Both the position numbers and the translations under genes were made by a program. From Pyrinomonadaceae bacterium (lineage in GTDB: Bacteria; Acidobacteriota; Blastocatellia; Pyrinomonadales; Pyrinomonadaceae), in NCBI GenBank assembly GCA_036279935.1, contig DASURS010000253.1, positions 95 through 64,094 on the forward strand: DNA of 64,000 bases, in the 5' to 3' direction. This document shows positions 1 to 64,000 of the stretch, one piece after another. Numbering within the stretch: the stretch's first letter is position 1; the number at the start of each line of letters is the position of its first letter. The notes beneath the pieces were generated by a model. That model did no database searches. It saw only the letters and a program-made list of their open reading frames with translations, and was not told the DNA's origin.

Positions 1-541
1 ACGCGACTGCTTCCGGATACAATATGTGTTCCTGCTCCAGAATTCGAGAAGAAAGTGTTTCGACTGTGTCGTCCGCCAGCACGGGCACGACGCGTTGCGC
101 AACGATCGGCCCGCCGTCGAGCGTGTTATCGACGAAGTGGACCGTGCAGCCGCTCACTTTCACGCCGTGTTCGAGCGCCTGCCGCTGCGCGTCGAGGCCG
201 GGAAACGACGGCAACAGACTCGGGTGGATGTTGAGGATGCGCATCCTGAACGCGTCGACGAAGAACGGTGAGAGGACGCGCATGTAACCGGCGAGACAGA
301 TCAGATCGATGCGTTCGTCGCGAAGCACGGAGATGATTTCCAGTTCGTGCTCTTCACGTTTACGTCCGCGCCGCTCGATCGCGAGCGTTTTGATCCCGCG
401 TTCCCTCGCGAGGGCCAGGCCTTGGGCATCAACGTGATCGCTGAGCACGAGCGCGATCTCCGCATCAGGGATTTTCGCGTCTGCGAGCGCGACCATGTTC
501 GAGCCGCGACCGGAAATTAATATCGCGATCCGTGTCGTCAT
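1..541 (-). CDS. purN: phosphoribosylglycinamide formyltransferase (partial, C-terminus lies beyond window start)
   Basis: Own minus-strand translation from ATG at 541: MTTRIAILISGRGSNMVALADAKIPDAEIALVLSDH...ICLAGYMRVLSPFF...NIHPSLLPSFPGLDAQRQALEHGVKVSGCTVHFVDNTLDGGPIV, typical GAR transformylase motifs. ATG overlaps the purM stop (ATGA at 538-541). Not listed as an intact ORF in the track because it runs off the window. Confidence 0.85.
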   Translation of the reverse strand, partial: MTTRIAILISGRGSNMVALADAKIPDAEIALVLSDHVDAQGLALARERGIKTLAIERRGRKREEHELEIISVLRDERIDLICLAGYMRVLSPFFVDAFRMRILNIHPSLLPSFPGLDAQRQALEHGVKVSGCTVHFVDNTLDGGPIVAQRVVPVLADDTVETLSSRILEQEHILYPEAVA

Positions 542-1569
542 TCGATCGACACCGTCTGGTTGCCCTCGCCGAGCTCGACGACCTCGCCGATCTCGTAACA
601 CTTATCGAGTTGATTAGTAATCGCGGCGACGTTTTCGGGCGCTGTGACAATGACCATGCCGACGCCCATGTTGAACGTGCGATACATCTCGCTATCGGAG
701 ACGTTGCCCAGCTCGCGCAGATGTTCGAACAGCGGCAGCACGGGCCACGAGCCTTTTCTGATCTTCACGGCAGTCCCTGGAGGGAGGATGCGCGGGATGT
801 TGTCGGTTAGTCCGCCGCCGGTGATGTGGGCCAGTCCCTTGATCAAGCCGGTGTCGAGCAGCGGGTCAAGGGGTTTGAGGTAACTGACGTGCGGTAGCAG
901 TAATGCTTCAGCCGCGGTTAGTTCGAGGTTCGGCAGCGGCGTTTCCGGTTTGTAACCGGCGATTTCGAAGAACAGCTTGCGTGCGAGCGAGTAGCCGTTC
1001 GTGTGCAAACCCGCCGAAGGCAGCGCCAGCAAAACGTCGCCGGGCGCGATCGTTTTTCCGTCGATGATCTTCGCGCGATCGACGACGCCGACGATGAAAC
1101 CAGCGATGTCGTATTCGCCTTCCTGATAAAACCCCGGCATCTCGGCTGTTTCACCGCCCAGCAGCACGCAGCCATTTTCGCGGCAACCGTTCGTCACTCC
1201 TTCGACGATGCCGGCGACAACGTTGGGCGACAGCTTTCCGGTCGCGATGTAGTCGAGAAAGAAGAGCGGGCGAGCGCCCTGGACGAGTATGTCGTTGACG
1301 CAGTGATTCACGAGATCGCGGCCGACGGTGTTGTGAACGCCGCTGGCGAAAGCGATCTTGAGCTTCGTGCCGACGCCGTCCGCGGAAGCGACGAGCACCG
1401 GCTGGGCCATGTTTGGAAACGCGCCGTCGAACATGCCGCCAAAACTGCCTATCTCCGAAAGCGTGCGCTGGTTGAACGTCGTGCGCGCCAGCTCTTTGAT
1501 TCGGTCGGTGGCTCGTGTTGCGGCGTCGATGTCGACGCCTGAGTCAGAATATGAGATTGGTTTGATCAT
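538..1569 (-). CDS. purM: phosphoribosylformylglycinamidine cyclo-ligase (AIR synthetase)
   Basis: ORF 538..1641. Conserved PurM N-terminus starts at the internal Met (MIKPISYSDSGVDIDAATRA...), ATG at 1569. The upstream 24 codons run through an AT-rich palindrome and were trimmed. DGVGTKLK and GGETAEMPG motifs present. Confidence 0.93.
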   Translation of the reverse strand: MIKPISYSDSGVDIDAATRATDRIKELARTTFNQRTLSEIGSFGGMFDGAFPNMAQPVLVASADGVGTKLKIAFASGVHNTVGRDLVNHCVNDILVQGARPLFFLDYIATGKLSPNVVAGIVEGVTNGCRENGCVLLGGETAEMPGFYQEGEYDIAGFIVGVVDRAKIIDGKTIAPGDVLLALPSAGLHTNGYSLARKLFFEIAGYKPETPLPNLELTAAEALLLPHVSYLKPLDPLLDTGLIKGLAHITGGGLTDNIPRILPPGTAVKIRKGSWPVLPLFEHLRELGNVSDSEMYRTFNMGVGMVIVTAPENVAAITNQLDKCYEIGEVVELGEGNQTVSIE

Positions 1570-1575
1570 GTCGTC

Positions 1576-1608
1576 AAATTCGAATTTCGAATTTCGAAAT
1601 TCGAAATT
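1576..1608. repeat. AT-rich heptamer-word palindrome (AATTTCG x4); 26 nt are perfectly self-complementary
   Basis: AAATTCGAATTTCGAATTTCGAAATTCGAAATT. The sub-string AATTTCGAATTTC|GAAATTCGAAATT equals its own reverse complement. It sits between the stop of the 1607..2743 gene and the purM ATG and overlaps that stop codon. Confidence 0.9.
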
Positions 1609-2743
1609 ATTTCTGTTTCGGCGGTGGACCAAAGTCGCCATAGGCGATGAATCCCGAGCGCGTCGAATCGTCTTTTTGCGCGGTGCGTCCTGTCCAGAGA
1701 TCCGCGCCCGGTTCTTTTGCCGTCTTAACTGCCACGTCGTTCTGTTTACCGCGCGTGCTGAGCGTGATCTCGCCGTGCAGGTCGGTGCGATAAAGCTTCA
1801 TCGACGGATTCGCGGAACGCAGGCGATCGAGCACAGCTTGCGACGGATGTCCATAACGATTCCACGCGCCGCACGAAACAATCGCAAACTCGGGTTTCAC
1901 ACGATTGAGAAAGTCGGTTGACGTCGCGTACTTCGAACCGTGATGCGCGACCTTCAGCACCTGCGCTTCGAGGTTCACATCTTTCGTCAACAGCTTGTGT
2001 TCAGTCTGGTCTTCAGCGTCGCCGGTGAGCAGCATCGAGAACGATCCGTAATCGAGACGCACGACGATCGAGTTGGCGTTCGGTTCGTTTCCGCCGGCCT
2101 TCATCTGATCTTTGGTGAAGAACGGTTCGTACGGCGCGAGGATCGTCAGGAACGCGCCGCCGCCGAGATCGATTTTCGTTCCAGGCTGTGATTGCGCGTA
2201 GTTCGCGCCGCTGTTTTTCACGCCTGCTTTGTAATCGTCGTAGAACTTGATGATCGACGCCACCTGTTTCCGGGACGGCTGTTTCGGAACTGCCTGGCGG
2301 CCTTTTGGAGTCGGCGTCGGCTTCGGCAGAAGCTCCGGAGGGATGCTCGGCTCTCGTCCGTTGTCGATCACATTCAAAACTTTGACTGTCTTGAAGACTT
2401 CGGCGGCGCCGCCGATATGGTCCGGATGCGGATGCGTGGCGATGAAGTAGTCGAGCTGCTGAATGTTGTTGCGCTTCAACGCTTCGACGACGGCCTTGCC
2501 TTTACTCGTATCGCCGGCGTCGATCAGCACCGTCTTGCCTGCCGGCGACGAGATCAGGATCGAATCGCCATTGACTGGCCCAACGTCGAGAACGCGAACG
2601 ACAAGCTCGCTTCCCGACGGCGGCGGCGGTTGTTTCTTCCACCACGGAAGAACGTACTTCCACCCGAGAACGCCTGCGGCGATGGCAACGGCGAGGAGTA
2701 CTGCAATCACGCAACCACAGCCTCGCCTGACTCGTCGTCCCAC
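1607..2743 (-). CDS. membrane-anchored MBL-fold metallo-hydrolase (ComEC C-terminal domain-like)
   Basis: N-terminal TM segment (CVIAVLLAVAIAAGVLGW). HPHPDHIGG metallo-beta-lactamase motif. VLKVAHHGSKYATSTDFL...AIVSCG...NRYGHP is typical of the ComEC/Rec2 lactamase-like domain. Confidence 0.75.
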   Translation of the reverse strand: MGRRVRRGCGCVIAVLLAVAIAAGVLGWKYVLPWWKKQPPPPSGSELVVRVLDVGPVNGDSILISSPAGKTVLIDAGDTSKGKAVVEALKRNNIQQLDYFIATHPHPDHIGGAAEVFKTVKVLNVIDNGREPSIPPELLPKPTPTPKGRQAVPKQPSRKQVASIIKFYDDYKAGVKNSGANYAQSQPGTKIDLGGGAFLTILAPYEPFFTKDQMKAGGNEPNANSIVVRLDYGSFSMLLTGDAEDQTEHKLLTKDVNLEAQVLKVAHHGSKYATSTDFLNRVKPEFAIVSCGAWNRYGHPSQAVLDRLRSANPSMKLYRTDLHGEITLSTRGKQNDVAVKTAKEPGADLWTGRTAQKDDSTRSGFIAYGDFGPPPKQK

Positions 2744-2761
2744 TCAGAAACCTCTGTTGAT

Positions 2762-3322
2762 TTATCTTCGGAGCATGGGCATGACTTTCAACCCCGGCCG
2801 GGCATCGACCTGGTTTGCGACGCGCAAAACGGTCGGAACAACCGAGTAGTCGCCCTTTGCGTACGCCGCCAGCGCCTCTTTCGCGTTCAAGACGTCCCAG
2901 ATCCACTCCTGCGAGATGGTCTGTTCCAGCATCAACACCAGCCGGTCGCCGCCTTTCGGCTTGAACGCGATCGGAGTCTTGAACGTGAAAGTCTTCTTCA
3001 CGTACGGCGGCAGTGAGAAGCCTTCGGTCCTGCTCGCAACCGGCAGCGGCGTGTTCGTCGAATCGATAACCGCCAGCGAGTATCTCACGCCCATAACTTT
3101 CGACGCCGTGCTGTTCGAGAGCGACATTCTCACGACGTAGCCCTTCTCAGCTTCAACCAGCAGCGCCTCGTGAACGCTGACGGGCAAATCGAGCACGGGA
3201 AAGATCTCGACGGGCAGGTTCCTCCCTTGGACCGCCGGGTGCGCCGGCGCAGCCAGTGCGCTGCAAACGCCTATCGATCCGACAATGGAGATCAGCATGC
3301 ACTTGCGCAGCGTGTCGAGCAT
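2762..3322 (-). CDS. hypothetical secreted protein
   Basis: 186 aa ORF with a signal-peptide-like N-terminus (MLISIVGSIGVCSALAAPA). Fits tightly between flanking minus-strand genes. No motif recognised. Confidence 0.55.
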   Translation of the reverse strand: MLDTLRKCMLISIVGSIGVCSALAAPAHPAVQGRNLPVEIFPVLDLPVSVHEALLVEAEKGYVVRMSLSNSTASKVMGVRYSLAVIDSTNTPLPVASRTEGFSLPPYVKKTFTFKTPIAFKPKGGDRLVLMLEQTISQEWIWDVLNAKEALAAYAKGDYSVVPTVLRVANQVDARPGLKVMPMLRR

Positions 3323-3331
3323 CGCTTTCGT

Positions 3332-4756
3332 TTAGCTGTCGGCGGCCACTGATTCGTGATCGCGTTCCCACATCGTTTCGGCTTCTCCCGTGATGCGCGT
3401 CGGATACTTTCCGTTCCAACACGCGACGCACGAGGAATCGGCGCTCAACCCCGTCGCCGCAATCAAGCCTTCGAGCGACAGATACCCGAGCGAGTCGGCT
3501 TCGATAAACTTGCGGATCTCTTCGACCGTCATGTTCGCGGCGATCAGCTCCGATTTGTTCGGCGTGTCGACGCCGTAGTAACACGGACTGATCGTCGGCG
3601 GACAACTGATACGCACGTGAACCTCGCTCGCGCCCGCCTCACGCACCATGCGAACGATCTTTTTCGACGTCGTGCCGCGCACGATCGAGTCGTCAATCAG
3701 GACCACTCGCCGGCCGTTAATCAGATCCCGCACCGGGTTCAGCTTGATTCGCACGCCAAACGAACGAATCGATTGTCGCGGCTCGATGAACGTGCGTCCG
3801 ACGTAGTGGTTACGCACCAGTCCAAAGCGAAACTTCAACCCACTCTCGGCGGCGTAACCGATCGAAGCAGCGACGCCCGAGTCAGGCACCGGCACGACGA
3901 TGTCGGCATCAGCCGGCTGCTCGACCGCGAGTTGCCGTCCCATTTTGTGACGCGACTCGTTGATCGACCTGCCGTAAATCAACGAATCAGGACGCGCGAA
4001 GTAAACGTGCTCGAACAGACACATCGAATGCTTCTTTTCCGGCAACGGATGCGACGATCGCAAACCGTCCTCGTCTATCACGATCATCTCACCCGGCTCG
4101 ACGTCGCGAACGTATTGAGCGTCGATCAGATCGAACGCGCAAGTTTCTGACGCCACGACCCACGCATCACCCAAACGACCAAGCGCGAGCGGACGAAATC
4201 CGCGACTGTCGCGAATCGCGATCAGTTCCTTCGGCGTCAAAAAGAGCATCGAAAACGCGCCTTCAGTTTCGCGCAGCACTTCCGGTATCGCGTCACGCAC
4301 CGACGAGCGCGAACGCGCCACGCCGTGCAGCACGACTTCCGTATCGGACGTTGACGAGAAGATCGCGCCTTCGCGTTCGAGCCGCTGCCGTTCTTCGCGC
4401 GCGAACGGAAGATTGCCGTTGTGACAGATCGCGATCTGGCCGTGCTGGCAGTTCACGAGAAACGGTTGCGCCTCGAGGATCGACACTTCGCCGGCGGTCG
4501 AGTAGCGCACATGACCGATGGCGCTCGCGCCGCGCAGCCGATCGAGGTGCGTCTGGTTGAACGCGTCGGACACGTGCCCCATCACGCGTTCCTGGCGTAG
4601 TTCGACGCCGTCAGACGCGACGATACCGCACGACTCCTGCCCGCGATGTTGCAGGGCATACAAACCCAGATAAGTCAGGCGCGCCGCTTCGGGCTGTCCG
4701 TAAATTCCGAACACCCCACACTCTTCTCGCAGCTTTTTAATCTCGATTTCGGCCAA
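3332..4756 (-). CDS. purF: amidophosphoribosyltransferase
   Basis: ORF 3332..4807. ...LAEIEIKKLREECGVFGIYGQPEAARLTYLGLYALQHRGQESCGIV matches the B. subtilis-type PurF with a short propeptide before the catalytic Cys. PRPP loop VVLIDDSIVRGTT present. Start placed at the TTG (4756) giving M/LAEIEIKKLREEC. The track start (GTG 4807) is an alternative. Confidence 0.9.
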   Translation of the reverse strand: MAEIEIKKLREECGVFGIYGQPEAARLTYLGLYALQHRGQESCGIVASDGVELRQERVMGHVSDAFNQTHLDRLRGASAIGHVRYSTAGEVSILEAQPFLVNCQHGQIAICHNGNLPFAREERQRLEREGAIFSSTSDTEVVLHGVARSRSSVRDAIPEVLRETEGAFSMLFLTPKELIAIRDSRGFRPLALGRLGDAWVVASETCAFDLIDAQYVRDVEPGEMIVIDEDGLRSSHPLPEKKHSMCLFEHVYFARPDSLIYGRSINESRHKMGRQLAVEQPADADIVVPVPDSGVAASIGYAAESGLKFRFGLVRNHYVGRTFIEPRQSIRSFGVRIKLNPVRDLINGRRVVLIDDSIVRGTTSKKIVRMVREAGASEVHVRISCPPTISPCYYGVDTPNKSELIAANMTVEEIRKFIEADSLGYLSLEGLIAATGLSADSSCVACWNGKYPTRITGEAETMWERDHESVAADS

Positions 4757-4821
4757 TTGAGTTGTCCTAACTCTGCGTTTGTGGTTGAAATTTTTCCAAC
4801 TATACACAAAACTAACGACTG

Positions 4822-5184
4822 ATGCCGAATTCTATGATGCGAACTTACTTCGTCGCGTTTTTATTTGCGTCCCTCCTTCATGTTTCCCTGGTAGCCGCCG
4901 TTAGCGCGCCGGCCGGCAACGCTCGCACAGCGCAGCAGCTGTATCGCCGCCACTGCGTTTCCTGTCACGGAACGGACGGACGATCGAAAACCTCGAAAGG
5001 TAAATTTAATCACGCACGCGATCTGACGGATGCGCAGTGGCACGAGGACGTCACCGACGAACGCATCTTCAACTCGATCATGAACGGCCGCAACGTGCGT
5101 GGCAACATGCCCGCGTTCAGCAACAAGTTGAACGAACAGCAAGTCGAATCGCTCGTAAGCTTCGTCCGCAAGTTCAAAGGCTAG
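4822..5184 (+). CDS. class I c-type cytochrome (secreted, monohaem)
   Basis: Signal peptide, single CVSCH haem-binding motif, distal Met context (RGNMPAF). 120 aa. Confidence 0.8.
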   Translation: MPNSMMRTYFVAFLFASLLHVSLVAAVSAPAGNARTAQQLYRRHCVSCHGTDGRSKTSKGKFNHARDLTDAQWHEDVTDERIFNSIMNGRNVRGNMPAFSNKLNEQQVESLVSFVRKFKG

Positions 5185-5199
5185 TTCAGAGAATCGCAG

Positions 5200-5703
5200 G
5201 TGAACTTTCCTATCACAATTCGCGGGATCGTCATCGGCGCTTTGCAGGCATTGCTGCTGCTGGCGCTCGGCGGCGCAGGATGGTTGATTTATCGACAGCT
5301 TCCCGCGAATGCGGCAGACGAACAGTACAACCGCGGCACGACTACGTTGCAGATCGTGCTGCGACAGGCCGCGGACACCACGGGTCACGGCCTCGACGTT
5401 GCCGTCAACCTGTACCCGGTCGATATCGTCGCCGTACGTCACGAGTTCTTCACCGAGCAGCGCACCGGCAAGCGCTTCGAAGACTTTCTGAAGGAACGAA
5501 TGAAGGGCCGCTCGCCGATTACGGCGCGCCTCGACAAACAAGGTCATGGAGCGGTGGCGCTCGCTCCCGGCAGTTGGTGGCTTCACGCGACGCTGGACGG
5601 TGAGGAGCAGCTCGAGTGGCGCTTGCCCGTGAAAGTCATCGGCGAGAAACAGATCGTCGAGCTCACTTCGCAAAACGCTTACACGCGAAGTAAATCCTTT
5701 TAA
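5200..5703 (+). CDS. hypothetical membrane-anchored protein
   Basis: GTG start 16 nt after the cytochrome c stop. One N-terminal TM helix (IVIGALQALLLLALGGAGWLI). No recognised motif. Confidence 0.55.
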   Translation: MNFPITIRGIVIGALQALLLLALGGAGWLIYRQLPANAADEQYNRGTTTLQIVLRQAADTTGHGLDVAVNLYPVDIVAVRHEFFTEQRTGKRFEDFLKERMKGRSPITARLDKQGHGAVALAPGSWWLHATLDGEEQLEWRLPVKVIGEKQIVELTSQNAYTRSKSF

Positions 5704-5715
5704 CCCCGTGTTTCC

Positions 5716-6657
5716 ATGTTAGCTCTCCGCATCGAGAAGAAACTTTCAGTCAAAGAAATAAAAAAGCCCGACAACCCGGACGAAGCGCTTGTGCGCGTGT
5801 TGCTGTCAGGCATCTGCAACACGGATCTCGAGATTGCTCGCGGATATGCCGGATTCAAGGGAACGATCGGGCACGAGTTTGTCGGCATTGTTGAAAAGGG
5901 AAATCTGAGCGGGCAGCGCGTCGTCGGCGAGATCAACGCCGGTTGCGGCAAGTGCGACCTCTGCCGCGCGGGCGATTCACGACATTGTCCGAATCGCACT
6001 GTGCTGGGAATCGTCGGCAGAGACGGTGCGCACGCCGAGTTTCTTCAACTGCCGGTCGTGAACCTGGTCCCGGTTCCGGAGAACATTCCCGACGAGCACG
6101 CCGCGTTTGCTGAACCGCTCGCGGCTGCCTGCGGCATTCTGGAACGAGTCCCGGTGAGCAAAGACGATCGCGTAGCGGTGATCGGCGACGGCAAACTCGG
6201 TCTGCTCTGCGCGCAAGTCGTCGCACTGAAAGGCGCGACGACGCTTCTCGTCGGCAAACACGAGCCGAAACTCCGGATTGCCGCACGACGCGGCATCGAA
6301 ACGTCGACGCCAAAGGAAGCTGCGAAACGGAAACGGGGATTCGACGTCGTCGTCGAAGCGTCAGGAGCGGCGAGCGGGTTCGACCTCGCGCTCGATCTGC
6401 TTCGTCCGAAGGGCAAATTGGTCCTGAAGTCGACGTTCCATGGCGAGACGAAGGTAAACGCCGCGCGAATCGTCGTCGACGAGATCTCGATCGTCGGATC
6501 GCGCTGCGGACGCTTCGCGCCGGCCATCGATCTCCTCAAGCGAAACGCCATCGACGTCGACAGCCTGATCAGCGAAGAATACGCGCTTTCCGAAGGCGTT
6601 CACGCCATGAAACGAGCGCGTACAAAAGGCGTCCTGAAAGTCTTTCTTCGCCCCTAG
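5716..6657 (+). CDS. zinc-binding alcohol dehydrogenase family (MDR) oxidoreductase
   Basis: GICNTDLEIARGYAGFKGTIGHEFVG catalytic Zn motif, CGKCDLCRAGDSRHC structural Zn motif, and a GDGKLG Rossmann motif. Confidence 0.85.
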   Translation: MLALRIEKKLSVKEIKKPDNPDEALVRVLLSGICNTDLEIARGYAGFKGTIGHEFVGIVEKGNLSGQRVVGEINAGCGKCDLCRAGDSRHCPNRTVLGIVGRDGAHAEFLQLPVVNLVPVPENIPDEHAAFAEPLAAACGILERVPVSKDDRVAVIGDGKLGLLCAQVVALKGATTLLVGKHEPKLRIAARRGIETSTPKEAAKRKRGFDVVVEASGAASGFDLALDLLRPKGKLVLKSTFHGETKVNAARIVVDEISIVGSRCGRFAPAIDLLKRNAIDVDSLISEEYALSEGVHAMKRARTKGVLKVFLRP

Positions 6658-6895
6658 CCATTTTCCATTTGTCATTTTCCATTGCCTATTTTTCATTTAA
6701 GGCCAAGGGACCGCCCACCATCTCGTCAATGGCGGATGAAAAAAGGCGTTCACGCCATGAAACGAGCGCGCACGAAAGGCGTCCCATTTTCCATTTGTCA
6801 TTTTCCATTGCCTGTTTTTCATTTGAGGCAAAGTGACCGCCCACCATCTCGTCAATGGCGAATGAAAAATGGGCAATGGAAAATGACAAATAAAC
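6592..6895. repeat. tandem duplication (~124 bp unit) carrying a copy of the dehydrogenase 3' coding end plus a CCATTTT/CCATTTG-word hairpin element
   Basis: AGGCGTTCACGCCATGAAACGAGCGCG(T/C)AC(A/G)AAAGGCGTCC occurs at 6594-6636 and 6743-6785. The block CCATTTTCCATTTGTCATTTTCCATTGCCT(A/G)TTTTTCATTT...GACCGCCCACCATCTCGTCAATGGCG(G/A)ATGAAAAA occurs at 6658-6742 and 6784-6868. Only the second copy is followed by the complementary arm GGGCAATGGAAAATGACAAAT. Confidence 0.9.
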
Positions 6896-6913
6896 CGATT
6901 TAGCCCGTCTTTT

Positions 6914-6942
6914 TTGCTCACTGGACTCGCTTTAGCTATACT
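6914..6942 (+). promoter_or_regulatory. sigma70-type promoter candidate for htrA (TTGCTC-17-TATACT)
   Basis: TTGCTC at 6914-6919, 17 nt spacer, TATACT at 6937-6942. It lies 30 nt upstream of the ATG at 6972, which has an AAAGGTGG SD-like sequence in front. Confidence 0.5.
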
Positions 6943-6971
6943 CTACGCCTTTATCGAAAGGTGGTGGATGT

Positions 6972-8555
6972 ATGTTCGACGCGTCTGGCAACCACACGAC
7001 AGAACAGGAACGAAAGCTACTGCGAAAACTGCGAGTTTGGATAGCCGCACTCGCCGTGGGCTGCCTCGTCGCGGGCATCGGTATCGGCGCGATGCTGTCC
7101 GGCCGTCCGACAGTCGCACAGAACGACCTGCAAATCGCCCGCGCTCCTGAAGCACTTTCAGCGTCGTTCGCCGAAATCGCTCGTCGCGTCGAGCCCGCCG
7201 TGGTCAACATCGAAACCACGCAAGCGCAACTCGAAATCAGCGAAAAAGACGACGACAAGGACGACGAGTCGAACCCACTACTCGATATGTTTCGCCGGCA
7301 GCCGCGCCGTCCGCCGCGTGGCGTCGGTAGCGGGTTTATCGTCAGCCCGAAGGGCTACATCCTGACGAACCACCACGTTATCGAAGAAGCAACGCGCATC
7401 ACCGTCGGGCTGCAATCTGGTGAGAAGTACACCGCGACAGTCGTTGGCGTTGATCCGGAAACAGACGTCGCCGTGATCAAGATCGACGCGCCGAAAGATC
7501 TGCCGACCGTAACGCTCGGCGACTCGAACGCGGCGCAAGTCGGGGACTGGGTGCTGGCGATGGGTTCGCCTTTCGGACTCGATCAGACGGTCACCGCCGG
7601 AATCATCTCGAAGAAAGAACGCGAGAGCCAGTTCTTCAGCGTCTTTCAACGTTTCTTACAGACGGACGCGGCGATCAATCGCGGCAACAGCGGCGGCCCG
7701 CTCGTCAACATGCGCGGCGAAGTGATCGGCATGAACTCGCAGATCGCCACCTCGACCGGTGATTACAACGGCATCGGCTTCGCCCTTCCGGCCAACGAAA
7801 CCAACTTCGTATACAAACAGCTGGTAGCACAGGGCAAGGTCAAGCGCGGATATCTCGGAATCTCGCTCGAGTCGGTCCATAACGAGTTCGCCAAAGTCTA
7901 CGGTCTGACGGAGGCGAAGGGCGCCATCGTCACGACGGTCGCCGCGACCGAACGCGGGGAACCGACACCGGCCGAGAAAATCGGCATTCAACCCGGCGAC
8001 ATCATTGTCGAGTTTGAAAGCACACCCGTCATCAGCGCGCAGGATCTGATCCAGCGCGTCGCCAACACGCCGGTCGGACAGGAAATCACACTCGTTTACC
8101 TCCGCGACATCAACGGCAAACTCGAACGCAAAACCGGGAAGGTCGCGTTGGGTGAACGGCCGCCGCCGCGCGAGTATGTGGAACCGGCGAAGGCAAATTC
8201 GAAGCTGAACCCGAAAGGCAACGGCCTGCGTCTCGGCATCACGCTGGCGGAACTGACGCCGCAACTGCTCGCCGATCGACACCTGACCGGTGTTCAGGGC
8301 CTGTTCGTTAAAGACGTCGATCCGAACGGATTGATGGCCGAGCTTCGCATACCGCCGTCAGACAAGCCTGCGCTGATAGCGGGCGACGTCATCAGTCGCA
8401 TCAATCGCGTGCCGGTAAATTCGCTGGCCGACTTCCAACGAGTGTTGAGTACGCTGAAGAGCGGCGATCCGATCGTGATGAACGTGACGAGGATCCAGAG
8501 AGACGGAAAGAACGACGTGATGGTTCCGTTGATTGTGCAGTTCACGTACCAGTAG
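6972..8555 (+). CDS. htrA: Do/DegP/HtrA family serine endoprotease with two PDZ domains
   Basis: N-terminal TM/signal anchor. Catalytic triad context TNHHVI, DVAVIKI, GNSGGPLVN. Two PDZ-like C-terminal segments. Confidence 0.9.
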   Translation: MFDASGNHTTEQERKLLRKLRVWIAALAVGCLVAGIGIGAMLSGRPTVAQNDLQIARAPEALSASFAEIARRVEPAVVNIETTQAQLEISEKDDDKDDESNPLLDMFRRQPRRPPRGVGSGFIVSPKGYILTNHHVIEEATRITVGLQSGEKYTATVVGVDPETDVAVIKIDAPKDLPTVTLGDSNAAQVGDWVLAMGSPFGLDQTVTAGIISKKERESQFFSVFQRFLQTDAAINRGNSGGPLVNMRGEVIGMNSQIATSTGDYNGIGFALPANETNFVYKQLVAQGKVKRGYLGISLESVHNEFAKVYGLTEAKGAIVTTVAATERGEPTPAEKIGIQPGDIIVEFESTPVISAQDLIQRVANTPVGQEITLVYLRDINGKLERKTGKVALGERPPPREYVEPAKANSKLNPKGNGLRLGITLAELTPQLLADRHLTGVQGLFVKDVDPNGLMAELRIPPSDKPALIAGDVISRINRVPVNSLADFQRVLSTLKSGDPIVMNVTRIQRDGKNDVMVPLIVQFTYQ

Positions 8556-8563
8556 AAAGACAT

Positions 8564-8703
8564 TTCCGATTGTCGATTGCCAATTGCCAATTTCGCGCTT
8601 GGGGGCAATTCGCGAGTTTTGGAGTTGGTGGCAATTTGAGACTAATAGTGGACGTAACCTAAATCGGCGCAATCGGCAATCGGCAATCAGCAATCGGCAA
8701 TCC
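8564..8703. repeat. intergenic hairpin with GGCAATC-word arms
   Basis: Left arm TTCCGATTGTCGATTGCCAATTGCCAATTT and right arm AAATCGGCGCAATCGGCAATCGGCAATCAGCAATCGGCAATCC are imperfect reverse complements. The element fills the htrA / aldehyde dehydrogenase gap. Confidence 0.9.
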
Positions 8704-8704
8704 T

Positions 8705-10264
8705 ATGGCTCAGGCAATCTCCAAAACAAGCGGTAAGCTCTCCGCACGCAACGCTGCGCGCGCGGCTGTCAAGAATTACCAGAACTACATCAACGGCGAA
8801 TGGGTCGCGAGCCAGTCGGGTGAGATGTTCGAAAACATCAACCCCGCCGACACGCGCGACATAGTCGGACGCTTTCCGCTTTCTACGAGCGAAGACGTCA
8901 ACGCCGCCGTGAACGCCGCGCAGGGTGCGTTCGATCGCTGGCGCAACACGCCGGCGCCGAAGCGCGCGGAATTGCTGTTTCGCCTCGGCGAGATCCTGAT
9001 TCGCAACAAGGAACAGTTCACCGCCGACATGACCCGCGAAATGGGCAAGGTGTTGAAAGAGGCCGGCGGCGACGTTCAGGAAGCCATCGATTGCACTTAC
9101 TACACCGCCGGCGAAGGCCGTCGTCTGCACGGCTTTACGACGCCGGCCGAGATGCGGAACAAGTTCGCGATGTGCATCCGCCAGCCGGTCGGACTGTGCG
9201 GACTGATAACGCCGTGGAACTTTCCGATGGCGATTCCGTCGTGGAAACTGATCCCGGCGCTGGTCTGCGGCAACACCGTCGTGCTCAAGCCCGCCGAAGA
9301 CACGCCGCTTTCGACTTACAACCTCGTTAAGGCTTGCGAAGAGGCAGGAATCCCGCCGGGCGTCGTGAACCTCGTCACAGGCTATGGCGAATCAGTGGGC
9401 GCTGCGATGACGAACCATCCCGCATTGCGCCTGATCTCGTTCACGGGCTCGACTGAAACCGGACGCATCGTCGCGTCCGCGTGCGCCGAGCGAAACGCGA
9501 TCTGTTCGCTCGAAATGGGCGGCAAGAACGCCATCATCGTGATGGACGACGCGGACATCGATCTCGCTATTGAAGGCGCCATTTGGGGCGCCTTCGGTAC
9601 GTCAGGCCAACGTTGCACTGCTTCGTCGCGCCTCGTCGTTCACAAAAAAGTTTACAAGCAGTTTGTCGCCAGGCTCGTCGAACAAACGAAAGCGCTGCGC
9701 GTCGGCAACGGCGCCGATCCAAAGACGGACGTTGGGCCGCTAATCAACAACGACGCCGTTGAAAAAGTCATGGGCTACATCCGCATCGGCCGCAACGACG
9801 ACGGCGCGACGCTGTCCTGCGGCGGTAAGCGGCTCACGCGCGGTGATTACGCAAATGGTTATTTCATCGAGCCGACTGTCTTCAGCGATGCGACGCCCGA
9901 TATGCGGATCTCGCAGGAAGAGATCTTCGGTCCGGTTACGACCGTGATCCCGGCCAACTCGCTCGAGGACGCGATTCAGATCGCCAACGGAGTTCGTTAC
10001 GGGCTCTCCGCCGCGATCTACACGCAAAACGTGAATCGCGCGTTCAAAGCGATGAACGAGATGTACACGGGCATCTTCTACGTGAATGCTTCCACCATCG
10101 GCGCCGAAGTTCATCTTCCGTTTGGCGGCACGAAAGCCACCGGCAACGGCCATCGCGAAGCTGGAACCCAGGTCCTGGATATTTTTTCGGAATGGAAGTC
10201 CATCTACGTTGATTTCAGCGGCAAGCTGCAGCGCGCGCAAATTGATGTCGAGTCGCCCCAATAA
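8705..10264 (+). CDS. aldehyde dehydrogenase family protein (NAD(P)+ dependent)
   Basis: [32 protein letters not shown] (catalytic Glu) and GQRCTASSR (catalytic Cys) motifs. Substrate not assignable from sequence alone. Confidence 0.88.
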
Positions 10265-10417
10265 GGGGCTTTGTGCTTGGTACTTTGTGCTTTGTACTTT
10301 GTTCGCCAGATGACCGTTGAAATGATCACCCATCGCTCGAATGCGGCAGAACAAAGAACAAAGAACAAAGCACTAGTACAAAGTACTAAGCACAAAACAC
10401 AAAACCATAAAGCCCAC
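10264..10417. repeat. intergenic hairpin with ACAAAG-word arms
   Basis: GGGGCTTTGTGCTTGGTACTTTGTGCTTTGTACTTTGTTC ... GAACAAAGAACAAAGAACAAAGCACTAGTACAAAGTACTAAGCACAAAACACAAAACCATAAAGCCC. The arms are complementary in several registers. Confidence 0.9.
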
Positions 10418-10434
10418 TTTACTGGAGAACAATC

Positions 10435-11583
10435 TTGATCGTAGGTCTGCCTAAAGAAATCAAAGACAATGAATACAGAGTTGGACTGACTCCCGCCGGC
10501 GTGCGCGCGCTTAAAGACGCGGGCCACGAAATCCTCGTCGAAACCGACGCGGGCGCAGGGTCCGGTTTTGAGAACGCGCTTTACGAACGTGCCGGCGCCA
10601 CCATCATCGACTCGGCTGCCGATGTTTGGACCAACGCCGAGATGATCGTCAAAGTCAAAGAGCCGATCGCGTCAGAATACCCGCACATGCGCGATGGTCA
10701 GTTGTTGTTCACCTACCTTCACCTCGCTCCAGATCGCGAGTTGACGCAACAGTTGATCGATCGCCGCGTGACCGGCATCGCGTACGAGACAATTACCGAT
10801 CGACGCGGCACGTTGCCGTTGTTGACGCCGATGTCTGAAGTCGCAGGCCGCATGGCGATCCAGGTTGGCGCTCACTATCTCGAGAAGATGAGCGGCGGAC
10901 GCGGCATTTTGCTGGGTGGCGTTCCGGGCGTTCCCGCGGCCCGCGTCGTGATCATCGGCGGCGGCGTCGTCGGCACGAACGCGGCGAAGATCGCCGTCGG
11001 CATGGGCGCGCACGTCACGATCATCGACAACAATCTCGATCGTCTGCGCGAGCTCGACGACATTTTCCTTTCTAAGATCTCGACGCTCGCGTCCAGCGCG
11101 TACATGATCCACGACGCGATCTCGCAAGCCGATCTGATCATCGGCGCCGTGCTGGTCAAAGGCGCAGCCGCGCCGAAGTTGATCACGCGCGCCATGCTGA
11201 AAGACGTTCCGAATGGCGCGGTGATCGTCGACGTCGCCGTCGATCAAGGCGGCTGCATCGAGACGACGCACCCGACGACGCACTCGAACCCGACTTACTA
11301 CGTCGAAGGCGTGTTGCACTACTGCGTCGCCAACATGCCGGGCGCCGTGCCGCGCACGTCAACCTTCGCGTTGACCAACGCGACGCTGCCGTACGCTCTC
11401 AAACTCGCGAACAAGGGTTTCCTTCACGCCATCGCTGACGATCCGGGATTGAAGGAAGGTGTGAATACGTTTGCCGGTGAGTGTACGTATGAGGCGGTCG
11501 CTTTGGACCAGGGAATTCCGTACGTTGCGCTCGACGACTTGATCGGTGTTTCAAACACAGATCGAGCGAATGCAGTCCAATAA
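10435..11583 (+). CDS. ald: alanine dehydrogenase
   Basis: TTG start. [26 protein letters not shown]..., [13 protein letters not shown] Rossmann motif, [10 protein letters not shown]. Classic Ald N-terminus and length. Confidence 0.92.
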
Positions 11584-11985
11584 ACTTTCCGGCGAGATCG
11601 GCTTCGAGAGAAACGCGTTGGCCTGTTCGGCCTCCGCGTTTTTCGGGTCAAGGCCGCTCAACAGGATGATCGGCAGGTGGCTGAGAGTTTGGCTGCCCCT
11701 CACGAACCGGCACAGCTCGTAGCCACTCAGGTTCGGCATCACCGCATCCGTGACCACGACGTCCACACTCGCATTCAGCAGAAACTTCATAGCCTCCAGC
11801 CCGTCCGCTGCGGATACGACTTCGTAACCTGCTCGTTGCAGCGTCACTTCCAGGTACCGGCGGAGAGCAGCATCATCCTCGGCGAGGAGGACGCACCGAG
11901 TCTCGCCCGGCGTTTCGGCCGGGTGCAGTATTTCTCCTATTCCCTCGTTCAGCGTTTCCGGTGTGATCATCGGGCTGTGCAGCAA
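11551..11985 (-). CDS. stand-alone response regulator receiver (CheY-like) protein
   Basis: [22 protein letters not shown] (phospho-acceptor Asp) and LSKP motifs. No output domain. The 3' end overlaps the ald 3' end by 33 nt (convergent). Confidence 0.8.
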
Positions 11986-12100
11986 GACTTTCGAGGCCGT
12001 GAGGGCTCTGAAGTTCGACGACGGCGCGCACGTGCGCCAGGGATTCGACTCGCCGCAAGCAGATTAGACCGCCCGCGCCGTGATTGTCAATGTTTAACCT

Positions 12101-12131
12101 TTAACCACAAGAAGGTGCCTTTTGTGGTTAA
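12101..12131. repeat. short CCACAAAAGG-family palindrome abutting the asnB stop codon
   Basis: TTAACCACAAGAAGGTGCCTTTTGTGGTTAA. On the minus strand the asnB stop reads TAA-CCACAAAAGGCAC. Confidence 0.85.
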
Positions 12132-14065
12132 TCGAGGAAGGTGCGGTGCCAGAGTTCGAGGCCTAAAAGCTGGAAAACCTGGAGGTTATAGTCCTCACGG
12201 CCGGAAAAGTTGGCGTCGAGAACGCGTCTGACCTCCTTCGGGCGGAACAGGCCGCGGCGTTTCACCACTTCCTCCGACAGCACGTCGTCAATCATCGGCC
12301 GCAAAGCCCCGCGCAGCCACGACCGAATGGGCGCGCCGAACCCGGCTTTCCGCCGCCAGATCACGTCCTTCGGTAACACGCCTTCCAGGGCCCGCTTGAG
12401 CACGTACTTGCGTTTCAACCCGTGAAGCTTGAGCCGGGGCGGCATGCGCGCGGCCATCTCGATCATCTCGCGGTTCAGAAACGGCACCCGCACCTCGAGG
12501 TTCGCGGCCATCGACGTCTTGTCCGTCGTCATGAGGTTCAGGCAGGGCAGGAACGTTTTCAAGTCGACGTAGAGCAGTCGATTCAGCGGCGCGGCATCGG
12601 CGACGCGCGCGAAGTAAGCGCGATGCGTGGCGTACGGGTCATAGTCGCGGGTGATGGCACGCCACTCGTCGGAATAAAGACGATGTTTCATTTCGTCAGT
12701 GAAGTAGGTTCCGTAGCCGAGATAGCGGTCTTCGAAGTCGAGCGCTGCGCTGCGCGCAAACTTCTTCGCGTTGCGCAGCGGCGCTGTCAGTTTGCCAGGC
12801 AGTCCGCCGGGTAAGGCACGGGCAACGCTCTTCATCAGCGGGCGACGCAGCATTTGCGGAACGGGGTCGAACGCGGACGCGATCTTCATCGCCATTTGCC
12901 GCGGGTAACCGGCGAACACTTCGTCGCCGCCCATGCCGGACAGCATGACGGTCAACGTCTCGCGTGCGGCGCGCGAGATGAGGTAACTCGGAATCGCCAT
13001 GTCGATCGGCGGCTCTTCCATGTGATAGACCAGCTTCGGCAGCAGGTCCGCGACGGACGGCTGCAACATGATCTCGTGATAGTCAGTCTGCAACTGCTCG
13101 TTGACGCGGCGGGCCCAGCGGACGTCGTCGGGAATGATGTCGTAGCGCAGGTCGTGGGTCTCGATGCCCGCGGTGTACGTGCTGATGCGCCGGCCGTCGA
13201 CGTGACGTTGCATGAGCGCGGTGATGCCCGACGAGTCAACGCCGCCGGAGAGAAACGAGCCGAGCGGAACGTCGGCCACCATCTCCATCTTTACCACTCT
13301 GTCGAGCGTCTCGAGCGTCCGGTCGCGCCACCACGCTTCGTTTCGTCCTTCTTCGATATGCGTGAACGAGACGTCCCACCATTGGCGCAGCTCGATCTGG
13401 TCGTTGCGGAAATGAAGCAGGTGGGCCGGCGGGACTGTCTTGATGCCGGCGAAGAGTGTATTGGGATCGGGCGACCACAGAAACGTCAGAAACTGGTGCA
13501 GCGCTTCCGAGTCGAGCGCCGGTCTGATTAATTGCGTCGCGAGAATGGCTTTGATTTCGGAGCCGAAGACAAACGCCGGTGGCGCGTCGTCGTTACCGGG
13601 AATGTAGGCGTAGTAGAGCGGCTTGATGCCGGCGTGATCGCGGGCGAGCGTCAGCATGCGCTCCTCGTTGTCCCAGACGGCGAAGGCGAACATGCCGTTT
13701 AGATGGTCCATCGCGTCCCAGCTCCACTCGACGATGGCTGCGAGCAGGACTTCAGCGTCGCTTTCAGTGCGAAACTCGTGGCCCAGCGCGCGCAGTTGTT
13801 GGCGCAGTTCGCGATAGTTGTAAATCTCGCCGTTGAATGTGAGGACGTAACGGCCGTTGTGCGAAAGCATCGGCTCGTGTCCGGCGGGGCTGGTGTCGAT
13901 GATTGCTAGACGGCGATGGCCCAGGCAGACGGTTCGGCCGTCGTCATCGATTGGCGGGGAGGTCCAAATGCCTTGATCGTCACGTCCACGGTGCTCGATC
14001 GCTTCAAGCATCCGCAAAATCCGTGGTTCCGGCTGGACGCTAATAATTCCGGCAATGCCGCACAT
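12128..14065 (-). CDS. asnB: asparagine synthase (glutamine-hydrolysing) family amidotransferase, polysaccharide-cluster paralogue 1
   Basis: Start set at MCGIAGII (catalytic Cys2; ATG at 14065). The ORF-track extension to 14164 overlaps the upstream gene. SGGVDSS PP-loop motif present. Confidence 0.9.
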   Translation of the reverse strand: MCGIAGIISVQPEPRILRMLEAIEHRGRDDQGIWTSPPIDDDGRTVCLGHRRLAIIDTSPAGHEPMLSHNGRYVLTFNGEIYNYRELRQQLRALGHEFRTESDAEVLLAAIVEWSWDAMDHLNGMFAFAVWDNEERMLTLARDHAGIKPLYYAYIPGNDDAPPAFVFGSEIKAILATQLIRPALDSEALHQFLTFLWSPDPNTLFAGIKTVPPAHLLHFRNDQIELRQWWDVSFTHIEEGRNEAWWRDRTLETLDRVVKMEMVADVPLGSFLSGGVDSSGITALMQRHVDGRRISTYTAGIETHDLRYDIIPDDVRWARRVNEQLQTDYHEIMLQPSVADLLPKLVYHMEEPPIDMAIPSYLISRAARETLTVMLSGMGGDEVFAGYPRQMAMKIASAFDPVPQMLRRPLMKSVARALPGGLPGKLTAPLRNAKKFARSAALDFEDRYLGYGTYFTDEMKHRLYSDEWRAITRDYDPYATHRAYFARVADAAPLNRLLYVDLKTFLPCLNLMTTDKTSMAANLEVRVPFLNREMIEMAARMPPRLKLHGLKRKYVLKRALEGVLPKDVIWRRKAGFGAPIRSWLRGALRPMIDDVLSEEVVKRRGLFRPKEVRRVLDANFSGREDYNLQVFQLLGLELWHRTFLD

Positions 14066-14066
14066 C

Positions 14067-14097
14067 TTAAATTTCAGATCTGAGATCTGAGATCTCA
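14067..14097. repeat. GAGATCT heptamer repeat (three overlapping AGATCT palindromes) inside the last codons of the oxidoreductase
   Basis: TTAAATTTCAGATCTGAGATCTGAGATCTCA. TCAGATCTGA and TGAGATCTCA are each perfect palindromes. It encodes the ...EISDLRSEI* tail. Confidence 0.85.
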
Positions 14098-16232
14098 AAA
14101 GGATGGTGCTCGCGGAGAGAATCGAGTACACGAAATGTGGCGCGAGTTGTGGCGGCGAGTTCATCCACGCTGATGGGCGCGGGTGTGCCTTGAAGAACGC
14201 ACGCGCAGACTTGTTTGACTTGTTCCTGCTGGCCCTTGTCCTGCGTCTTGACCGTCACCTGCTCTTCGCGCCCGTCTTTGTGAAGCGTTGCGCGGCGGAA
14301 GTCGTCGAGGACGAAACTACGCGACCCGCCGAATATCTCCAGCCGTTCCTTCGGCAGCGACTTGTCGCCTTCGCTCAGGTACGCGATGCAGCCGTTTGAG
14401 CCATCGGCAAAGCGCAACGTGATGAACACGGAATCGGCGTCTACTGCCTTCTCCGATTTCGCACTTACCGATTCCGCGAAAACGGAGATCGGCGCAGAGG
14501 CAGTCAAAAACTGCATCAGGTCGATGAAGTGACAGACTTCGCCGACGATGCGGCCGCCGCCTTCGATCGCGTTCTGCATCCAGTGCTCCTTCGGAATGCG
14601 GCCGGCATTGACGCGATAGAGCATCGACAGCGGCGAGTTGCGAGCGGCGGCGAAGAAATCTCTGGCGCGTTGGGTCAACGGCGAGAATCGTCGATTGAAC
14701 CCGACCATCAGGCGGCCCGTCGAATTGGCGGCAGCTTCAAGGACTTGATCGAGCTGATCGTCGTCGAGTGCGAGCGGTTTCTCGACGAAGACGTTCTTGT
14801 TTCGTTCGAGAGCTTTGCGTGCGAGATCGGCGTGCGAGTCGTTGCGCGTACCGATGACGACGAGATTGATCTGCGGATCGTCCAGCACGTCATCGGCGCT
14901 CGATACCGCATCCGCAAAGCCGAAACGCTTACCGACGTCGTGCGCTGAGATTCCCGACGCGGTCGCGATCGAGCGAAACTCGACGCCCTCGGATTTGAAG
15001 TGCGGCAGCAGCATCGCAGGAACGTAACCGCCCGCGCCGATGACGCCCAACGTTATCGCCTTGTCCGCGCGCGTCGCGTTCAACGGTACGCGCCGCACGA
15101 TCTCGCGATCCGGATCGTAATTGAGCAGCACGCCGAGATACGGTTCGCTCGACTCCGCGGAGATCAGGTTGTAGGCGCGCTCTGCATCGTCGATGCTGAA
15201 GCGGTGCGTCGTCAGTCGATCTACGTTGACGCGTTTGTCGCCGATGAGCTCGAGGAAGCTTTCGATGTTTCGTTTCTCCGTCCAGCGCACGTACGGGAGT
15301 GGATAATCTTGTCCCCGCTCTTCGTACTCGGGATCGTAACGTCCTGGTCCATACGACATCGAGATAACTAACTTCAGCTCGCGGCTGAAAAACGGTTGGC
15401 GTGGGATGTCGAGGCCCGTCATGCCGACGACGATCACGCGGCCTTTCAAGCGCGACACGCGCGCGGCGAGTTCGACGGGTTGATTTGAATCGGTGGCGGC
15501 GGTGATGAGCACCGCGTCCGCGCCGCGCCCGCGCGTCCATTTGTCTATCTCACTCGCCGCTTCTTCGCCGGAAACAACCGCGCGATCCGCGCCGAGTTCC
15601 ATCGCGAGTGAAACACGCGCCGGATCGAGATCGAGCCCGAAAACGCGACAGCCGTTTGCCTTCAGAAGCTGCACGGTAAGTTGGCCCACGAGCCCGAGGC
15701 CGATAACCACGACGGACTCGCCCAGCGTCGGCTCCGCCAGCCGCACGCCCTGCAACGCGATCGCGCCCAACGTGCCGAACGCGCCCGCTTCAAAACTCAC
15801 GTCCTCCGGCAGATGCACGCACAGGTTCTTCGGCACCGACAAAACTTCCGCGTGCGAAGCGAAGCCGACACCGGCGCAGGCGACGCGATCGCCGATGTGA
15901 AACTCCGTCACGTCGTCGGCCACCGCGGTGACGATGCCGGCCGCGCTGTAACCCAGTGACTGCGACGCCGCCATCTTGTCGCGCACGGACGCGAACGTGT
16001 TCAGCAACCCTTCACTTTTCACTTTCGCGACGACGGCTTTCACGAGGTCCGGGCGCTGTCGCGCTTCCTGAAGCAGTCCTTTGCTGACGAGTTCGACCGA
16101 CGCGCGCTCCGTTCCGGCGCTGATCAACGACGCGACCGTGCGGACCAGCACGCGCCCGCGCTGCAACGCAGGTACCGGCACTTCGCCGACAAACGGCTTA
16201 CCGGTTTTTCGATTCTGTAGCACCTGCTTCAT
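14067..16232 (-). CDS. bi-domain oxidoreductase (N-terminal Zn-ADH/MDR-like domain fused to a Gfo/Idh/MocA domain)
   Basis: N-terminal half has an MDR fold (GDRVACAG, VIGLGLVGQL). C-terminal half is Gfo/Idh/MocA-like (GVIGAGGYV, VFVEKPLA). Start set at MKQVLQNRK (ATG 16232), because the upstream codons run into a CACAAAAGG repeat. The stop is 1 nt from the asnB ATG. Confidence 0.8.
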   Translation of the reverse strand: MKQVLQNRKTGKPFVGEVPVPALQRGRVLVRTVASLISAGTERASVELVSKGLLQEARQRPDLVKAVVAKVKSEGLLNTFASVRDKMAASQSLGYSAAGIVTAVADDVTEFHIGDRVACAGVGFASHAEVLSVPKNLCVHLPEDVSFEAGAFGTLGAIALQGVRLAEPTLGESVVVIGLGLVGQLTVQLLKANGCRVFGLDLDPARVSLAMELGADRAVVSGEEAASEIDKWTRGRGADAVLITAATDSNQPVELAARVSRLKGRVIVVGMTGLDIPRQPFFSRELKLVISMSYGPGRYDPEYEERGQDYPLPYVRWTEKRNIESFLELIGDKRVNVDRLTTHRFSIDDAERAYNLISAESSEPYLGVLLNYDPDREIVRRVPLNATRADKAITLGVIGAGGYVPAMLLPHFKSEGVEFRSIATASGISAHDVGKRFGFADAVSSADDVLDDPQINLVVIGTRNDSHADLARKALERNKNVFVEKPLALDDDQLDQVLEAAANSTGRLMVGFNRRFSPLTQRARDFFAAARNSPLSMLYRVNAGRIPKEHWMQNAIEGGGRIVGEVCHFIDLMQFLTASAPISVFAESVSAKSEKAVDADSVFITLRFADGSNGCIAYLSEGDKSLPKERLEIFGGSRSFVLDDFRRATLHKDGREEQVTVKTQDKGQQEQVKQVCACVLQGTPAPISVDELAATTRATFRVLDSLREHHPFEISDLRSEI

Positions 16233-16262
16233 AGCCACAAAAAGGCACAAAAGTCACAAGGC
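16233..16262. repeat. single-arm CCACAAAAAGGCACAAAAG element between two co-directional genes
   Basis: Plus strand reads caTAGCCACAAAAAGGCACAAAAGTCACAAGG. The TAG head overlaps the reverse-complemented ATG of the oxidoreductase. Confidence 0.85.
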
Positions 16263-16270
16263 GGTAAGCT

Positions 16271-17449
16271 TTATTTGCCTTCAAGCACTTGTTCGATCAA
16301 GCCGCTGACCCATTCGGCGCGTGCGTCCCACGTTCCAGTTGCAACTGCCGCCTGACGTCTTTCAGAAGCCTCCGGATCGTCTTCGCGAAGCGCCTCTTCA
16401 ACAAGCGCGAGAAAGTCGTTGCGCGTCCGCGCGATTCGCAGCACGTCGCTCATCGCTTCGTACTCCGGCAGCGGCGAGATGACGACGGGCTTGCCGGTCG
16501 CGAGGTATTCACGCACCTTGATCGCCGAACCGTAACTCGTAAAAGACTGCTCAGTTTCCCACGGCAACACGCAAACGTCGAATCCAGCGGCGTAGCGAGG
16601 CAGGTCCGCATACGGCACGGGCGGCAGAAAGTGCGTGTTCGGCAGGTCTTCAATCTCCAGCCCGCGTGACTTGTTGCCGATGAAGATCCACTGCCATTGA
16701 GGCCGTTCGCGGTCGGCGCGTTTGATTAGCTCCTGGTCGACGAGCCAGGGCTCGATCGCTCCGAAGTAACCGAGCCGCGGGTGCGGAATGCGCGCGATTT
16801 CCGGCGCGACGCTCATGTTGCCGTTGCCGACGTGCCGCCAGTGATCGAAGTCAACGCCTTGTTCGAGCAGGTATGACCGATCGCGTCCGCGCGTCGCTTC
16901 GTCGAAGAGTTTTCGTCCGGAGTAGAAGACGAGGTCGGCGGCGTCGATCGCTTGCTCGTGAAGCTTGCGAATCAGCGCCGGATCAGTCGCGTGGTCCATC
17001 GTGTTCGCATCATACTTGTCGGACACTTGATAGACCACTGCCGATTCGTCCAGCGTGCCGATCATCTCGGCGGCCGTCGGAATCGCGATCCAGAGAATCG
17101 GTTTCGACAGTCCACGGTTGTGAGCCAGCCTGCCGATCTGCGCGCTGATGGCGCGTCGATTGATCGAGCGTGCAGCGGAGCTGCCGAAGAACGGCAGACT
17201 CGCGGGCGAAACGACGGTAATGCCGTCCTCCGTTTCGCGTGCGAGTTTTGAGTAGCTGCCGAGCTTGCGTTTGATACGTGGAAGCAGGTCCTTGTGGGCC
17301 AGGTTCGGCAGGCCCATCGAGATCGAATTGACGAAGATCACCTTGTTTCCCGCGCGCGCAAACTTGCGCATCAGGTGGGCTTTGGAGTGCGGATGGTGAT
17401 ACCACCAGTCTTCCCCGCCAAAGCAAATTATCGAGCGATTGAGCAACAT
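16271..17449 (-). CDS. glycosyltransferase (GT-B fold, GT1/GT4-like)
   Basis: 392 aa. C-terminal ...EYLATGKPVVISPLPEY resembles the GT-B donor-binding region. N-terminus ICFGGEDWWYHHPHS is typical of a subgroup of EPS glycosyltransferases. Cluster context supports the call. Confidence 0.65.
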   Translation of the reverse strand: MLLNRSIICFGGEDWWYHHPHSKAHLMRKFARAGNKVIFVNSISMGLPNLAHKDLLPRIKRKLGSYSKLARETEDGITVVSPASLPFFGSSAARSINRRAISAQIGRLAHNRGLSKPILWIAIPTAAEMIGTLDESAVVYQVSDKYDANTMDHATDPALIRKLHEQAIDAADLVFYSGRKLFDEATRGRDRSYLLEQGVDFDHWRHVGNGNMSVAPEIARIPHPRLGYFGAIEPWLVDQELIKRADRERPQWQWIFIGNKSRGLEIEDLPNTHFLPPVPYADLPRYAAGFDVCVLPWETEQSFTSYGSAIKVREYLATGKPVVISPLPEYEAMSDVLRIARTRNDFLALVEEALREDDPEASERRQAAVATGTWDARAEWVSGLIEQVLEGK

Positions 17450-17465
17450 TCGGAAAGCTGGAGAG

Positions 17466-18257
17466 TTATGACGGCTTCACTCGCGCGACGCACAGGCCTG
17501 ACACGCCGAATGGCAAGTTGAGGTAACGCAGCAGCGTACTCTCCGCACCGAATATCGCACCGAACACACTGTTGAAAGCAGATACGTTGATAGTGTTCTC
17601 GGTCGCGGTTTTGATTCCGGTCAGCCGCATGAACTTCCTCACGAACAGAATCGGCAGGAAGAACGTGATGTTCGCGTACGTTGAGCGCTCGACCTCAAAC
17701 CCCGCCTCTTCGAGGACGCGCCGGAGTTCCGGCAATCGATATCTGCGCCGGTGATTACTGACTTCGTCCTGCAGTCCCCACAAAAACATGAACGTCGGAA
17801 CAAACAAAAGCACGCGCCCGCCGGGCCGCAACACGCGTCGCATTTCGGTCAGTCCCGCGAGGTCGTCGTCCATGTGTTCGACGACGTCAAACGCCGTCAC
17901 CAGATCGAACGTGCCATCTTCGTAAGGCAACTCTTCACCCGCGCCGAGCCTGACCTTGTCCAATCCGCGCGCGCGACAAAACGCGAGCGCATCTTCCGAA
18001 ACGTCGACACCTTCCGCCTGGCCGTACTTCGAAAGCAGCAGCAGATTCGCGCCCGTTCCGCACCCGACATCGAGAATACGCGGGCGTCTGTCGGTCACCT
18101 GGCGACAGATCTGTTCGACGAAACCGGCGATGATGCGACGGCGTCCGATGTACCACCAATGCGACTGCTCGACCTCGTAGAGAATCGGATACGTGTGCTC
18201 CATCATCTCGCGTGGGAGCGGGTTCGTAATGCTTTTTGCGTCGGACGTAAAGCTCAT
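17466..18257 (-). CDS. class I SAM-dependent methyltransferase
   Basis: Start set at MSFTSD (ATG 18257), which forms an ATGA overlap with the upstream stop. ILDVGCGTGANLLLL motif I present. The track extension to 18650 overlaps the upstream gene. Confidence 0.85.
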   Translation of the reverse strand: MSFTSDAKSITNPLPREMMEHTYPILYEVEQSHWWYIGRRRIIAGFVEQICRQVTDRRPRILDVGCGTGANLLLLSKYGQAEGVDVSEDALAFCRARGLDKVRLGAGEELPYEDGTFDLVTAFDVVEHMDDDLAGLTEMRRVLRPGGRVLLFVPTFMFLWGLQDEVSNHRRRYRLPELRRVLEEAGFEVERSTYANITFFLPILFVRKFMRLTGIKTATENTINVSAFNSVFGAIFGAESTLLRYLNLPFGVSGLCVARVKPS

Positions 18258-19642
18258 CGTTTTCGTAACTGTAATAAACGATCGACACCCGCTGCCGCAA
18301 ACACGATTAACGACCAGTGCATCGGCTGCACGTAACGAATCTCGGTGTGCGCCGCGGTGCCGGGCACGAGATAGTAAAGTATCGTCACGAGAAACACACC
18401 CGTCGCAATCACGTCTCTTCGCGCCGCCGCATAGATCCCAAACGCCGCGAGCGGCAGAAACAGGTATCTCGTCACGCTTTGAATCATGCCCAAAACGTTG
18501 ACGCCAAACGCGATCACGCCGCCCTGCCATCGCGGCGGCAGCGTCTTCGCGCTCGTCACGTTGAAGCCGGCGATGCCGCAGTATGGCACCGGATCGCCCG
18601 CGATCTTCAACATGCCCCACATCCGCCCCATCATTACGCCCGCGTACCACACGGGATGTTGCTTGATGAACGCCATCGACTCTCGTGTCCGTTCCTGATC
18701 GCGGCGGATGCCGTCAGGCCACTGCACGTCGAATGGCGTGTTCGCAGGCCAGTTCATTTTCACGCGCTCGTGTTCGATCAGCTTATCGTCGCCGAAAAGA
18801 AAGCCGTTCTGGCGGCCGAGCTCGGTTTCGCCGAGTCCTTCCCATAGATTGACGCCAATCGTTCCGCCTGTCGGCGTGAAGTCCGGGAACGTCAGGTAAT
18901 TGCGAATAACGATGGGCGAGATCACGATCGCTGTGGCAGCGACAACGGCGCCGCTCATCAGTAACCGCCGGCGCCACGGCATTCGTGTGACGATCAGCAG
19001 CGCGACGGCCCAACCGACCGTCAGGTAAAGCGGATTGACTCGAATCCAGCACGAGACGCCGAGCAGCGCTCCCGCGCCGAGCGCCAGCAACACGCTGTTG
19101 CGTTTAGCGGCGATCAGCAATACCCAACTTCCGCCCATGACGAACCACGTCGACGGCAGGTCCGCGGAAGGATACGCGCCATACATCGCCAGCACCGGCG
19201 ACATGCCGGCGAGGAACGCAGCCGCAATGCCTGCGCGCCACCCGAAAGCCGTCACCGTGATGCCGGTGATCAAGAAGAACGACAGCATCAGGTCGATGGC
19301 CCACTGCACACGCTGCGCCGAATAGGCGGACCAGTCCGCGGTGAACATGTAGACCGCTGCGACCATTGCCGGATATGCGGGAGGGTACTGCGCGAGGTCG
19401 GTGCGCGACGGATCGTCTATCCAAAAAAGACGCTGGCGTCCTTCGATGATCGCGCGCGCCTGGCGATCGAATTTCGCGTACGAGCCGGTTTGAAACCAGG
19501 CGGGATCGTTAAGATGTGCGCGCATGAACTGCAACGTCAACACGCGCACACTCAATCCTGCTGCGAAGACGAGCGCGATGAGTATTATTTTTCGAGTCGA
19601 GGGGCGCTTCCAGAATGGCGGCGCGGCGGGGTCGCTAGACAA
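18254..19642 (-). CDS. GT-C fold integral membrane glycosyltransferase (ArnT/PMT-like)
   Basis: 462 aa with more than 10 predicted TM segments. Large early loop with a conserved-looking DDPS/YPP region. It is directly coupled to an upstream ArnC-like GT2. Confidence 0.6.
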   Translation of the reverse strand: MSSDPAAPPFWKRPSTRKIILIALVFAAGLSVRVLTLQFMRAHLNDPAWFQTGSYAKFDRQARAIIEGRQRLFWIDDPSRTDLAQYPPAYPAMVAAVYMFTADWSAYSAQRVQWAIDLMLSFFLITGITVTAFGWRAGIAAAFLAGMSPVLAMYGAYPSADLPSTWFVMGGSWVLLIAAKRNSVLLALGAGALLGVSCWIRVNPLYLTVGWAVALLIVTRMPWRRRLLMSGAVVAATAIVISPIVIRNYLTFPDFTPTGGTIGVNLWEGLGETELGRQNGFLFGDDKLIEHERVKMNWPANTPFDVQWPDGIRRDQERTRESMAFIKQHPVWYAGVMMGRMWGMLKIAGDPVPYCGIAGFNVTSAKTLPPRWQGGVIAFGVNVLGMIQSVTRYLFLPLAAFGIYAAARRDVIATGVFLVTILYYLVPGTAAHTEIRYVQPMHWSLIVFAAAGVDRLLQLRKR

Positions 19643-20612
19643 CAGCGTTCACCTCTGCGCTTTTCGATCGCTGTTTCTGCTTCTCGGCGAATCCGAGCCG
19701 CTCCTGGACCACGTAGAGCGGGCGTCGCTTCACTTCCGTGTAAATGCGGCCGAGGTACTCGCCGATGATGCCGAGCGAAACGAGCTGAACGCCGCCCATA
19801 AAAAGCACGGCGACGAACAGCGACGCCCAGCCGCGCGTCAAATGCTTGTCGAGCATGCGATCGATGATGGCGACGATGATTCCGGCGACGGCGATCCAAA
19901 TTGCCAGAAAGCCGGTCCAGATCGCGAGCTTCAGCGGGACGAGCGAGAACGAGATGATGCCGTCCATCGCGAAGTGGAGCATCTTTCTGAACGGATACTT
20001 GCTCTCGCCGGCGTGGCGAGGAGCGCGTTCGTACGGCAGTTCGATCTGGCGAAAACCTGCCCAACTCACCATGCCGCGCAGAAATCGCGCGCGTTCCGGC
20101 ATGGAGTTGATCACTTCGACGACACGGTGGTCGAGCAACCGGAAGTCGCCGGCGTCGAAGGGCATCTTCGTCTCGGAGAGGCGATTGATCAGGCGGTAGA
20201 AAACTTTCGCGGTCCAGAGTTTGAACGCGCTTTCGCCCTGGCGGTCGGTGCGGACGCCGTAGACGACGTCGTTGCCGTCGCGCCAGAGTGCGATCATTTG
20301 CGGGATCACTTCGGGCGGATCCTGCAAGTCGGCGTCGATGATCACGACCGCGTCGCCGGCGGCTTCTTCGAGTCCGGCAGTCACGGCGATCTGATGGCCG
20401 AAGTTGCGTGACAACAGCAGCACGCGCACATGTGGGTCGACGAGTTGTAGCTGCGTGAGCATTAGTTGCGTGTCGTCGCGGCTGCCGTCGTTGACGAAGA
20501 TCAGCTCGTAATCGAGCGTCGACATGCCGGCGAGGACGGACGTGAGCCGTTCGTGAGTCGCGCGCAGCACGGCTTCTTCGTTGTAGCAGGGAACGACGAC
20601 GGAAAGTAGCAT
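19635..20612 (-). CDS. GT2 polyprenyl-phosphate glycosyltransferase (ArnC/GtrB-like)
   Basis: MLLSVVVPCYNEE..., FVNDGSRDDT, VVIIDADLQDPPE (DXD), and two C-terminal TM helices. Start set at ATG 20612, because upstream codons lie in a repeat. Confidence 0.85.
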   Translation of the reverse strand: MLLSVVVPCYNEEAVLRATHERLTSVLAGMSTLDYELIFVNDGSRDDTQLMLTQLQLVDPHVRVLLLSRNFGHQIAVTAGLEEAAGDAVVIIDADLQDPPEVIPQMIALWRDGNDVVYGVRTDRQGESAFKLWTAKVFYRLINRLSETKMPFDAGDFRLLDHRVVEVINSMPERARFLRGMVSWAGFRQIELPYERAPRHAGESKYPFRKMLHFAMDGIISFSLVPLKLAIWTGFLAIWIAVAGIIVAIIDRMLDKHLTRGWASLFVAVLFMGGVQLVSLGIIGEYLGRIYTEVKRRPLYVVQERLGFAEKQKQRSKSAEVNAVV

Positions 20613-20625
20613 AGCTGAGTATCGA

Positions 20626-20752
20626 AAGTTTCCCGCAAAGGCGCAAAGGCGCAAAGACGTAAGACAATGACCCAAGACGCAACGGGCAAGACGCAGAGAG
20701 CGCCACTTGCCTGTCTAAAAACTTAGCGCCTTTGCGCCTTTGCGGGAAACTT
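20626..20752. repeat. perfect 27-bp inverted repeat (GCGCAAAGG words) flanking a 73-nt loop
   Basis: AAGTTTCCCGCAAAGGCGCAAAGGCGC ... GCGCCTTTGCGCCTTTGCGGGAAACTT. The loop contains about four AAGACG words and an inner GGCAAG/CTTGCC stem. Confidence 0.95.
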
Positions 20753-20754
20753 CT

Positions 20755-21567
20755 TCACTTCTTCGCAGTAACGATCACGTTCCAACCGATTCGCTGTCGC
20801 AGACGTTCGAACATGTTTTCGGAAACGAGCGGGGATAGAAACCGTAGCTCATCTCGGGTTAACTGTTCGACGTCAATCACGACGTTGCGAAACGAACTGA
20901 AGAGCGCGCGCGTTTCGGCGCGGCTGTAGACTTTTACGAGCGGCCGCGCATCGTGATCGCTGTGCTCGACGACGCGGCTCATTATGTCTTCCGCGGAGCG
21001 TCCGCGTAAAAACTCCAGGCCCAGCACGCCGCGACGGAGGACGATCTCGAGCCAGTAGTTCAACGAGTTGCGATGATAAAGCATTACCTTCGCGATTCCG
21101 CCGGGGCGTAGGACGCGATGCACTTCGCGAATCGCGCCGGCCGTGTCGGGCGTGTGGTGCAGGACGCCGTTCGAGTAGACGACGTCGAACGTTTCCGAGC
21201 GAAACGGCAGGCGCTCGCCGTCGGAGATCATAAACGAGCCGGGCGCGCCGTAAAGCCGGAAACGGTGGCGGGTGATCTCGACTGAGCGCGGCGTCAGATC
21301 GATGCCGATGCAACGCGCGCCGCCGCGAGCGAATTGCAGCAGGTCGGTCCCCATGCCGCAGCCGACCTCGAGCAGACGCCGGCCGCGAAACTTATCAAAC
21401 TCCATCAGGCGTGGCATCCACGGCGCGTATTCCGTGTAGCGGTGTCGCTCGACGGAATCGAAAAACTCGCGCGTCCCGAGCTCGTGCTCGCGCTCGTAAT
21501 CCGCGCCGCACGGATCCTGGCTCCACTGCTCGCGCGCCCGAAGTTTTTCCTCAGCCAGAGTGCTCAT
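20755..21567 (-). CDS. class I SAM-dependent methyltransferase
   Basis: LLEVGCGMGTDLLQFARGG motif I and GVLHHTPD. Start set at MSTLAEEK (ATG 21567). Confidence 0.85.
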   Translation of the reverse strand: MSTLAEEKLRAREQWSQDPCGADYEREHELGTREFFDSVERHRYTEYAPWMPRLMEFDKFRGRRLLEVGCGMGTDLLQFARGGARCIGIDLTPRSVEITRHRFRLYGAPGSFMISDGERLPFRSETFDVVYSNGVLHHTPDTAGAIREVHRVLRPGGIAKVMLYHRNSLNYWLEIVLRRGVLGLEFLRGRSAEDIMSRVVEHSDHDARPLVKVYSRAETRALFSSFRNVVIDVEQLTRDELRFLSPLVSENMFERLRQRIGWNVIVTAKK

Positions 21568-21607
21568 AACCACAAAGAGGCACAAAAATCACAAAAGGCA
21601 CAAATTC
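21568..21607. repeat. single-arm CCACAAAGAGGCACAAAAATCACAAAAGGCACAAA element directly upstream of a start codon
   Basis: Plus strand reads caTAACCACAAAGAGGCACAAAAATCACAAAAGGCACAAATTC. The TAA head overlaps the reverse-complemented ATG at 21567. No complementary arm lies nearby. Confidence 0.85.
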
Positions 21608-21616
21608 ATAAACGAG

Positions 21617-23212
21617 TTAGAGCGAGTCGAAAGCGTCCAGCACGCGGCGGGCGTTGTGCTGCCACGTGTGTTTCTGGAAAGCAACTTCGCGGGCGCGCGC
21701 GCCGAGACGCGCTCGCAGATCGGGCGACTCGACCAGTTTGATAATCGTTTGCGCGAGCTCGTCGACGTTTCCCGGCTCGACCAGCAGCGCCGTCTCATCC
21801 GCCTCAAGCACCTCGCCGATCTGCCCCAGTCGACTGGCGACGATCCCTTTCCCCATCGCCATGTACTCAAAGATTTTCGTCGGCGAACCGAAGAAATCGC
21901 TATCGTCTACGAGTGGTACATGAGGCGACACAAGGATATCGCAAGCGTCGAGCAACTGCGGCACGCGCTCGTGCGCAACCGCGCCCGTAAAAATCACCCG
22001 CCCGGCAGCCGTTTCCGCCTCCAAAATCCGCTCGACCTCGACATGCAAACTCCCGCTCCCGACAAACAAAAACCGCACGGGCACATTCGCGGGAATCCGC
22101 TTGATCGCCTCGGCAAGCTGCACCACGCCATGCCACGGCCCGAACGTCCCAACAAACCCCGCAACCACATCAGCGCCGGCAATCCCCAGCTCGGTACGAA
22201 CCTGAGCCCCGCCCACACCCGGTCGAAACACATCCGGATCGACGCCATTCGGATTGACAACGATCTTCGCCGCAGGGACGCCACGCGCCACAAGGTTCTG
22301 CCGTTCCACCTCGGAGACGACAAAAATACGCGCCGCCGCCCGAAGGTTCAAACGCTCATACCGCTCCAGCAGATCCAGACTCCCAACATGATCCCAATGC
22401 CGTCCGACCCAGACTTCCGACCCGTTGTATTCGAGAAACAACGGGCGCCGCGTCCGCCGCGCAGCAACGACCCCGGCCCAACTGAAACGCGCATAACGCT
22501 GGTAAATAAAATCCGGTTGCGCCTGCTCGATCAACGGCACGGCCGCGCGCGTAAAGACGAGGTTGTTGTGAATGTCGAACAGCGCCCGCGTCGGTCCGGC
22601 CGCCTCGGGCGGAATGATCGTGAACGGATGTTTCGACGTGTCGAAACCGGCAATCGCGTCGTTGCTGATAATCTGAACATCGGCGCCGAGCGCGACGAGT
22701 GCTTCGACGACGCCTTTGATATGACTCGCAGCGCCTCCCGCCTGCGTTCCGGGCCCCGGCGTCGCCCGCAGATAGATGACGCGCGGATGATCCGTCCTGA
22801 TCGGTGAGAATTCGTGTTTCTCATGCTCGAGTGACAACAGCTCACGACGCGACTGAATCAAGTCGAACAAACCCGTCACTGCTGTATCAGTCAACATCGC
22901 GGGCGAGCCGGCGAGAACATCGAGTCGAGACGCACGCTGAATCCCACCATGCGAGTCGATCAGCACCGACTCCCGCGCGCCGGCAAGCGCACCGAAGAGC
23001 ATGAACAACTCCTGCCCTCGCTGCCACGCGAGCCGCTCGGTCGCGACCGCAAACACATCCGGCCGCCGCGCACGCAACGACGACAAGCGCTTCATCAAAC
23101 TCCCATTCTCAAAGTCGCTGCGTGAAATGGATTCGATCGACGCGTTCGGATACAACCGGGCGAGTTTGTCACGAGCGGAATCGCCGCTGAGCGCAAGCAG
23201 CACGACTTTCAT
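21617..23212 (-). CDS. GT4-family glycosyltransferase with an about 190 aa N-terminal domain of unknown function
   Basis: C-terminal 340 aa are typical GT4 (...FVGTFGPWHGV..., SPTKIFEYMAMGKGIVAS, EX7E-like). Start set at MKVVLLALSG (ATG 23212), with an ATGA overlap to the flippase stop. Confidence 0.8.
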   Translation of the reverse strand: MKVVLLALSGDSARDKLARLYPNASIESISRSDFENGSLMKRLSSLRARRPDVFAVATERLAWQRGQELFMLFGALAGARESVLIDSHGGIQRASRLDVLAGSPAMLTDTAVTGLFDLIQSRRELLSLEHEKHEFSPIRTDHPRVIYLRATPGPGTQAGGAASHIKGVVEALVALGADVQIISNDAIAGFDTSKHPFTIIPPEAAGPTRALFDIHNNLVFTRAAVPLIEQAQPDFIYQRYARFSWAGVVAARRTRRPLFLEYNGSEVWVGRHWDHVGSLDLLERYERLNLRAAARIFVVSEVERQNLVARGVPAAKIVVNPNGVDPDVFRPGVGGAQVRTELGIAGADVVAGFVGTFGPWHGVVQLAEAIKRIPANVPVRFLFVGSGSLHVEVERILEAETAAGRVIFTGAVAHERVPQLLDACDILVSPHVPLVDDSDFFGSPTKIFEYMAMGKGIVASRLGQIGEVLEADETALLVEPGNVDELAQTIIKLVESPDLRARLGARAREVAFQKHTWQHNARRVLDAFDSL

Positions 23213-24471
23213 CCGCGCACCGTCTTCGGGAAGATTGAAAGCCCCGTCGCAGAGAAGAAGTGACGTGCGACGAGCGTGAAAATCAACGCGTAACTGATCG
23301 TCGACGCGATCGCCGCACCCTGCGCGCCGAAACGAGGAACGAGAACAAACACCAGCACGAGGTTGATGACCAGCGTGACGACCCAATAGATCGGAATCGC
23401 GCGCGGCACCCCAAGCGCGTTGAAATGTTGGACCATGACGGCTTCGATCCCGACCAGATAAACGCCCGGCAACAGAATCAACAAAAGCGAAGTCGCGGGC
23501 GCGAAAGCTGAACCGTAGATCAACGGTAACGCGAAACTAAACGGCACGGCTGCGAGACAACAAAAGAACGTGACGAGCGCCGTGTATCTCGTCACCTGCG
23601 CGGTCATCTCGCCGCTCGCATCCTGCTCCGCCGTCACCCGCGGGAATAGCATCGTCGCGATAACGCTCGGCAGCAACATCAGCAACGTCCCAAACTGTGT
23701 CGCGACACTGTAAACACCAGCTTCATCCGCGCCGCGAAAGTGGTTCACCACCAGCAGGTCCGCACGGAAGATGATCGCACCCGCAAGGATCGAAACATGA
23801 AACTTGATTCCGTAGCGAATCATCTGACCCAGCAGCGACAGATCGGCGCGCCACTCCGAACGCGCAATTTTCCGGGCGGCGATCACGATGAAAACAATCA
23901 CGACGACGCTCACTAACATCGCGGCCGCCGTGTTCATGATCACGAGCGTCGCCAATCCTCGCCGCAACAGGACCAGCGCTATCAAGGAATTGATCAGTAC
24001 AAACGACTGGCCCACCAGGTCGAGCAGGTTGAACTCACGAATTTTTCCGACCGCGAGCAGTATGTTCAGCCCGATCAGCGTGATCAGTTGAGACGGGATT
24101 GAAGCAGCGGCGATGCGGATCAGGTTGGCGGAAACGAACCCGAACCAGTCGGGCCGAGTCGCGGCCAGCGAACTTAATCCCAACGCCAGCAACCCGCCTA
24201 TCACGAACGCTACCGAAACGGAGTTGACGACCGCCGTGCGAAGCCGCCGCGGATCCTGAGCGATGAAATAGATGTTCGACGACGGCAGACCGAGGCTTCC
24301 GAGTTGAACGATCGTGGCAACCGCCACGTTGATCACCGCCAGCTCGCCGACGCCTTTCGCGCCCAGCCAGTGCGCGACGATGATGCCCGCCACGACGCTG
24401 TTGACGATCATCAAAACGCGCGTCGTGAAGGTCCACGCTACTTGGCTTGAAAAGCGGGAACTATTTTCCAT
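23209..24471 (-). CDS. Wzx-like oligosaccharide flippase (MOP/polysaccharide biosynthesis protein family)
   Basis: 420 aa, about 12 TM segments, N-terminal ...NSVVAGIIVAHWLGAKGVGELAV pattern typical of Wzx/RfbX proteins. Cluster context supports the call. Confidence 0.75.
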   Translation of the reverse strand: MENSSRFSSQVAWTFTTRVLMIVNSVVAGIIVAHWLGAKGVGELAVINVAVATIVQLGSLGLPSSNIYFIAQDPRRLRTAVVNSVSVAFVIGGLLALGLSSLAATRPDWFGFVSANLIRIAAASIPSQLITLIGLNILLAVGKIREFNLLDLVGQSFVLINSLIALVLLRRGLATLVIMNTAAAMLVSVVVIVFIVIAARKIARSEWRADLSLLGQMIRYGIKFHVSILAGAIIFRADLLVVNHFRGADEAGVYSVATQFGTLLMLLPSVIATMLFPRVTAEQDASGEMTAQVTRYTALVTFFCCLAAVPFSFALPLIYGSAFAPATSLLLILLPGVYLVGIEAVMVQHFNALGVPRAIPIYWVVTLVINLVLVFVLVPRFGAQGAAIASTISYALIFTLVARHFFSATGLSIFPKTVRG

Positions 24472-24581
24472 ATATCATTTTCCGTTTGTCGTTTGTCATT
24501 TCGACTTGTTGTTCCAGTAACGCCGTGGGCGAAAACCAAATGAGAAATGACAAACGTCAAATGGCAAACGGAAAATGGTTA
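24468..24581. repeat. intergenic hairpin with CCATTTTCC/GTTTGTC-word arms, same family as 6657-6895
   Basis: CCATATATCATTTTCCGTTTGTCGTTTGTCATTTC ... GAGAAATGACAAACGTCAAATGGCAAACGGAAAATGG. On the minus strand the asnB-2 stop reads TAA-CCATTTTCCGTTTGCC. Confidence 0.9.
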
Positions 24582-26507
24582 CCTCGGGTCGATCCAGCGC
24601 TCATACCAGAGACTCAAATTCAGCAGCGCCCAAAGATGAAATCCCCAATCCTTCGCCTGGCGCCGATGTTCGTCCAACATACGGCCGACGAAATCGTAGT
24701 CGAGCAGGTTGCGCCGCCGCATCGTCGAATTCATCAGGTGCTCGTCAAACCAGCCGCCAAGTCCTTCGCGAAACCACTCGCGCACCGGCGCGCCAAACCC
24801 GCGCTTGCGTTCGTAGAGCAGATCGTGCGGCAGGATCTCTTCGAGTGCGCGCTTCAGTATGTGCTTGCCGCTCGTGCCTTCCACTTTCAACGACCGCGGC
24901 AGTCCGAGTGCGTATTCAACGAGGTGATGGTCCAGGAACGGCACGCGCGCCTCGACGCTCGTCGCCATCGTGATCTTGTCGACGCGCATCAATAGCAGCT
25001 CCGGCAGACGCAGTTTCAACTCGAGATACGTCATCCGCGCCAGAAAATCCGAACTGGGCCACTCTTGCTCTACTTCCTCCAGATACTGTTCGACGATTTG
25101 CAGCGACGACAGGCCATTCACTCGCTCGCGCATCTGTCGCGACAACACGCGTGGCTTGAACGACTCGTCGTAAACAACCACGCCGCCCCAGAACAGCGGC
25201 TCGCCCGCGCCGAGCCGGCGAATCAACTCGATCGCCGCGCGCTTTCGCCCGGTCGCCTCGAGCACGGGACGCGAAAGGTTCGAAACTGCCCGCCGCAACC
25301 CGAGCGGCAGTTTTTCAGCGTGCCGCCAGAAGCTTTCGTAGATGCGAAGATGCCGGACGTAGTTTTCGTAACCGCTAAAGATCTCGTCAGAGCCTTCGCC
25401 GACCTGGATCACGATCGTCCCCGAGTCGCGCGCGAGTTTCGAAACGTAATACAGCGGCACGCAAACGGGGTCCGCGATCGGTTCGTCCTGGTGAAACACG
25501 AGGCTGGGCAGAAACTCGCGCATCTCCTTTTCGGAGATGATCACCTCGTGATGGTTCGTCGCGAACTGTTGCGAGATGCGGCGCGCGGAGTCCAGCTCGT
25601 TGAGATACGGCGCGTCGCTGAAGCCGACGGTGAACGTGTCAACGGGCCGCGTCATCAGCTCTGACATGAGCGCGACGTTGGCGGATGAATCGACGCCGCC
25701 GGACAGGAACACGCCGAAAGGCACGTCGGACATCATGCGCTTGCGAATCGAGTCGCGCAGCAGACGAAGGATCTCGGCGCGGTGGTGAGCTTCGTCCGCG
25801 GCGGGCAGGTCCTTCGGCGCAATGGCGTTCCAGTAAGGTTGCGTCGTTATCGTGCCGTCGCGCTTCAGGATTAGAAAGTGGCCCGCGGGAAGTTTTTGAA
25901 TATTGCTGAAGAGCGTGGACGGCGCGGGCGTCGTCAGAAATGTCAGATAGTCGTAGAGCGATTCTTCGTCGATGTCCGCTGTGACCGCCGGATGTTGAAG
26001 GATCGCCTTGATTTCGGAAGCGAAGATGAAGCGGCCATTCTGGTGATAAAAGTAGAGTGGCTTGACGCCGACGCGATCGCGGACGAGCACGAGTTGTTCG
26101 CGGCGCGCGTCCCACAACGCGATCGCGTAATCGCCTTCGATGTCGTGAATGAAGTCGAGGCCGCGTTCTTCGTAGAGGTGCAGGAGCGTTTCCGAGTCGG
26201 TGCGCGACGCGTACCGATGGCCGCGTTTTTCGAGATCGACGCGCAGCTCAGCGTGGTTGTAGATCTCGCCGTTGAAGACGAGCCACGTCTGTTCGTCGCA
26301 GCCGTGCATCGGCTGGTGACCAGCAGGCGAAAGGTCGATGATCGAAAGTCGACGAAAGCCAAAACCGCCGCGGCGATCGTCGAACACGAGTTCGCCGGAA
26401 TCGTCCGGGCCGCGGTGGACCATCTCGTCGCGCATTCGTGCGAGCAGCGAAGGCTCGACAGTTCCTTCACTCGCGCCGTATTCCCAAACTCCGCAAATTC
26501 CGCACAT
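24579..26507 (-). CDS. asnB: asparagine synthase (glutamine-hydrolysing) family amidotransferase, polysaccharide-cluster paralogue 2
   Basis: MCGICGVWEY N-terminus (Cys2) and SGGVDSS PP-loop. The ATG directly abuts the upstream TAG stop. Confidence 0.9.
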   Translation of the reverse strand: MCGICGVWEYGASEGTVEPSLLARMRDEMVHRGPDDSGELVFDDRRGGFGFRRLSIIDLSPAGHQPMHGCDEQTWLVFNGEIYNHAELRVDLEKRGHRYASRTDSETLLHLYEERGLDFIHDIEGDYAIALWDARREQLVLVRDRVGVKPLYFYHQNGRFIFASEIKAILQHPAVTADIDEESLYDYLTFLTTPAPSTLFSNIQKLPAGHFLILKRDGTITTQPYWNAIAPKDLPAADEAHHRAEILRLLRDSIRKRMMSDVPFGVFLSGGVDSSANVALMSELMTRPVDTFTVGFSDAPYLNELDSARRISQQFATNHHEVIISEKEMREFLPSLVFHQDEPIADPVCVPLYYVSKLARDSGTIVIQVGEGSDEIFSGYENYVRHLRIYESFWRHAEKLPLGLRRAVSNLSRPVLEATGRKRAAIELIRRLGAGEPLFWGGVVVYDESFKPRVLSRQMRERVNGLSSLQIVEQYLEEVEQEWPSSDFLARMTYLELKLRLPELLLMRVDKITMATSVEARVPFLDHHLVEYALGLPRSLKVEGTSGKHILKRALEEILPHDLLYERKRGFGAPVREWFREGLGGWFDEHLMNSTMRRRNLLDYDFVGRMLDEHRRQAKDWGFHLWALLNLSLWYERWIDPR

Positions 26508-28259
26508 CTAAAAACTCAGCTTCCAACTCAGCTTGCCCGGCCGCCCGGAAAAACGCCAGCAAGCAGAAATCGCGTCACTCATTTCGCCATAATCTCGCGA
26601 CACCGGTTGACTCTCCAACACCGGCTCGCCTCCATTCAACGATGAAACTAACAAACGCCGGTTACTGTCACACGCCTGAACCGCGGATCCGTGTACCTCT
26701 ATTTGTAAACCCGGTGCAAAGTGAAACCGCACCTCGAATTCGTGATCCCCGGCTTCTGGAAAGTCATCTTCAATTAACCAGTGGCGTTCCTGTTTGTCGA
26801 AATTAACCGTGCGGCGGTGAGTGACTGGATGTTTTAATCGACGATAGCCGTAATGCTCGGCGACGATCTTGTCTGCTTCCCATGAAAGCACTCGCGGGCG
26901 TGCTTCGTCGCCGATGACGAACGGCATGTCGCGATGCGTCGTGTTCTGTTCGACGCCGTCGATCTTGACGGTCGAATGGTACGCGGTGGAACGGAAGTCA
27001 TGTCGCTTTTGCAGGTCGCCGGTGTACACGTACGTGCCCGGATCGACGATGAACGCGGTTTTCCCTGCCGCGACTTCGATACTCAACGCGTCGTTGTGTC
27101 CGTGCGAGCCGCGGCCGTTGATGCCCGCGCCGCTCGCGTTGAAACACAGGTACAGATCTTCATGCCGCATGATGTACGTGCCGGCGTGCGGAAACGCTTT
27201 CGAATCGGTTTCCGGTTGGCGCAATGCGGGATCGTTCAAGATTTGGGCGCCGATTTCCAGAAGATAACCATGATCGTCCGCACGCCTTGGCTGAAGCGGA
27301 AGGAATTGCCCGCCGTCCGTGTCGCCGATCAGCGGAGCAAATCCGTCGGGCCGCAGGTAACCGCGAATGTACAAGAGCATCGAGCGAAGCGTGGACCAGT
27401 ATTTCGCGTCGATGTCGATTCCGTTGTCGCGGCAGAGGGCGAAGGAATAGAGAAACAGTTCGGTGACAAACCGGTGGTAACCGGTTGACGATTCGAAGTC
27501 TGCGCCGTCGGGCAGAACCTGCTTGTCCATTTCACGCAGCATTTCCCGGAGACCGAACTCACGCCAACTCTCAGCGTCGCGAAGCTCAGGCGCCATCACT
27601 CCGATCCACAGCAGCCCCGCGACGTCGGAGAGATAGTGATTGCTCGTAGCCACGTAAGAAAATTCAAGATTCTGACGGATGAAACGGCCGTGCTGCTGCA
27701 AGAGGCGCAGAACAAATTGCGTGTCTAGCTGTGGCGACTCACGGAAGAAATGAAACGCCGCAAGCACGTTGATCGCGCGCAGTGCGACTTCCATCGCGCA
27801 CGTCCAGTTTGGCCCACGGCCGTAAGGATTTTGTTCGCTCCAGCTTCGTAGCTGTTCGAGGAATGCGACGGTAAGTTGCTCGTCATGGTTGAGCGCATAA
27901 GCGCGACCGAGGGCGATGAGATGAGCCAGGCGATTAAGCTCCCAAACATTGCGCACGTCCGAACCGTCCGAGCGCATCAGCTTGATGTCTCGGTGGTAAT
28001 CGAGCGGCCAGAGATAACCGGAACGTGGGTCGCGTCGCCATTCGGTTGGTTGGGTGGAGATGTCAGGAGTTATTTGTAAACCCGTGAGGAAGAACTTTGG
28101 TTTGCGATCGACCTTTGAACACAGATCCAACGGTTCGGGATCTCTGCTCGCGAAGCGATCCCGCAAAGAAACGCGCGTGCGACGCAGCGCTTCGAGAGCA
28201 GCCGTCGTCAGTTTTACTTCCCCGCGAACCGCTCGTTTGATTTTCCGCAGCGTACTCAT
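26508..28259 (-). CDS. heparinase II/III-like (alginate-lyase superfamily) protein
   Basis: DIKLMRSDGSDVRNVWELNRLAHL, GPNWTCAMEVALRAINV and HGHNDALSIEV resemble the N- and C-terminal signatures of the heparinase II/III family. That family commonly sits beside AsnB-like genes in EPS loci. Confidence 0.7.
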   Translation of the reverse strand: MSTLRKIKRAVRGEVKLTTAALEALRRTRVSLRDRFASRDPEPLDLCSKVDRKPKFFLTGLQITPDISTQPTEWRRDPRSGYLWPLDYHRDIKLMRSDGSDVRNVWELNRLAHLIALGRAYALNHDEQLTVAFLEQLRSWSEQNPYGRGPNWTCAMEVALRAINVLAAFHFFRESPQLDTQFVLRLLQQHGRFIRQNLEFSYVATSNHYLSDVAGLLWIGVMAPELRDAESWREFGLREMLREMDKQVLPDGADFESSTGYHRFVTELFLYSFALCRDNGIDIDAKYWSTLRSMLLYIRGYLRPDGFAPLIGDTDGGQFLPLQPRRADDHGYLLEIGAQILNDPALRQPETDSKAFPHAGTYIMRHEDLYLCFNASGAGINGRGSHGHNDALSIEVAAGKTAFIVDPGTYVYTGDLQKRHDFRSTAYHSTVKIDGVEQNTTHRDMPFVIGDEARPRVLSWEADKIVAEHYGYRRLKHPVTHRRTVNFDKQERHWLIEDDFPEAGDHEFEVRFHFAPGLQIEVHGSAVQACDSNRRLLVSSLNGGEPVLESQPVSRDYGEMSDAISACWRFSGRPGKLSWKLSF

Positions 28260-29363
28260 CTACGGCGAGACTTCTTCGAGAACGTCGAGGATGCGTTCAG
28301 AGGTGTGTCCGTCCCAAAGCGGCGGTTGCTGTGCGATCTTCTTCCCCGCGCCGTTCAACGCCGCGGCCGCCGCGTTGACGATCTTCTCCGGATCCGTGCC
28401 GACGACGACGTTCGTTCCCATCTCGACCGTGATCGGACGCTCCGTATTCTCGCGCAAGGTCAGACACGGAATTCCAAGCGCCGTCGTCTCTTCCTGGATG
28501 CCGCCCGAATCCGTCAACACGAGCCGCGAGCCGCTGTAGAGATTCAGAAAATCGAGATACCCAAGCGGATCGATAACGCGCAGGTTCTTCATCGCGCTCA
28601 CGCGCTCGCTCAACCCAAGTTCGGCGATCGTCTTGCGCGTCCGCGGATGCACGGGAAAGACGACGGGCAGGCGCGCGCTGATCGTTTCGAGCGCGTCGAG
28701 GATGCGCGCAAACGTCTCAGGAAAATCGACGTTTGACGGGCGGTGCAGCGTCATCACTGCGTAGTCTCGATCACCGACGCCCAGGTCTGCTCGCACCGAT
28801 GATCGTCTAGCCCGTTCGAGGTTTTGTTGCAGCGAGTCGATCATCACATTCCCGACGAACCTTATTCGCTCCTCCGGAATTCCTTCGGCGCGCAGGTTCG
28901 CATCCGCGTCGTGCGATGGCGTGAACAACAGGTCCGCGATCTGATCGGTCAGCAGTCGATTAATCTCCTCCGGCATCGTGCGATCGCGGCTACGCAAACC
29001 CGCCTCGACGTGCGCCACCTTAACGCCCAGCTTCACGCAAACGAGCGCGCACGCGATCGTCGAGTTGACGTCGCCGACGACCAGCACCCAATCGGGCTTC
29101 TCGCGCAGCACGACCGGCTCGAAACGTTCCATCACCGCCGCCGTCTGCACCGCATGAGAGCCGGAGCCGACGCCGAGATGCGTGTCTGGTTGCGGAAGGT
29201 TGAGATCGCGGAAAAACGAGTCGGACATCTCCGCGTCGTAATGCTGTCCGGTGTGAACGACGAGTGGGTGAAACACTTCGGGCCGTTTCTTCATCGCAGC
29301 CACGATGGGCGCCACTTTCATGAAGTTGGGCCGCGCGCCGACGACGTTTATTACTTTGAGCAT
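28260..29363 (-). CDS. wecB: UDP-N-acetylglucosamine 2-epimerase (non-hydrolysing)
   Basis: MLKVINVVGARPNFMKVAPI..., HTGQHYD, LTDSGGIQEE motifs. Confidence 0.92.
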   Translation of the reverse strand: MLKVINVVGARPNFMKVAPIVAAMKKRPEVFHPLVVHTGQHYDAEMSDSFFRDLNLPQPDTHLGVGSGSHAVQTAAVMERFEPVVLREKPDWVLVVGDVNSTIACALVCVKLGVKVAHVEAGLRSRDRTMPEEINRLLTDQIADLLFTPSHDADANLRAEGIPEERIRFVGNVMIDSLQQNLERARRSSVRADLGVGDRDYAVMTLHRPSNVDFPETFARILDALETISARLPVVFPVHPRTRKTIAELGLSERVSAMKNLRVIDPLGYLDFLNLYSGSRLVLTDSGGIQEETTALGIPCLTLRENTERPITVEMGTNVVVGTDPEKIVNAAAAALNGAGKKIAQQPPLWDGHTSERILDVLEEVSP

Positions 29364-29364
29364 T

Positions 29365-29466
29365 AGGTCTTCAGTCTTTGGCCTTAGGTCTTTGGTTTGG
29401 TTCCAAGCCTAAGACCGAGGACGCAAGTCCAAAGACCGAAGACCCAAAACCAAAGGCCCAAGGCCG
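29365..29466. repeat. intergenic hairpin with AAGACC/CCAAAG-word arms
   Basis: GGTCTTCAGTCTTTGGCCTTAGGTCTTTGGTTTGG ... CCAAAGACCGAAGACCCAAAACCAAAGGCCCAAGGCC. GGTCTTCAGTCTTTGG pairs with CCAAAGACCGAAGACC, and alternative registers are possible. Confidence 0.88.
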
Positions 29467-30801
29467 CTATAAACGTATGATCCGCGCCTTGCTGTCGCGC
29501 CGAAGCTCGCCGTTCAAGGCGTTGCGCGTGTCGACCACCAGCGGCGCGAGCGCACAGACTCGTTTGTAGTCGATCTCGCTGTGATCCGTGACGATGATGA
29601 GGCAGTCGGCATTGCGCAACTCTTCATCCGTGAGCGGCACCGACGACAACGGCTCGCCGCCGCCTTCCGTGTGCGCATCGTCGAAACGAATCTCTTTCAC
29701 GAACGGATCGTGATAGCGCACCTGCGCGCCTTTCGCACGCAGCCGATCGATGATCGACAGCGCCGGGCTCTCGCGCACGTCGTCGACGTCTCGCTTGTAA
29801 GCGACGCCGAGCAGCAGAACGTTCGATCCGTTCAACGGTTTGCGTTCGTCGTTCAGCCCGTCCGAAACCAACTGGACCACGTGCTCAGGCATGCGTGAAT
29901 TGACTTCTTCGGCGAGACTGATGAAGCGCGAGTCGAAACCATGCTGCCGCGCTTTCCACGACAGGTAATGCGGATCGAGCGGAATGCAGTGTCCGCCGAT
30001 CCCCGGTCCGGGATAGAACGCCATGAACCCAAAGGGCTTCGTCGCCGCCGCGCGAATCACTTCCCAGGTGTCAATATTCAGCGCGTAACAAAGGCGCGCC
30101 ATTTCGTTTGCCATGCCGATGTTCACCGCACGGAACGTGTTTTCGAGCAGCTTCGCCGTCTCCGCGACGCGAGCGGAGGTGACGGAGTGAACGTCATTGA
30201 CGACCTGCGAATAGAGATGCGCCGCGACCAGCGTCGAGTCTTCAGTGACGCCGCCGACTACCTTCGGAATGTTGTGCGTCAGAAACTGCGGATTGCCGGG
30301 ATCGACGCGCTCGGGCGAGAACGCCAGCAGGAAATCGACGTCGAGTTTCAGCTCGGTCTCTTCAAACATCGGCAACAGCACCTCGTCCGTCGTCCCGGGA
30401 TAAGTTGTCGACTCGAGGATGATCAACTGGCCGCGCCGCAAGCGCTTTTGAATCTGTTCGCTGGCGGCCAGGATGTACGAAACGTCCGGTTCTTTTGTCT
30501 TTCGCAGCGGCGTCGGGACGCAGATGATGATGGCATCGCACTCGCGCAGGTGATTGAAGTCAGTCGTCGCGGTCAATCGCCCGGATTTCACGAGATCGTG
30601 GAGTTTCGTCGCCGGCACGTCGCCGATGTAGGAGTGACCGGCGTTGATCTGTTTCGCCTTGTTTTCGTCGACTTCGAAACCGGTGGCCTGGAACCCTTTT
30701 GACGCAAATTCGGCCAGCAACGGGAGGCCGACGTAACCGAGCCCGATCACCCCGACGTGGGCCTGCTTGTTCGTAATTAAGTTCATCAACTCGTTCTTCA
30801 T
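29467..30801 (-). CDS. nucleotide-sugar dehydrogenase (UDP-ManNAc/UDP-GlcNAc 6-dehydrogenase type, WecC/WbpA/TviB-like)
   Basis: VGVIGLGYVGLPLLAEF Rossmann motif and GGHCIPLDP catalytic Cys motif. Adjacent to wecB. Confidence 0.88.
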   Translation of the reverse strand: MKNELMNLITNKQAHVGVIGLGYVGLPLLAEFASKGFQATGFEVDENKAKQINAGHSYIGDVPATKLHDLVKSGRLTATTDFNHLRECDAIIICVPTPLRKTKEPDVSYILAASEQIQKRLRRGQLIILESTTYPGTTDEVLLPMFEETELKLDVDFLLAFSPERVDPGNPQFLTHNIPKVVGGVTEDSTLVAAHLYSQVVNDVHSVTSARVAETAKLLENTFRAVNIGMANEMARLCYALNIDTWEVIRAAATKPFGFMAFYPGPGIGGHCIPLDPHYLSWKARQHGFDSRFISLAEEVNSRMPEHVVQLVSDGLNDERKPLNGSNVLLLGVAYKRDVDDVRESPALSIIDRLRAKGAQVRYHDPFVKEIRFDDAHTEGGGEPLSSVPLTDEELRNADCLIIVTDHSEIDYKRVCALAPLVVDTRNALNGELRRDSKARIIRL

Positions 30802-30820
30802 AATGGTGGCGAAAGACTAG

Positions 30821-32389
30821 GTGACGCTATCGACAAGTGTCAAGCAAATCATATATATGGGTGTGGTGCCCAACGTTTCCGTAAGGCTCATTCGCGGCCT
30901 TAGCCTGCTCGACGCCACAACCATCGTCGTCGGATCCATGATCGGGTCCGGCATCTTCATAACTTCCGCGGAATCGTCGCGGCTGGTCGGCTCGCCGGGC
31001 TGGTTGCTGATGGCTTGGGCGCTGGCAGGCGTGCTGACGATCACGGGCGCGCTTTGTTGCGCGGAACTCGCCGCGATGTGGCCGCGCGCGGGTGGTCAGT
31101 ACGTGTTTTTGCGCGAGGCTTACGGGCCGGCGACCGGGTTTCTCTTCGGCTGGGGACTGTTTCTGATCATTCAAACGGGGACGATCGCCGCCGTTGCCGT
31201 CGCCTTCGCAAACTTCAGCGGCGTTCTTGTCCATGCGATCTCCGCCGAGCGGTTCCTGATTCCGCAGTTCGTCGTCATCAAGCCATTCACGATCGGCGGA
31301 CTGTCGTTCAACGGCTACGGGCTGAGTCTATCAACGCAACAACTCACCGCGATCCTCATGATCCTGTTCCTGACGTTCGTCAACACCCGTGGGCTGCAAA
31401 CCGGGAAAGTCATTCAAAACACGTTCACGTTCACGAAGACCGCCGCACTGCTCGGGCTGATCCTCGTCGGGTTGCTGCTGGGTTGGAACAGTTTGAGCGC
31501 GGCGTACACATCGTCATGGTGGGCGTCGTGGGAAAACGGCTGGCGTCCGACGGCGGCGCAGGTCTGGTTCGAACCGTCGACGCACGGACTGCTCGTGCTG
31601 GCGCTGGTGATGATGCTTGGGCGAGCGATGGTTGGGCCACTGTTTGCGCAGTCAGCCTGGAACAACGTGACGTTCACGGCGGGTGAAGTCCGAGATCCCG
31701 GAAAAAACCTGCCGCGCGCGTTGTTGATCGGTTGCGGGCTGGTCGTGACGTTCTATCTGTTCGCGAACCTCGCGTACGTCGTGACGCTGCCGCTGGCGGG
31801 CATTCAAAACGCGCCGCAGAATCGGGTCGCAACAGCGGTGATGCAGGCGGTGCTTGGACCGAGCGGGACGATCCTGATGGCCCTCGCGATCATGATCTCG
31901 ACGTTCGGATGCAACAATGGGCTGATACTCGCCGGCGCGCGCGTTTACTACGCGATGGCGCGAGACGGGCTGTTCTTCAAACGAGTCGACAGCGTCAACA
32001 CGCATCACGTGCCGGCGGTGGCCCTGGTCGCCCAGGGGATTTGGGCGTCGCTGCTGGTGCTGCCGCGGACGGTGACTGTGAATCCGCAGACCGGCGCGTA
32101 CACGTTCGGCAACGTCTACACGCAACTGCTCGAATACATCGTCTCCGCGGACCTGATCTTTTACGCGTTGATGGTTGGGGCGGTGATCGTGATGCGACGC
32201 AAGGCGCCGGAGCTCGAGCGACCGTATCGAACGTTCGGCTATCCGATCGTGCCGCTGATCTACATCGTGCTAGCGGTCTTGTTCGTCATCGACCTTGCGA
32301 TCCTTGCGCCGTCGACTTCCGGCATTGGTTACTTGCTGGTGTTCACCGGAATCCCGATCTACTTCGTCTGGCGCCGCAGAAAAGGTTAG
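30821..32389 (+). CDS. APC-superfamily amino acid permease
   Basis: About 12 TM segments. GSMIGSGIF motif near the N-terminus. The start may be the ATG at 30857 rather than the GTG at 30821. Confidence 0.85.
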   Translation: MTLSTSVKQIIYMGVVPNVSVRLIRGLSLLDATTIVVGSMIGSGIFITSAESSRLVGSPGWLLMAWALAGVLTITGALCCAELAAMWPRAGGQYVFLREAYGPATGFLFGWGLFLIIQTGTIAAVAVAFANFSGVLVHAISAERFLIPQFVVIKPFTIGGLSFNGYGLSLSTQQLTAILMILFLTFVNTRGLQTGKVIQNTFTFTKTAALLGLILVGLLLGWNSLSAAYTSSWWASWENGWRPTAAQVWFEPSTHGLLVLALVMMLGRAMVGPLFAQSAWNNVTFTAGEVRDPGKNLPRALLIGCGLVVTFYLFANLAYVVTLPLAGIQNAPQNRVATAVMQAVLGPSGTILMALAIMISTFGCNNGLILAGARVYYAMARDGLFFKRVDSVNTHHVPAVALVAQGIWASLLVLPRTVTVNPQTGAYTFGNVYTQLLEYIVSADLIFYALMVGAVIVMRRKAPELERPYRTFGYPIVPLIYIVLAVLFVIDLAILAPSTSGIGYLLVFTGIPIYFVWRRRKG

Positions 32390-32477
32390 CCACAAAAAGC
32401 ACAAAAAGACACAAAAAGGATGTGATGAGTTGTTGTCGAAAACTACGCCATTCTTTTGTGCCTTTTTGTGGCTACTA
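32387..32477. repeat. CCACAAAAAG-family hairpin between convergent genes; both stop codons are part of the arms
   Basis: TAGCCACAAAAAGCACAAAAAGACACAAAAAGG ... CTTTTGTGCCTTTTTGTGGCTA. The permease stops at TAG 32387-32389. The polymerase stops at TAG on the minus strand at 32477-32475. Confidence 0.92.
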
Positions 32478-34262
32478 CTTGACCCATTCGTCGGCGATCT
32501 CAGTTTCGACCTTCACCGGCACCGTCTTCAAATACTCTTCACCAGCCGCGCACATCACGCGTTCGACTTTCGCCGCGATGTCCTGCGCTTCACCGGCCTC
32601 CGCTTCGACGACGATCTCGTCGTGAATGATGTTGACGATCTTTCCGGTCGTGCCGCCCAGCTCGTCTTTCATCAATCGCAGCGCGCGCTTGAGGATGTCG
32701 GCGCTCGTGCCCTGAATCGGCGTGTTCTTGCCGTTGCGCTGCGTCATCGAGATCTGCTGACGATCGTTTTCGTCGTAACGGAAACGCACGAGACGTCCGG
32801 ACGCCGTGCGCGCCTGGCGATCACTCACCGCTCGATTCGCGGCGTCGCGCAGGTAGCTGTCGAGCTGTCGATACGTCGCGAAGTAGCGGCGCAGAACGTT
32901 CTCCGCGTCGGCAACACTCAACCCGGTCATCAACGCGAAACGCTGCGCGCCGATGCCGTAGACGACGCCGAAGTTTAATCGTTTCGCGAAATCGCGCTGC
33001 TCCTTCGTCACCTGATCGACCGCCGCGTTGAAAACCTGCGACGCCGTGACGCGATGCAGATCCGCGCCGGAGTTGAACGCGTCGATAAACCCGCGATCCC
33101 CGGAAAACTCCGCCAGTATGCGCAACTCGATCTGCGAATAGTCGGCAATGATCAGCTTCCGGCCTTCGGGATGGCCGCTGAAGCAACGCCGATACTCGAC
33201 CGCGTGCGGCACCTGCTGGATGTTCGGGTTCGTGCAGGCGAACCTGCCGGTCGGCGCACCGATCTGGCGGAAGTCGGCGTGCAGGCGATGGGTTACGGGA
33301 TTGATCATCTCGATCATGTTTTCGCCGTAACTCGTCAACGCCTTCTGCACGGTGCGGTACTCGAGCAGCGTTCCGATAATCGGATACTCCGCAGCGAGCG
33401 GTTGCATCTTCCAGTTGCGCGTCGAATCGGGGACCGGAATGCCGAGGCGGTTGAGCGCCTGCGTCAACTGCTGATGCGAATCGAGGTTGATGTCGTTACG
33501 CTGCGGCCCGCCAAACAGTGAGCCTTGCGACGACTCCTCCGCCAACACCTGCTGCAACTGTTCAGCCAGCTCGATGCGCCGTTTCTCGACGATGCCGAGT
33601 TGTTCGAGCCAGCGATCCTTGTGCATGAAAAACCCGGCGAGCTCGATGTCGACCACGGTGTTGACGCACTCAAACTCGAGTTGCGCGCACTTCACCAGCG
33701 ACTCCGACTTCAATCGTTCGATCAGCTTCTCGCGCAGCGGCAACAGGATCGCGGCGTCTCGCGCAGCGTACTCGAGTTGCGCTTCGGACAGTTCGAAGTT
33801 CCAGTTACTCAAGCGTTCGCTCTTGTCGACCGCTTCGTTGAGATAACGGCTGGCGACCGTCTCCAATCCGTGACGCTCCTCGATGTCGCCGGCGCCGACG
33901 AGTTGACTCGCGAGCAGCGTGTCGAACAGTCCGCCGAGATCGACGCCGAGGTTGTGCTTGAGAAACTTCGCGTCAAACTTCGCGTTGTGCGCGATCTTGA
34001 TCGGGCGCGCCGCTTCGAGCAGACGGCGCAACGGAGCGAGCGCGTCACTGTGCGCGGCTTTTCCAATATCGCCGTTCGAGAACGAATCGAAGTCGACAAT
34101 AAACACGCGGTCAGGCGTGGCGAGTTGAATCAGACGCAGTCGCGACGTGAACGGATCGAGATCAGTCGTTTCCGTGTCCAGTCCGACGACGGGCTGTGAG
34201 GAGAGTGCTTCAATTGCTCTGCGGATTTCTTCCGGAGTCTTGATTACCTGGTAATTCGTCAT
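32475..34262 (-). CDS. polA: family A DNA polymerase with 3'-5' exonuclease domain, lacking a 5'-nuclease domain
   Basis: Start set at MTNYQVIKTPEEI (ATG 34262), because the track extension overlaps the DinB-family gene. Exo motifs VGLDTETTDL, HNAKFDAKFL, YAARDA. Pol motifs IADYSQIELRILA, RDFAKRLNFGVVYG, NIIHDEIVVE. About 595 aa, so there is no room for the about 300 aa 5'-3' exonuclease domain. Confidence 0.88.
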   Translation of the reverse strand: MTNYQVIKTPEEIRRAIEALSSQPVVGLDTETTDLDPFTSRLRLIQLATPDRVFIVDFDSFSNGDIGKAAHSDALAPLRRLLEAARPIKIAHNAKFDAKFLKHNLGVDLGGLFDTLLASQLVGAGDIEERHGLETVASRYLNEAVDKSERLSNWNFELSEAQLEYAARDAAILLPLREKLIERLKSESLVKCAQLEFECVNTVVDIELAGFFMHKDRWLEQLGIVEKRRIELAEQLQQVLAEESSQGSLFGGPQRNDINLDSHQQLTQALNRLGIPVPDSTRNWKMQPLAAEYPIIGTLLEYRTVQKALTSYGENMIEMINPVTHRLHADFRQIGAPTGRFACTNPNIQQVPHAVEYRRCFSGHPEGRKLIIADYSQIELRILAEFSGDRGFIDAFNSGADLHRVTASQVFNAAVDQVTKEQRDFAKRLNFGVVYGIGAQRFALMTGLSVADAENVLRRYFATYRQLDSYLRDAANRAVSDRQARTASGRLVRFRYDENDRQQISMTQRNGKNTPIQGTSADILKRALRLMKDELGGTTGKIVNIIHDEIVVEAEAGEAQDIAAKVERVMCAAGEEYLKTVPVKVETEIADEWVK

Positions 34263-34270
34263 TGAGAGGA

Positions 34271-34792
34271 CTAGATTGCCATGAGTCGCTTCAACATCAA
34301 AATCTGCCCTTTGTGTTGGGCTTCGTGATCGATGAGGTGATGAAGGATCCAGCGCAAGTTGTGTTCGGTCGGCTTGTCCTTTCGCTCGAAAACGATGATG
34401 CGATCGAGATCCTTGTCGTTGTATGAGAAGAGCAGGTCGCGTGTTTGGTTGCGAATCTTCGCCGCTTCCTGCAGGCAAAACTCGGTCGTGTATCCATGTC
34501 GCGCGACGCTTTCGACGTCGTCGAGTATGTCCCAGTACGGCGCTTTCTCGTCTTCTTCGGTGAGTTGGTGGCCGCTGACGACCATCTGCATCCAAAACCA
34601 CTCAGCTTCGCCGATGTGCAGCACGAGCGCGCCGATCGAATGCGCGCCGAGAAACGCCGGCTTGCCGATCAAATCGTCAGGAATTGTTTTGACCGCGGCC
34701 ACGAGCTGGCTGCGAACTTCCTCCATTCCGCTCAGGTAGTAACCGATGCCGGTCGACAAACCGGGATGAGGAGTCAGAACTCTTTGTCTCAT
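34271..34792 (-). CDS. DinB-family (DinB/YfiT-like four-helix bundle) protein
   Basis: HIGEAEWFW ... HLIDHEAQHKGQILMLKRL histidine triad pattern of the DinB superfamily. Confidence 0.75.
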   Translation of the reverse strand: MRQRVLTPHPGLSTGIGYYLSGMEEVRSQLVAAVKTIPDDLIGKPAFLGAHSIGALVLHIGEAEWFWMQMVVSGHQLTEEDEKAPYWDILDDVESVARHGYTTEFCLQEAAKIRNQTRDLLFSYNDKDLDRIIVFERKDKPTEHNLRWILHHLIDHEAQHKGQILMLKRLMAI

Positions 34793-34805
34793 TCAATACA
34801 CCCTT

Positions 34806-35861
34806 TCAGTTGCCAGGTAACATTTTACTTTCATGGCTACGAACAAAGATCAATAACAGTATCGCCGCGCTCGCTCCCATGACGGCGCTGACGAGGAAAG
34901 CCGTCGTAGCGCCTTTCCAGTCCCAAATCATACCCATCAACAGCGACGCAGGAAACACCGTGATACCGAAGGCGAGATTATATAGCCCGTAAGCCGTTCC
35001 TCGTTGCTCGGGCCGTACGAGATCCGCGACGAGTGCTTTCTCCGCACCTTCCGCGAGCCCGAAGTAGATTCCGTAGATCAAAAACAGTGCCCACACAGAC
35101 CACGCATTACTCACAAATCCGAAACCGGCGTACACGGCTGCGTAGAGCACCCAACCGGAGACGATCAGACGTTTGCGTCCGAGCCGGTCCGACAGGTCGC
35201 CACCCAACAACGAGCTGAGCACTTTCATTCCGTGATGCGCGGCCCACAGCAACGGAATGATCCCGATCGACACGCCCGACTCCCTCGCGCGCAGTATCAG
35301 AAAACTGTCCGACGAATTGGAAAGCGTGAAGAGAGCGAGAATCACGAGAAAACGTTTGAAGTTGCTGTCGAACCCGCGCAGCGACAGTTTCGGCATCTCG
35401 CCCGCGTCGTGCCGGACCGTTGGCGACTCGCGCATGACAAACATCGCCACCAGCACCGCGATAAAAGCGGGAATCGACGCAAACAGAAAGATCCGAGTGA
35501 AGTTTCCGGCAAAGGCTATCACCAGCAGATAACCGGCGAGCGGGCCGATAACCGCGCCGGCATGATCCATCGCGCGGTGAAATCCGAACGCAAGACCTCG
35601 CTGTTCGATCTGTACGGAGTCGGCAATCATCGCGTCGCGCGGCGCCGTGCGGACGCCTTTTCCGACGCGATCCGTAAGGCGGATCGCCAGCACTTGCACC
35701 CAACTGGTCGCAAACGCGAGCAGCGGCCGCGTCACTGACGCCAGCGCATATCCACCGACAACCAGAAACTTCCGTTTGCCGAGCCGATCGCTGAGGTGAC
35801 CGGCAAACAGTTTCAGCAAACTCGAGATCGACTCCGCGAGTCCTTCGATGATGCCGATCAC
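34806..35861 (-). CDS. MFS transporter (5' end uncertain; the reading frame continues upstream without a canonical start)
   Basis: Multiple TM segments and an MFS loop motif LSDRLGRKRL. The first canonical start is GTG at 35861. The in-frame upstream translation ...LWGRYRKLPANVVAIGLVSLLNDASSEIIYPLLPIFLASSLGASAG looks like a genuine MFS TM1. Confidence 0.75.
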   Translation of the reverse strand: MIGIIEGLAESISSLLKLFAGHLSDRLGKRKFLVVGGYALASVTRPLLAFATSWVQVLAIRLTDRVGKGVRTAPRDAMIADSVQIEQRGLAFGFHRAMDHAGAVIGPLAGYLLVIAFAGNFTRIFLFASIPAFIAVLVAMFVMRESPTVRHDAGEMPKLSLRGFDSNFKRFLVILALFTLSNSSDSFLILRARESGVSIGIIPLLWAAHHGMKVLSSLLGGDLSDRLGRKRLIVSGWVLYAAVYAGFGFVSNAWSVWALFLIYGIYFGLAEGAEKALVADLVRPEQRGTAYGLYNLAFGITVFPASLLMGMIWDWKGATTAFLVSAVMGASAAILLLIFVRSHESKMLPGN

Positions 35862-36021
35862 GCCTGCTGAAGCGCCAAGACTCGACGCGAGGAAGATCGG
35901 AAGCAGTGGATAGATTATTTCGCTGGAAGCGTCGTTGAGGAGACTGACGAGACCGATAGCAACAACGTTAGCGGGCAGTTTCCGGTAACGTCCCCAGAGT
36001 CCGGGACTGTCACGATCGACC

Positions 36022-36423
36022 TCAAGACTTTTGATAGCGGGCCCTCACCACTGTCTTGATGTTTCCGCGCACGTGGAAATCGCCTTCGATCTCCACGCTC
36101 AGCGGATCACAGGCGGCGACGAAGTCTTCGAGAATGATGTTGATGACGTGCTCGTGAAAGATCTTCACGTTGCGGAACGAGTTTATATAGAGCTTCAAAC
36201 TCTTCAACTCGATGCAGCGCTCGTTGGGAACGTACTCCAGCCGGATCGTCGCGAAGTCGGGGAAATCCGAGAACGGACAGATGGCCGTAAACTCCGGCAT
36301 CTCGAAGTTGATCTTGATTTCGCGGCCGGGAAACTCGTACGCGAACGTATCGAGCGGAAAGAGGTTCATCTCGGCGCGCGGAGTGGACTGAATCTCGAGA
36401 CACTGCTGATTCGTCGGCTTCAT
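36022..36423 (-). CDS. queF: NADPH-dependent 7-cyano-7-deazaguanine reductase (unimodular type)
   Basis: [17 protein letters not shown] (catalytic Cys) and the QueF motif [13 protein letters not shown]. 133 aa. Confidence 0.92.
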
Positions 36424-36426
36424 TTC

Positions 36427-37176
36427 TTAAGTTCGTGCTGCTCTACCTCTATCAAAAAACTTAATCAACACCAAACCCGCAAGAAACCCGCCGACGTGGG
36501 CAGCGTAAGCAACGCCGCCTTGCTGCGAGCCGCCGCCGAACAGGCCAAGCCCGCTAATCAGCTGGAACAGGAACCAGATGCCGATCGCGACGTACGCAGG
36601 CACGTCCGTGAGGAAACGGAAAAGAATGACGGTCACGCGCCGCGATGGATGAAGCAGGATGTAGCCGCCCAACACACCCGAAATCGCTCCCGACGCGCCC
36701 AGACTCGGGACGAGCATGTCCGCTTGTTCGCCGGCAAAAGCCGCCGTCGTGAACACGTGGGCCAACGACGCGATGACGCCGCAGAGCAGGTAGAAGATGA
36801 CGTAACGAACGTGGCCCAGACGGTCCTCGATGTTGTCGCCGAAGATCCAGAGAAAGAGCATGTTGCCGGCGATGTGGGCGATGCCGCCGTGCATGAACAT
36901 CGAGGTAAACAAAGTCAGATAAACCGAACCCGGCGTTTCTTCGAGTCCGGGGATGCGCACCCGTTGGCCCGCATACTCGATCACCTGCGCCTGCGTCACG
37001 ACGTCGTGTCCGGACATGATCTCCGCCGGGACCGTCGAGAACGCGTAAGTAAACCAGGTGTCGCTTCCCAGTCGCTGGAGCACGATGAACACGAAAATGT
37101 TCAGGGCGATGATGACGTAGTTGACCCAGGGAATCAGGGTTCTGTCGGTGTTGTCGTCGTAGAGCGGAAAAACCAT
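36427..37176 (-). CDS. rhomboid family intramembrane serine protease
   Basis: MFMHGGIAHIAGNMLFLWIFG, GASGAISGVLGGY (catalytic Ser), and a downstream His in AAHVGGFLAG. Start set at MVFPLYDDN (ATG 37176). Confidence 0.88.
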   Translation of the reverse strand: MVFPLYDDNTDRTLIPWVNYVIIALNIFVFIVLQRLGSDTWFTYAFSTVPAEIMSGHDVVTQAQVIEYAGQRVRIPGLEETPGSVYLTLFTSMFMHGGIAHIAGNMLFLWIFGDNIEDRLGHVRYVIFYLLCGVIASLAHVFTTAAFAGEQADMLVPSLGASGAISGVLGGYILLHPSRRVTVILFRFLTDVPAYVAIGIWFLFQLISGLGLFGGGSQQGGVAYAAHVGGFLAGLVLIKFFDRGRAART

Positions 37177-37269
37177 GGTCCTGTGCCTCGATTCCGCGCG
37201 CGGGCGCAAAATTCAGAAAGTTTAACTCTGCGCGTATGCGGAGATTTTAACGTGGCTGTTACTAAACAG

Positions 37270-38727
37270 TTAATCCGCGGCGCGGTTTGTCATCGGTACG
37301 CCGGCATGCACGATCGCGGGTTCGTGTGGTCTCAATAATTCGTAGCCTTCCGAGCGGGCGACGTACGTCGCTGCCGTCAGATCGCCGGTGACGTTCAATG
37401 TCGTGCGGCACATGTCGAGTATGCGATCGACGCCCAAAATGATCGCGATCAGCGCGGGATTGACTCCGATCGTTACCAGCACGCCAATGATGAAGGGAAT
37501 CGAGCCCGACGGAATGCCGGCCGTCCCAATGCCGCCCAGGATCGCGAGATAGACCACCATCAACTGCTGGCCCAACGTCAGATCGACGCCGGCGAGCTGG
37601 GCCAGGAAGAGCACCGTCACGCCTTCGTACAAGGCGGTGCCGTTTTGGTTCGCAGTTGCGCCGACAGTCAACACGAAGCTGTTGATCTCCTGCGGCACGC
37701 CGAGGTTCTGTTCGGACACACGCAACGCCGTCGGCAGCGTCGCGTTTGATGACGACGTGGAGAAAGCGGTCAGGATCACGGTCTTGATGCGACGGAAAAA
37801 CTCGAGCGGCGAGATGCGCGACAGGAAGTAAACCGACAACGAGTAGACGCCGAACATGTGCAGCGCGAGGCCGATCAGAACAGTCGCCATGAACCACCCG
37901 AGCGCTTGCAGCAGATCGAGCCCGAACCGTGCCGTGTTATTGAACAGCAGGCACGCGACGGCAAACGGCGCGAACTTCATGATCATCTCGATGATCTTCG
38001 CCGTGACTTCGTAAACGCCTTCGAGCACGCGCAGCAGCGGCGCGGTCACAGTCACAGGAAGCAGCGTGATCGCGACGCCGATCATCAGCGCGAAGAACAT
38101 CAGGTGCAGCATGTTCGCGTCTTCTTTGCCGCCGACGGCGAAGAAGGGATTTCGCGGAACGATCGTTTCAACGACCGACATCAACGGCGTCGAAGTCGCA
38201 CCGGCTGCTTTCTGCGCGTCTGCAACTCTGGAACTCGCGTCGCCGGCGAAGCGTTGCTGTAGCGCCGCGGACGTCGCCGGATCGATCCTGGTGCCCGGCC
38301 TGATCGTGTTGGCGAGCGTGAGACCGATGGCGACCGAGATCGCCGAGATCACCAAACAATAGGCAAATGACTTGATCCCGACGCGCCCGAGTTTTCGAAC
38401 ATCGCCGATGCCAGCGACGCCGACGACCAGCGACGCAAACACCAGCGGCACGACGATCATCAGCAGCAGACGCAGAAACAGTTGGCCCACCGGCTGCGTG
38501 ATGTTGTCGACTACCCAGACGACTCTGGCGTTGTCGCCGCCCCACTGCTTGTTCGCGCCGATGCCCGCGAGGACGCCGACGAGAAGTCCAAGCAGGATCT
38601 TCGTGTGAAGCGCCATGCCCTTCGGCTTGTCAGGCGTCTCTTCGTCGAGATCGGTACCGACTTCGCGTTCAAATTCGTCGCGGTGAAGTCGATCCGGGTT
38701 GCGGCCATTGTCTGTTTGTTCGGGCAT
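37270..38727 (-). CDS. dicarboxylate/amino acid:cation symporter (DAACS, GltP/GltT-like)
   Basis: SSSNATLP, TVGATANQNGTALYEG and NVTGDL motifs. Confidence 0.88.
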   Translation of the reverse strand: MPEQTDNGRNPDRLHRDEFEREVGTDLDEETPDKPKGMALHTKILLGLLVGVLAGIGANKQWGGDNARVVWVVDNITQPVGQLFLRLLLMIVVPLVFASLVVGVAGIGDVRKLGRVGIKSFAYCLVISAISVAIGLTLANTIRPGTRIDPATSAALQQRFAGDASSRVADAQKAAGATSTPLMSVVETIVPRNPFFAVGGKEDANMLHLMFFALMIGVAITLLPVTVTAPLLRVLEGVYEVTAKIIEMIMKFAPFAVACLLFNNTARFGLDLLQALGWFMATVLIGLALHMFGVYSLSVYFLSRISPLEFFRRIKTVILTAFSTSSSNATLPTALRVSEQNLGVPQEINSFVLTVGATANQNGTALYEGVTVLFLAQLAGVDLTLGQQLMVVYLAILGGIGTAGIPSGSIPFIIGVLVTIGVNPALIAIILGVDRILDMCRTTLNVTGDLTAATYVARSEGYELLRPHEPAIVHAGVPMTNRAAD

Positions 38728-38753
38728 GTTTTATTTGTGCCTTTTTGTGGTTA
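38728..38753. repeat. single-arm TAA-CCACAAAAAGGCACAAATAAAAC element filling the nadK-stop to transporter-ATG gap
   Basis: Minus strand reads TAACCACAAAAAGGCACAAATAAAAC followed immediately by ATG (38727). Confidence 0.85.
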
Positions 38754-39629
38754 GCGGCCCCAGCGCAACTTGTCACGCAGCACGTCGAAGTAGTTTCGAT
38801 TGCTCGGCTGCACCAGGTTGAACATCACTTTGCTCTTGCGAATCACCACGCGGTCCTCGACCTGCAATGGGAATACGACCTGCCCGTCGAGCGTCAACGC
38901 GACTTCTTCGTTGGCCGTTTTTAAAACCAGTTCGATCGTCGCGGTGTCCGGAACGACGATCGGGCGATTGGAAAGCGTGAATGGACATATCGGAGTTATC
39001 ACAGCCGCATTCATCGACGGGAAGACGACCGGGCCGCCGGCGGAGAGGTTGTAAGCTGTCGAACCGGTTGGCGTGGAGACGATGAGTCCATCGGCACGGA
39101 ACGAATTTATCGGGCGCGTGTCGAGGTAGGCTTCGATCTCGATGATGCGCGCGATCGCGGACTTGTTGATTACCACGTCGTTGAGTACGCGGTTGCGGGT
39201 GATCAACTCGTCGCCGCGTTTCAGCTCGACGCCGAGCATGACGCGCTTGTCGAGGCGGAAATTGTCGGAAAGAATCGACTCGAGCGCCTGGTAAAGCTCT
39301 TCGATGCGAAACTCGGCGAGGTAACCAAGCCCGCCGTAGTTGACGCCGAGGACCGGCACTTCGCGATCCCCGACCATACGCGCCGTGGCGATCATCGTTC
39401 CATCGCCGCCCAGGACCAGCATCAAGTCCACGCCGGCTGCGATCTCATCGTGCTGAACTTCTGTAACCGAGCAACCGGTCTTGCGTTCGATCTCGTCGCG
39501 ATTAATCTCCGGCCCGCCCACCAGCTCGATACCGCGCTCGTCGAGCCACTTGACCAGTTCACACGTGGTTTTCACCACATCCGGCTGGTGCGGCTTAACG
39601 ACTAGTCCGATTCGCTTTATCGACGACAT
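38751..39629 (-). CDS. nadK: NAD+ kinase
   Basis: VLGGDGTMI, NDVVINK and PTGSTAYNLSAGGP motifs. Confidence 0.92.
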   Translation of the reverse strand: MSSIKRIGLVVKPHQPDVVKTTCELVKWLDERGIELVGGPEINRDEIERKTGCSVTEVQHDEIAAGVDLMLVLGGDGTMIATARMVGDREVPVLGVNYGGLGYLAEFRIEELYQALESILSDNFRLDKRVMLGVELKRGDELITRNRVLNDVVINKSAIARIIEIEAYLDTRPINSFRADGLIVSTPTGSTAYNLSAGGPVVFPSMNAAVITPICPFTLSNRPIVVPDTATIELVLKTANEEVALTLDGQVVFPLQVEDRVVIRKSKVMFNLVQPSNRNYFDVLRDKLRWGR

Positions 39630-39674
39630 GGTTGAGTGTCTGGGCCGGGATAATACGGGCCAGAGGTTTATGTT

Positions 39675-40424
39675 TCAACCCAAACTGCGCTTGTACAGCG
39701 CGAGAAATTCAACGTTGCCTTCCGCGCCCTGAATCGGCGACTCGATCACGCCTGCCACGTGCAGCCGCAGTTCCGCGGCGCACTGGTTCACCTTTTCAAC
39801 CGCCTGCGCCCGCTTCGCACGATCGCGGACGATGCCGCCGCCACCGACCTCGCCGCGTCCCACCTCGAATTGCGGCTTGATCAACGCGACAATCGCGCCG
39901 CCTTCTTTTATCAGCGGCACAATCGCCGGCAACACCATCGTTGCCGAGATGAACGAGACGTCCATGACTGCGAGATCGAATTTAGTGGGGAAGTCGTCGG
40001 GTTGGAGGTAACGTGCGTTTACGCCTTCGCGACTTTCGACGCGCGGATCGTTGCGCAAGCGCCAGTCGAGTTGGTTGTGGCCGACGTCGATCGCGAAGAC
40101 TTTTCGCGCGCCGTTTTGCAGCAGGCAGTCGGTGAAGCCGCCGGTGGACGCTCCGACGTCGAGACACACGGCGCCATTCACGTCCAACTCAAACTCGCGC
40201 AACGCGGCTTCGAGTTTTATCCCGCCGCGTCCGACGTAGCGCGACGCCGGATCGTCCGCGTGCTTCACGCGGATCGGTGAATCTGTCACAAACTGATCGG
40301 AGGGTTTTTCGACGCGCTGCTCGTTGACGAGCACAACTCCAGCCATCACGAGGGCCTGCGCTTTAGTCCGCGTCTCGGCGAGGCCTCGCTCAACCAGGAG
40401 TTTGTCTATTCGCTCGCGTTTCAC
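39675..40424 (-). CDS. tlyA: TlyA family rRNA (cytidine-2'-O)-methyltransferase
   Basis: S4-like N-terminus (RIDKLLVERGLAETRTKAQALVMAG), LDVGASTGGFTDCLLQNGA SAM motif, DVSFIS. Confidence 0.9.
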   Translation of the reverse strand: MKRERIDKLLVERGLAETRTKAQALVMAGVVLVNEQRVEKPSDQFVTDSPIRVKHADDPASRYVGRGGIKLEAALREFELDVNGAVCLDVGASTGGFTDCLLQNGARKVFAIDVGHNQLDWRLRNDPRVESREGVNARYLQPDDFPTKFDLAVMDVSFISATMVLPAIVPLIKEGGAIVALIKPQFEVGRGEVGGGGIVRDRAKRAQAVEKVNQCAAELRLHVAGVIESPIQGAEGNVEFLALYKRSLG

Positions 40425-40453
40425 GTCATGGACATTACACCATAACGCGGAAT

Positions 40454-40714
40454 TTATGCCCGGCGAGCTGCTGAAGTGACTGCGCGCGGCATCTCGTTGA
40501 GTCTCAGCTCACCGGCGCACGCGTCGCACAGCCAAACGATGATGTGTGGAGCATCAGACCAGAAGAACGAGCTCACTCGTCCCGCGACCTGAACCGCCTG
40601 ATCGACCCTGAGTCGTTGCAAAGCCTGGAGATAAAAAACGCCGTTATAAAATTCGCCATCCACGCCCTCGTCCCGATGAATACACTCCCGCTCGCGAAAC
40701 ATCTGTTTCTTCAT
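40454..40714 (-). CDS. hypothetical small protein (86 aa)
   Basis: ORF with a GGTGA SD-like sequence 6 nt upstream of the ATG. One CDAC motif. No family recognised. Confidence 0.4.
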   Translation of the reverse strand: MKKQMFRERECIHRDEGVDGEFYNGVFYLQALQRLRVDQAVQVAGRVSSFFWSDAPHIIVWLCDACAGELRLNEMPRAVTSAARRA

Positions 40715-40865
40715 GACAAATCACCATATTTCCTCGCGCCGCATCGCGCGAAATATGAACCGTTATTTAATAGCGTCGGGTTTAACCGTGAGGATCAAAC
40801 AGGCTTCGCGAGATGATGCCATTCGATCAGTGATCCGTCAACAACATTTACCACTGATGATCGAT

Positions 40866-41456
40866 TTAATATGGAGGGCGGTCAGGCCGGCGTGTCCCTT
40901 CGAAGATCTCGTCGACGTGCGATAGGTCGCGATCGCCGTAGCGATTGCGGCGTTCGCGTCGTGCGGCGCGACGCATTCGACGCTCTTGCCATTGATCGTA
41001 GAGCACGGCTTCGCGAATCTGGCGGAGTTGTTCTTCTTCTGAGGGTGCGACTTCGCCCGGTCGTGGCGTGACGATGCGCGGGCGCTCGGCGACGGCCGGC
41101 GTTTGTTTTTTCACTGGCGCCGGGTGTTTCACGGGCGGCGCTTCTTCGATCGCAGGCGCGGCTTCAGCGGTTGACTCAAGCGGTATCTCAGCAGTGGTAG
41201 CAGTTTCAGCGGGTTCAGTGTCATTCGCGGGAGCAGTCGTTTCAGGCATTTGCTTGATACGAACCGCCACGAGCGCAGACGCCGCGCCGAGCATCATCGC
41301 GATCACAAAAGCGGCGCTCAGAAACCGAATCCTGCGATTTCTGACGCTCGCACGAATCTCGTCCAGCGGCACGACAGGCTGCGCCGCTTGCACGACGCGC
41401 CGGTCACTAAAATGAGGCGATGAAGCCACCTGATTCTGGATAGTGTCTTCCTTCAT
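40866..41456 (-). CDS. hypothetical single-pass membrane protein with a Pro/Ala/Glu-rich region and an Arg-rich C-terminus
   Basis: TM helix FLSAAFVIAMMLGAASALVAV followed by a low-complexity linker. No family recognised. Confidence 0.45.
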   Translation of the reverse strand: MKEDTIQNQVASSPHFSDRRVVQAAQPVVPLDEIRASVRNRRIRFLSAAFVIAMMLGAASALVAVRIKQMPETTAPANDTEPAETATTAEIPLESTAEAAPAIEEAPPVKHPAPVKKQTPAVAERPRIVTPRPGEVAPSEEEQLRQIREAVLYDQWQERRMRRAARRERRNRYGDRDLSHVDEIFEGTRRPDRPPY

Positions 41457-41587
41457 TCTTGTTCAAAAAACGGGTTGCAATCACGAGGCCACGGGGATAG
41501 CACGAGTTTTTGGGGAAAAACGGCGGAAATCGCCGTCTGAGGAGAGACGAAAACTACCGAAATGGTGCACGGAAATGACGCGTTGTG

Positions 41588-43507
41588 TTACGAAACGCCG
41601 CGCCGCGACTTCGCTCGCCGATCGTCGAGCACGTCAATACTCTCTTTGATGCGGTTGTAAATGCCGTCCGCATCAAGCCCGTACTTGGCCAACAACAGCT
41701 TCGCGTCGCCGTGCGTAATGAGTCGATCCGGAATACCCATCCGCACCACGCGGACTTTATCCTGAAGCCCATTCTCTTCAAGCAACTCAAGAACAGCCGA
41801 GCCAAACCCGCCGGCGAGATACGCTTCCTCGACAGTGACGATCAGTCGCTTCGTGCGCGCGAGGGCGAGCAGCAACGGAGCATCCAGCGGCTTCACGAAC
41901 CGGGCGTTGACCACCGTCGTCTCGATCCGTTCCTTCGACAACTGTTCCGCCGCGGCAAGTGACGGATGGACCATCGAACCGTACGCCACGATCGCGACTT
42001 CGCCGCCGTCTCTAAGAATCTCGCCTTTTCCGATTTCCAGCAGCTCAGGCTCGCGCGTGATATCGACGCCGAGACCGTTGCCGCGCGGATAGCGCATCGC
42101 TGCTGGTCCATTGTGCTCCAGCATTGTGAAGAGCATGTCGCGCATCTCGCCTTCGTCTTTTGGCGCCATCAGGACGATGTTTGGCACCGGCCGGAGATAC
42201 GCGATGTCGAGCAGTCCGTGGTGCGTCTGCCCGTCGCCGCCGGCGATGCCGCCGCGATCGAGACAGAACTTCACGTTGAGATCCTGGATGCAGACGTCAT
42301 GGACGAGTTGATCGAAACCTCGTTGCAGGAAGGTCGAGTAGATCGCGCAAACAGGTTTCAGTCCTTCGCATGACATGCCCGCGGCGAACGTCACGCAATG
42401 TTGTTCGGCGATGCCGACGTCAAACGATCTCTCGGGAAATCTTTCTAGCGGAGTACAAACGCCGGTTCCGTCCGGCATCGCCGCCGTCAACGCGACGACT
42501 TTCGGATCCTTCTCCATCAAGTGGGCCAGCGTATCGCCGAACACCTGCGTGTAGGTTGGCGCTTTAGCACTGCTTTTTACGGGCGCGCCAGTCTTTAGAT
42601 CAAAAGGCCCGGTCGCGTGCCAGCGATAGTAATCAGGTTCGGTTTGCGGAAATCCTTTTCCCTTCGTCGTCAACGCGTGAACGATGACCGGCCCGTCTTT
42701 GATGTGCTTCGCTTCGCGTAGCGCGGCGACCAGCGCGCGCGGGTTGTGACCGTCGACGTAACCGATGTACTTGAAACCAAGCTCGCTCACGAGCGCGCCG
42801 GGCAGCACTGCCGCCGCGATCACGTCCTTCATCGTCTTCGCCGCGTGATGCAGACGCTCGCCGACCGACGGAATCGCCAGCAGTTTCTCCTCGACCTCGT
42901 CTTTGAAACGGTGATAACCATGCGCGCCGCGAATGCGATTCAAATAACCCGTCAAAGCGCCGACTGCCGGCGCGATCGACATCTCATTGTCGTTGAGCAC
43001 GACGATCAAACGGCTCTTCAAATGGCCCGCCTGGTTGATCGCCTCCATCGCCATGCCGCCGGCTAGCGACGCGTCGCCGATCAACGCGACGACATGATGG
43101 TCTTCACCTTTTCGATCGCGCGCGATGGCCATACCGAGCGCGGCCGAAAGCGAGGTCGAAGCATGGCCCGCGCCGAAAGTGTCGTATTCCGACTCGTCAC
43201 GCCGGAGAAACCCGCTGATGCCGCCGTACTGTTTGATCGTCGGCAACAGCTCGCGGCGTCCGGTCAGGATCTTGTGCGCGTAGGCCTGGTGGCCCACGTC
43301 CCAGACGAGCCGATCGTGCGGCGTGTCGAACGCGTAGTGCAGCGCGACAGCCAATTCGACGGCGCCGAGCGACGCGCCTGTGTGCCCGCCGACGCGAGAC
43401 ATCGTCTCGAGGATGTAGTTCCGAATTTCGTCGGCAACGGCTCGAAGTTGATCAACTGGAAGAGCGCGCAGGTCGGCAGGCGAGTTAATACTCTCGAGAA
43501 GACTCAT
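41588..43507 (-). CDS. dxs: 1-deoxy-D-xylulose-5-phosphate synthase
   Basis: GGHTGASLG, GDGSLAGGMAMEA-like TPP motif (GDASLAGGMAMEAIN), and a transketolase-like C-terminal half. Start set at MSLLESINSPADLR (ATG 43507). Confidence 0.93.
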   Translation of the reverse strand: MSLLESINSPADLRALPVDQLRAVADEIRNYILETMSRVGGHTGASLGAVELAVALHYAFDTPHDRLVWDVGHQAYAHKILTGRRELLPTIKQYGGISGFLRRDESEYDTFGAGHASTSLSAALGMAIARDRKGEDHHVVALIGDASLAGGMAMEAINQAGHLKSRLIVVLNDNEMSIAPAVGALTGYLNRIRGAHGYHRFKDEVEEKLLAIPSVGERLHHAAKTMKDVIAAAVLPGALVSELGFKYIGYVDGHNPRALVAALREAKHIKDGPVIVHALTTKGKGFPQTEPDYYRWHATGPFDLKTGAPVKSSAKAPTYTQVFGDTLAHLMEKDPKVVALTAAMPDGTGVCTPLERFPERSFDVGIAEQHCVTFAAGMSCEGLKPVCAIYSTFLQRGFDQLVHDVCIQDLNVKFCLDRGGIAGGDGQTHHGLLDIAYLRPVPNIVLMAPKDEGEMRDMLFTMLEHNGPAAMRYPRGNGLGVDITREPELLEIGKGEILRDGGEVAIVAYGSMVHPSLAAAEQLSKERIETTVVNARFVKPLDAPLLLALARTKRLIVTVEEAYLAGGFGSAVLELLEENGLQDKVRVVRMGIPDRLITHGDAKLLLAKYGLDADGIYNRIKESIDVLDDRRAKSRRGVS

Positions 43508-43730
43508 TGTGGCCGCATTGTACTCCAATCACCGCTTTTTGCTACGCAAGCACCGATTCCGCTTCAACGCGACTCGCGTGCTTGGCGGTATAAAGTACTC
43601 TGCTGAAGTGGGCCTGTCAATGGAAAACTGTGGAAGTGTCGCCGGAAGTGCTAAGGCGGATCGCCGCAATAGTCTTCTATAGACGACACTCTCCGCTGCC
43701 GTTTTGCCGCAATTCCGTTTCCCGCAGTGC

Positions 43731-43746
43731 TGGCACAACCGTTGCT
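43731..43746 (+). promoter_or_regulatory. sigma54 (RpoN) -24/-12 promoter: TGGCAC-N5-TTGCT
   Basis: TGGCACAACCGTTGCT at 43731-43746 matches the TGGCAC-N5-TTGCW consensus exactly. It is intergenic, correctly oriented, and about 125 nt upstream of the protease ATG (43871). Confidence 0.65.
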
Positions 43747-43870
43747 CCCCGACTTCAACTGCGAGGGCGTCTCACCCCCAGGCTCGCCCTCCTTCACAAG
43801 CTTACCGGAACAGAACCTGACATCTGATTCCTCACTCTCAAACTTCAGTTGTTACGAAAGGTGTACCTCT

Positions 43871-46609
43871 ATGCGACACACGAATCGTCTCACACAGTTT
43901 CGTTCGTTTCGTTACTTCTCTTTCGTGCTCGTAATCGGCGTTCTCTTCGCGGCGATCATTGCGGCCGACCGTTCCGACACGACGCACGCTGCTTTTCAAC
44001 CGCAGCCGAACCCGCAAAGACCACAACAATCCGGACTCCCAAACTTCGACGTTCGCCTCGGCGATAAAAAGGAATTCGAAGACTTCAGCCTGACTTCCTT
44101 CCCCGACAGGGCGAGAGCCAGACAGAACCCGCGCGCCAATGCGCGACTCGACGCCGTCGACGAACTTCTCCGGACTGCCGGACCTGATCTCGCGCAAAAC
44201 CTTCACGCCGTCGCGAACGAGTTCGGCGCGATGAAAAACGTCTTCGTCGAGGGCGGCACGTTGTCCGAACCCGCCTCGGACACACCGGACAACATCGCGC
44301 GGAAGTTCCTGAGCGGCCACGCGGATCTCTTCGCCGTGAAAGCTACCGACTCATCCAGTCTCAAGCTGACGAACGAAGACGACGACGATGGAACGGCATT
44401 TCTCGAATACACACAGACTGTGGGTGGAATCAAAGTCTACCAGGGCCACGTGCAGGTGGTCGTAAACAAAAACGGCGAAGTGCTTTCTGTTCGCGAAGGC
44501 TTTCTCGTGGACAAGCAGCCGGTCAGACTTCGGCCTACGCTCAATGAAGCTCGCGGCATCGCGAGGGCCTTCGAACACGCCGGCAAAACTGTCGGAGATT
44601 CATTTGTCGAGACGCACAAGCGAACGTCTTCGACCGAGTTTTCGAAGTTTGTGAACCCGCTGGATGCGAGTCAGCGGGAAGTGCTGTCGGAGTTGAACGT
44701 GGTTCGCGTCGCCGACGCGGCGCGGCTGGCGTGGCACGTTTACGCCCATGTTGGACCAGAGGAGTACTACGAGCTGCTGGTCGATGCTCACACCGGCGAG
44801 TTGCTGCTACGCAATAACCTGATCGTTGACGCGCAGGGCACCGTTTATCCCAAATCGCCCGGCAAGGGAGGCCGCCAACTGGTGTCTTTCCCCGGTTCAT
44901 GGTTAGGCACTTCAGTGGTAACGAACGGTCCTAACGTAGACGCCTGCGTAGACGCGAACGGCGATGGCGCGTGCGATATCACGACTGGAAATTTTTTAGT
45001 GAACGGTCGTGCGTATGCGCCTAACCAGGATTTCGGTTTTCCGTTCTCTCCGGCCGACGATCCTCGACTCTACCCGGCGGCTGTAGTGACGAACCTGTTC
45101 TATTTCATGAACGTGATACACGACTATTCGGCCACCCTGGGCTTTACCACGGGAGCGCGCAACATGGAGGGAAACGATCCGGTAATAGCCCTCGCTCAAA
45201 GTGTTACCGGTAACGCGTTCTTCAACTGTGCGCCGGATGGCGTAAGACCGTCTATCCAAATGGGTTTCTTCAGTGGAGGCGACAGCTCGGTCGATAGCGA
45301 CGTGGCTATTCACGAGTACGGTCACGGCATCGCTATGCGCCTCATCGGCAATTGCGGCGGCCTGAACGGGATCCAATCCGGTGCGATGAACGAAGGCTGG
45401 GCCGATTATTTCGCGGTCACATACGGAGGCGACGGCGCAGTCGGTGAATGGGCGACGAGTGTCAGTGGTGGTTTTCGCCGCGCCGTTTACAGCGTTCCAG
45501 CCGCTTCGATTCACGACTCTTACCAGGACCTGGGCAACCAGGGATTCGAGACACACAACGACGGCGAGATCTGGGCTGCGACGCTTTGGGACTTGCGTGC
45601 GCAGCTTGGCACATCTACGGTGGACCGCCTCGTGGTCCAGGGCATGAAGTTCACGCCGGTAGGGCCGTCATTTCTCAATGCGCGCGACGGCATTCTGAGT
45701 GCCGATCAGAACCTGACCGGCGGCGTCAACCGCTGCTCGATCTGGACGGTGTTCGCTCGTCATGGAATGGGCTTCTCGGCCAGTGGTAACGACGGGACGA
45801 CGCACAACGCAGCGACAGATCTGCCTTCGAGCTGCACGACGCTCCCGCCTATTTATGAAGGCTTCGTTGACGGCGCCGACTGCAATCAGATCTGGGGCTG
45901 GGCATGGGACCAGAACAGACCTAATACCGCTATCAACGTGGACATCTACGCGAACGGAGCGTTTGTAGCGACAGTTGCCGCGAACCTGTTCCGGCAGGAT
46001 TTACTGAATGCCGGCAAGGGCAACGGTTTTCACGCGTTCGTGTTCAACGTTCCTAGTTCGTTGAAGAATGGGCAGTTAAAGACGATAACGGTGCGGTTCG
46101 GAGGAACCAGCACGCAGTTGAGCCTGAGTCCTCGCATTATTGTCTGTAACGCGTCGATGTTCCCGAACGATACTCCGGTAACAAATGCAAGCGGCGGAGG
46201 ATCAACCTGGGAACAGGGCGTAGAGTTCTCCTCTTCTGTCAGCGGCAAAATCGTCGCCATTCGATACTGGAAGGATGCAGCGGAACCGTCCGGCGGGCAC
46301 GTCGGACGAATCTGGTCTTCGAGCGGTAACCTGCTGGCCACGGCGTCGTTCTCCGATCTCACGTCGTCAGGCTGGCAGAAAGCGACTTTATCGACGCCGC
46401 TGTCGATCACTGCCGGAACGAGATACAAGGTCACTTATAACGTCCACAGTGTCGTAGCCAAGACCTTCAACGTGTTCGCCAACGGTCCACTGGACAGGCC
46501 GCCGTTCACGATCTGGGGTTCTTCGTTCTGTTCGCCTGCCGGGTGTTTCCCGACGACCGGCAGCACCAGCAACCTTTTCGCCGACATTGTCTTCAATTCA
46601 CCGCAGTAG
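43871..46609 (+). CDS. secreted M36 (fungalysin-type) metallopeptidase with FTP propeptide and a C-terminal DUF4082-like domain
   Basis: Start set at MRHTNRL...FSFVLVIGVLFAAIIAA (signal anchor). FTP-like segment AFLEYTQTVGGIKVYQGHVQVVVNKNGEVLSV. Zinc site HEYGHGIAMRL...GAMNEGWADYF matches the fungalysin HEYTHG...GEGWSD pattern. C-terminus GVEFSSSVSGKIVAIRYWKDAAEPSGGHVGRIWSSSGNLLATASF...GWQKATL...AGTRYKVTY resembles DUF4082. Confidence 0.85.
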   Translation: MRHTNRLTQFRSFRYFSFVLVIGVLFAAIIAADRSDTTHAAFQPQPNPQRPQQSGLPNFDVRLGDKKEFEDFSLTSFPDRARARQNPRANARLDAVDELLRTAGPDLAQNLHAVANEFGAMKNVFVEGGTLSEPASDTPDNIARKFLSGHADLFAVKATDSSSLKLTNEDDDDGTAFLEYTQTVGGIKVYQGHVQVVVNKNGEVLSVREGFLVDKQPVRLRPTLNEARGIARAFEHAGKTVGDSFVETHKRTSSTEFSKFVNPLDASQREVLSELNVVRVADAARLAWHVYAHVGPEEYYELLVDAHTGELLLRNNLIVDAQGTVYPKSPGKGGRQLVSFPGSWLGTSVVTNGPNVDACVDANGDGACDITTGNFLVNGRAYAPNQDFGFPFSPADDPRLYPAAVVTNLFYFMNVIHDYSATLGFTTGARNMEGNDPVIALAQSVTGNAFFNCAPDGVRPSIQMGFFSGGDSSVDSDVAIHEYGHGIAMRLIGNCGGLNGIQSGAMNEGWADYFAVTYGGDGAVGEWATSVSGGFRRAVYSVPAASIHDSYQDLGNQGFETHNDGEIWAATLWDLRAQLGTSTVDRLVVQGMKFTPVGPSFLNARDGILSADQNLTGGVNRCSIWTVFARHGMGFSASGNDGTTHNAATDLPSSCTTLPPIYEGFVDGADCNQIWGWAWDQNRPNTAINVDIYANGAFVATVAANLFRQDLLNAGKGNGFHAFVFNVPSSLKNGQLKTITVRFGGTSTQLSLSPRIIVCNASMFPNDTPVTNASGGGSTWEQGVEFSSSVSGKIVAIRYWKDAAEPSGGHVGRIWSSSGNLLATASFSDLTSSGWQKATLSTPLSITAGTRYKVTYNVHSVVAKTFNVFANGPLDRPPFTIWGSSFCSPAGCFPTTGSTSNLFADIVFNSPQ

Positions 46610-46645
46610 TTGTTCGTCAGGGAGCAGCGATGCAGTGAATTGGAC

Positions 46646-46682
46646 GCGGGCGGATTTCAAAGGTCCGCCCGCAGTCGTTTTT
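46646..46682 (+). terminator. rho-independent terminator after the protease gene
   Basis: GCGGGCGGA-TTTCAAAGG-TCCGCCCGC stem-loop followed by AGTCGTTTTT. Confidence 0.75.
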
Positions 46683-46697
46683 CAACACGATGAGAGG

Positions 46698-46725
46698 TTG
46701 ACAATCTGCGGGTGCCGACTAGAAT
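46698..46725 (+). promoter_or_regulatory. sigma70 promoter for tRNA-Ser (TTGACA-16-TAGAAT)
   Basis: Perfect -35 TTGACA (46698-46703), 16 nt spacer, TAGAAT (46720-46725). The tRNA 5' end lies about 15 nt downstream of the predicted start site. Confidence 0.7.
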
Positions 46726-46747
46726 TGGTCTTCGCTGAATACGGCAC

Positions 46748-46838
46748 GGAGATGTGGCCGAGTGGCTGAAGGCGGCGGTTTGCTAAACCGTTAAGGGTCA
46801 AAAGCCCTTCACAGGTTCGAATCCTGTCATCTCCGCCA
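46748..46838 (+). tRNA. tRNA-Ser (anticodon GCU), class II with long variable arm, CCA encoded
   Basis: GGAGATG-TG-GCCGAGTGGCTGAAGGC-G-GCGGT-TTGCTAA-ACCGT-TAAGGGTCAAAAGCCCTTC-ACAGG-TTCGAAT-CCTGT-CATCTCC-G-CCA. The cloverleaf was folded by hand and aligns position by position with E. coli tRNA-Ser. Confidence 0.95.
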
Positions 46839-46850
46839 GACTTTTGTGGT

Positions 46851-46915
46851 AAGTAGTTAGTAGCCAGTCCGTCAGTAAACCCGTTACTGAACCCTGACTA
46901 CTGACTACTTTTTTA
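46851..46915 (+). terminator. hairpin with AGTAGTY-word arms plus T-tract (terminator/attenuator between tRNA-Ser and gltX)
   Basis: AAGTAGTTAGTAGCCAGT ... CTGACTACTGACTACTT followed by TTTTTTATT. There is an inner CAGTAA/TTACTG stem. The gltX ATG is 6 nt after the T-tract. Confidence 0.65.
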
Positions 46916-46920
46916 TTGTT

Positions 46921-48414
46921 ATGACTGTTCGCGTTCGCTTCGCTCCATCACCAACCGGCTACCTGCACATCGGCGCCGCTCGTTCGGCACTCTTCAACTG
47001 GCTCTACGCGCGCAAATCAGGCGGCAAGTTCTTACTGCGCATTGAAGACACCGACCTTCAGCGCTCGACCGATGAATCGACGCGCTCGATCATCGAAGGG
47101 CTCGAGTGGCTCGAACTCGACTACGACGAAGATCTCATGTTCCAGTCGGACAAAGGTCCGGAACATCGCGCGGCCGCGGACCGCCTGCTCGCCGAAGGCA
47201 AGGCCTATCGCGACTTCACGCCGAAGGAGCAGCGCGACGACAAGGACGTAAAACAAGACATTCGCGCGCGCGCCAAAGCAAATGAAGTCGAAGGTTTTGA
47301 CGAGCGAAGCAATCCCTATCGCAATCTGTCGAAGGAGGAGTCGGATCGACGCGCAGCAGCGGGCGAGCCGTTTGCGGTGCGTTTGAAAGTACCGGTCGAG
47401 GGCAAGACGAAGTTTGACGACATCGTCTACGGACCGCAGGAACGCAGCCATTCGGAGATCGAAGATCTCGTGTTGCTGCGTTCGGACGGCCATCCGCTTT
47501 ACAACTTGTCCGTCGTGATCGACGACATCGAGATGGGAATCACGCACGTGATTCGCGGACAGGACCATCTCACGAACACGCACAAGCAGATTCTGATTTA
47601 CGAGGCGTTGGGCGCGCCGGTGCCGCGGTTTGCGCACCTGCCGCTGATTCTTGCGCCAAACAAGAGCAAGCTCTCGAAACGAAAGCACGGCGAAGTAGTT
47701 TCGTTGACTACGTATCGCGATCGGGGCTTCATTCCCGCCGCATTTCGCAACTTTCTCGCACTGCTCGGATGGTCGCCGCCGGAAGGCAAAGAGATACTCA
47801 GCAAAGAGGAGCTGGTGCAGTTGTTTGCTCTCGAAGATATCGGACGCGCAAACGCGATCTTCAACTTCCACGAGAACGATCCGCGACGCTGGACTGACGA
47901 CAAAGCCCTCTGGATGAACTCGGAGTACATCCGCACGATGCCGCTCGATGAGTTGCTGCCGATGGTGAAGGCGGAGTTGCGGGCGAACAAACTGTGGCGC
48001 GAGGAGTATGACGACGGCGATCGCGAGTGGTTGTTGAAGACGCTCGACATGATCCGCCAGCGCTTCTTCACGCTGAAAGACTTTTCAAACCAGGGACGGG
48101 CTTATTTCTCCGACGATTTCGACTTCGATGAGACGGCGGTCAACAAAAACCTGCGCAAAGAGCCGCGTCTGCGAGAACTGCTGAATGGACTTGCAGACAA
48201 GCTCGAGGCGGTCGAACCGTTCAACGCGCAGACGGCGGAAGCGGCGTTGCGCTCGTTTGCTGATGAGACGGGAGTTAAGTCGGGGCTGCTGATCAATGGA
48301 TCGCGTACGATGTTGACTGGTCAGGCAGTCGGCCCGTCGATGTTTGAGATCTTCGAAGTGCTCGGCCGCGACCGGTCCGTGCAGCGGTTGAGAAGTGGTA
48401 TTCCTTTCCAGTAA
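46921..48414 (+). CDS. gltX: glutamate--tRNA ligase
   Basis: RVRFAPSPTGYLHIGAARSALFNWLYA (HIGH) and KLSKRK (KMSKS) motifs. 497 aa. Confidence 0.93.
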   Translation: MTVRVRFAPSPTGYLHIGAARSALFNWLYARKSGGKFLLRIEDTDLQRSTDESTRSIIEGLEWLELDYDEDLMFQSDKGPEHRAAADRLLAEGKAYRDFTPKEQRDDKDVKQDIRARAKANEVEGFDERSNPYRNLSKEESDRRAAAGEPFAVRLKVPVEGKTKFDDIVYGPQERSHSEIEDLVLLRSDGHPLYNLSVVIDDIEMGITHVIRGQDHLTNTHKQILIYEALGAPVPRFAHLPLILAPNKSKLSKRKHGEVVSLTTYRDRGFIPAAFRNFLALLGWSPPEGKEILSKEELVQLFALEDIGRANAIFNFHENDPRRWTDDKALWMNSEYIRTMPLDELLPMVKAELRANKLWREEYDDGDREWLLKTLDMIRQRFFTLKDFSNQGRAYFSDDFDFDETAVNKNLRKEPRLRELLNGLADKLEAVEPFNAQTAEAALRSFADETGVKSGLLINGSRTMLTGQAVGPSMFEIFEVLGRDRSVQRLRSGIPFQ

Positions 48415-48424
48415 GGAGAGTTTG

Positions 48425-48970
48425 ATGAAAACAGCAATTCTTTTAGTTTTTGTTTTTGTGTTCGCGGCTCAGGCTCAAACCAAACCCGCGACACCACCGC
48501 CGTCTGACGCGCAGGCGGTGCTCGCCGCGTTCGACAAACTTGTCGCCGGCATCGAGCATGCGAACGTCAACGAAGTGATGAGCGTCTACTGGAACAATCC
48601 CCAGCTCAGCCTTTTCAATTACAACGGCACGGTCACAAAGGGCTGGGAACAGGTGCGCAAGAACCGGGAAAGCTCGTACCCGCAGATCAAGGACACGAAA
48701 CTCGAGGTTCGCGACAAGGCAGTCTACATGCTGGGACGCGACGGCGCGGTCGTAACCTGCCAGTGGACGCAGTCGCAAAACTACAAAGGAACGGCGGAAA
48801 CAGCGACAGGCCGAATGACGCTCGTCTTCAAACGCATCGGCAACGCGTGGAAAGCCATCCACCTGCACTCGTCGCCCGATTCCCCGGATCCGTCACGGGT
48901 TCCTGCTTCCGAACAGCAACCGCCCGCGGCGTCTCCTACGCCTTCACCTACCCCGTCTCCGAAAAATTAG
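48425..48970 (+). CDS. secreted SnoaL/DUF4440-like (NTF2-fold) protein with Pro-rich C-terminal tail
   Basis: Start set at MKTAILLVFVFVFAAQAQ (signal peptide). ...GWEQVRKNRESSY...MTLVFKRIGNAWKAIHLHSS resembles DUF4440. Tail PSPTPSPTPSPKN. Confidence 0.65.
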   Translation: MKTAILLVFVFVFAAQAQTKPATPPPSDAQAVLAAFDKLVAGIEHANVNEVMSVYWNNPQLSLFNYNGTVTKGWEQVRKNRESSYPQIKDTKLEVRDKAVYMLGRDGAVVTCQWTQSQNYKGTAETATGRMTLVFKRIGNAWKAIHLHSSPDSPDPSRVPASEQQPPAASPTPSPTPSPKN

Positions 48971-48977
48971 TGCACTG

Positions 48978-49193
48978 AAAAAGCCGTCCACGATCTGAGA
49001 CCGTGGACGGCTTTCGGTAGACTGTTGGGATTGGCCTGATGGCTACTGTGTGCAACTTCCAGAAAGGAGGAGCACTATGCAGTGAGACGACCGAACCAGA
49101 ATCCTAACAAGTTAGCTGGTTCAGAGGTCAGGCCGCAGCCACCTCACTGTGATAAGAACTCATAAATTTTAGAATCACCTCCTTTCCAGTGTT
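48978..49193 (-). ncRNA. candidate about 215-nt small RNA (or small-ORF transcript) with its own promoter and terminator
   Basis: Bounded by TTGACG-17-TATGAT (49229-49201) and the terminator at 48982-49012. Three nested helices on this strand: GAAAGGAGG/CCTCCTTTC (49178-49186 with 49062-49070), CAGTGAG/CTCACTG (49143-49149 with 49080-49086), GAACCAG/CTGGTTC (49116-49122 with 49093-49099). Lower GC than the surroundings. Contains an 11-codon ORF (MSSYHSEVAAA, 49163-49128). Confidence 0.5.
48982..49012. terminator. bidirectional intrinsic terminator hairpin (11-bp stem); the better T-tract is on the minus strand
   Basis: AGCCGTCCACG-ATCTGAGAC-CGTGGACGGCT. The plus strand continues TTCGG. The minus strand continues TTTTTC. 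Confidence 0.8.
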
Positions 49194-49200
49194 GGCGGAA

Positions 49201-49229
49201 ATCATAAAGTACAACTCAGTGACCGTCAA
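49201..49229 (-). promoter_or_regulatory. sigma70 promoter candidate TTGACG-17-TATGAT, preceded by an A-rich tract
   Basis: Minus strand reads ATAAAAAGCGG-TTGACG-GTCACTGAGTTGTACTT-TATGAT. It starts 15 nt downstream of the hutI stop. Confidence 0.6.
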
Positions 49230-49243
49230 CCGCTTTTTATAAT

Positions 49244-50512
49244 TCACCTTTCGAATACAAGTTTGCCTGAGCAGTAGACTCGACTCGCGTGTTCGAGCCC
49301 GAAGAAGTAAGCGAGATCGCGATAATCACCGCGGTCGTGAATGACGACGTCCGCGATCTTACCCGGTTCGATTGAGCCGAGCTGCGCGCCGCGATTCAAA
49401 CTGTAAGCGGCGTTGATCGTTGCGGCGGTGATTGCTTCCGCCGGCGTCATCTTCATGTGCGTGGCGGCGAGCGAGAGGATCATCGGCATCGAGGGCGTCG
49501 GCGATGAACCGGGATTGAAGTCGGTCGCGAGCACGACCGCCAAACCGGCGTCGATCATCTCACGCGCGGCGGGATAACGAGAGGATCCGATCGCGTAAAC
49601 GGATCCCGGAAGGAGTACTGGTTGCACGCCCGCAGTCTTCAACGCGGCGATCCCGTCTGCGTCAGTGTGTTCGAGATGATCGGCCGTGATTGTGCCGAGT
49701 TCCGCAGCTAATTGTGCGCCGCCGGATAAGGAAAGCTGATCGGCGTGAATCCGCAACTTCAGTCCATGGCGTCGCGCGGCTGAAAGTATTTCTCGCGTCT
49801 CGTCAATTGTGAATACTTTCTGTTCGCAGAACACATCGCAAAACTCCGCCAGCTTCTCATTCGCTACGGCCGGCAACATCTCTTCGATAATCAACGACAC
49901 ATATTGATCGCGTCGCGAACTGTATTCCGGCGGAACGCTATGGGCTCCGAGAAAGGTGGGTATGTAACGTAGAGGTGTTCCGTCGCCGAGTCGCTTGATG
50001 ACGCGGAGGATTTTGACTTCATCTTCGAGCGACAATCCGTAACCGGATTTTGCTTCGATGGTCGTCGTGCCTGAGCGGAGAAACCAACCCGTGTAAGTCC
50101 CCGATTCCTGAAGCAACACGTCGTCATGCACGGCCCGAGTTGCATTGACTGTAGATTGAATCCCGCCGCCACGTGCCGCGATCTCTGCGTACGTCGCTCC
50201 TTTGCTGCGCTCTTCAAATTCCTCAACACGCGTACCGGAGAAGACGGGATGTGTGTGTGCATCGACAAACCCAGGCATAACCACTCGGCCCGTTGCGTTG
50301 ACGACTTCGCAATCCGAATTGATCAACGGTTCGATTTGATCTGTGGTTCCGACTACCTCGATCAACCCATTGCGAATGAGGATCGCGCCGCGGTTGATAA
50401 TTCCAAGCTCGCGCATCTCCGGACCAACCCGCGGGCGTGCCGGTCCGGCCAGCGTTAGCAGTTGCAAACAGTCAACGATGGCAAGTGCTTTACTTTCGTT
50501 TTCCGAGGACAT
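49244..50512 (-). CDS. hutI: imidazolonepropionase
   Basis: [45 protein letters not shown]...TADHLEH and [10 protein letters not shown] match HutI signatures. Start set at MSSENES (ATG 50512); the track start is 50554. Confidence 0.88.
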
Positions 50513-51905
50513 AAATCGTGATGCCGATTGCGTTCGCCAGTAAGACGACGCCAACGATCTTCAGCGCAAATAACAGCGTATCTTCGACTTCCGTAATCGG
50601 AACGATCGCGAAACGGATGTAGACGAGCGTGACGAGAAAACCGGACGCACACGCGAGTTTGAGCCACCACGGCGAATTGACGCCAAGCGCCTTCATCCCA
50701 AACAGCGGTATGGCAAACAGAACCAGGTACGTCAGCGCGTAAAAAACGCCGCCCGCATTGTCGATCAACTGAAACGCTTCCTGCGCTTTCACACCCATGT
50801 TGCTGAGCACAGCGAGCACCATCGTCACCGCGCCCACAAACAGGATCGAGTTGACTGGCGTTTTGTACTTCGAATGCAACCGGCTGAACCATGACGGTAA
50901 CAAGCGATCCCATCCGGCGACCATCGGCAGACGTGTGTTCCCGGCAAAGTAAATACTCATCAGCGCGATCGATCTGACTGTGATGCCGAGAATCGCGATC
51001 GAACCGATTGCGCCGACCCAGCCCAACGCCCGAAAGCCGATCGAAAGCGTCTGCGGGATTGGTCCGATCACATCGACCTGATCGCGCGGGACAAACGCGA
51101 GCACGGAGCTGGTCCCAAGTATGAACATGAGCGCGATGATGGGCGACGCGATCACCACGGAGCGTCCGATGTTGCGTGCCGGCGAACGGGTTTCGCCGGC
51201 AAGGATGGCGATGTATTCGAAACCCGTCAGCGCGCCCAGCGCGAGTTTGCTCCAGACGTTGATGTTGTACTCAGAGAACGTCGGAAACTGAAGAACAAAG
51301 GGCCGGTATTCTCCTCCCTTGGCGGCGGAGAAGACGAAGAACGGCAACAGGATCAGCATCGCGAACGTTCCCAGGTGCACCAGTGCGCCGACGTTGTGAA
51401 TCCACTTACCGAGACCCAAACCGCGCATCGCTGCGACGACCATTCCGATCACAAGCACTAGACTGATCGCCAGAATCCACGTCTTGCTGTCTTTCATCAG
51501 TGCCGCTGACGGACCAATCGAATAGGAGATGTTTGTAGTGACGACCAATCCGATGCCCGCCAGAATCGAGATGGCAAAGACCCACAGGTTCCACCCGACC
51601 ATGAACGCGATAAATTCGTTGAAAGCGAGTTTGGCCCACTGATAAAGACCGCCCTCGAGCGGCATCAGACGGTTGAGAAAGATCACGGCGGCGGCAAGCG
51701 GCAGGTAGAACGTGACGATGGCGAGGATCCAGAAAAAGTTTTGCTCGTTGCCTAACCTCGCCGCCCAACCTACCCAGAACGTGCCCACCACGAACACGAC
51801 CTGCGAGAGCACGAGGTCGAACAGTCCGAGTTCCTTTTTGAAGACGGCGCTGCGGGCTTCGACTTCGCGTTCGATCTCGGCGACGTTTGGGGTCAGGTCA
51901 GCCAT
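50490..51905 (-). CDS. APC-superfamily amino acid transporter
   Basis: 471 aa, about 12 TM segments, typical APC topology. Immediately upstream of hutI. Confidence 0.8.
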
Positions 51906-52564
51906 TGTTTCACGTCCGTTCGCATTTGCTGGACGATCTCGTGTGCGGCGTCGTAGGTCCTGAACTTCACGGAACCCGCGCGTTTGCGCAACTGCTGCTC
52001 GTAATCGGCGACGCGCGCCGGCGGATAGAACTCGTCACGGGTTCCGGCGAGGTGAAAGACGTCGAAAGGCGCTTCGCGATACAAGCCGCTCGTTTCCCAG
52101 TCGCTGGGAAGGCCGCCGCAGATGCCGATCACGCCGCGCAAGCGGTCCGGGTGCGTGAAAGCGAAACGATAGTTGAGCGCACACGATTGCGAGAAGCCCA
52201 GCAGAAACACGCGCGACGGATCGGCGACGCCTTCTTCAGTCAACGTTTGAATCAGATCGATTAGCGCCTGGTGGTGAATGGCAACCGATTCTTCACTGCG
52301 ATAACTGGTGATCCAGCCGAAGCCGTAACGCAGCGGTCCACCTGGTTCGCGCGGCTCTTTCATGTGCTGGTGAAATCCCTGCAACGAAGCGATCGCGAAG
52401 GTGTCGGGCGACATCAGTTGCGCCTCGCGCATGATCTGCTCTTTGAACGCGCCGTACCCGTGCAAGGCGATCAACAGCGGCGCCGGTGAGCTCGAAGCAG
52501 GGCGGAGATCGTAGTAAAGATTGATGCGCGCCTGAAGAGAGTGATCCTTGATGAGCGTGCTCAT
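51893..52564 (-). CDS. alpha/beta hydrolase (phospholipase/carboxylesterase family)
   Basis: LLIALHGYGA oxyanion region, nucleophile elbow GFSQS, C-terminal ...DAAHEI His. 223 aa. Confidence 0.75.
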   Translation of the reverse strand: MSTLIKDHSLQARINLYYDLRPASSSPAPLLIALHGYGAFKEQIMREAQLMSPDTFAIASLQGFHQHMKEPREPGGPLRYGFGWITSYRSEESVAIHHQALIDLIQTLTEEGVADPSRVFLLGFSQSCALNYRFAFTHPDRLRGVIGICGGLPSDWETSGLYREAPFDVFHLAGTRDEFYPPARVADYEQQLRKRAGSVKFRTYDAAHEIVQQMRTDVKQWLT

Positions 52565-52606
52565 TAGAGCTTCATTAGGTGAATTTCGGTGCCGATGTCA
52601 ATAACG

Positions 52607-52641
52607 AAAAGGCGTCTTGTGTCTTTTGTGCCTTTTTATGG
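52607..52641. repeat. single-arm CACAAAAGG-family element (complement orientation) in a divergent intergenic region
   Basis: AAAAGGCGTCTTGTGTCTTTTGTGCCTTTTTATGG. Its reverse complement is CCATAAAAAGGCACAAAAGACACAAGACG. Confidence 0.8.
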
Positions 52642-52689
52642 CAAGATGGCGAGCAGATTGCAGCCAACTTTTCCGGAGAGGTGTTAGTG

Positions 52690-53007
52690 ATGAAATTCCC
52701 AGGCGGTTTGAACATTCAACAGATGATGAAGCAGGCGCAGCAGATGCAGGAGAAGATGCAGAAAGAGATGGAAGAATTGCGCGTCGAAGCTTCAGCGGGT
52801 GGCGGCGTCGTGACGGTGCAGATGAAGGGCAATCATGAAATGGTCGCGCTGAAAGTCGATCCCGAGGCAGTGAAAGACGGCGACGTCGAAATGCTCCAGG
52901 ATTTGATCGTGGCTGCTGTCAACGAAGCCAACCGGAAAGTCGATGAAGCGATGAAAGGCAAGCTCGGTGGGATGTTGCCGCCGGGGCTGGGCGGATTGTT
53001 TGGCTGA
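52690..53007 (+). CDS. ybaB: YbaB/EbfC family nucleoid-associated protein
   Basis: Start set at [25 protein letters not shown]... (GGAGAGG SD upstream). Classic YbaB N-terminus. Followed by recR. Confidence 0.9.
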
Positions 53008-53009
53008 AA

Positions 53010-53624
53010 ATGCTGGAATACGCGGAGCCAGTAACTAAACTCATCGACGAACTGAAACGTTTGCCTAGTATCGGGCAGAAGTCTGCGCAACGGCTTGCGT
53101 TTCACTTGATGCGTACGCCCGAGAATGATCTGGAACGGTTGATTGCGGCGATGCGCGAGGTGAAGCAGCGCATCATTCTCTGTTCAGTTTGCAACAATCT
53201 TACGGAAACTGATCCGTGCCGGTTTTGTTCGTCGCCGGCGAGGGACCATTCGGTGATCTGCGTCGTTGAAGAGCCGCACAGTCTTGTTGCGGTTGAGAAG
53301 ACGCGCAGCTTCAAGGGTGTCTACCACGTGTTGCACGGCAGCTTGTCGCCGATTCGGCACATTGGGCCAAGTGAGCTCCATCTCGCGAACCTGTTGCCGC
53401 GATTGAAGCCGGAGAACAACGAAGGCGTGGCTGTGACGGAAGTGATACTTGCGACCAACCCGACGACTGAAGGTGAAGCGACGGCGAACTACATCAGCCG
53501 CCTGCTCAAGCCGCTGGGGTTGAGAGTGACTCGGATCGCGATGGGAATGCCGGTGGGAAGCGATCTCGAATACGTTGATGAAGTGACGATGGACAAGGCG
53601 CTGTCCAACCGTCATGAGATTTAA
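53010..53624 (+). CDS. recR: recombination protein RecR
   Basis: LPSIGQKSAQRLAFHL helix-hairpin-helix, CSVCNNLTETDPCRFC zinc finger, Toprim region VVEEPHSL. Confidence 0.93.
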   Translation: MLEYAEPVTKLIDELKRLPSIGQKSAQRLAFHLMRTPENDLERLIAAMREVKQRIILCSVCNNLTETDPCRFCSSPARDHSVICVVEEPHSLVAVEKTRSFKGVYHVLHGSLSPIRHIGPSELHLANLLPRLKPENNEGVAVTEVILATNPTTEGEATANYISRLLKPLGLRVTRIAMGMPVGSDLEYVDEVTMDKALSNRHEI

Positions 53625-53630
53625 AAATAA

Positions 53631-54239
53631 TTAAAACCGGACGTGCTCGGCGGCGACGCCGTCCTTGCACTCAACACAGTCCTCATCTTCCTCGTACAAG
53701 CGAACGTCGAAATCGACCAGCGACTTGATCGGCACGTCCTCGATTTCGCTCGGCGCCGTGTTGAACCTGACGATCGTCCCGCAACCGATAATCTTCGCAC
53801 CGACTTGCTTCACAAGCTCGACGGTTTCGTCGAGCGCGTTGCCGCTGCGGACGATGTCGTCGACGATGATGCAGGGATTGACTTCGCCCTGGTTCACATA
53901 CTGGCGAAACATGCGCTCGCCTTTTTCCTGTTCCGCCCAATAAATCTGTTCCGCATTGAGCGCATCGCGAACGCCAAAAGCGACCGGTATGCCGCCCGAG
54001 CTCGGACTGATGATCGAGATTTTGGGTAACTGACTGGAGATGTCCTTTTCGAGCCGGAACTTCCGGCTGAGCGCGACCGCGAGCACGCGCGCGGTATCGT
54101 AGTAGCGAAACGCCAATGGCATTTGAAAATAGTGGGGCGAGTGCTTGCCGTTCGGGTATACGAAATGGCCCTCGCGAAACGCGCCGGTGCGCTTCAGTAT
54201 CTGCATTATGGCGTCTTGGGAAGGAATCAGCTCGACCAT
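53631..54239 (-). CDS. phosphoribosyltransferase family protein (PyrE-like type I PRTase)
   Basis: PRPP-binding loop CIIVDDIVRSGNAL. N-terminus GAFREGHFVYPNGKHSPHYF resembles orotate PRTase-like proteins. Confidence 0.7.
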   Translation of the reverse strand: MVELIPSQDAIMQILKRTGAFREGHFVYPNGKHSPHYFQMPLAFRYYDTARVLAVALSRKFRLEKDISSQLPKISIISPSSGGIPVAFGVRDALNAEQIYWAEQEKGERMFRQYVNQGEVNPCIIVDDIVRSGNALDETVELVKQVGAKIIGCGTIVRFNTAPSEIEDVPIKSLVDFDVRLYEEDEDCVECKDGVAAEHVRF

Positions 54240-54371
54240 TGGGTGCTCCAGAATTGTGTTCGATTAGCGCCGCAGAGCATACATCAATCGCGCCCTGCCG
54301 CGAAATCCGTGCCGCACGAGAATTTATTTGACATTCTTCATTTGTCATTTCTAAGATTCGAGTTCAAAACT

Positions 54372-55385
54372 ATGGCAGCTACCGACGCAACAACGGGCAA
54401 AGCGGACTCGATCGCAGCCGCAGCGGCACCCGTCCCCAAGCGAATCACGAACGCCCAAACGGTTTGCAACGAGAAGAACGAAAAGGGAAAGCTCTGTAAC
54501 GGGCACCTGAAACAGTTGCGCACCGCGGGCGAGCCGGCGGAGATTCATCTGCGCGGCGACGACGTGCTTTTCAAATGCCAGACGTGCGGGACGCTCTACA
54601 TGGGACCGCCGCTGGGTCACGTGCGCGATCCGAACAAGCAGGTTCGTTTCGTCGAGGCGGAGTTGACCGCGTTGCTGCAAGCTGCCGGCGGCACGCTGCC
54701 GGTTATCAAGAAGAACGAACGCGGCGTGTACGTGATGATCGAGACTGAGGCCGCCGGCGGCCACGGTCACGCGCCCGCGAAAGCCGCTGCGCCGGCTGCG
54801 GCGACGCCGGCTGCACCCAAACCCGCTGCACCGAAACCCGCCGCGCCGGCAGCCGCTGAGCCTGCAGCCGCCGCGCCCGCAGCGCCAAAACCGGCAGCGC
54901 CTGCCGCACCCGCTGCGCCTGCCGAACACAAGACGGCCGGCGCGAATCCGAATCGACAGTTGTTCAAGCGTTCGACGTATGCGGGCGTTGCGGACACTGG
55001 TCCAGTCGCGGGTGAGACGTTCGAACAGAAGGTCGCGCGGCTCAAAGCACTTTCAGCGGCCGCGAAGCAACGTGCGGAAGAAGGTGGTGGACCAGAGCCG
55101 GCTGCTGCAGCACCTGCACATGCCCCAGCCGCGGTCGAAACAGCACCTGCGGCTGAGCCACCGTCTGCGCCTGCCAGTCCTGCACCCGCTGCTGCTACAC
55201 CTGCACCCGCTGCAAGTGCCGGCGAACACAAACCGACCGGCAACGCGGATCGCACGTTAATGAAACGTTCAACTTATTGTGGAGTTGTTGATACCGGTCC
55301 GGTTCCCGGCGAGACTTTCGAACAGAAAGTCGCTCGACTGGCGGCCCTTTCCGCAGCCGCCAAGCAACGCTCCGAAGGCGGTTAA
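54372..55385 (+). CDS. hypothetical protein: N-terminal Cys4/His zinc-ribbon-like region, Ala/Pro low-complexity linkers, and two copies of an about 55 aa module
   Basis: Start set at MAATDATTGK (ATG 54372). CNEKNEKGKLCNGH...CQTCG. Module 1 is EHKTAGANPNRQLFKRSTYAGVADTGPVAGETFEQKVARLKALSAAAKQRAEEGG. Module 2 is EHKPTGNADRTLMKRSTYCGVVDTGPVPGETFEQKVARLAALSAAAKQRSEGG. Confidence 0.6.
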   Translation: MAATDATTGKADSIAAAAAPVPKRITNAQTVCNEKNEKGKLCNGHLKQLRTAGEPAEIHLRGDDVLFKCQTCGTLYMGPPLGHVRDPNKQVRFVEAELTALLQAAGGTLPVIKKNERGVYVMIETEAAGGHGHAPAKAAAPAAATPAAPKPAAPKPAAPAAAEPAAAAPAAPKPAAPAAPAAPAEHKTAGANPNRQLFKRSTYAGVADTGPVAGETFEQKVARLKALSAAAKQRAEEGGGPEPAAAAPAHAPAAVETAPAAEPPSAPASPAPAAATPAPAASAGEHKPTGNADRTLMKRSTYCGVVDTGPVPGETFEQKVARLAALSAAAKQRSEGG

Positions 55386-55527
55386 CCACAAAAGGCACAA
55401 AAGAAAGAACCAGTAAAAAACAAAGAACAAGTTTCCAAAGCACAAAGAACCCGATTACCTGAGCACATCTCTCTTGTGCCTTTTGTGCCTTTTGTGCCTT
55501 TTGTGTCTTTTGTGCCGTTTGTGGTTA
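55383..55527. repeat. CCACAAAAGG-family hairpin between convergent genes; both stop codons lie in the arms and the right arm has 5 word copies
   Basis: TAACCACAAAAGGCACAAAAG ... CTTGTGCCTTTTGTGCCTTTTGTGCCTTTTGTGTCTTTTGTGCCGTTTGTGGTTA. Plus-strand gene stops at TAA 55383-55385. Minus-strand gene stops at TAA (55527-55525). Confidence 0.92.
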
Positions 55528-56535
55528 GTAGCTCTCGGTCACCGTTAACCCTTCGCGCGCGATTTTCCAGTCCAAAACTTCAGCGCCTTCTTCACTCGCG
55601 AGCGCCGCTTCGACTTCAGCTCGTCTGCCCGGCGCGCAGAGAAACGCGATACATCCGCCGCCACCCGCACCACAGACTTTCGCCGCTTCCGCTCCGTTCT
55701 CCAGCGCCTTCGCGACCAGCATATCCATTTGCGGAGTCGTGATCGTCGGCGCCAACCGTTTCCGGCCGGGATACGCGTTCTTCATCGTTGCCGCGACTCT
55801 GTCCCAGTCGTCGGCAAGTAGCGCCTCGCGCATGTTGCGCGCTGAGTCGCGTATGCCGTCGAACAGTTCGAACAGCTCGGCGTCGCCGTCGATGTGACGT
55901 TTATAGATCTCCCAGTTATTGATTCCGGAGAGTCGCGGTTCGCCGGTGTAGCAGATGGCGATGCGTCGTTCGAGCTCGTCGATGTTGATGTCGAGCGCCT
56001 CTCGCTCGATTCCGTCGGGACGAAAGTGGACGCACGATACCGAGCCGTACATCGGCGGATAGTAGTCCTGAAACCCGGCCGGCACTTTGATCACTGTCGA
56101 CTCGATATTCGCAGCGATCGGAATGAACTTTCGTTCCTCGTAACGGTTTCCGACAAGTCGATTCAACGCGCCGATGCAGGCGATGGCAAGCGCCGACGAA
56201 CCGCCGAGCCCCGCGCCCGCCGGCACGTTGCTGTCGGCGACGAGATGGAAACCCGTGGTTGGTTTGAAAAAGTGGACGAGCTTCGAGATCAGCTCCAGGC
56301 GCTCTTCAAGCAGCAGGTCTTCGAGCGCGGAAAGGTGCGTTTCAAATGACACTTTGCGATCGCGTGATTCGAGCACGATGCGACCATCGTCGCGCGTCTC
56401 GATGCGGCAGCGAGCATAAAGTGAGAGTGCGAAATTAACTGTCGTAGCGCCCGGATGAAAAAGGTAAAGAGGCCAAATGTCGATCGTGCCACCCGCGAGG
56501 TCGACGCGCGGCGGTGCTGAAGACTCAATTATCAT
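55525..56535 (-). CDS. GHMP-family kinase (sugar/sugar-phosphate kinase type)
   Basis: PPRVDLAGGTIDIWP N-terminal motif and PAGAGLGGSSALAIACIGAL ATP-binding motif II. Substrate not assignable. Confidence 0.8.
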   Translation of the reverse strand: MIIESSAPPRVDLAGGTIDIWPLYLFHPGATTVNFALSLYARCRIETRDDGRIVLESRDRKVSFETHLSALEDLLLEERLELISKLVHFFKPTTGFHLVADSNVPAGAGLGGSSALAIACIGALNRLVGNRYEERKFIPIAANIESTVIKVPAGFQDYYPPMYGSVSCVHFRPDGIEREALDINIDELERRIAICYTGEPRLSGINNWEIYKRHIDGDAELFELFDGIRDSARNMREALLADDWDRVAATMKNAYPGRKRLAPTITTPQMDMLVAKALENGAEAAKVCGAGGGGCIAFLCAPGRRAEVEAALASEEGAEVLDWKIAREGLTVTESY

Positions 56536-56752
56536 TGACGATTGCCAATTGCCGATTGCCGATTGCGGCCGGCCCCATAATGTGGATTCTCAATAACGTG
56601 AGGCAAGTTAACAATTCAAACAAGCCTTTGCAATCGCCAATCAGCAATCGCCAACCAGCAACCGGGCTTCGTCAATCAGCAAATCGCCAATCAGCAACGG
56701 GGCTTCGTCGATCAGCAAATCGGCAATCGGCAATCGGCAATCGCCAATCCCG
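56534..56752. repeat. large GGCAATC-word hairpin with an internal 36-bp tandem duplication
   Basis: Left arm ATTGACGATTGCCAATTGCCGATTGCCGATTGCGG. Right side GCAATCGCCAATCAGCAATCGCC, then CAGCAACCGGGCTTCGTCAATCAGCAAATCGCCAAT / CAGCAACGGGGCTTCGTCGATCAGCAAATCGGCAAT, then CGGCAATCGGCAATCGCCAATCC. Confidence 0.9.
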
Positions 56753-57463
56753 TCATTCGCCGTCGCTTTTGCGCTCTTTGTGCTCGCCGCGTTTGAAAGG
56801 CATGTGCTCGTGCAACTCGTCGCGCAGGTCCTGGAGTTTTTCAGTCGCGGCGTGTTCGAACTCCTGTAAACGCTCCGGATCGGCTTCCTCGAATTTTCGC
56901 GAGATCCAGAAGCGCTCGGTAAGATAAAACGCAGCGATACCGACGACGACGATCACCAGCAACACTTTCCCGAGCCGCTGGAAGTCGCCGATCAGTCCCA
57001 TGACGGCGCCGCTGAAAAAGTAGCCCGCGCCGGCAAGTACGAACACCCACAGGAAACAGCTCGCAAACGAGAGCAGCAGGAAACGCAGGTACGGCATCCG
57101 CCCGACGCCGTAAAACACGCACGACGCCCAACGCAAGCCGTAAATGTACTTCGAAAGAAAAATGGAAAGCGGACCGAACTTGTTCGTCAGCCGCTCGAGT
57201 CGAGGTTTCGCCGCGCGATAAAACCGAACTTCCCTGACGCCTTCACAAAACGCGCGTCCGGCGAAGTAGGCGAGGTTGTCGCTGGCGCAACCGCCCAGAG
57301 TGCCCCACACCAAAACGCGCGCAAAGCTGTACTCACCAAAAAAGCCGCTGTGCGCCAGCACTCCGGCGATCAAAAGCGTGATGTCGCCCTCGATCATCAC
57401 GAGGATGAGCACGGCATAAAGTCCATACTGGCCTATCAGTTCGTAGAGAAAGTCGAGGTGCAT
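56753..57463 (-). CDS. DedA family (VTT/SNARE-associated domain) membrane protein
   Basis: GLYAVLILVMIEGDITLLIAGVLA ... GGCASDNLAYFAGR typical DedA N-terminal region. Confidence 0.82.
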   Translation of the reverse strand: MHLDFLYELIGQYGLYAVLILVMIEGDITLLIAGVLAHSGFFGEYSFARVLVWGTLGGCASDNLAYFAGRAFCEGVREVRFYRAAKPRLERLTNKFGPLSIFLSKYIYGLRWASCVFYGVGRMPYLRFLLLSFASCFLWVFVLAGAGYFFSGAVMGLIGDFQRLGKVLLVIVVVGIAAFYLTERFWISRKFEEADPERLQEFEHAATEKLQDLRDELHEHMPFKRGEHKERKSDGE

Positions 57464-57530
57464 CCGTTCATCCGTGCTTCAGATCGGCCGGCGGCTGACA
57501 AGAATAAACTGGAGGCCTGCTTATTGACTA

Positions 57531-57995
57531 CTATTCTGTTGCGTCCTCTTGGGGAGGTTTCACGACCAGCACGGGACACGACGCATGCCGCACGACGGAT
57601 TCGGCAGTGGAACCAAAAAGGATGCGTCCCAAACCGGTCCTGCCATGCGATGCAATGACGATCAGGTCAACTTCACGCTCTTTCGCGACGCGCACGATCT
57701 CCGAAGCCGCTTCGCCGTGAACAACCAGCTCCTCGATCTCAATGCCGGTGCATTCCTCGCATTCGGCGAGTTTCGGCAGCTCGCGCTCGGCTGAGTCTTC
57801 GAGTTGTTCGGCGATGTCGGCAATCGGCAATGGCTCCGTCATTCCTGAGTAGCCGACCGTCGGCACAATCGGCTCGATGACGTTGATGCAGATGATTGAC
57901 GCGCGAAACGTGCGGGCGAGGGACGCCGCATACGAGAGGGCATAGTTACCACATTCACTAAAATCCGTGGGTAGAAGGATGGTTCGAATGTCCAT
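57531..57995 (-). CDS. universal stress protein (UspA family)
   Basis: Start set at MDIRTILLPTDFSE (ATG 57995). C-terminal VIASHGRTGLGRILFGSTAESVVRHASCPVLVV ATP-binding motif. Confidence 0.88.
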   Translation of the reverse strand: MDIRTILLPTDFSECGNYALSYAASLARTFRASIICINVIEPIVPTVGYSGMTEPLPIADIAEQLEDSAERELPKLAECEECTGIEIEELVVHGEAASEIVRVAKEREVDLIVIASHGRTGLGRILFGSTAESVVRHASCPVLVVKPPQEDATE

Positions 57996-58007
57996 TGGGC
58001 AACCGCT

Positions 58008-58135
58008 GCTTTTGTGCTCAGTTTGGGCTTTTGTACTTAGTGCTTTGTTCTTTGTTCGCAAACTTGCCGTTCTGTTTGGCAATGGCCCGGTCGACATGCG
58101 AACAAAGTACAAAGGACAAAGCACTAAGCTCAACG
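58008..58135. repeat. ACAAAG-word hairpin located in a divergent promoter region
   Basis: GCTTTTGTGCTCAGTTTGGGCTTTTGTACTTAGTGCTTTGTTCTTTGTTCGC ... GCGAACAAAGTACAAAGGACAAAGCACTAAGC. The right arm carries one extra 7-nt word. Confidence 0.88.
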
Positions 58136-58170
58136 CAGTTCGCCGCAATTCTACTCTTAGAACCACCTGT

Positions 58171-58199
58171 TTGACAGCCTAGAGACCCTCGTCTATGCT
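58171..58199 (+). promoter_or_regulatory. sigma70 promoter candidate TTGACA-17-TATGCT upstream of the ROK kinase gene
   Basis: TTGACA 58171-58176, 17 nt spacer, TATGCT 58194-58199. The ATG is at 58241. Confidence 0.55.
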
Positions 58200-58240
58200 T
58201 CGTGCAACGCGACTGCTACCGCCCCAGACCAACTATTGCG

Positions 58241-59188
58241 ATGACGACTCCAGGGCCGAACTTCATAGGAATCAATCTTTCGGGCACCCACGTGCTCGCC
58301 GCGCTGGTCGATAACGACGGCCACGTACTTGAACGGCGCGAGACGCAAATCACGCCTGAGACGATCGTCGCGCAGTTGGCTGAACTCGCCGCGCAACTCC
58401 GTTCCGCGGGCGGACCGGTCGCGGCGATCGGCGTCGCTATTCCGGGTTTGGTCAGTCGTCAAACCGATCGCATTATTTCGGCGCGCGACCTTCCGTCGCC
58501 GCTCGTCGAGAACCTCCACTCCGAACTGATGAGCGCGACCGGCCTGCGAATCGAGATCGAAAACGACGCAAACGCCGAAGCTTACGGCGAGTACAAAGCC
58601 GGCGCGGGCGTCGGCAGCCGCAATCTTTTTTACATGATGATCGGCAAAGGCATCGGCGGCGCGATCATTCTCGACGGCAAGCTATGGACAGGCGCTTCCG
58701 GTTTCGCTGGCGAAGTCGGTCATATAACGATCGACACGGAAGGGCTCGAATGCGTTTGCGGCAACACCGGCTGTCTGGAAACTGTCGCGTCCGCGCCGAG
58801 CATCGTGCGCCGCGCGCAGGAGCGACTGCATCGCGACTCGACGTCGTCGTTGTCACGTCTCGGCTTGAACAAGAATTTCACCGCGGACGACGTCGCGCAC
58901 GCCGCAAACGAAGGCGACGATTTCGCGTTGATGATGATCGAGCGCACCGGAAAATACATCGGCACCGGCGTCGCGACGGTGATCAATCTTCTGAATATCG
59001 AGCGTATCGTGCTCGGCGGCGGCGTGATGGACGCCGGAGCGTTGATACTCAATCCGATCATTCAGGAAGTGAAGCGCCGCGCGTTTCTGCGTTGTTTCGA
59101 GGTAACTGAGATCGTCGCCGCGAAGCTCGGCGCGGACGCAGCACCGATCGGTGTCGCGTTGTTGGCGCGCGACGCTGCTCTGACTTAA
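58241..59188 (+). CDS. ROK family sugar kinase (glucokinase-like)
   Basis: IGINLSGTHVLAALVD N-terminus, ENDANAEAYGE, and the zinc motif GHITIDTEGLECVCGNTGCLET. Start set at MTTPGPNF (ATG 58241). Confidence 0.85.
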   Translation: MTTPGPNFIGINLSGTHVLAALVDNDGHVLERRETQITPETIVAQLAELAAQLRSAGGPVAAIGVAIPGLVSRQTDRIISARDLPSPLVENLHSELMSATGLRIEIENDANAEAYGEYKAGAGVGSRNLFYMMIGKGIGGAIILDGKLWTGASGFAGEVGHITIDTEGLECVCGNTGCLETVASAPSIVRRAQERLHRDSTSSLSRLGLNKNFTADDVAHAANEGDDFALMMIERTGKYIGTGVATVINLLNIERIVLGGGVMDAGALILNPIIQEVKRRAFLRCFEVTEIVAAKLGADAAPIGVALLARDAALT

Positions 59189-59378
59189 GACTTAAATCCC
59201 CTGAAAATGCCCCTTGATTCATTTGCACGCTTGTGAATTAATGTGCAATTTGAATTCTGCGAGTTATTTGGTAAAGTAACGCGCACGTTTGCAATAACAC
59301 CATTTTAGTTCGAAAGGTTTGTGGGCTGTTGTGTCTGCCAGAGTATCGGTGTGACGTGCCCTCACGAACTCGGCGGTA

Positions 59379-60047
59379 ATGCCACAGATCTTCCATCACA
59401 GCACCAACGCGCTGGCGAAAATCACGATTTATGGCGCCGTTTTCATTGCTGTTGCGCTGTTGTGGGTCGCAGTCGAGCTGAATCGATCCTCCTGGAACAC
59501 AGGACAGTGGGTCGAAAGACAGCAACCGGTACAGTTCAGTCACAAACACCATACGGGCGACGACGGCATCGATTGCCGTTACTGCCATACATCCGTTGAA
59601 GATTCCGCGTCCGCGGGAATGCCGTCGACCAGCGTCTGCATGAACTGTCACAAGCAGATCTGGGCCGACAGTCCTTATCTCGAACCGGTGCGCGCGAGTT
59701 TTCGCAGCGGCAAGCCAATCGAATGGATCCGCGTACACGACCTGCCTGATTACGCTTACTTCAATCACAGCATTCACGTGAAGAAAGGCGTCGGTTGTTC
59801 GACTTGCCATGGACGAGTCGACGAACAGCCGATCATGTATCAGGCGGCGACGCTACAGATGGAGTGGTGTTTAGCGTGCCACCGCGCGCCCGAAAGATTT
59901 TTGCGGCCCGTGGACAAGATTTTCGATATGACGTGGCGGCCCGAAAACAAAGGCGCGGAGCAACTGGCCGAGGGGACGAAGCTCAAAGCCGAGTATCGCG
60001 TCCAGGGACGGAAGATTTTAGAAAGCTGTTCGACTTGTCATCGTTAG
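59379..60047 (+). CDS. actA: Alternative Complex III subunit ActA (pentahaem c-type cytochrome, membrane anchored)
   Basis: N-terminal TM helix. Five CXXCH motifs (CRYCH, CMNCH, CSTCH, CLACH, CSTCH). Followed by ActB/ActC-type genes. Confidence 0.85.
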   Translation: MPQIFHHSTNALAKITIYGAVFIAVALLWVAVELNRSSWNTGQWVERQQPVQFSHKHHTGDDGIDCRYCHTSVEDSASAGMPSTSVCMNCHKQIWADSPYLEPVRASFRSGKPIEWIRVHDLPDYAYFNHSIHVKKGVGCSTCHGRVDEQPIMYQAATLQMEWCLACHRAPERFLRPVDKIFDMTWRPENKGAEQLAEGTKLKAEYRVQGRKILESCSTCHR

Positions 60048-60065
60048 GAATTTAGAAGTGCGGAA

Positions 60066-63000
60066 ATGAGCGATAGCGATCGTCACATTAACTTCAAACT
60101 GATGCGCGATCACATCCTGTCTTTGCAGGATCGGGATCAAGAGACGCCGCGCACGGGCAAGAAGTACTGGCGCAGTCTGGAAGAACTGGCTGACACGCCT
60201 GAGTTTCGCGAGTTTGTCGTGCGCGAGTTTCCGCAACAAGCCGAGGGCTGGAACGATCCGCTCGAGCGCCGGACGTTCATGAAGTTGATGGGCGCGTCGC
60301 TCGCGCTCGCGGGACTGAGTGGTTGTGTATTTCAGCCGCCGGAGAAGATCGTTCCGTATGTCAATCAACCGGAAAACTACGTTCCTGGTAAGCCGCTTTT
60401 CTTCGCGAGCGCGATGCCGTTGCTGGGAGTAGCGACGCCGATTCTCGTGCGCAGCAACGAAGGCCGGCCGACGAAGATCGAAGGCAATCCGGACCACCCG
60501 AACAATCGCCCAACTGATTTTCCCCCTGAAGATCCGCTGCGAGATCCGCGTGGATCGAGTGCGACGGATATCTTCTCGCAAGCCGCGATTCTGGGTCTTT
60601 ACGATCCGGATCGATCGCAGACGATCACCTATCGCGAAGACATCCGGACGTGGACTGCGTTTGTCGGCGCGATGAGAGGCGTGCTCGACGAGCAGCGCGG
60701 GAAACAAGGCGCCGGCATTCGTTTTCTGACTGAAACGATCATTTCGCCGTCGCTCGGCGCGCAGATCAACGACCTGCTGCGCGCGCTGCCGCAGGCGAAG
60801 TGGCATCAGTGGGAACCGGCAAACGGGGACAACCGTCGCGCCGGCGCCGTCACTGCGTTTGGCCAACCGGTAAATACGACGTATCGCTTCGATCTCGCGC
60901 AGCGAGTGCTCTCGATCGATTGCGACTTCCTTTCGGGAATGCCCGGAACGCTCCGTTACGCGCGCGACTTCTACGCGCGGCGTCGAGTCACCGAAGCAAA
61001 CCGCGACATGAACCGGCTCTACGTGATCGAGCCGACGCCGTCGAATACAGGCGCGAGCGCCGACCACGCGTGGACCGTGAAGCCCAGCGACATCGAAGCG
61101 CTGGCGCGAGCGCTTGCCGGTCAGGGTTCGTCACCTGCGCCATGGGTCGACGCGATTCGTCGCGACCTGGACCAGCACAAGGGCGCGAGCATCGTCCTCG
61201 TCGGCGAAAACCAGCCGCCGTACATTCACGCGCTGGGCCACGCGATGAACAGTGCGCTCGGCAATGTCGGCAAGACTGTTTTCTACACCGATCCGCTCGA
61301 AGTCAATCCAGTCGATCAGCGACAGTCGTTACAGGATCTGGTCAACGATCTCGAGGGCGGTCGCGTCGATCTGCTGGTCATCATCGGCGGCAATCCGGTC
61401 CACAACACGCCCGTCGATCTCAAGCTCGATTATCCGCGAATAGCGAAGGCGAAACTTCGCGTCCACCTGAGCGAATACAAAGACGAGACGACCGAGGTTT
61501 GTCACTGGCACGTGCCGGCCGCGCATTTCCTTGAGACATGGGGCGACACGCGTTCTTACGACGGAACGATCACGATCATGCAGCCGCTGATTGAGCCGCT
61601 CCACGAAGGCAAGTCGGCGTACGAATTGCTCGCGCTGTTTTCGGATCAATACGACCGCCGGCCGTACGACATCGTGAAGTCGTACTGGCAAACACAAAAA
61701 CCGGGCGCGGATTTCGAAAACTTCTGGCGGCAGACAATTCATGATGGTTTCATGGCCGATTCCGCGTTGGCCGCGAAGACCGTTTCCGTTTCCGGTCAGA
61801 TCCAACCGCCACCGGCCACGCCCGCGCCTGCCGACGGATTCGAGCTCATATTTCGCACCGACCCGTCGATCTACGACGGCCGCTTCGCGAACAACGGCTG
61901 GTTACAGGAACTGCCGAAACCGTTGACGAAAGTCACGTGGGACAACGTTGCGATCGTCAGTCCAAACTCCGCGCAGCAGATTGCCGGCACGAGGACCAAC
62001 CGCGGCGCTACCAAAGGACGCGAACACTACGTTCCGCAGATCGAGATCAAGACGCAGCAGGGCCAGTCGGTAACTGCGCCTATGTGGATCATGCCCGGAC
62101 AGCCGGACGGCGTGATCACGGTCCATGTCGGTTACGGCCGCCGTCTTGCGGGCCGCGTCGGCGGCGGTACGCCGGACCAGCTCGTCGGTTTCGACGCTTA
62201 CCAGCTCCGCAGTTCGTGGGAGCCGTGGTTCACGAGAGGCGTGCGCGTCACCAATACCGGCCTCGATTACGCGCTTGCCACCACGCAGCTCCATTTCACG
62301 ATGGAGGACCCGAACTTTAGCGGCGAGCCGCGCGACATCGTTCGCCAGCACACGCTCGAGCAGTTTCTCGGCGGCGAAAGGCACGAAGAGAAGCACGAGC
62401 ACCCGTCGATCTATCCGCCGGAGTACAACTACAAGAACCAGGCTGAGAACGCGCCGAATTACGCGTGGGGCATGGCGCTCGACCTGAACAACTGCATCGG
62501 CTGCAACGCCTGCACGATCGCATGCCAGGCGGAGAACAACATCCCCGTCGTCGGCAAGACCGAGGTGGTTCGCAGTCGCGAGATGCACTGGATTCGCGTC
62601 GACACGTATTTCCAGGGCGGCGATGCGAACCAGCCTGAAGGCACGACCTTCATGCCCGTGCCGTGCATGCACTGCGAGAACGCGCCGTGCGAGCCTGTTT
62701 GTCCGGTTCACGCGACGGTTCACAGCGCTGAAGGCCTCAACGACATGGTCTACAACCGCTGCGTCGGCACGAAGTATTGTTCCAACAACTGCCCGTACAA
62801 GGTCCGGCGCTTCAACTTCTTCCTGTATCAGGATTGGGACACACCGCTCTATCAGCTCATGCGCAATCCCGATGTGTCGGTGCGCAGCCGCGGCGTGATG
62901 GAGAAGTGTACTTACTGCGTGCAGCGCATTCAGAACGGAAAAATTCAGGCAGAGCTCGAAGGACGGCGGCTGCGCGACGGCGAGGTCGTGACCGCGTGCC

Positions 63001-63179
63001 AGGCTGTTTGTCCGACGGACGTGATCGTGTTTGGCGACATCAACGACCCGAACAGCCGCGTCGCGAAACTGAAAGAGAACGAACGCAACTACGATCTGCT
63101 CGGCGAGCTCAACACGAAACCGCGCACGAGTTACTTGTCGAGACTAAAGAACCCGAACCCGGAGATTAGTCGTGGCTGA
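60066..63179 (+). CDS. actB: Alternative Complex III subunit ActB (Tat-exported molybdopterin-oxidoreductase-like domain fused to a 4Fe-4S ferredoxin domain)
   Basis: Twin-arginine signal [21 protein letters not shown]. Large MopB-like N-terminal part. C-terminal Cys clusters [50 protein letters not shown]. Confidence 0.88.
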
Positions 63180-64000
63180 GGCCGAAGAACCACAAAAGCC
63201 ATACATGGAAGGTCCGATGCACTCGACGACGCCGGTCATCGATCCGGGGATGACGTTTGCTTCCGTGACCGACAAGATCAGCTCGATCGTCTTAAAACGA
63301 AAGACGTCGCTGGCCTGGTTCTTCGGTTTCGCCGTCTCCTTCGCCCTGTTCCAACTGATGCTGCTGGCGATCACGAACCTCGTGTTCGTCGGTATCGGTG
63401 TTTGGGGCGTCAACGTTCCCGTCGCGTGGGGCATCGACATTCTTAACTTCGTCTGGTGGATCGGTATCGGCCACGCGGGCACGCTGATCTCGGCGATCCT
63501 GTTGCTCCTTCGTCAACGATGGCGCACGTCGATCAACCGCTTCGCCGAAGCGATGACGCTCTTCGCCGTCGCCCAGGCCGGCATGTATCCGATTTTCCAC
63601 CTTGGCCGCCCGTGGCTGATGTACTGGCTGTTCCCGTATCCGAACACGATGGGCATCTGGCCGCAGTTTCGCAGCCCGCTGATGTGGGACGTGTTCGCGG
63701 TATCGACCTACGCGACCGTGTCGGCGCTGTTCTGGTTCGTCGGTTTGATCCCTGACTTCGCGACGTTGCGCGATCGCGCCCGCAGCAAAGCGTTTCAGAT
63801 TCTTTACGGCATGCTCGCAATGGGCTGGCGCGGCTCCGCCCGTCACTGGCATCGCTATGAAATGGCGTACCTCTTGCTCGCCGGTCTCGCGACGCCGCTC
63901 GTGCTTTCAGTTCACACGATCGTCAGTTTCGACTTCGCCGTCGGCATCATTCCCGGCTGGCACGCAACGATCTTCCCGCCCTACTTCGTCGCTGGCGCCA
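63172..64000 (+). CDS. actC: Alternative Complex III subunit ActC (NrfD/PsrC-like membrane subunit), partial, continues beyond window end
   Basis: Own translation from GTG 63172 (alternative ATG 63205): ...[58 protein letters not shown]...FPPYFVAGA, an NrfD-family signature. Overlaps the actB stop by 8 nt. The frame is open to the window end. Confidence 0.85.

Follow-up and report, generated by a model that had tools for sequence, protein, structure and literature searches.

Intergenic stem-loops with arms of heptanucleotide repeats in many different words in Pyrinomonadaceae

The window analysed here, a stretch of 64,000 nucleotides from a soil acidobacterium (Pyrinomonadaceae, Acidobacteriota), contains 17 intergenic loci with word arrays of period 7, in some cases 8 or 9, and at 14 of the 17 the arrays form inverted arms (Table 1). 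Arrays were detected with Tandem Repeats Finder (TRF), arm pairing was assessed with an inverted-repeat finder and a strict self-complement scan, and genes near the elements were identified with Pfam. Relatives (L-numbered) and metagenomic DNA were included for comparison. The periodic complementary arms listed in a preliminary description of this DNA were recovered by TRF and the inverted-repeat finder, and its statement that most larger gaps are occupied was roughly right, as an element is present in about 17 of the approximately 28 gaps that measure at least 60 nt. The dimensions it gave have to be revised: loops span 3 to about 160 nt and not 30-80 nt, and arms put at 20-60 nt measure merely 11-16 nt at 12100 and 46851. 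Two arms around a loop are found at most loci, but the elements at 1576 and 14067 are loop-less self-complementary arrays. The word given as GCGCAAAGG at 20626-20752 is really the 8-mer CGCAAAGG, because TRF finds period 8 at 20634-20656/20722-20744.

Table 1. Word-array elements in the 64-kb window; fold values are RNA fold energies in kcal/mol with z-scores.
Element	Position	Strand	Setting	Arrays and arms	Fold
AATTTCG -> AAATTCG array	1576..1608		fills spacer MBL-fold gene (stop 1607, minus strand) / purM-like gene (Pfam)	loop-less, self-complementary; unit switch at centre; TRF period 7, 4.7 copies	-13.7; z = -3.0
CCATTTT-type hairpin	6657..6895		directly 3' of adh stop codon (6657)	left 6667-6697 and 6793-6823, right 6861-6891, complementarity 97% and 94%; TRF 6658-6698 and 6784-6809 (CCATTTT, period 7)	-88.3; z = -6.6
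ATTGYCR / GCAATCG hairpin	8562..8703		htrA/aldDH spacer, from 7 nt past stop codon to 2 nt short of ATG at 8705	TRF 8576-8592 / 8669-8702 (ATTGCCA / GCAATCG, period 7)	-54.3; z = -3.8
GCTTTGT / ACAAAGN hairpin	10267..10406		aldDH/alaDH spacer	TRF 10268-10302 / 10348-10405, period 7	-52.1; z = -6.6
CCACAAGAAGG..CCTTTTGTGG short hairpin	12100..12130		immediately 3' of asnB stop codon (12128, minus strand)	each arm a single 9-mer unit	-12.2; z = -3.5
GAGATCT x3 array	14067..14097		3' of oxidoreductase gene stop codon (14067, minus strand)	self-complementary, loop-less; TRF 14076-14095, period 7	
AAAAGGCAC 9-mer, single arm	16240..16259		spacer below glycosyltransferase stop codon (16271)	TRF; search for partner arm found none	
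CGCAAAGG hairpin, period 8	20626..20752		between methyltransferase stop codon (20755, minus strand) and GT2 gene	arms 88-97% complementary	-76.4; z = -8.7
CACAAAAGG 9-mer, single arm	21571..21604			TRF, 3.7 copies; search for partner arm found none	
CATTTTC/CGTTTGT hairpin	24468..24580		ends at asnB-2 stop codon (24579, minus strand)	TRF 24483-24501 / 24537-24578, period 7	-40; z = -5.5
GGTCTTY / RAAGACC hairpin	29363..29464		between UDP-glucose dehydrogenase stop codon (29467, minus strand) and epimerase gene	TRF 29403-29462, period 7	-52; z = -6.0
CACAAAAAG hairpin, period 9-10	32387..32477		fills convergent spacer	TRF 32391-32418, period 9	-31; z = -4.8
AGTAGTY / CTGACTA hairpin	46851..46913	+	behind tRNA-Ser, then TTTTTT	TRF 46894-46909, period 7	-27.5; z = -6.1
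TTGTGCCTT 9-mer, single arm	52617..52636		divergent spacer esterase gene / ybaB (Pfam)	TRF period 9	
CACAAAAGG / TTGTGCCTT hairpin, period 9	55383..55527		convergent spacer	TRF 55474-55523; right array (5.6 copies) longer and cleaner than left	-43.3; z = -4.1
ATTGCCG x4.7 vs GCAATCG 16.9 copies	56534..56749		between VTT-domain gene stop codon (56753, minus strand) and GHMP kinase gene	TRF 56534-56566 / 56630-56749, period 7; extra 36-nt higher-order period	-103; z = -7.2
TTTGTDC / GNACAAA hairpin	58013..58137		divergent spacer usp / ROK-family gene	TRF 58030-58057 / 58102-58121, period 7	-47.8; z = -3.7

Arm pairing by the inverted-repeat finder reaches 97% at 6667-6697/6861-6891, 94% at 56534-64/56718-48 and 88% at 20626-66/20712-52, with 71-88% at other elements. 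A tandem duplication of about 126 nt has doubled the left arm at 6657..6895. At 32387..32477 the A/C-rich arm lies 5' and the T-rich arm 3', which makes this element terminator-like on both strands, and the hairpin behind tRNA-Ser looks like an ordinary intrinsic terminator. The element at 58013..58137 is placed upstream of the true usp start because the Usp domain begins only at residue 61 of the long ORF. Ordinary terminator hairpins also occur in the window, for example at 48975-49012.

The periodic intergenic hairpins are real and lie far above chance. The strict self-complement scan gave 10 loci in the window and none in three dinucleotide-preserving shuffles, and 141 loci against 1-7 in the 1.33 Mb of window plus relatives. 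At lags 7, 14 and 21 the autocorrelation in non-coding DNA reaches 0.327, 0.299 and 0.287, respectively, over a baseline of about 0.255, and coding DNA has a lag-3 signal only. Family-wide, the 1.33 Mb hold 386 arrays of period 7 compared with 75 of period 6 and 79 of period 8. RNA fold z-scores range from -3.0 to -8.7 for 13 window elements; the sole tested window element with a weak, non-significant fold is that at 14066-14100 (z = -1.2).

Related and metagenomic DNA totalling about 2 Mb yielded 160 inverted heptamer-array pairs with more than 150 words; 159 different canonical words were counted. The earlier claim of a constant architecture with a word that differs by locus is upheld. Separated arrays of one word are inverted in 98 cases and direct in 1, and about half of all arrays are paired. 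The mode is 4-5 units per arm and the median difference between both arms is 1 unit; arm lengths are often unequal, as at 56534 with 4.7 vs 16.9 units. Unit variants follow a mirror order between the arms in modest excess over unit-shuffled arms (19.5 vs 17.8). The elements are locally evolving intergenic stem-loops whose arms are small heptanucleotide microsatellites with reverse-complementary words, sometimes with 8- or 9-nt units.

Most hairpins are flanked by co-directional gene pairs, and outside the anchor region 29 of 331 co-directional, 2 of 90 convergent and 4 of 92 divergent spacers are occupied. The hairpin starts at a median of 6 nt downstream of the upstream stop codon, and a T-run stands behind it in just 5% of cases, being absent in 95%. 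In many cases a mere 10 nt or so separate the hairpin from the start codon of the next gene, which requires transcription to pass through it. On both grounds the earlier view that the elements are not simply terminators holds for most of them.

At four syntenic spacers, occupancy across 28 genomes is 46-82%. Words agree within one mismatch in 15% of comparisons at the same site in different genomes vs 3.2% at different sites (p = 3e-48, where this and the following p-values overstate independence because many counts stem from orthologous sites and one word-ascertained metagenome sample). At orthologous spacers the hairpin stays and the word of both arms drifts in steps, of which the htrA/aldDH spacer is one clear case. 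Its hairpin is kept with other words in most relatives, down to about 70% protein identity, begins there at the stop codon, stops about 10 nt short of the ATG and folds with -45 to -75 kcal/mol; its words are joined by single substitutions (GTTTCGA, GTTTCAA, GGTTCAA, GTGAATC, GTGAACC and others). Since the hairpin fills the spacer there is no room for a promoter, and read-through is required. The CCATTTT word also occurs at the orthologous site of 6657..6895 in L003, L006, L009, L016, L020 and L021.

Occupancy of orthologous spacers is itself polymorphic. The aldDH/alaDH hairpin is absent in L001, L005 and L049 and has other words in L008, L009, L016 and L021. L001 (84% nucleotide identity) has no hairpin at three spacers that are occupied in the window, and at the site of 12100 carries four CACAAAAGG units per arm vs the one 9-mer unit of the window; arrays differ between relatives by whole units. 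Presence varies between genomes of 84-96% identity, and array density among relatives ranges from 0 to 7 per 10 kb, with almost none in L001, L005 and L014. As close relatives such as L001 do without them, the hairpins are dispensable or have no more than a modulatory role. In the place of the heptamer hairpin of relatives, L005 has a canonical GC hairpin with T7 and L004 a hairpin with T6; in L015 the hairpin is replaced by one long direct array.

The arms also have an intrinsic polarity, which is a new finding. The G+T-rich arm lies 5' in 129 of 169 pairs (129 vs 40, p = 4e-12), in 59 vs 16 when counted by distinct word, and in 45 vs 1 for the word ATTGCCG alone. Among unpaired arrays directly past a stop codon, the sense strand is the G+T-rich one in 60 vs 32 cases (p = 0.005). 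Two further strand tests were not significant: G:U-compatible mismatches number 64 on the sense and 44 on the antisense strand (p = 0.067, a weak test), and the sense fold is just 1.4 kcal/mol more stable than the antisense fold.

The reading that we favour, with roughly even confidence, is that the hairpins are slippage-built intercistronic or 3'-UTR RNA stem-loops that permit transcription read-through; their position and polarity suggest action at the RNA level. Arm units would be gained and lost through replication slippage, and complementarity would be maintained by selection for pairing, possibly aided by template-switch ('quasipalindrome') correction between the arms, so that drift of the word would leave the hairpin in place. 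Within the transcript, the G/U-rich arm would follow the upstream stop codon and the A/C-rich arm would close the stem just ahead of the next gene; because no U-tract lies behind the stem, RNA polymerase would probably read through. The stem may serve as operon punctuation, be it a 3'-5' decay barrier, a site of RNase III-type processing or an insulator that separates the cistrons, and it has analogues in the REP stem-loop of malE-malF and the puf intercistronic hairpin. A minority class with opposite polarity and a U-rich 3' arm, mostly of the 9-mer CACAAAAGG type in convergent spacers, is probably more like bidirectional terminators. The stem-loop reading gives no account of the 7-nt unit or of the preference for 4-5 units.

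It is possible, though we consider it less probable, that the hairpins are a functionless by-product of two processes, a lineage-specific tendency to 7-nt slippage and copying by fold-back or template switch, which would make and homogenise inverted arrays in any tolerant spacer. The modest mirror signal and the very unequal, independently expanding arms fit neutral microsatellite dynamics, and the patchy density, the polymorphism among closely similar genomes, the direct array of L015 and the non-significant strand tests point the same way. However, the same spacers are occupied family-wide despite turnover of the word in both arms, the hairpins sit tight against stop codons, and convergent spacers, expected to be the most tolerant of extra DNA, are less occupied; nor does a strand-symmetric DNA process predict the arm polarity or the sense preference of unpaired arrays.

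It seems improbable to us that the units are bound by a single-strand-binding protein, for example a cold-shock protein, whose footprint would be about 7 nt. Binding of the G/U-rich 5' arm during transcription would control stem formation, and through it anti-termination or translation. In its favour, the 7-nt unit is independent of the word, the G+T-rich arm is made first and many words are T-rich; on heptamer repeats CspB binds one protein to each unit, an idea raised for the TAACTGA repeats (PMC4679880). Yet many other words are not T-rich, and the 8- and 9-nt units and the need for a complementary arm go unexplained.

It is similarly doubtful that these long stems without U-tracts are the lineage's transcription terminators. 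Their place directly behind stop codons would suit that role, as would the T-run hairpins of L005 and L004 at the same place, the T6 run at 46851 and the U-rich 3' arms of the 9-mer class in convergent spacers, but the general lack of a T-run, the many ends that leave about 10 nt at most before the next start codon and hence no promoter room, the lower and not higher occupancy of convergent spacers, and a dominant polarity that places the A/C-rich arm last all argue against it, and the window has ordinary terminator hairpins besides.

The remaining idea, that each word is one REP/REPIN- or MITE-like mobile family spread by a transposase, is largely refuted and very improbable: words do recur at distant window loci (GGCAATC, CCATTTT and the ACAAAG type twice each, CACAAAAGG six times), more than 120 metagenome contigs carry ATTGCCR arrays, and occupancy is polymorphic, but copies of one word have only their periodic arms in common and not loops or flanks, orthologous same-word hairpins have non-homologous loops, more than 150 words would mean as many families, and words evolve step by step at a given site. 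GTAG and CGTC heads are no more frequent than by chance, no target duplication is visible at filled vs empty orthologous sites, and none of the approximately 50 window proteins is a transposase or RAYT; together with the unshared loops, this led us to reject a REP or MITE identity. Of the dispersed families proposed in the preliminary description there is left a modest excess of word sharing within one genome, where words of different sites lie at most 1 base apart in 10.6% of word pairs, vs 3.2% between genomes (p = 0.002).

REP/BIME elements are extragenic palindromes behind stop codons, also inside operons, and stabilise upstream mRNA. The Pyrinomonadaceae elements are like them and like REPINs with RAYT transposases in size and in their place behind stop codons, operons included, and the resemblance in placement noted earlier goes no further: the copies have no conserved sequence, no GTAG/CGTC head and no RAYT in the window, and their arms are periodic. 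Like MITEs they are small non-coding inverted repeats with presence/absence polymorphism; unlike MITEs they have no conserved interior, no target-site duplication was seen, and the arms are tandem arrays evolving in place. The puf hairpin of Rhodobacter and the malE-malF REP share a long stable stem between co-transcribed genes without a U-tract, but they are single conserved sequences that are not built from microsatellites, and their likeness to the window elements concerns a candidate function only. The elements are nevertheless not an undescribed class, as had been supposed, since intergenic heptamer arrays are known and the GGGAATC arrays of Xanthomonas have the same anatomy (PMC4692102). 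Others are the cyanobacterial STRR (Calothrix, Nostoc, Microcystis), Beggiatoaceae TAACTGA (PMC4679880) and Chloroflexus GATAGRA (PMC6749651), and for STRR and TAACTGA translational regulation and Csp binding have been proposed (PMC4679880; bioRxiv 10.1101/2022.06.06.494920). STRR and TAACTGA are likewise intergenic tandem heptamers, with several words per genome in some species, but they mostly stand alone as direct arrays, often a short way 5' of a start codon. Inverted pairs are reported to be rare there ('one indirect repeat' in the genome of the Guaymas 'Maribeggiatoa' (BOGUAY), and for Nostoc 'only a few'), whereas in Pyrinomonadaceae they are the rule (98 inverted vs 1 direct). In Xanthomonas, 70-75 convergent inverted pairs per genome are potential stem-loops (Rehm et al. 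2015, PMC4692102); the arrays have a mode of four units, lie directly past stop codons between aligned ORFs, are mostly transcribed, and consist of one G-rich word per genome, interpreted as a G-quadruplex former (PMC4692102). The 7-nt unit, the approximately four units and all positional features are reproduced in our elements. Differences are the phylum, the pairing of about half of the arrays, the documented word turnover at orthologous sites and the more than 150 words, most of them without G-runs, so that a quadruplex cannot be the common principle. While intergenic heptamer arrays were already known, our literature searches found no description of the many-word form, of an acidobacterial occurrence, of word turnover with the structure retained or of arm polarity. 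The Pyrinomonadaceae hairpins are a many-word version of the Xanthomonas and cyanobacterial heptamer repeats.

The periodic intergenic hairpins claimed in the preliminary description, with arms built of tandem heptamers and a different word at different loci, are confirmed and extended by our analysis. Tandem Repeats Finder returned period 7 at every locus that had been listed, along with arrays of period 8 and period 9, and an inverted-repeat finder gave paired arms of 20-59 nt that are 71-97% complementary. When the suggested comparison with shuffled sequence was made, 10 loci were found in the window as against 0 in three dinucleotide-preserving shuffles. In 1.33 Mb of the window and its relatives, 141 loci passed the same strict self-complement scan (minimum 18 nt and 75%, loop of at most 300 nt), as against 1-7 in three shuffles of the same kind, and 113 of these 141 long inverted repeats are non-coding. 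Self-match of the non-coding DNA of the window is 0.327, 0.299 and 0.287 at lags of 7, 14 and 21 nt (baseline about 0.255); the coding DNA has the codon period only, without a signal at these three lags. The RNA fold z-scores of 13 window elements range from -3.0 to -8.7, and that of the small GAGATCT array lies outside this range and is not significant. In total the window holds 17 loci, 14 two-armed and 3 single-armed, and about 17 of its roughly 28 spacers of at least 60 nt carry an element. The head-to-tail 7-nt units in non-coding DNA that characterize heptanucleotide STRR-like sequences are present in both the window and its relatives.

Positions of repeat elements and other features in the window and in related acidobacterial loci (L numbers)
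Sequence	Position (strand)	Feature
Window	1576	Loop-less self-complementary array
Window	14067	Loop-less self-complementary array, GAGATCT
Window	12100-12130	Very short two-armed element, a one-unit remnant
Window	16240	Single arm of the 9-mer CACAAAAGG
Window	21571	Single arm of the 9-mer CACAAAAGG; period 9
Window	52617	Single arm of the 9-mer CACAAAAGG; period 9
Window	32391	Period-9 array
Window	55474	Period-9 array
Window	20634-20744	Period-8 array
Window	6657; 24468	CCATTTT pair
Window	8564; 56534	GGCAATC pair
Window	10264; 58008	ACAAAG-type pair
Window	56630-56749	Right array of the 56534 hairpin
Window	6596-6860	Tandem duplication of about 126 nt (6600-6640 again at 6750-6785; 6657-6725 again at 6783-6851)
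Window	6895-6971	Conserved segment upstream of htrA, TTTTTTGCTC...TTTAGCTATACTCT
Window	46851-46913	Hairpin followed by T6
Window	48975-49012	Non-periodic G+C-rich hairpin in a convergent spacer, AAAAGCCGTCCACG...CGTGGACGGCTTT
Window	8705-10264	Aldehyde dehydrogenase
Window	46748-46838	tRNA-Ser
Window	12128-30801 (-)	Polysaccharide/glycosylation cluster
Window	32475-34601 (-)	Family-A DNA polymerase, 708-aa ORF
Window	54123-55385 (+)	420-aa ORF
Window	54810-54919	15- and 30-nt tandem repeats, CCGCCGCGCCCGCAG...
L001	13250-13390	Nested structure: four CACAAAAGG units per arm around a second, non-periodic hairpin (AAAAGGGGAGTA...TACTCTCCTTTT)
L002	2123-2249	g5200|adh hairpin with composite arms
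L003	7122-7214	g5200|adh hairpin with composite arms
L015	~11560-11650	Direct array in the aldDH|alaDH spacer

Orthologues of the aldehyde dehydrogenase, 70-96% identical, occur in 80 contigs, mostly labelled as Pyrinomonadaceae, Blastocatellia or Acidobacteriota MAGs. Together with 80 related loci, the window contains 386 arrays of period 7, 75 of period 6 and 79 of period 8, and 159 distinct canonical words. A reverse-complement partner lies within 350 nt for 237 of the 465 period-7/8 arrays (17 in a reverse-only control), and separated arrays of the same word form 98 inverted pairs as against 1 direct pair. The number of units per arm has a sharp mode at 4-5, with a median difference of 1 unit between the arms, which form stems of 20-60 bp around loops with a median length of 48 nt. 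The median distance from the upstream gene's stop codon to the start of the hairpin is 6 nt (interquartile range 3-12), and hairpins often end about 10-14 nt short of the next start codon. Outside the syntenic anchor region, elements are present in 29 of 331 spacers between co-directional genes, in 2 of 90 convergent spacers and in 4 of 92 divergent ones, the co-directional and convergent fractions differing at p = 0.04. The metagenome sample was ascertained by a scan for three ATTGCCR units, which were found in more than 120 contigs (L081-L200) from soil, freshwater and other samples with a G+C content of 47-68% (59% in the window); these contigs contain 344 heptamer arrays with 122 words. 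A tblastn search with the proteins encoded in the window and in the 80 related loci, used for placing the ATTGCCR contigs, gave one match above 50% identity.

Since an inverted repeat reads alike on both strands, the identity of the 5′ arm is a property of the element itself. Of 181 pairs from the family set and the independent metagenome sample 169 could be scored; the G+T-rich arm comes first, on the 5′ side, in 129 of them and last in 40 (p = 4e-12). Counted by distinct word the figures are 59 and 16, and for the ATTGCCG word alone 45 pairs are ATTGCCG-first and 1 is the reverse. Polarity is reversed (7:1) in the 9-mer class, which tends toward convergent spacers, and the A/C-first order is relatively commoner where ORFs end on both sides (28:17 vs 72:16, p = 0.02). 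With pairs oriented along the sense strand, the 5′ arm has more G than C, and the interpretation of this as a strand effect was dropped because the arm order is the same on both strands and is thus intrinsic. The truly strand-dependent test was therefore made on unpaired arrays; in those located directly after a stop codon, the sense strand is the G+T-rich one in 60 cases as against 32 (p = 0.005). Strand-specific RNA tests, comparing G:U with A:C mismatches and sense with antisense fold energy, gave a weak and non-significant trend. The polarity of the arms is not what a strand-symmetric process on double-stranded DNA would produce, and it points to a directional single-strand process, which could be transcription with RNA folding or fold-back DNA synthesis.

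The anchor block g5200-adh-htrA-aldDH-alaDH is syntenic in 28 genomes, and each of its four spacers has a period-7 array in 46-82% of them. Words lie within one mismatch of each other in 15% of comparisons at the same spacer in different genomes as against 3.2% at different spacers (p = 3e-48). A stem of 20-35 bp that extends from the stop codon nearly to the ATG fills the htrA|aldDH spacer in relatives with protein identities as low as about 70%, and its words form a single-substitution chain (GTTTCGA, GTTTCAA, GGTTCAA; GTGAATC, GTGAACC; AGTCCAA, AGTCTCA; GTGATGA). Within each genome the arms always match one another, whereas only 40% pairs when the 5′ arm is combined with the 3′ arm of another genome, so the structure has been retained while the sequence was replaced. 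The elements are also labile. Locus L001 has 84% nucleotide identity to the window and none of the window's three anchor-block hairpins, and at the site of its own four-unit CACAAAAGG hairpin the window has the one-unit remnant and L003 a CTTTGCGY 8-mer hairpin. Genomes carry between 0 and 7 arrays per 10 kb. The two arms of the 56534 hairpin have expanded independently, to 4.7 and 16.9 units. The two arms mirror each other's sequence of unit variants only a little better than unit-shuffled arms do, a real, small effect with which selection and templated copying cannot be separated.

Several other arrangements were seen at individual sites. The 16.9 units of the 56534 right array form 2.9 copies of a higher-order repeat of 36 nt. 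The tandem duplication at the end of adh takes in the last ~60 nt of this gene together with the left arm of the hairpin and some of its loop, which gives the 6657 hairpin two left arms and one right arm. In L015 the aldDH|alaDH hairpin is replaced by one direct array with about 12 NNTCTGA units, and the composite arms of L002 and L003 have ACTTTGT units outside and CAGTGGT units inside. The segment upstream of htrA is conserved at the orthologous sites of all close relatives and looks like a promoter; the hairpin of each genome, whichever its word, sits directly upstream of it. The roughly 50 genes of the window have ordinary housekeeping and polysaccharide-synthesis functions according to Pfam. 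The long polysaccharide/glycosylation cluster encodes two asnB-like proteins, several glycosyltransferases and methyltransferases, a heparinase II/III-like protein, a UDP-GlcNAc 2-epimerase and a UDP-glucose dehydrogenase, and has 7 repeat elements within its short spacers. The DNA polymerase has 3′-5′ exonuclease and polymerase domains without a 5′-nuclease domain, and a 204-nt gap without a called gene lies upstream of its ORF. The 15- and 30-nt repeats fall inside the 420-aa ORF, which has no Pfam match, and probably encode a low-complexity Pro/Ala-rich protein segment.

We propose, as the most likely mechanism, that units are gained and lost by slippage and that arm pairing is maintained by selection, perhaps with quasipalindrome template switching. 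The hairpins would be RNA stem-loops that let transcription pass and punctuate operons, whether by hindering decay, by providing a processing site or by insulating neighbouring cistrons. Read-through is suggested by the htrA|aldDH hairpin, which leaves no promoter room before aldDH. A weak point of the proposed role is that it accounts for neither the number 7 nor the preference for 4-5 units. A neutral mutational origin of elements without function is a serious rival, which we consider somewhat unlikely; the non-significant strand tests and the close relatives without hairpins are weak points of the RNA-role model that speak for it.

A general role as terminators was rejected on the evidence of T-runs, spacing to the next start codon and gene context. 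A T-run (at least 8 T in the 15 nt behind the hairpin) follows only 5% of hairpins, and rare T-runs and stems of 20-60 bp separate the elements from intrinsic (Rho-independent) terminators, the hairpin followed by T6 being an exception. The minority with a U-rich 3′ arm may be terminators. The non-periodic hairpin in a convergent spacer indicates that the genome also uses conventional bidirectional terminators.

The mobile-element interpretation was rejected on the evidence of loops and heads and, as far as the window and the diverged spacers show, of target duplication and transposases. No target-site duplication is visible between filled and empty orthologous sites, whose spacers have diverged too far for more than a tentative verdict; at htrA|aldDH, loci L001, L003 and L014 have a spacer of 6-30 nt without a hairpin. 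GTAG heads 16 of 160 pairs and CGTC 8 of 160, with about 10% expected by chance. Pfam revealed neither a transposase nor a RAYT (Y1 transposase) domain among the roughly 50 window proteins. Rfam 15 at gathering score matched no hairpin to a curated RNA family in the whole window, tRNA-Ser being its sole find and that of ARAGORN. A single conserved palindrome as in REP, BIME or REPIN elements is lacking, as words vary by locus and same-word copies (the three pairs in the table and the 9-mer group) are alike only in their periodic arms. The elements also differ from MITEs in that there are no conserved full-length copies and loops are unalignable between same-word window copies or orthologous hairpins, as at htrA|aldDH, where the hairpins in the window, in L002 and in L049 have a common ATTGCC word and non-homologous loops.

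An intergenic heptanucleotide excess has been noted repeatedly in bacteria without an accepted mechanism or function, reportedly in cyanobacterial STRR work of about 1990 and in an SSR survey of 2007. This lineage offers a natural experiment in which the word is free and the 7-nt period, the 4-5 units, the inverted pairing, the stop-codon position and the arm polarity are fixed, so that structure is separated from sequence. Explanations tied to a particular word, for example G-quadruplex formation or recognition by a specific DNA-binding protein, are made less likely by this freedom. Word turnover with conserved structure, together with arm polarity, makes the old puzzle testable, and the lineage yields concrete predictions, for instance on read-through and processing and on what happens when the arms are exchanged. 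Gene callers will be misled by the hairpins, since long ORFs extend into them, as are terminator predictors, and the hairpins are likely breakpoints in short-read assemblies of Acidobacteria MAGs.

A broader and distinctly speculative possibility, which we think improbable, is that heptamer-periodic stem-loops form a word-independent class of operon punctuation across phyla, in Acidobacteria, Xanthomonas and perhaps cyanobacteria. Such elements would share a constant design with a 7-nt unit, arms of about 4-5 units, a G/U-rich arm first, right after the stop codon, and an A/C-rich arm last, without a U-tract. This design would be made and read by a directional single-strand process; one candidate is an OB-fold protein with a footprint of 7 nt, e.g. 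Csp, that binds during transcription, and another is avoidance of Rho loading on the exposed C-rich arm. If this were true, one shared function would account for the heptamer excess long noted in bacteria, and the interpretation of the Xanthomonas repeats as G-quadruplexes would be incidental.

The closest described system is that of the Xanthomonas GGGAATC repeats (Rehm et al. 2015, PMC4692102), which were interpreted as G-quadruplex formers, and papers on heptamer repeats still call their role "not very well worked out". Every positional feature of the Xanthomonas repeats is found again in the Pyrinomonadaceae hairpins (PMC4692102). Arrays of the same word lie close together in convergent (inverted) orientation, here in 98 pairs as against 1; their modal size is about 4 units (4-5 here), and they are located after stop codons, between aligned ORFs. 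Behind stop codons the sense strand is the G-rich one, which is matched here by arm polarity. In contrast to the one G-tract word of Xanthomonas, we found 159 + 122 words, most of them without GGG and mostly incapable of forming a quadruplex. The heptamers of cyanobacteria and Beggiatoaceae are mostly single arrays. Our literature search found no description of such elements in Acidobacteria, Blastocatellia or Pyrinomonadaceae, nor of many-word heptamer hairpins elsewhere. The earlier impression of an undescribed class holds for this many-word acidobacterial form and not for the heptamer array as such, which is already known from Xanthomonas: the hairpins are a new, many-word acidobacterial form of a known but unexplained kind of element.

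Follow-up and report, generated by a model that had tools for sequence, protein, structure and literature searches.

Arms of the form T-A-R-CCACAAAAAG begin with a TAG or TAA triplet of their own, and about a quarter of copies lend this head triplet to a neighbouring gene as its stop codon. The resulting stop-codon register is real and recurs outside this genome, where head-to-stop offsets peak sharply at zero. The arms represent one variety within a large non-coding class that fills the intergenic spaces of Pyrinomonadaceae (Acidobacteriota). The best overall explanation, to which we lean without strong conviction, is that these intergenic arrays are tolerated where their own stop-triplet head fits a gene end, and that they spread by copying.

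In the window, meaning the whole stretch of 64,000 nucleotides analysed here, we located nine clear arms of the type T-A-R-CCACAAAA(A)GGCAC and one degenerate arm (Table 1), in line with the initial annotation, which had counted at least ten; a putative fragment at 46841-46849 has only 9 nt and is too short to evaluate. A search of the window with the pattern CCACAAAAAGGCAC, allowing up to two mismatches, returned 6 matches against 0.41 expected, and none of 100 shuffles gave 6 or more. Gene identities and full-length C-termini in the window were taken from Pfam. The TAR of the arm serves as the stop of six window genes, among them asnB, the amino-acid permease, nadK, the gene at 54123-55385 and GHMP kinase. 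The earlier attribution of the PolA stop to an arm did not stand, as PolA already ends at 32475-32477, one codon before the TAG of the arm (32472-32474), in a tandem TAG-TAG-CCAC. CCA directly follows the stop in 7 of 48 provisional window genes, compared with 0.85 expected (p = 2e-5).

Table 1. Arms of the family and members of sister families in the window.
Feature	Position	Strand	Remarks
CCACAAAAGG-family short hairpin	12101-12131	-	Reads TAA-CCACAAAAGGCAC-CTTCTTGTGGTTA
Arm with short partner (same hairpin, 12101-12131)	12115-12130	-	TAA 12128-12130 is the asnB stop
Solo arm TAG-CCACAAAAAGGCACAAAAGTCACAAGG	16232-16261	+	T of head overlaps ATG of oxidoreductase gene 14067-16232
Solo arm TAA-CCACAAAGAGGCACAAAAATCACAAAAGGCACAAA	21567-21604	+	T of head overlaps methyltransferase ATG
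Inverted pair, 5' arm	32387-32419	+	TAG 32387-32389 is the stop of amino-acid permease gene 30821-32389
Partner arm TAG-CCACAAAAAGGCACAAAAG	32453-32474	-	Pairs with arm 32387-32419
Solo arm TAA-CCACAAAAAGGCACAAA	38734-38753	-	TAA 38751-38753 is the nadK stop; arm unstructured
Degenerate arm TTG-CCATAAAAAGGCACAAAAGACACAAG (head TTG-CCAT)	52616-52644	-	Divergent intergenic region; head is no stop codon
Two-unit arm	55383-55403	+	TAA 55383-55385 is the stop of unnamed gene 54123-55385
Partner arm, about 5.6 units of GGCACAAAA	55473-55527	-	TAA 55525-55527 is the stop of GHMP-kinase gene 55525-56535
Sister family, TAG-CCATTTTCC array	6655-6891		Module of about 127 nt, twice, closed by inverted arm 6861-6891
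Sister family, GATTGCC/GGCAATC inverted arrays	8568-8688
Sister family, GCTTTGT/ACAAAGC inverted arrays	10270-10403
Sister family, CGCAAAGG/CCTTTGCG inverted arrays	20626-20752		31-bp stem, 30 matched
Sister family, CATTTTCCGTTTGT inverted pair	24476-24581		Fills gap from stop TAA 24579-24581 (- strand) to next ATG
Sister family, GGTCTTYGG/CCRAAGACC arrays	29366-29466		Fill gap from stop to ATG
Sister family, GATTGCC/GGCAATC arrays, about 17 heptamers	56534-56752		From upstream gene's TGA to GHMP-kinase ATG
Sister family, TTTGTTC/ACAAAG inverted pair	58036-58121		Divergent intergenic region

Folding of the window copies distinguished paired from solitary arms, both of which occur, as had been described. 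The pair 32387-32419/32453-32474 folds at -31.5 kcal/mol (z = -4.2), the pair 55383-55403/55473-55527 at -43.3 kcal/mol (z = -4.1), and the short hairpin 12101-12131, with the stop codon inside its stem, has an MFE of -12.2 kcal/mol. The three start-adjacent arms are all solo and unstructured (z = -1.3 for 16232-16261). Two of them share one base of their head with a start codon on the minus strand, namely CAT 16230-16232 of the oxidoreductase and CAT 21565-21567 of the methyltransferase, in agreement with the reported overlaps; the third ends nadK, and a dicarboxylate symporter gene comes next, its ATG 23 nt past that stop. A fixed register with start codons did not emerge from the 149 exact copies described below, in which offsets are evenly spread from 3 to 37 nt with no preferred distance. 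The lack of a Shine-Dalgarno (SD) sequence before these starts had also been taken as a sign of a possible translational role, but only about 8 of the 48 window genes have any SD-like tetramer; with SD motifs this scarce across the genome, a start without one carries no information.

The comparison set comprised these 149 exact copies at 117 loci from other genomes (mostly Pyrinomonadaceae, 90 of the 117 being from Acidobacteriota), and the related sequence examined amounted to about 1.3 Mb of ascertained loci. TAG stands directly upstream in 79 of the 149 copies, G occupies position -1 in 139 of 143, and at position -4 T and A together make up 80% and G 10%. When the distance from head to stop was tabulated for the 149 copies, a long-ORF stop fell exactly on the head in 27 cases; offset -1 had 6 cases, -2 had 3 and -3 had 1, and 19 ORFs read into the arm; in-frame use of the head exceeded the expectation of one third (p = 4e-4). 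Of the 79 TAG heads, no more than 29 terminate a reading frame of 100 codons or longer and, because the other 50 or so end no long ORF, the TAG belongs to the element. The suggestion of a stop supplied by the element itself is therefore right, the triplet being part of the arm consensus whether used or unused. Across the 1.3 Mb, a TAR head was present in 120 of 214 copies, 50 of them being stops of long ORFs. Insertion-site selection at stop codons is possible.

An arm consists of approximately three tandem 9-10-nt units with the family unit GCACAAAAAG, the outermost carrying the head. The wider class to which it belongs is composed of short tandem arrays of 7-10-nt units, which stand alone or face each other as inverted pairs across unrelated local loops, lying flush against coding sequence. 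Of 204 stem sides examined in this wider class, 82 have their outer base between -4 and +6 nt from the stop of a long ORF. Solo arms, unpaired and unstructured, account for 58 of 138 copies (42%). The TAR head does not extend as a rule to the CCATTTT family, as had been proposed: both window copies of CCATTTTCC (6655 and 24581) follow TAG or TAA, but no other of the 14 copies in 1.3 Mb does. True GTAG palindromes are present as a separate family in related loci. The host is a soil acidobacterium of the family Pyrinomonadaceae, and the repeat is A-rich and scattered between its genes.

Orthologous sites revealed rapid gain, loss and family replacement, as well as element-free alleles. The convergent site next to GHMP kinase is empty in two relatives (L147, ...AAC TAA CCGCC; L171, ...TAT TAA CCGCC), where the two stops overlap. 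It holds a CACAAAAAG hairpin in L170 (...AGT TA[G CCAC...GTGGC TA]A CCGCC), the window (...TAC TA[A CCAC...GTGGT TA]A CCGCC) and L148, whereas relatives with no more than 8-12% divergence carry other families there. Other sites show the same turnover, and a given intergenic site may bear a hairpin in several lineages, each time from a different family. Most protein ends are unaltered, with an occasional one rebuilt over 1-6 codons, which upholds only in part the suggestion that gene ends had been trimmed. The C-termini of NadK, PolA, AsnB and the gene convergent to GHMP kinase are at ancestral positions: the last residue of NadK has an identical position in L050, Pfam profiles reach the ends of AsnB and PolA, and the convergent gene keeps its ...EGG-stop end in filled and empty alleles. 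The GHMP-kinase tail, in contrast, varies by one or two residues, and its ORF reads into the arm in three lineages (L130, L132 and L143).

Arm sequence is uniform across loci and species. Between L065 and L089, arm bases are identical at 30 of 30 positions at approximately 81% gene identity, and the loops are unalignable; 36 loops compared with one another had no mutual similarity beyond stray units. Such uniformity may arise from copying between copies, in which the shared head would seed gene conversion or template switching, and not from transposition of whole arm-loop-arm units. A copy would be tolerated if its head coincided in frame with the stop of a gene or replaced it, leaving the protein intact or changed by only a codon or two, and copies letting an ORF run into the stop-free, A-rich arm would mostly be purged. 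Arrays change by unit slippage, loss and replacement by other families, and the hairpin form is dispensable at any one site. Against this explanation, perfect conservation of 27-30 nt of arm between species could equally indicate a sequence-specific function, for example, a protein-binding site, and hairpins recurring at the same sites could reflect selection for some structure.

Purposeful placement at stops has also to be considered, with the pairs acting as functional RNA, that is, bidirectional terminators, protective 3'-end hairpins or ribosome brakes tuning the upstream gene. The strong folding of the pairs, the excess of hairpins in convergent over divergent gaps (36 versus 16), the recurrence of different families at the same sites and the terminator-like GUGCC-UUUUU of the 3' arm of the CCACAAAAAG family all point this way. 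Canonical terminators were no commoner in our search than in shuffles, so something else may end transcripts, and ribosomes stall at REPs up to 15 nt from the stop (Liang 2015, as cited in PMC12306157). However, sense-strand mismatches comprise 46 G.U and 50 A.C, with no excess of G.U, conservation covers the arm sequence beyond arm pairing, and 42% of copies are solo. In most sister families the T-rich arm comes first, precluding a U-rich 3' side; moreover, some elements sit in divergent gaps, and element-free alleles with overlapping stops exist. We regard this role as fairly unlikely; any contribution of RNA 3'-end structure is unproven and would be secondary. Another proposal, translational coupling, is very unlikely. 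Here, in co-directional gaps, a stem reaching from the stop of the first gene to the start of the second would be melted at its base by the terminating ribosome, freeing the start in an SD-less genome, an RNA-unfolding model already established in other systems (PMC12548453). The stop-to-ATG span is filled in four of six co-directional window hairpin gaps (8556-8704, 24472-24578, 29364-29466 and 56536-56752), SD motifs are rare, and a GGCAATCGGCA array adjoins the GHMP-kinase ATG in at least 12 orthologs, a contact that may simply be inherited. There is no RNA wobble signature, coupling by distance is improbable across loops as long as these (36-150 nt), and neither the even spread of start distances in the CCACAAAAAG family nor the unstructured start-adjacent arms agree with such a device.

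Alternatively, the element could be a miniature transposon, or its solo end, mobilised by an IS630/Tc1-type transposase. IS630 prefers TA targets, and an element landing in the TA of either stop, TAA or TAG, would regenerate an in-frame stop of TA followed by G or A, making the stop a safe landing site and explaining the register. The filled and empty alleles at the GHMP-kinase site match this model exactly, and their fit to a TA-duplicating insertion counts against our preferred explanation; the T or A at -4 suggests a W-TA-W target, and the heads point outward, as in terminal inverted repeats. On the other hand, the unrelated loops of the 36 pairs imply that whole elements are not being copied, solo arms are frequent, T and A at -3/-2 are uncorrelated between the two ends of a pair, and variant heads are mirrored instead of directly repeated (CAG...CTG, TTAGG...CCTAA). 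In addition, no arms 0.6-3.5 kb apart enclosing a gene-sized segment were found in 1.3 Mb, and excision fails to restore two intact ORFs in several filled alleles (for example, L159 and window 32387). Overall, we judge mobilisation of this kind unlikely. That the pattern arose by chance, or from the composition of A-rich DNA between genes beside TAA and TAG stops, has a negligible probability: TAA is the commonest window stop (25 of 48 genes), but enrichment in the pattern search, the head and register counts and the 1.3-Mb set is far above chance, and the element recurs in independent assemblies, which refutes it.

Among known systems, the cyanobacterial short tandemly repeated repetitive (STRR) heptamers are likewise tandem families of short, heptamer-scale units, confined to intergenic regions and of unknown function, in another phylum and with other units; to our knowledge, they have neither a stop-codon head nor a rule of inverted pairing. 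Foldback transposons resemble the present elements, with no homology implied, in having inverted arms of short tandem repeats, variable arm length and a middle segment that is variable or absent, but they are eukaryotic, kilobase-scale and transposase-associated.

According to PMC12548453, mycobacterial interspersed repetitive units (MIRUs) are also intergenic, hold a fixed register with translation signals and minimally affect neighbouring genes on insertion; they are 40-100-bp units whose small ORF is coupled to the downstream start by a 4-nt overlap. Our elements lack an ORF and keep register with the stop codon instead. Ribosomes stall at E. coli REPs that lie 15 nt or less from a stop (Liang, Rudd & Deutscher 2015, cited in PMC12306157), and these REPs share with our pairs a stable stem starting at the stop or a few nt past it; their translation effect is experimental, whereas the present elements are known from sequence and 42% are unpaired. 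GTAG-tagged REPs and their dimers, the BIMEs (PMC3733652), are similarly intergenic and present in many copies, chiefly where genes are co-directional or convergent; many form inverted pairs spaced by 20-100 bp, and many lie no more than 20 nt from the ORF upstream. Each REP is, however, palindromic over 20-40 bp, bears an unpaired tag (GTAG or CGTC) and is linked to RAYT transposases (PMC3733652). Since the arms described here are non-palindromic, tandemly built and devoid of a GTAG tag (G at -4 in only 10% of copies), they are not REPs, and the "REP-like" label of the initial annotation does not apply structurally. Stop donation is nonetheless real, and it has precedents among the intergenic repeats of other bacteria: TAG stops furnished by the ends of REPs were reported in 2013 (Di Nocera, De Gregorio & Rocco, PMC3733652).

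Searching the window with the core CCACAAAAAGGCAC returned 6 matches at up to 2 mismatches, compared with 0.41 expected, and re-reading of the sites confirmed the repeat arms described in the initial annotation. These arms are short, A-rich, non-palindromic repeats of about three tandem 9-10-nt units; nine clear arms and one degenerate arm were read from the sequence. The adjoining genes were assigned by Pfam, all at full length, to AsnB, a fused oxidoreductase, a methyltransferase, an amino-acid permease, PolA, a dicarboxylate symporter and GHMP kinase, and NadK, identified separately from this set, is a further neighbor.

Repeat arms in the window, with strand
Feature	Position	Strand	Remark
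Arm	16232-16261	+	
Arm	21567-21604	+	
Arm pair	32387-32419 with 32453-32474	+ and -	
Arm	38734-38753	-	
Arm pair	55383-55403 with 55473-55527	+ and -	
Arm	12115-12130	-	Short partner, giving hairpin 12101-12131
Degenerate arm	52616-52644	-	

The outermost triplet of an arm, TAR directly before CCAC (the head), had been proposed to serve as the stop codon of the neighboring gene. For five genes in the window the stop is indeed the TAA or TAG of the arm itself, whereas PolA stops one codon before the arm's triplet, in TAG-TAG-CCAC. A stop followed directly by CCA was found in 7 of 48 provisional window genes versus 0.85 expected (p = 2e-5). Two arms also have one base in common with a reverse-strand ATG, as had been noted. 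The head of the degenerate arm is mutated from CCAC to CCAT, and the + strand there reads TTTTT-ATG-G, which may be the source of the real ATG for the + gene provisionally started at 52579. Considered by eye, mimicry of a sigma-54 promoter or of a Shine-Dalgarno site by the arm was dismissed on spacing. A conserved association with asnB was likewise rejected: the window and two loci from other genomes (L091 and L109) all end in ...D-TAR-CCACAAAAGGCAC, which was judged compatible with chance in view of the way in which the loci had been ascertained (roughly estimated at about 0.2).

A scan for CCACAAAAAGGCACAAA with one genome per species located at least 117 loci. Among the matches listed, 90 are Acidobacteriota, mostly metagenome-assembled genomes of Pyrinomonadaceae, and the remainder belong to Kiritimatiellia, Verrucomicrobiota, Planctomycetota, Geobacter relatives and others. 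In these listed matches the preceding three bases are TAG in 79 of 149 exact copies, G occupies position -1 in 139 of 143, and position -4 is T in 49%, A in 31% and G in only 10% (15/143). The resulting consensus is t-T-A-G-CCACAAAAAG-GCACAAAAAG-CACAAAA, past which the copies are unrelated; window copies often have TAA as their head. Considering ORFs of at least 120 codons among the matches listed, the head triplet is the stop 27 times, compared with 6, 3 and 1 stops located 1, 2 and 3 nt upstream, and 19 ORFs run into the arm. Thus 27 of the 46 ORFs that reach the head stop there, versus one third under random phase (p = 4e-4), which bears out the proposed stop-codon register. Because about 50 TAG heads among these matches terminate no long ORF, the TAG triplet is part of the element.

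Across 1.3 Mb of related sequence, TAR was present in 120 of 214 copies, 50 of which are long-ORF stops. The related CC[AG]CGGAT family has the same head (TAR in 30 of 137), and no TAR head was found there on the CGCAAAGG or GATTGCC families. The TAR head ascribed to the CCATTTTCC family held for both window copies but for no others in the 1.3 Mb. Outside Acidobacteriota, GGCACAAAAA arrays carry mostly TGG or TTG as head (L014, L040, L043, L052, L061, L069, L071 and L125, among other loci); Kiritimatiellia are the exception, where TAG also occurs.

A fixed register with start codons had also been suggested. In the 149 listed copies, the starts of long ORFs on the opposite side are 3-37 nt from the arm and show no spike at any distance, and an apparent abutment of arm and start in one locus (L107) proved a false start once orthologs were compared. 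Therefore, the overlap of two window arms with a start codon is not a property of the family. The missing Shine-Dalgarno sequence, which had been taken as a hint that the arm may act in translation, is the norm in this genome, as only about 8 of 48 provisional gene starts in the window have a Shine-Dalgarno-like tetramer upstream.

Among the matches listed, 138 copies were assessable; 80 of them are paired with an inverted partner and the other 58 are solo, an unpaired share of 42%. Stops are provided by solo arms no less often than by paired ones (16 versus 11 in the same matches). The arm is rich in A and has no complementary runs of T, and solo arms are unstructured (z = -0.1 to -1.3), whereas paired elements fold strongly (z about -4). 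The gaps are co-directional in 82 cases, convergent in 36 and divergent in 16. In 61 inverted pairs the heads face outward, and arms belonging to one pair resemble each other somewhat more than arms of different pairs do (edit distance 6.6 vs 8.55, p < 2e-4). Loops span 8-176 nt, and those of 36 pairs disclosed no common similarity except stray units. No gene-sized segment was enclosed by two arms 0.6-3.5 kb apart in the 1.3 Mb of ascertained loci. As a candidate target-site duplication, TA flanks fit the filled and empty alleles described below; however, the dinucleotide is self-complementary, variant heads appear as mirror images and not as direct repeats, and T and A in the head are uncorrelated between the two ends of a pair. 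A target-site duplication longer than TA was sought, and no consistent direct repeat was found across filled alleles.

Comparison of orthologous sites revealed extensive turnover. Two loci with about 81% gene identity (L065 and L089) have the same pair, with one arm identical at 30 of 30 bases and loops that cannot be aligned; in two others (L110 and L018) the TAG head is the stop of the same gene, and the NadK end residue is the same in L050 and the window. Other orthologous gaps contain a different family or no element in place of the arm. Another locus (L049) shares synteny with window 55.5-59.5 kb, at about 75% identity, which places the window in a Pyrinomonadaceae genome. At the GHMP-kinase gene, comparison of 80 orthologous loci gave a full allele series for the convergent gap at 55386-55524. 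In the element-free alleles L171, L147 and L158, the stops of the kinase and its convergent neighbor overlap inside the palindromes TTAA/CTAG, with zero intergenic DNA. In L170, the window and L148 the gap is occupied by CACAAAAAG hairpins whose two heads are both stops, while CC[AG]CGGAT or CCACAGAT arrays, which share the TAR-CC[AG]C head, fill it in other alleles. L146, L178, L138 and L139 have their own stop, then a spacer, then the head. The gene differs by only 8-12% among the empty L147, L150 with its different element and L170 with its CACAAAAAG hairpin.

Trimming of gene ends had been suggested as one possibility, and the two genes behaved differently. The convergent partner ends in ...EGG* in all alleles, whereas the kinase tail varies: distant relatives have ...TES*, closer relatives have ...TE[KST][FYH]*, and in three lineages (L130, with ...TVVTTD*, L132 and L143) the ORF runs into the arm and stops within it. 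The gap upstream of the kinase and a third gap showed similar turnover, with the outermost unit often fixed at the boundary and the inner unit number varying.

A putative RNA role of the paired elements has several points in its favor. Besides their strong folding, hairpins are commoner in convergent (36) than in divergent (16) gaps, the 3' arm of the family reads GUGCC-UUUUU, and canonical terminators are few. However, in intrinsic (Rho-independent) terminators a U tract follows a short GC-rich stem whose loop is 3-8 nt long, while the loops here measure 8-176 nt and the U runs sit inside the 3' arm, not after it. A consensus terminator scan did not flag the arm pairs; its sole matches in arm regions were minor inner hairpins at 38722-38742 and 55463-55479, and canonical patterns in the window were no commoner than in shuffled sequence. 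The reading of the elements as canonical terminators was rejected on the unenriched matches and on the wrong polarity of families whose T-rich arm comes first. Only the A-tract/stem/T-tract hairpins at 48980-49014 and at 46646-46672, the latter just upstream of tRNA-Ser, were noticed as convincing canonical terminators. The genome seems to rely little on Shine-Dalgarno sites or intrinsic terminators.

Selection on pairing at the RNA level was tested by G.U excess and rejected, as sense-strand mismatches comprise 46 G.U versus 50 A.C. An RNA role is further opposed by the 42% of copies that are unpaired, the T-rich arm coming first in most sister families (other tandem-unit arrays of the same class), the existence of element-free alleles, and conservation of the arm sequence itself beyond mere pairing. 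On these grounds, we favor tolerated, self-propagating or homogenized intergenic DNA with a head that also serves as a stop codon.

Tandem Repeats Finder, a listing of every intergenic gap and an inverted-repeat survey of the window illustrated that CCACAAAAAG arms are one flavor among many. Arrays of 7-10-nt units occur in nearly every window gap longer than about 80 nt, with units including CCATTTT, GATTGCC, GCTTTGT, CGCAAAGG, GGTCTTYGG and TTTGTTC, mostly as inverted pairs around a unique loop. In 4 of 6 co-directional gaps with an inverted pair, the element fills the gap from the stop codon to the next ATG. Several individual arrays were recorded in the window. At 6655-6971, a module of about 127 nt is tandemly duplicated, each copy opening with a CCATTTTCC array and containing an inner GC-rich hairpin; one inverted arm closes the whole, which has a folding energy of -88 kcal/mol. 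At 56630-56749 the heptamer GCAATCG is repeated about 17 times with a higher-order period of 36 nt; the final unit adjoins the GHMP-kinase ATG, and at least 12 orthologous loci preserve the ...AATCGGCA-ATG junction. A self-complementary AAATTCG (TTCGAA) array at 1576-1608 immediately follows the TAA of the gene at 1607-2743 and is concealed within the long-ORF extension of the next gene. Upstream of the gene at 59379-60047, window 59189-59378 and its orthologs have a promoter-like core, CAATTTGAA-N17-GGTAAAGTAC, that is conserved, as is a long leader, and in most orthologs arrays terminate in GTGG directly before this core. Elsewhere, a recurrent hairpin, GAACAAGTCAGGAAGAGGGGCTTGCCCCC, often with tandem GAACAAAATGAAGTCAG units upstream, was observed in L099, L109, L113, L140 and L150, and a viral-contig scan gave 8 single matches.

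Jointly, the arrays could be read as a class of intergenic 'foldback' elements of prokaryotes that spans phyla and is so far undescribed, a reading that we consider improbable as a whole. The arrays occur in Acidobacteriota as well as in Kiritimatiellia, Verrucomicrobiota, Planctomycetota and Geobacter-type genomes. On this reading, the class may include more than ten families of tandem 7-10-nt units in most gaps, containing the flanking stops and sometimes starts. It may be maintained by dedicated copying or binding machinery, and it may be the main gene-boundary signal, for 3'-end formation and/or Shine-Dalgarno-independent coupling, in genomes without canonical terminators and Shine-Dalgarno sites.

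Overall, the observation is confirmed and the initial interpretation is partly supported. In Pyrinomonadaceae metagenome-assembled genomes, gene ends and starts can be mis-called as ORFs run into arms, and long-ORF starts can fall within them (for example, 16250 and 21585 in the window); the low-complexity inverted repeats are also likely break points in short-read assembly. The most valuable by-products are the recognition of the wider array class and the GHMP-kinase series, in which one site is empty, filled, replaced or ORF-invaded at 8-20% divergence, a rare natural record of gain and loss of intergenic repeats and of recruitment and rebuilding of stop codons. If functional, the arrays would represent an unstudied marking of gene boundaries in an abundant soil phylum that apparently has few canonical terminators and Shine-Dalgarno sites.

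Rfam at the gathering threshold matched only tRNA-Ser in the window and none of the arms, and a literature search on the sequence strings and on repeats in Pyrinomonadaceae/Blastocatellia returned nothing relevant in the papers covered. The principle behind the finding is already known because of the REPs of Di Nocera et al., whose termini were reported to supply TAG stops, the REPs within 15 nt of a stop that stall ribosomes (Liang et al. 2015, as cited in PMC12306157), and MIRUs, which insert in register with start codons according to PMC12548453. MIRUs have 40-100-bp units and ORF ends overlapping the flanking stop and start codons, in contrast to the 9-10-nt units found here, which have no internal ORF and no start register. 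The element itself departs from REPs in their defining traits and from MITEs in shared internal sequence. Similar to REPs, the arms are high-copy and extragenic, mainly in co-directional and convergent gaps near the upstream ORF end. However, each REP unit (GTAG/CGTC superfamilies) is a 20-40-bp imperfect palindrome with an unpaired GTAG or CGTC end tetranucleotide, whereas solo arms are without self-structure and their head is T/A-T-A-G; REP membership was rejected on structure and tag, and the 'REP-like' label is not supported in the structural sense. True GTAG-tagged palindromes, TGTAGGGGCGGCCCTCCGTGGCCGCCC, occur in related genomes (L053, L082, L086, L094 and L187) as a conventional REP family distinct from the arrays. 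Terminal inverted repeats, as in the 61 inverted pairs, recall MITEs, but MITE copies have common internal sequence, while the loops here are unrelated and orthologous pairs retain arms only; transposition of whole elements was rejected on the unrelated loops and the lack of long elements in the 1.3 Mb. In eukaryotic Foldback transposons, the inverted arms are composed of tandem units. This organization makes them the closest structural analogue of the arrays described here.

Follow-up and report, generated by a model that had tools for sequence, protein, structure and literature searches.

The locus lies on the minus strand of the window (the whole 64-kb stretch of DNA that was analysed), between two convergent genes: hutI, with its stop codon at 49246-49244, and a SnoaL-like gene that ends at 48970. 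A sigma-70-type promoter (49201..49229, minus strand) begins 15 nt past the hutI stop and consists of the -35 element TTGACG (49229-49224), a 17-nt spacer and the -10 element TATGAT (49206-49201). It matches 10 of the 12 consensus positions and is the sole promoter-like site within 48300-49800, which bears out the near-consensus promoter that a first-pass annotation had proposed here. Transcription likely starts at A49193 or A49192, at the (A)ACAC found at the 5' end throughout the family described below and where the start had been predicted (near 49193), and the predicted transcript of approximately 215 nt (48978..49193, minus strand) runs from this (A)ACAC to a U run. The latter closes an intrinsic terminator (48978..49014, minus strand), in which a GC-rich hairpin (49014-48983) is followed by T5 (U5 in the RNA) at 48982-48978, 8 nt beyond the stop of the SnoaL-like gene. 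This terminator, already called as a strong one, folds as a 17-bp stem whose position is conserved among the relatives; a simple terminator scanner missed it because the T run lies partly inside the stem. MicroRNA-like Rfam matches were set aside, given that they cover the terminator hairpin only.

The 221-nt stretch 49195-48975 has a predicted minimum free energy (MFE) of -86.3 kcal/mol (z = -5.08), a value equalled by none of 200 shuffles, and the GC content of the region falls to 0.45-0.51 versus 0.56-0.62 in the flanks, as the first-pass annotation had remarked. A 39-aa frame (49128-49247) was discarded as a mechanical upstream extension of the micro-ORF frame that crosses the promoter; apart from it, no longer ORF accounts for the region, and the earlier statement that no protein-coding gene explains it stands. 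All the sequence features listed beforehand were found in their places on the minus strand, and the region clearly holds a genuine small-RNA gene that is complete in itself, with its own promoter, a very strong Shine-Dalgarno (SD) sequence, a micro-ORF and a terminator.

The extended SD sequence is GGAAAGGAGGTGAT (GGAAAGGAGGUGAU in the RNA; 49174..49187, minus strand). The sequence of the conserved 3' tail of 16S rRNA used for this comparison is established knowledge, and 13 nt of the element are perfectly complementary to it, as had been claimed; the 64-kb window contains a single copy of the 13-mer GAAAGGAGGTGAT, with 0.03 copies expected. The micro-ORF of 11 codons plus stop (49128..49163, minus strand), with its ATG at 49163-49161 and its TGA at 49130-49128, reads ATG AGT TCT TAT CAC AGT GAG GTG GCT GCG GCC TGA and would encode MSSYHSEVAAA*. 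It contains an internal SD-like GAGGUG (49140..49145, minus strand), which lies 9 nt before the stop codon and 6 nt before the last sense codon.

The transcript aligns with the Rfam covariance model RF02471 (Ms_IGR-5) at 29.8 bits (E = 4.7e-5 in a 501-nt search), with model positions 1-184 on 49192-48978. Ms_IGR-5 is an actinobacterial sRNA first reported from Mycobacterium smegmatis, with its function listed as unknown. The gathering cut-off of the model is 45 bits and, therefore, the window's copy is absent from a scan at the gathering threshold. All three blocks of the model were matched in order before the terminator at high posterior probability (ACAC-SD; GUGAGGUGGCUGC; AAUYCC..CAGUCACC). 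The relatives score 62-185 bits in Actinobacteria, 55.9 bits in a Zixibacteria member (L090), 53-60 bits in a metagenome subfamily and 35-39 bits in intermediates, and the close relatives L005, L059 and L068 likewise fall under the 45-bit cut-off. The model's host group is actinobacterial, and the window's lineage is Acidobacteriota. The first-pass annotation had named a clean Rfam assignment as something that would count against its reading. This applies by half, because Rfam assigns the RNA to a known family of unlisted function (RF02471), and does so below threshold (29.8 vs 45 bits). Judged by its sequence, the locus is a divergent acidobacterial member of the sequence family catalogued by Rfam as Ms_IGR-5, below the cut-off.

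Two collection scans recovered at least 120 loci each and more than 200 relatives together. Both scan patterns forced the SD sequence and one also forced GTGAGGTG, so the invariance of these bases is partly built in; the same limit applies to AAGGAGGTG, which is invariant in the family and was forced by both patterns. The relatives listed belong to Actinomycetota, Blastocatellia/Pyrinomonadaceae, Nitrospirota, Zixibacteria, Ignavibacteriales and other MAGs, and share an own promoter, a 5' ACAC, an unpaired extended SD, a micro-ORF, a covarying core and a terminator. By nhmmer, the third conserved block was found in 100 of 124 members, with that of the window at the same position as theirs. A -35/-10 pair is present in every clade (TAnnnT in Actinomycetota), at a fixed distance upstream of ACAC.

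The genomic context bears on the proposal that the transcript is only a hutI 3'-UTR, or a bidirectional terminator shared by convergent genes, with no function of its own. In the nearest hutI homologues, as in the contigs that carry the element, the source is Pyrinomonadaceae, Blastocatellia or Acidobacteriota MAGs. That hutI precedes the element in all the Pyrinomonadaceae-type contigs seen, and that the terminator abuts the end of the SnoaL-like gene, would suit the proposal. Nonetheless, the element is equipped with a near-consensus promoter, the same RNA occurs in unrelated contexts in other clades, and conservation of its 5' half, which is nearly invariant where hutI is approximately 80% identical, exceeds that of the coding sequence beside it. 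In one relative (L004), the promoter is intact despite approximately 290 nt of repeat-rich DNA between hutI and the element. A hutI 3'-UTR as the sole source, which had been left as an option at first, is scarcely credible. The independent small RNA originally proposed is upheld by its own promoter and terminator, and by relatives in which the promoter-ACAC distance is fixed while the flanking genes differ by clade. When 557 flanking ORFs from approximately 120 loci were clustered, no neighbour family was present at more than 25 loci and the sets were clade-specific; these neighbours gave no functional hint and included no linked modification or partner genes. The mycobacterial neighbours are, by eye, what we take to be pabC-type and nitrobindin-type genes.

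A core fold made of P1, HP1, P2a and P2b, with an unpaired AAUYCC bulge, covaries across the family. In this fold, 78% of cells are paired versus 22-50% when the partners are slid, and the covariation score is 0.21 versus 0.14, a value reached by none of 500 shuffles. P1 joins CACU (49188..49191, minus strand) to AGUG (49148-49145), with 96.7% of cells paired in 72 sequences; it is invariant among the closest relatives, and its fourth pair covaries in the family (GC 30 / UA 13 / AU 9, with C-G also seen in metagenome members). HP1 (49149..49178, minus strand) pairs GUGAU (49178-49174) with AUCAC (49153-49149) and carries the start codon in its loop. It is paired in 100% of cells in 17 close relatives, and its actinobacterial equivalent, GRUCCnn:nnGGAY, covaries. 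The 5' strand of P2a, GGUGGCUG (49136..49143, minus strand), comprises the Glu-Val-Ala-Ala codons and pairs with CAGUCUACC (49024-49016), leaving one bulged U; compensatory variants include GGUGAUUGU:GCAAUCRCC, GGUGGCGGG:UCCGUCACC, CCACC:GGUGG and CUAC:GUAG. P2b pairs GGCCUGA (49128..49134, minus strand), that is, the last sense codon and the stop, with UCAGGCC (49039-49033), and covaries through GC, CG, AU and UA in the family and as GC 11 / AU 5 among close relatives. The 3' strands of P2b (UCAGGCC) and P2a (CAGUCUACC) form, with the unpaired bulge AAUCCCAA (consensus AAUYCC; 49025..49032, minus strand) that lies between them, the third conserved block (49016..49039, minus strand).

The variable domain contains an inner hairpin, CUGAACCAG ... 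CUGGUUCGG (49091..49124, minus strand), with the conserved loop UUGUUAGGAUU. Its basal pairs covary (AU 10 / GC 7; UA 8 / AU 5 / UG 3), and its distal CAG:CUG pairs are not conserved. For the closest relatives, RNAalifold independently recovers P1, P2a, P2b and the inner hairpin. The window sequence is able to form P1, P2a and P2b, and its MFE structure contains P2a and P2b. Blastocatellia have a purine loop in the variable domain that is complementary to the bulge (GGAUU), as do many mycobacteria (GGAAU). A tertiary contact between bulge and loop was rejected as a family feature, given that 47 of 96 members lack it and that it stands only weakly above shuffles (2.27 vs 1.56).

The first-pass annotation had folded the same RNA as a three-helix rod, and the complementary segments are all present on the minus strand: an outer helix of GAAAGGAGG (49186-49178) with CCTCCTTTC (49070-49062), a middle helix of CAGTGAG (49149-49143) with CTCACTG (CUCACUG in the RNA; 49086-49080) and an inner helix of GAACCAG (49122-49116) with CTGGTTC (49099-49093). 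The rod as such does not hold for the family, whose fold is different and topologically incompatible with it, and only the base of the innermost helix covaries. The rod is predicted at -81.0 kcal/mol versus -86.3 kcal/mol for the MFE, which places it 5.3 kcal/mol above, and both the RNAalifold consensus of the closest relatives and the window MFE hold P2a/P2b instead.

The 3' side of the outer helix belongs to an anti-SD arm, CUCCUCCUUUCUGG (49059..49072, minus strand), whose core has the very sequence of the 16S 3' tail and which is able to pair with the 5'-terminal CUGGAAAGGAGG. Among the members compared, the arm is found only in those of the Blastocatellia type (10 of the 14 Pyrinomonadaceae-type genome members) and is absent in L005/L006, L068, L111, L059 and every other phylum; in five related members from metagenomes, CCUUCUUUCC stands in its place. 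Where the arm is present, 92% of cells pair, and the changes are one-sided only; the 5' strand of this helix never varies, which leaves no room for two-sided covariation. The CUCACUG:CAGUGAG helix is paired in 89% of cells in 17 close relatives, again with one-sided changes only, and is absent outside the clade. Inverted repeats flanking the anti-SD (GUGC..GCAC, GUGAC..GUCAC), which might display it on a hairpin, are visible by eye only, in a part where the alignment is inconsistent. Given that complementarity to the SD is kept where the arm is present, the rod looks like a Blastocatellia-specific alternative conformation that masks the SD.

This rod-like alternative fold, together with the Ala-Ala at which the ORF ends (AAA), could also bring to mind a 6S-like RNA polymerase binder, a likeness suggested by the first-pass annotation, or a tmRNA-like molecule. 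No 6S or tmRNA Rfam match was obtained even at E <= 10, ARAGORN finds only a tRNA-Ser and no tmRNA in 46000-50000, the conserved fold is a multi-helix core rather than a rod with a central bubble, and the RNA has no tRNA-like domain and C-terminal residues that vary. Such a reading keeps next to no probability and is effectively refuted.

It is also clear that the micro-ORF has been maintained. Start, frame and stop are kept in 222 of the 222 relatives listed, which corroborates the 11-codon ORF noted at the outset. In all 121 genome members listed, the SD is followed by an in-frame start, and the stop comes exactly five codons past the GAG. The same rule holds in all 101 members of the scan anchored on the 5' end only, a sample whose 3' ORF portion is, owing to that anchoring, free of selection bias. 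The relatives have in common a conserved block, GUGAGGUG, and the stop always falls five codons after its GAG. Starts are ATG, TTG or GTG and stops are TAG, TGA or TAA, never a sense codon, and the length varies from 11 to 21 codons. Indels within the ORF occur only in multiples of three, while single-base changes are absorbed by the SD-to-start spacing. As far as comparison of sequences goes, evolution has treated the micro-ORF as a real one.

The peptide itself is far less constrained. In the scan whose pattern left it free, GAG GTG shows a single departure, a synonymous GTA (L154), and its spacing to the stop is invariant. Residues outside this Glu-Val vary radically (R/C/S/G, W/R/H/G, A/T/I/V and then A/V/E/G/T), and the last one may be almost anything among the relatives. 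The codon that precedes Glu is NGU, encoding R, C, S or G, and its first base varies in step with its P1 partner at the 5' terminus. To judge from these patterns, most of the peptide sequence is dictated by RNA pairing, while the start, the frame and the stop are always kept. The invariance of GAGGUG could stem from coding and pairing constraints jointly, rather than from recognition by the anti-SD.

Homologues of this RNA have been detected in several actinobacteria. Ribo-seq footprints lie on those of M. abscessus and M. smegmatis (PMC4974804), in S. avermitilis the homologue forms a discrete sRNA transcription unit whose ends have been mapped (PMC8780764), and that of S. lividans has been validated by RNA-seq (PMC8079986). 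None of the papers found to mention the family describes the conserved micro-ORF, the original Ms_IGR-5 paper standing outside this comparison, and the literature searched reports no target, partner or phenotype for any family member. Literature searches on the peptide tails, on the RNA motifs and on likely sRNA names of M. tuberculosis returned nothing relevant. On the codon-level conservation and the published Ribo-seq on the mycobacterial homologues, the micro-ORF is probably translated. Taken together, the family membership, the conserved fold and the conserved frame are held with high confidence.

A conserved and translated frame would also be expected of a tiny protein-coding gene, in which the 11-residue peptide, with its conserved C-terminal E-V-A/T-A-x, is functional and the RNA structure merely stabilises the message. 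The perfect conservation of start, frame and stop among the relatives listed, the invariant E-V with its one synonymous GTG-to-GTA change in L154, and the footprints on the homologues (PMC4974804) all speak for such a gene. It is nonetheless improbable, given that the residues outside E-V vary radically over lengths of 11-21 aa, that the residue changes follow RNA base-pair covariation, and that GAG and GTG are hardly ever swapped for synonymous codons, low-GC phyla included. The conserved 3' block and the bulge, moreover, lie outside the ORF, and the locus is linked to neither modification nor partner genes.

The family was reportedly found, going by the title of the Ms_IGR-5 discovery paper, via co-purification with heterologous Hfq. 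This, along with a structured transcript that ends in a terminator and a pyrimidine-rich arm typical of sRNA seeds, would be in line with a conventional base-pairing sRNA, where the C/U-rich anti-SD loop or the GCAGUCACC block is the seed against the ribosome-binding site of an mRNA and the ORF is incidental and untranslated. An incidental ORF would not explain why the stop varies among TAG, TGA and TAA and is never a sense codon, even though, for example, TGG would pair equally, nor why ORF indels come solely in multiples of three. With ribosome footprints on the homologues (PMC4974804) and a pyrimidine arm that is clade-specific, this alternative is rather improbable as well.

The best explanation overall, to which the balance tilts slightly, is that the locus encodes an independently transcribed Ms_IGR-5-like RNA of approximately 215 nt that works as a ribosome-operated switch. 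In the architecture common to the family, the 5' nucleotides CAC-N pair with N-GUG approximately 45 nt downstream to form P1, leaving the extended SD unpaired between P1 and HP1 and the start codon in the HP1 loop. The micro-ORF then crosses the 3' strand of P1, the invariant GAGGUG and the 5' strands of two long-range helices, P2a being built from the Glu-Val-x-x codons and P2b from the last sense codon and the stop, with their partners just before the terminator separated by the unpaired AAUYCC bulge. A ribosome would load on the exposed strong SD and translate the micro-ORF, which is just long enough for it to unwind P1, HP1, P2a and P2b. At the stop, the invariant GAGGUG would sit at an initiation-like P-site spacing and could re-engage the anti-SD. 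Translation would thus toggle the 3' segment (the 3' strand of P2b, AAUYCC and GCAGUCACC) between masked and exposed, and so couple binding by this segment, or the stability of the RNA itself, to ribosome availability. In Blastocatellia, the inserted pyrimidine arm CUCCUCCUUUCUGG and CUCACUG may offer a second conformation that masks the SD. The switching mechanism, as read from geometry alone, is a reasonable possibility that leans somewhat to the doubtful side.

The same features would in part be met by a decoy or 'parking' RNA for ribosomes or 30S subunits, in which GGAGGUGAU and GAGGUG bracket the micro-ORF. Ribosomes would be retained or recycled on this RNA, itself abundant, so that the pool of free subunits is buffered or the 16S 3' tail is shielded. 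The extreme SD complementarity (13-15 nt), the SD left unpaired in the conserved fold, the GAGGUG at a fixed 9 nt from the stop and the near-consensus promoter in every clade are as such a decoy would have them. However, one RNA holds only one or two ribosomes and would need very high abundance, the conservation of the AAUYCC bulge and the covariation of P2 are left unexplained, and an SD-masking arm in the window's clade is odd for a constitutive decoy, which makes this alternative unlikely. Returning to the ribosome-operated switch, its extension to the whole family is tentative: an ancient device in at least five to six phyla, made constitutively, that would combine a maximal SD, an ORF of exactly the length with which one ribosome melts the core, recapture by GAGGUG at the stop and the report or buffering of free-ribosome or translation status via AAUYCC/GCAGUCACC, laid bare by translation, with the Blastocatellia mimic of the 16S tail as an extra SD gate.

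These observations extend the Ms_IGR-5 design past Actinobacteria to Acidobacteriota, Nitrospirota, Zixibacteria, Ignavibacteriales and other lineages, with the element of the window as one more, unusually decorated, copy of the family. The unifying invariant is a micro-ORF that keeps its start, frame and stop in every relative listed, with codons that double as strands of the core helices. An sRNA now annotated as non-coding is very probably translated, and ribosome-driven RNA switching becomes a concrete hypothesis that is testable in M. smegmatis and Streptomyces.

When compared with RF02471 Ms_IGR-5, the RNA of the window has the same elements in the same order: 5' ACAC, GGAAGGAGGUG, the start-codon hairpin, GUGAGGUGGCUGC, the variable domain, AAUYCC...CAGUCACC and the terminator, along with its own promoter and a micro-ORF with the stop five codons past GAG. 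It differs in its host, which is of the Acidobacteriota and not the Actinomycetota, in an ORF of 11 codons rather than 12, and in a variable domain of 88 nt versus 35 in the model, with the anti-SD arm and the UUGUUAGGAUU loop. Further differences are found in HP1 (GUGAU:AUCAC, in a shifted register), in the one-base bulge of P2a and in the U tail of the terminator. RF01867 CC2171, an alphaproteobacterial sRNA validated by Northern blot in Caulobacter and Methylorubrum and with its function listed as unknown, is likewise an independent sRNA, with a 5' cAAcA, then 15 nt in perfect complementarity to the 16S tail (GAAAGGAGGUGAUCC), and a long-range helix that closes the variable domain just before the terminator. 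Its consensus, in contrast, shows no GUGAGGUG block and no AAUYCC bulge, and its model scores the window at 18.0 bits and two relatives at 27-28 bits, with a cut-off of 75.

The dual-function sRNAs SgrS/SgrT, RNAIII/hld, SR1/SR1P and AzuCR encode peptides of 26-43 aa that have their own function and are largely separate from the base-pairing region. They resemble the present RNA as small, structured, terminator-ended RNAs with a short ORF, translated there and predicted here, whereas the ORF of 11-21 codons described here supplies the strands of the core helices and its amino acids mostly follow RNA pairing. A regulatory activity of this RNA apart from coding may be hinted at by its conserved non-coding blocks and fold. 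In the leaders trpL, pheL and ermCL, as would be the case here, a ribosome translating a micro-ORF remodels downstream pairing between mutually exclusive helices, but the present RNA has no downstream gene, no run of codons for one regulatory amino acid and a terminator that lies far past the ORF and is always present. The frameshift site of prfB (RF2) has an internal SD-like element upstream of an in-frame stop at 6-nt spacing. The SD-like hexamer at a fixed short distance before the stop within the ORF is common to both, while here the distance to the stop is 9 nt, a spacing like that of initiation and not a strained one, and the family uses all three stop codons.

The element on the minus strand of the window carries promoter and terminator signals of its own. 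The promoter consists of TTGACG, a 17-nt spacer and TATGAT (49229-49201, minus), begins 15 nt after the stop codon of hutI (imidazolonepropionase) and matches the consensus at 10 of 12 positions, with no second promoter-like site within 1.5 kb, which bears out the near-consensus promoter of the first-pass annotation. About 7 nt 3' of the -10 box lies AACAC, followed by the extended Shine-Dalgarno (SD) sequence GGAAAGGAGGTGAT (49187-49174, minus). The 13-mer GAAAGGAGGTGAT, which we take to be the exact complement of the conserved bacterial 16S rRNA 3' tail, occurs once in the 64-kb window versus 0.03 times expected, in agreement with the perfect SD claimed before. The 11-codon ORF (MSSYHSEVAAA; ATG at 49163, TGA at 49130-49128, minus) was likewise found in the sequence, as was the strong terminator, predicted by folding to be a 17-bp GC-rich hairpin followed by U5 that ends the unit at 48978 (minus). 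The stretch 49195-48975 (221 nt) has a folding energy of -86.3 kcal/mol (z = -5.08). The annotation was also right that the region is lower in GC, which drops to 0.45-0.51, and that no real protein gene covers it. It is highly improbable that the RNA is a by-product of a 3'-UTR or of a terminator.

Upstream of its ATG, the micro-ORF frame is free of stop codons across the SD and promoter up to a GTG overlapping the hutI stop (49128-49247, minus), giving a mechanical 39-aa ORF that would be relevant only to transcripts reading through from hutI. Beyond the terminator the window contains a tRNA-Ser(GCU) (46748-46838), a glutamyl-tRNA synthetase gene (46921-48414) and a SnoaL/DUF4440-like gene (48395-48970), which overlaps the synthetase 3' end by 20 nt and converges on the element terminator; read on the plus strand, the hairpin has just three T after it.

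At gathering thresholds, the Rfam scan of the window returned tRNA only, and a 6S-like or tmRNA-like RNA is scarcely credible. The Rfam search proposed with the annotation, run as a sensitive scan of 48850-49350, gave a match to the full length of RF02471 (Ms_IGR-5, listed as an 'Actinobacteria sRNA'; model positions 1-184) with 29.8 bits and E = 4.7e-5, below the gathering cut-off of 45 bits. Both have the same order of blocks, namely ACAC..GGAAGGAGGUG, GUGAGGUGGCUGC, AAUCC..CAGUC and then the terminator. The RF02471 scores of the relatives are graded, with 62-185 bits for actinobacterial members, 56 for Zixibacteria, 53-60 for a metagenome subfamily and 30-39 for the others, which places the window element at the far end of a continuous family. 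A Nocardioides eburneus member with a much enlarged variable domain scores under the gathering level, so the Rfam model misses some members even inside Actinomycetota.

In contigs chosen via hutI homologues (about 80-94% amino-acid identity) the element lies directly 3' of hutI, and in the syntenic contigs the stretch from promoter to inner hairpin is almost invariant, its conservation being above that of the flanking protein genes. Scanning a genome collection with the pattern AAGGAGGTG-N20-40-GTGAGGTGNCNNC gave at least 120 matches, about 117 of those listed being true members. Most members listed are Actinomycetota (Mycobacterium, Streptomyces, Kitasatospora, Nocardioides, Rhodococcus and others); 10 of the matches listed are Blastocatellia, Pyrinomonadaceae or Acidobacteriota MAGs, two are Nitrospirota, and Zixibacteria, Ignavibacteriales, a 'delta proteobacterium' and a 'Heliobacteriaceae' MAG provide one each. 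A metagenome scan anchored on the 5' 21 nt only (ACACNNGRAAGGAGGTGRTCC), and therefore placing no constraint on the ORF's 3' part, also gave at least 120 matches. The neighbouring genes show no conservation across clades.

Some of these loci have peculiarities of their own. In one contig, about 290 nt of GC-rich palindromes (GCCTGCGAAGCAGGC, GCCCGCGAAGCGGGC, CCTGGGGCGCAAGCCCCAGG) that resemble REP-type repeats lie between hutI and the element promoter (L004:4264-4540), an insertion absent from the window. In a mycobacterial metagenome contig, just the initial ~37 nt of the element occur twice on one strand (L147:374-410 and L147:6449-6485). Both copies have promoter-like sequence upstream and are broken at the identical base (..GATAGCT), and they flank about 6 kb that encode a sulfotransferase and a PE-PGRS protein. 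The same truncation occurs in contig L216, and insertion or recombination may take place at the sRNA gene. A hairpin of ~80 nt that lies about 1.4 kb upstream of the element in a related metagenome contig (L127:5337-5419) reaches 38-43 bits on several microRNA-precursor models; it is probably just a bacterial hairpin that happens to be long and perfect.

The start, frame and stop of the micro-ORF are conserved in the family. All 121 genome members listed have an ATG, TTG or GTG 7-14 nt 3' of GGAGG and in frame with GAG-GTG, and a stop exactly five codons past GAG; the same rule holds for 101 of 101 evaluable members listed from the metagenome scan, which is unbiased for the 3' part of the ORF. 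Among the members listed, the stop is TAG, TGA or TAA, never a sense codon, and the ORF has 11 to 21 codons. One-base indels are confined to the SD-to-start spacer, and length changes inside the ORF are multiples of three. GAG GTG is near-invariant even when not forced by the pattern (GTA in one of the 101 metagenome members listed). A purely non-coding sRNA acting by base pairing is, beside this conservation, improbable. Translation is supported indirectly, given the Ribo-seq footprints reported for Ms_IGR-5 homologues in M. abscessus and M. smegmatis (PMC4974804); in S. avermitilis, a separate transcription unit whose ends were mapped has been reported (PMC8780764). In the literature consulted, the coverage of which is incomplete, no mention was found of the family-wide micro-ORF, the fixed GAGGUG spacing or the multi-phylum range, nor any paper describing a function for the family.

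The family also has a conserved core fold, in which the SD is exposed. In a 72-sequence alignment of the conserved parts (A1), helix P1 joins 5' CAC-N to N-GUG (96.7% of cells paired), the fourth pair being G-C (30), U-A (13) or A-U (9), and C-G too among metagenome members. HP1 is a covarying hairpin whose loop contains the start codon, and the SD core lies unpaired between it and P1. P2a pairs GGUGGCUGC with GCAGUCACC (92% of cells), with the compensated variants GGUGAUUGU:GCAAUCRCC, GGUGGUUGU:GCAACCACC, GGUGGCUGU:ACAGCCACC, GGUGGCGGG:UCCGUCACC, GGUGGCUAC:GUAGCCACC and, in contig L036, CCACC:GGUGG. P2b pairs the last sense codon and the stop codon with their partner through GC, CG, AU and UA exchanges, and a conserved, unpaired AAUYCC bulge separates the 3' strands of P2b and P2a. 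For the whole fold, 78% of cells are paired versus 22-50% with slid partners, and the covariation score is 0.21 versus 0.14, reached by 0 of 500 shuffles; helices do covary in relatives, in a fold that differs from the one first proposed.

The amino acids are poorly conserved, with R, C, S or G before Glu and, after Glu-Val, A/T/I/V, then A/V/E/G/T, then nearly any residue. Given that P1 pairing sets the codon before Glu (NGU) and that Glu-Val-x-x is the P2a strand, the peptide sequence is largely a by-product of RNA structure, which the translation signals are not; a functional micro-peptide is quite unlikely.

Within the variable domain of Blastocatellia-type members, few parts are as conserved as the inner hairpin loop UUGUUAGGAUU (49101-49111, minus). 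The GGAUU in this loop complements the AAUCC bulge (49025-49032, minus), a relative (L005) alters both sides (GGU, ACC), and in mycobacteria GGAAU matches AUUCC. Bulge-to-loop tertiary pairing was rejected as a general family trait because half of the family lacks the match.

The first-pass annotation had proposed a rod of three nested helices (SD:anti-SD, CAGUGAG:CUCACUG and GAACCAG:CUGGUUC). Every one of these complementary segment pairs is present in the window, but the rod is not the conserved family fold. The unconstrained minimum free energy structure of the window element already has P2a and P2b, forcing the three helices gives -81.0 versus -86.3 kcal/mol, and the two folds are topologically exclusive; RNAalifold of 17 Blastocatellia-type sequences recovers P1, P2a, P2b and the inner hairpin. 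The variable domain holds the anti-SD tract (GUGCUCCUCCUUUC/U) as an insertion, which is present in 10 of the 14 Pyrinomonadaceae-type genome members, replaced by CCUUCUUUCC in five related metagenome members, and absent from loci L005/L006, L068, L111 and L059 and from every other phylum examined. Where the tract occurs, one-sided changes preserve its complementarity to the invariant 5' CUGGAAAGGAGG (92% of cells paired versus 39-51% slid), as they do that of CAGUGAG:CUCACUG (89% paired), and two-sided covariation within the rod is limited to the base of the innermost hairpin (AU 10 / GC 7; UA 8 / AU 5). In our interpretation the rod is an alternative conformation, specific to the lineage, in which the SD is masked, and not the ancestral structure.

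A ribosome-operated switch or sensor of translational capacity is a plausible mechanism, which we put forward tentatively. The ORF takes in precisely the P1 3' strand, HP1 and the P2a and P2b 5' strands, so that a ribosome at the stop would have opened the entire core but hardly anything more, freeing the conserved 3' segment (P2b 3' strand, AAUYCC and GCAGUCACC). With the stop in the A site, the invariant GAGGUG would lie 6 nt upstream of the P-site codon, an initiation-like spacing that could let the anti-SD re-engage. A ribosome decoy or parking RNA is a reading that we consider doubtful. For the switch or sensor, the anti-SD arm of the window's clade may add a gate on ribosome loading.

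The element's resemblances to dual-function sRNAs, leader-peptide attenuators and the internal SD of prfB are analogies of function. CC2171 (RF01867), an alphaproteobacterial sRNA, has its 5' end and topology in common with the window element, with relatedness not demonstrable from the scores of the window and relatives; its match to the window has 18 bits (cut-off 75) and is confined to the terminator and the SD region at the 5' end. Both CC2171 and Ms_IGR-5 are recorded in the available literature as expressed sRNAs of unknown function. Failing the curated score of RF02471, coming from a different phylum and carrying an additional module, the window element is therefore not a strict member of that family, which is its closest known entity and all of whose blocks it contains.
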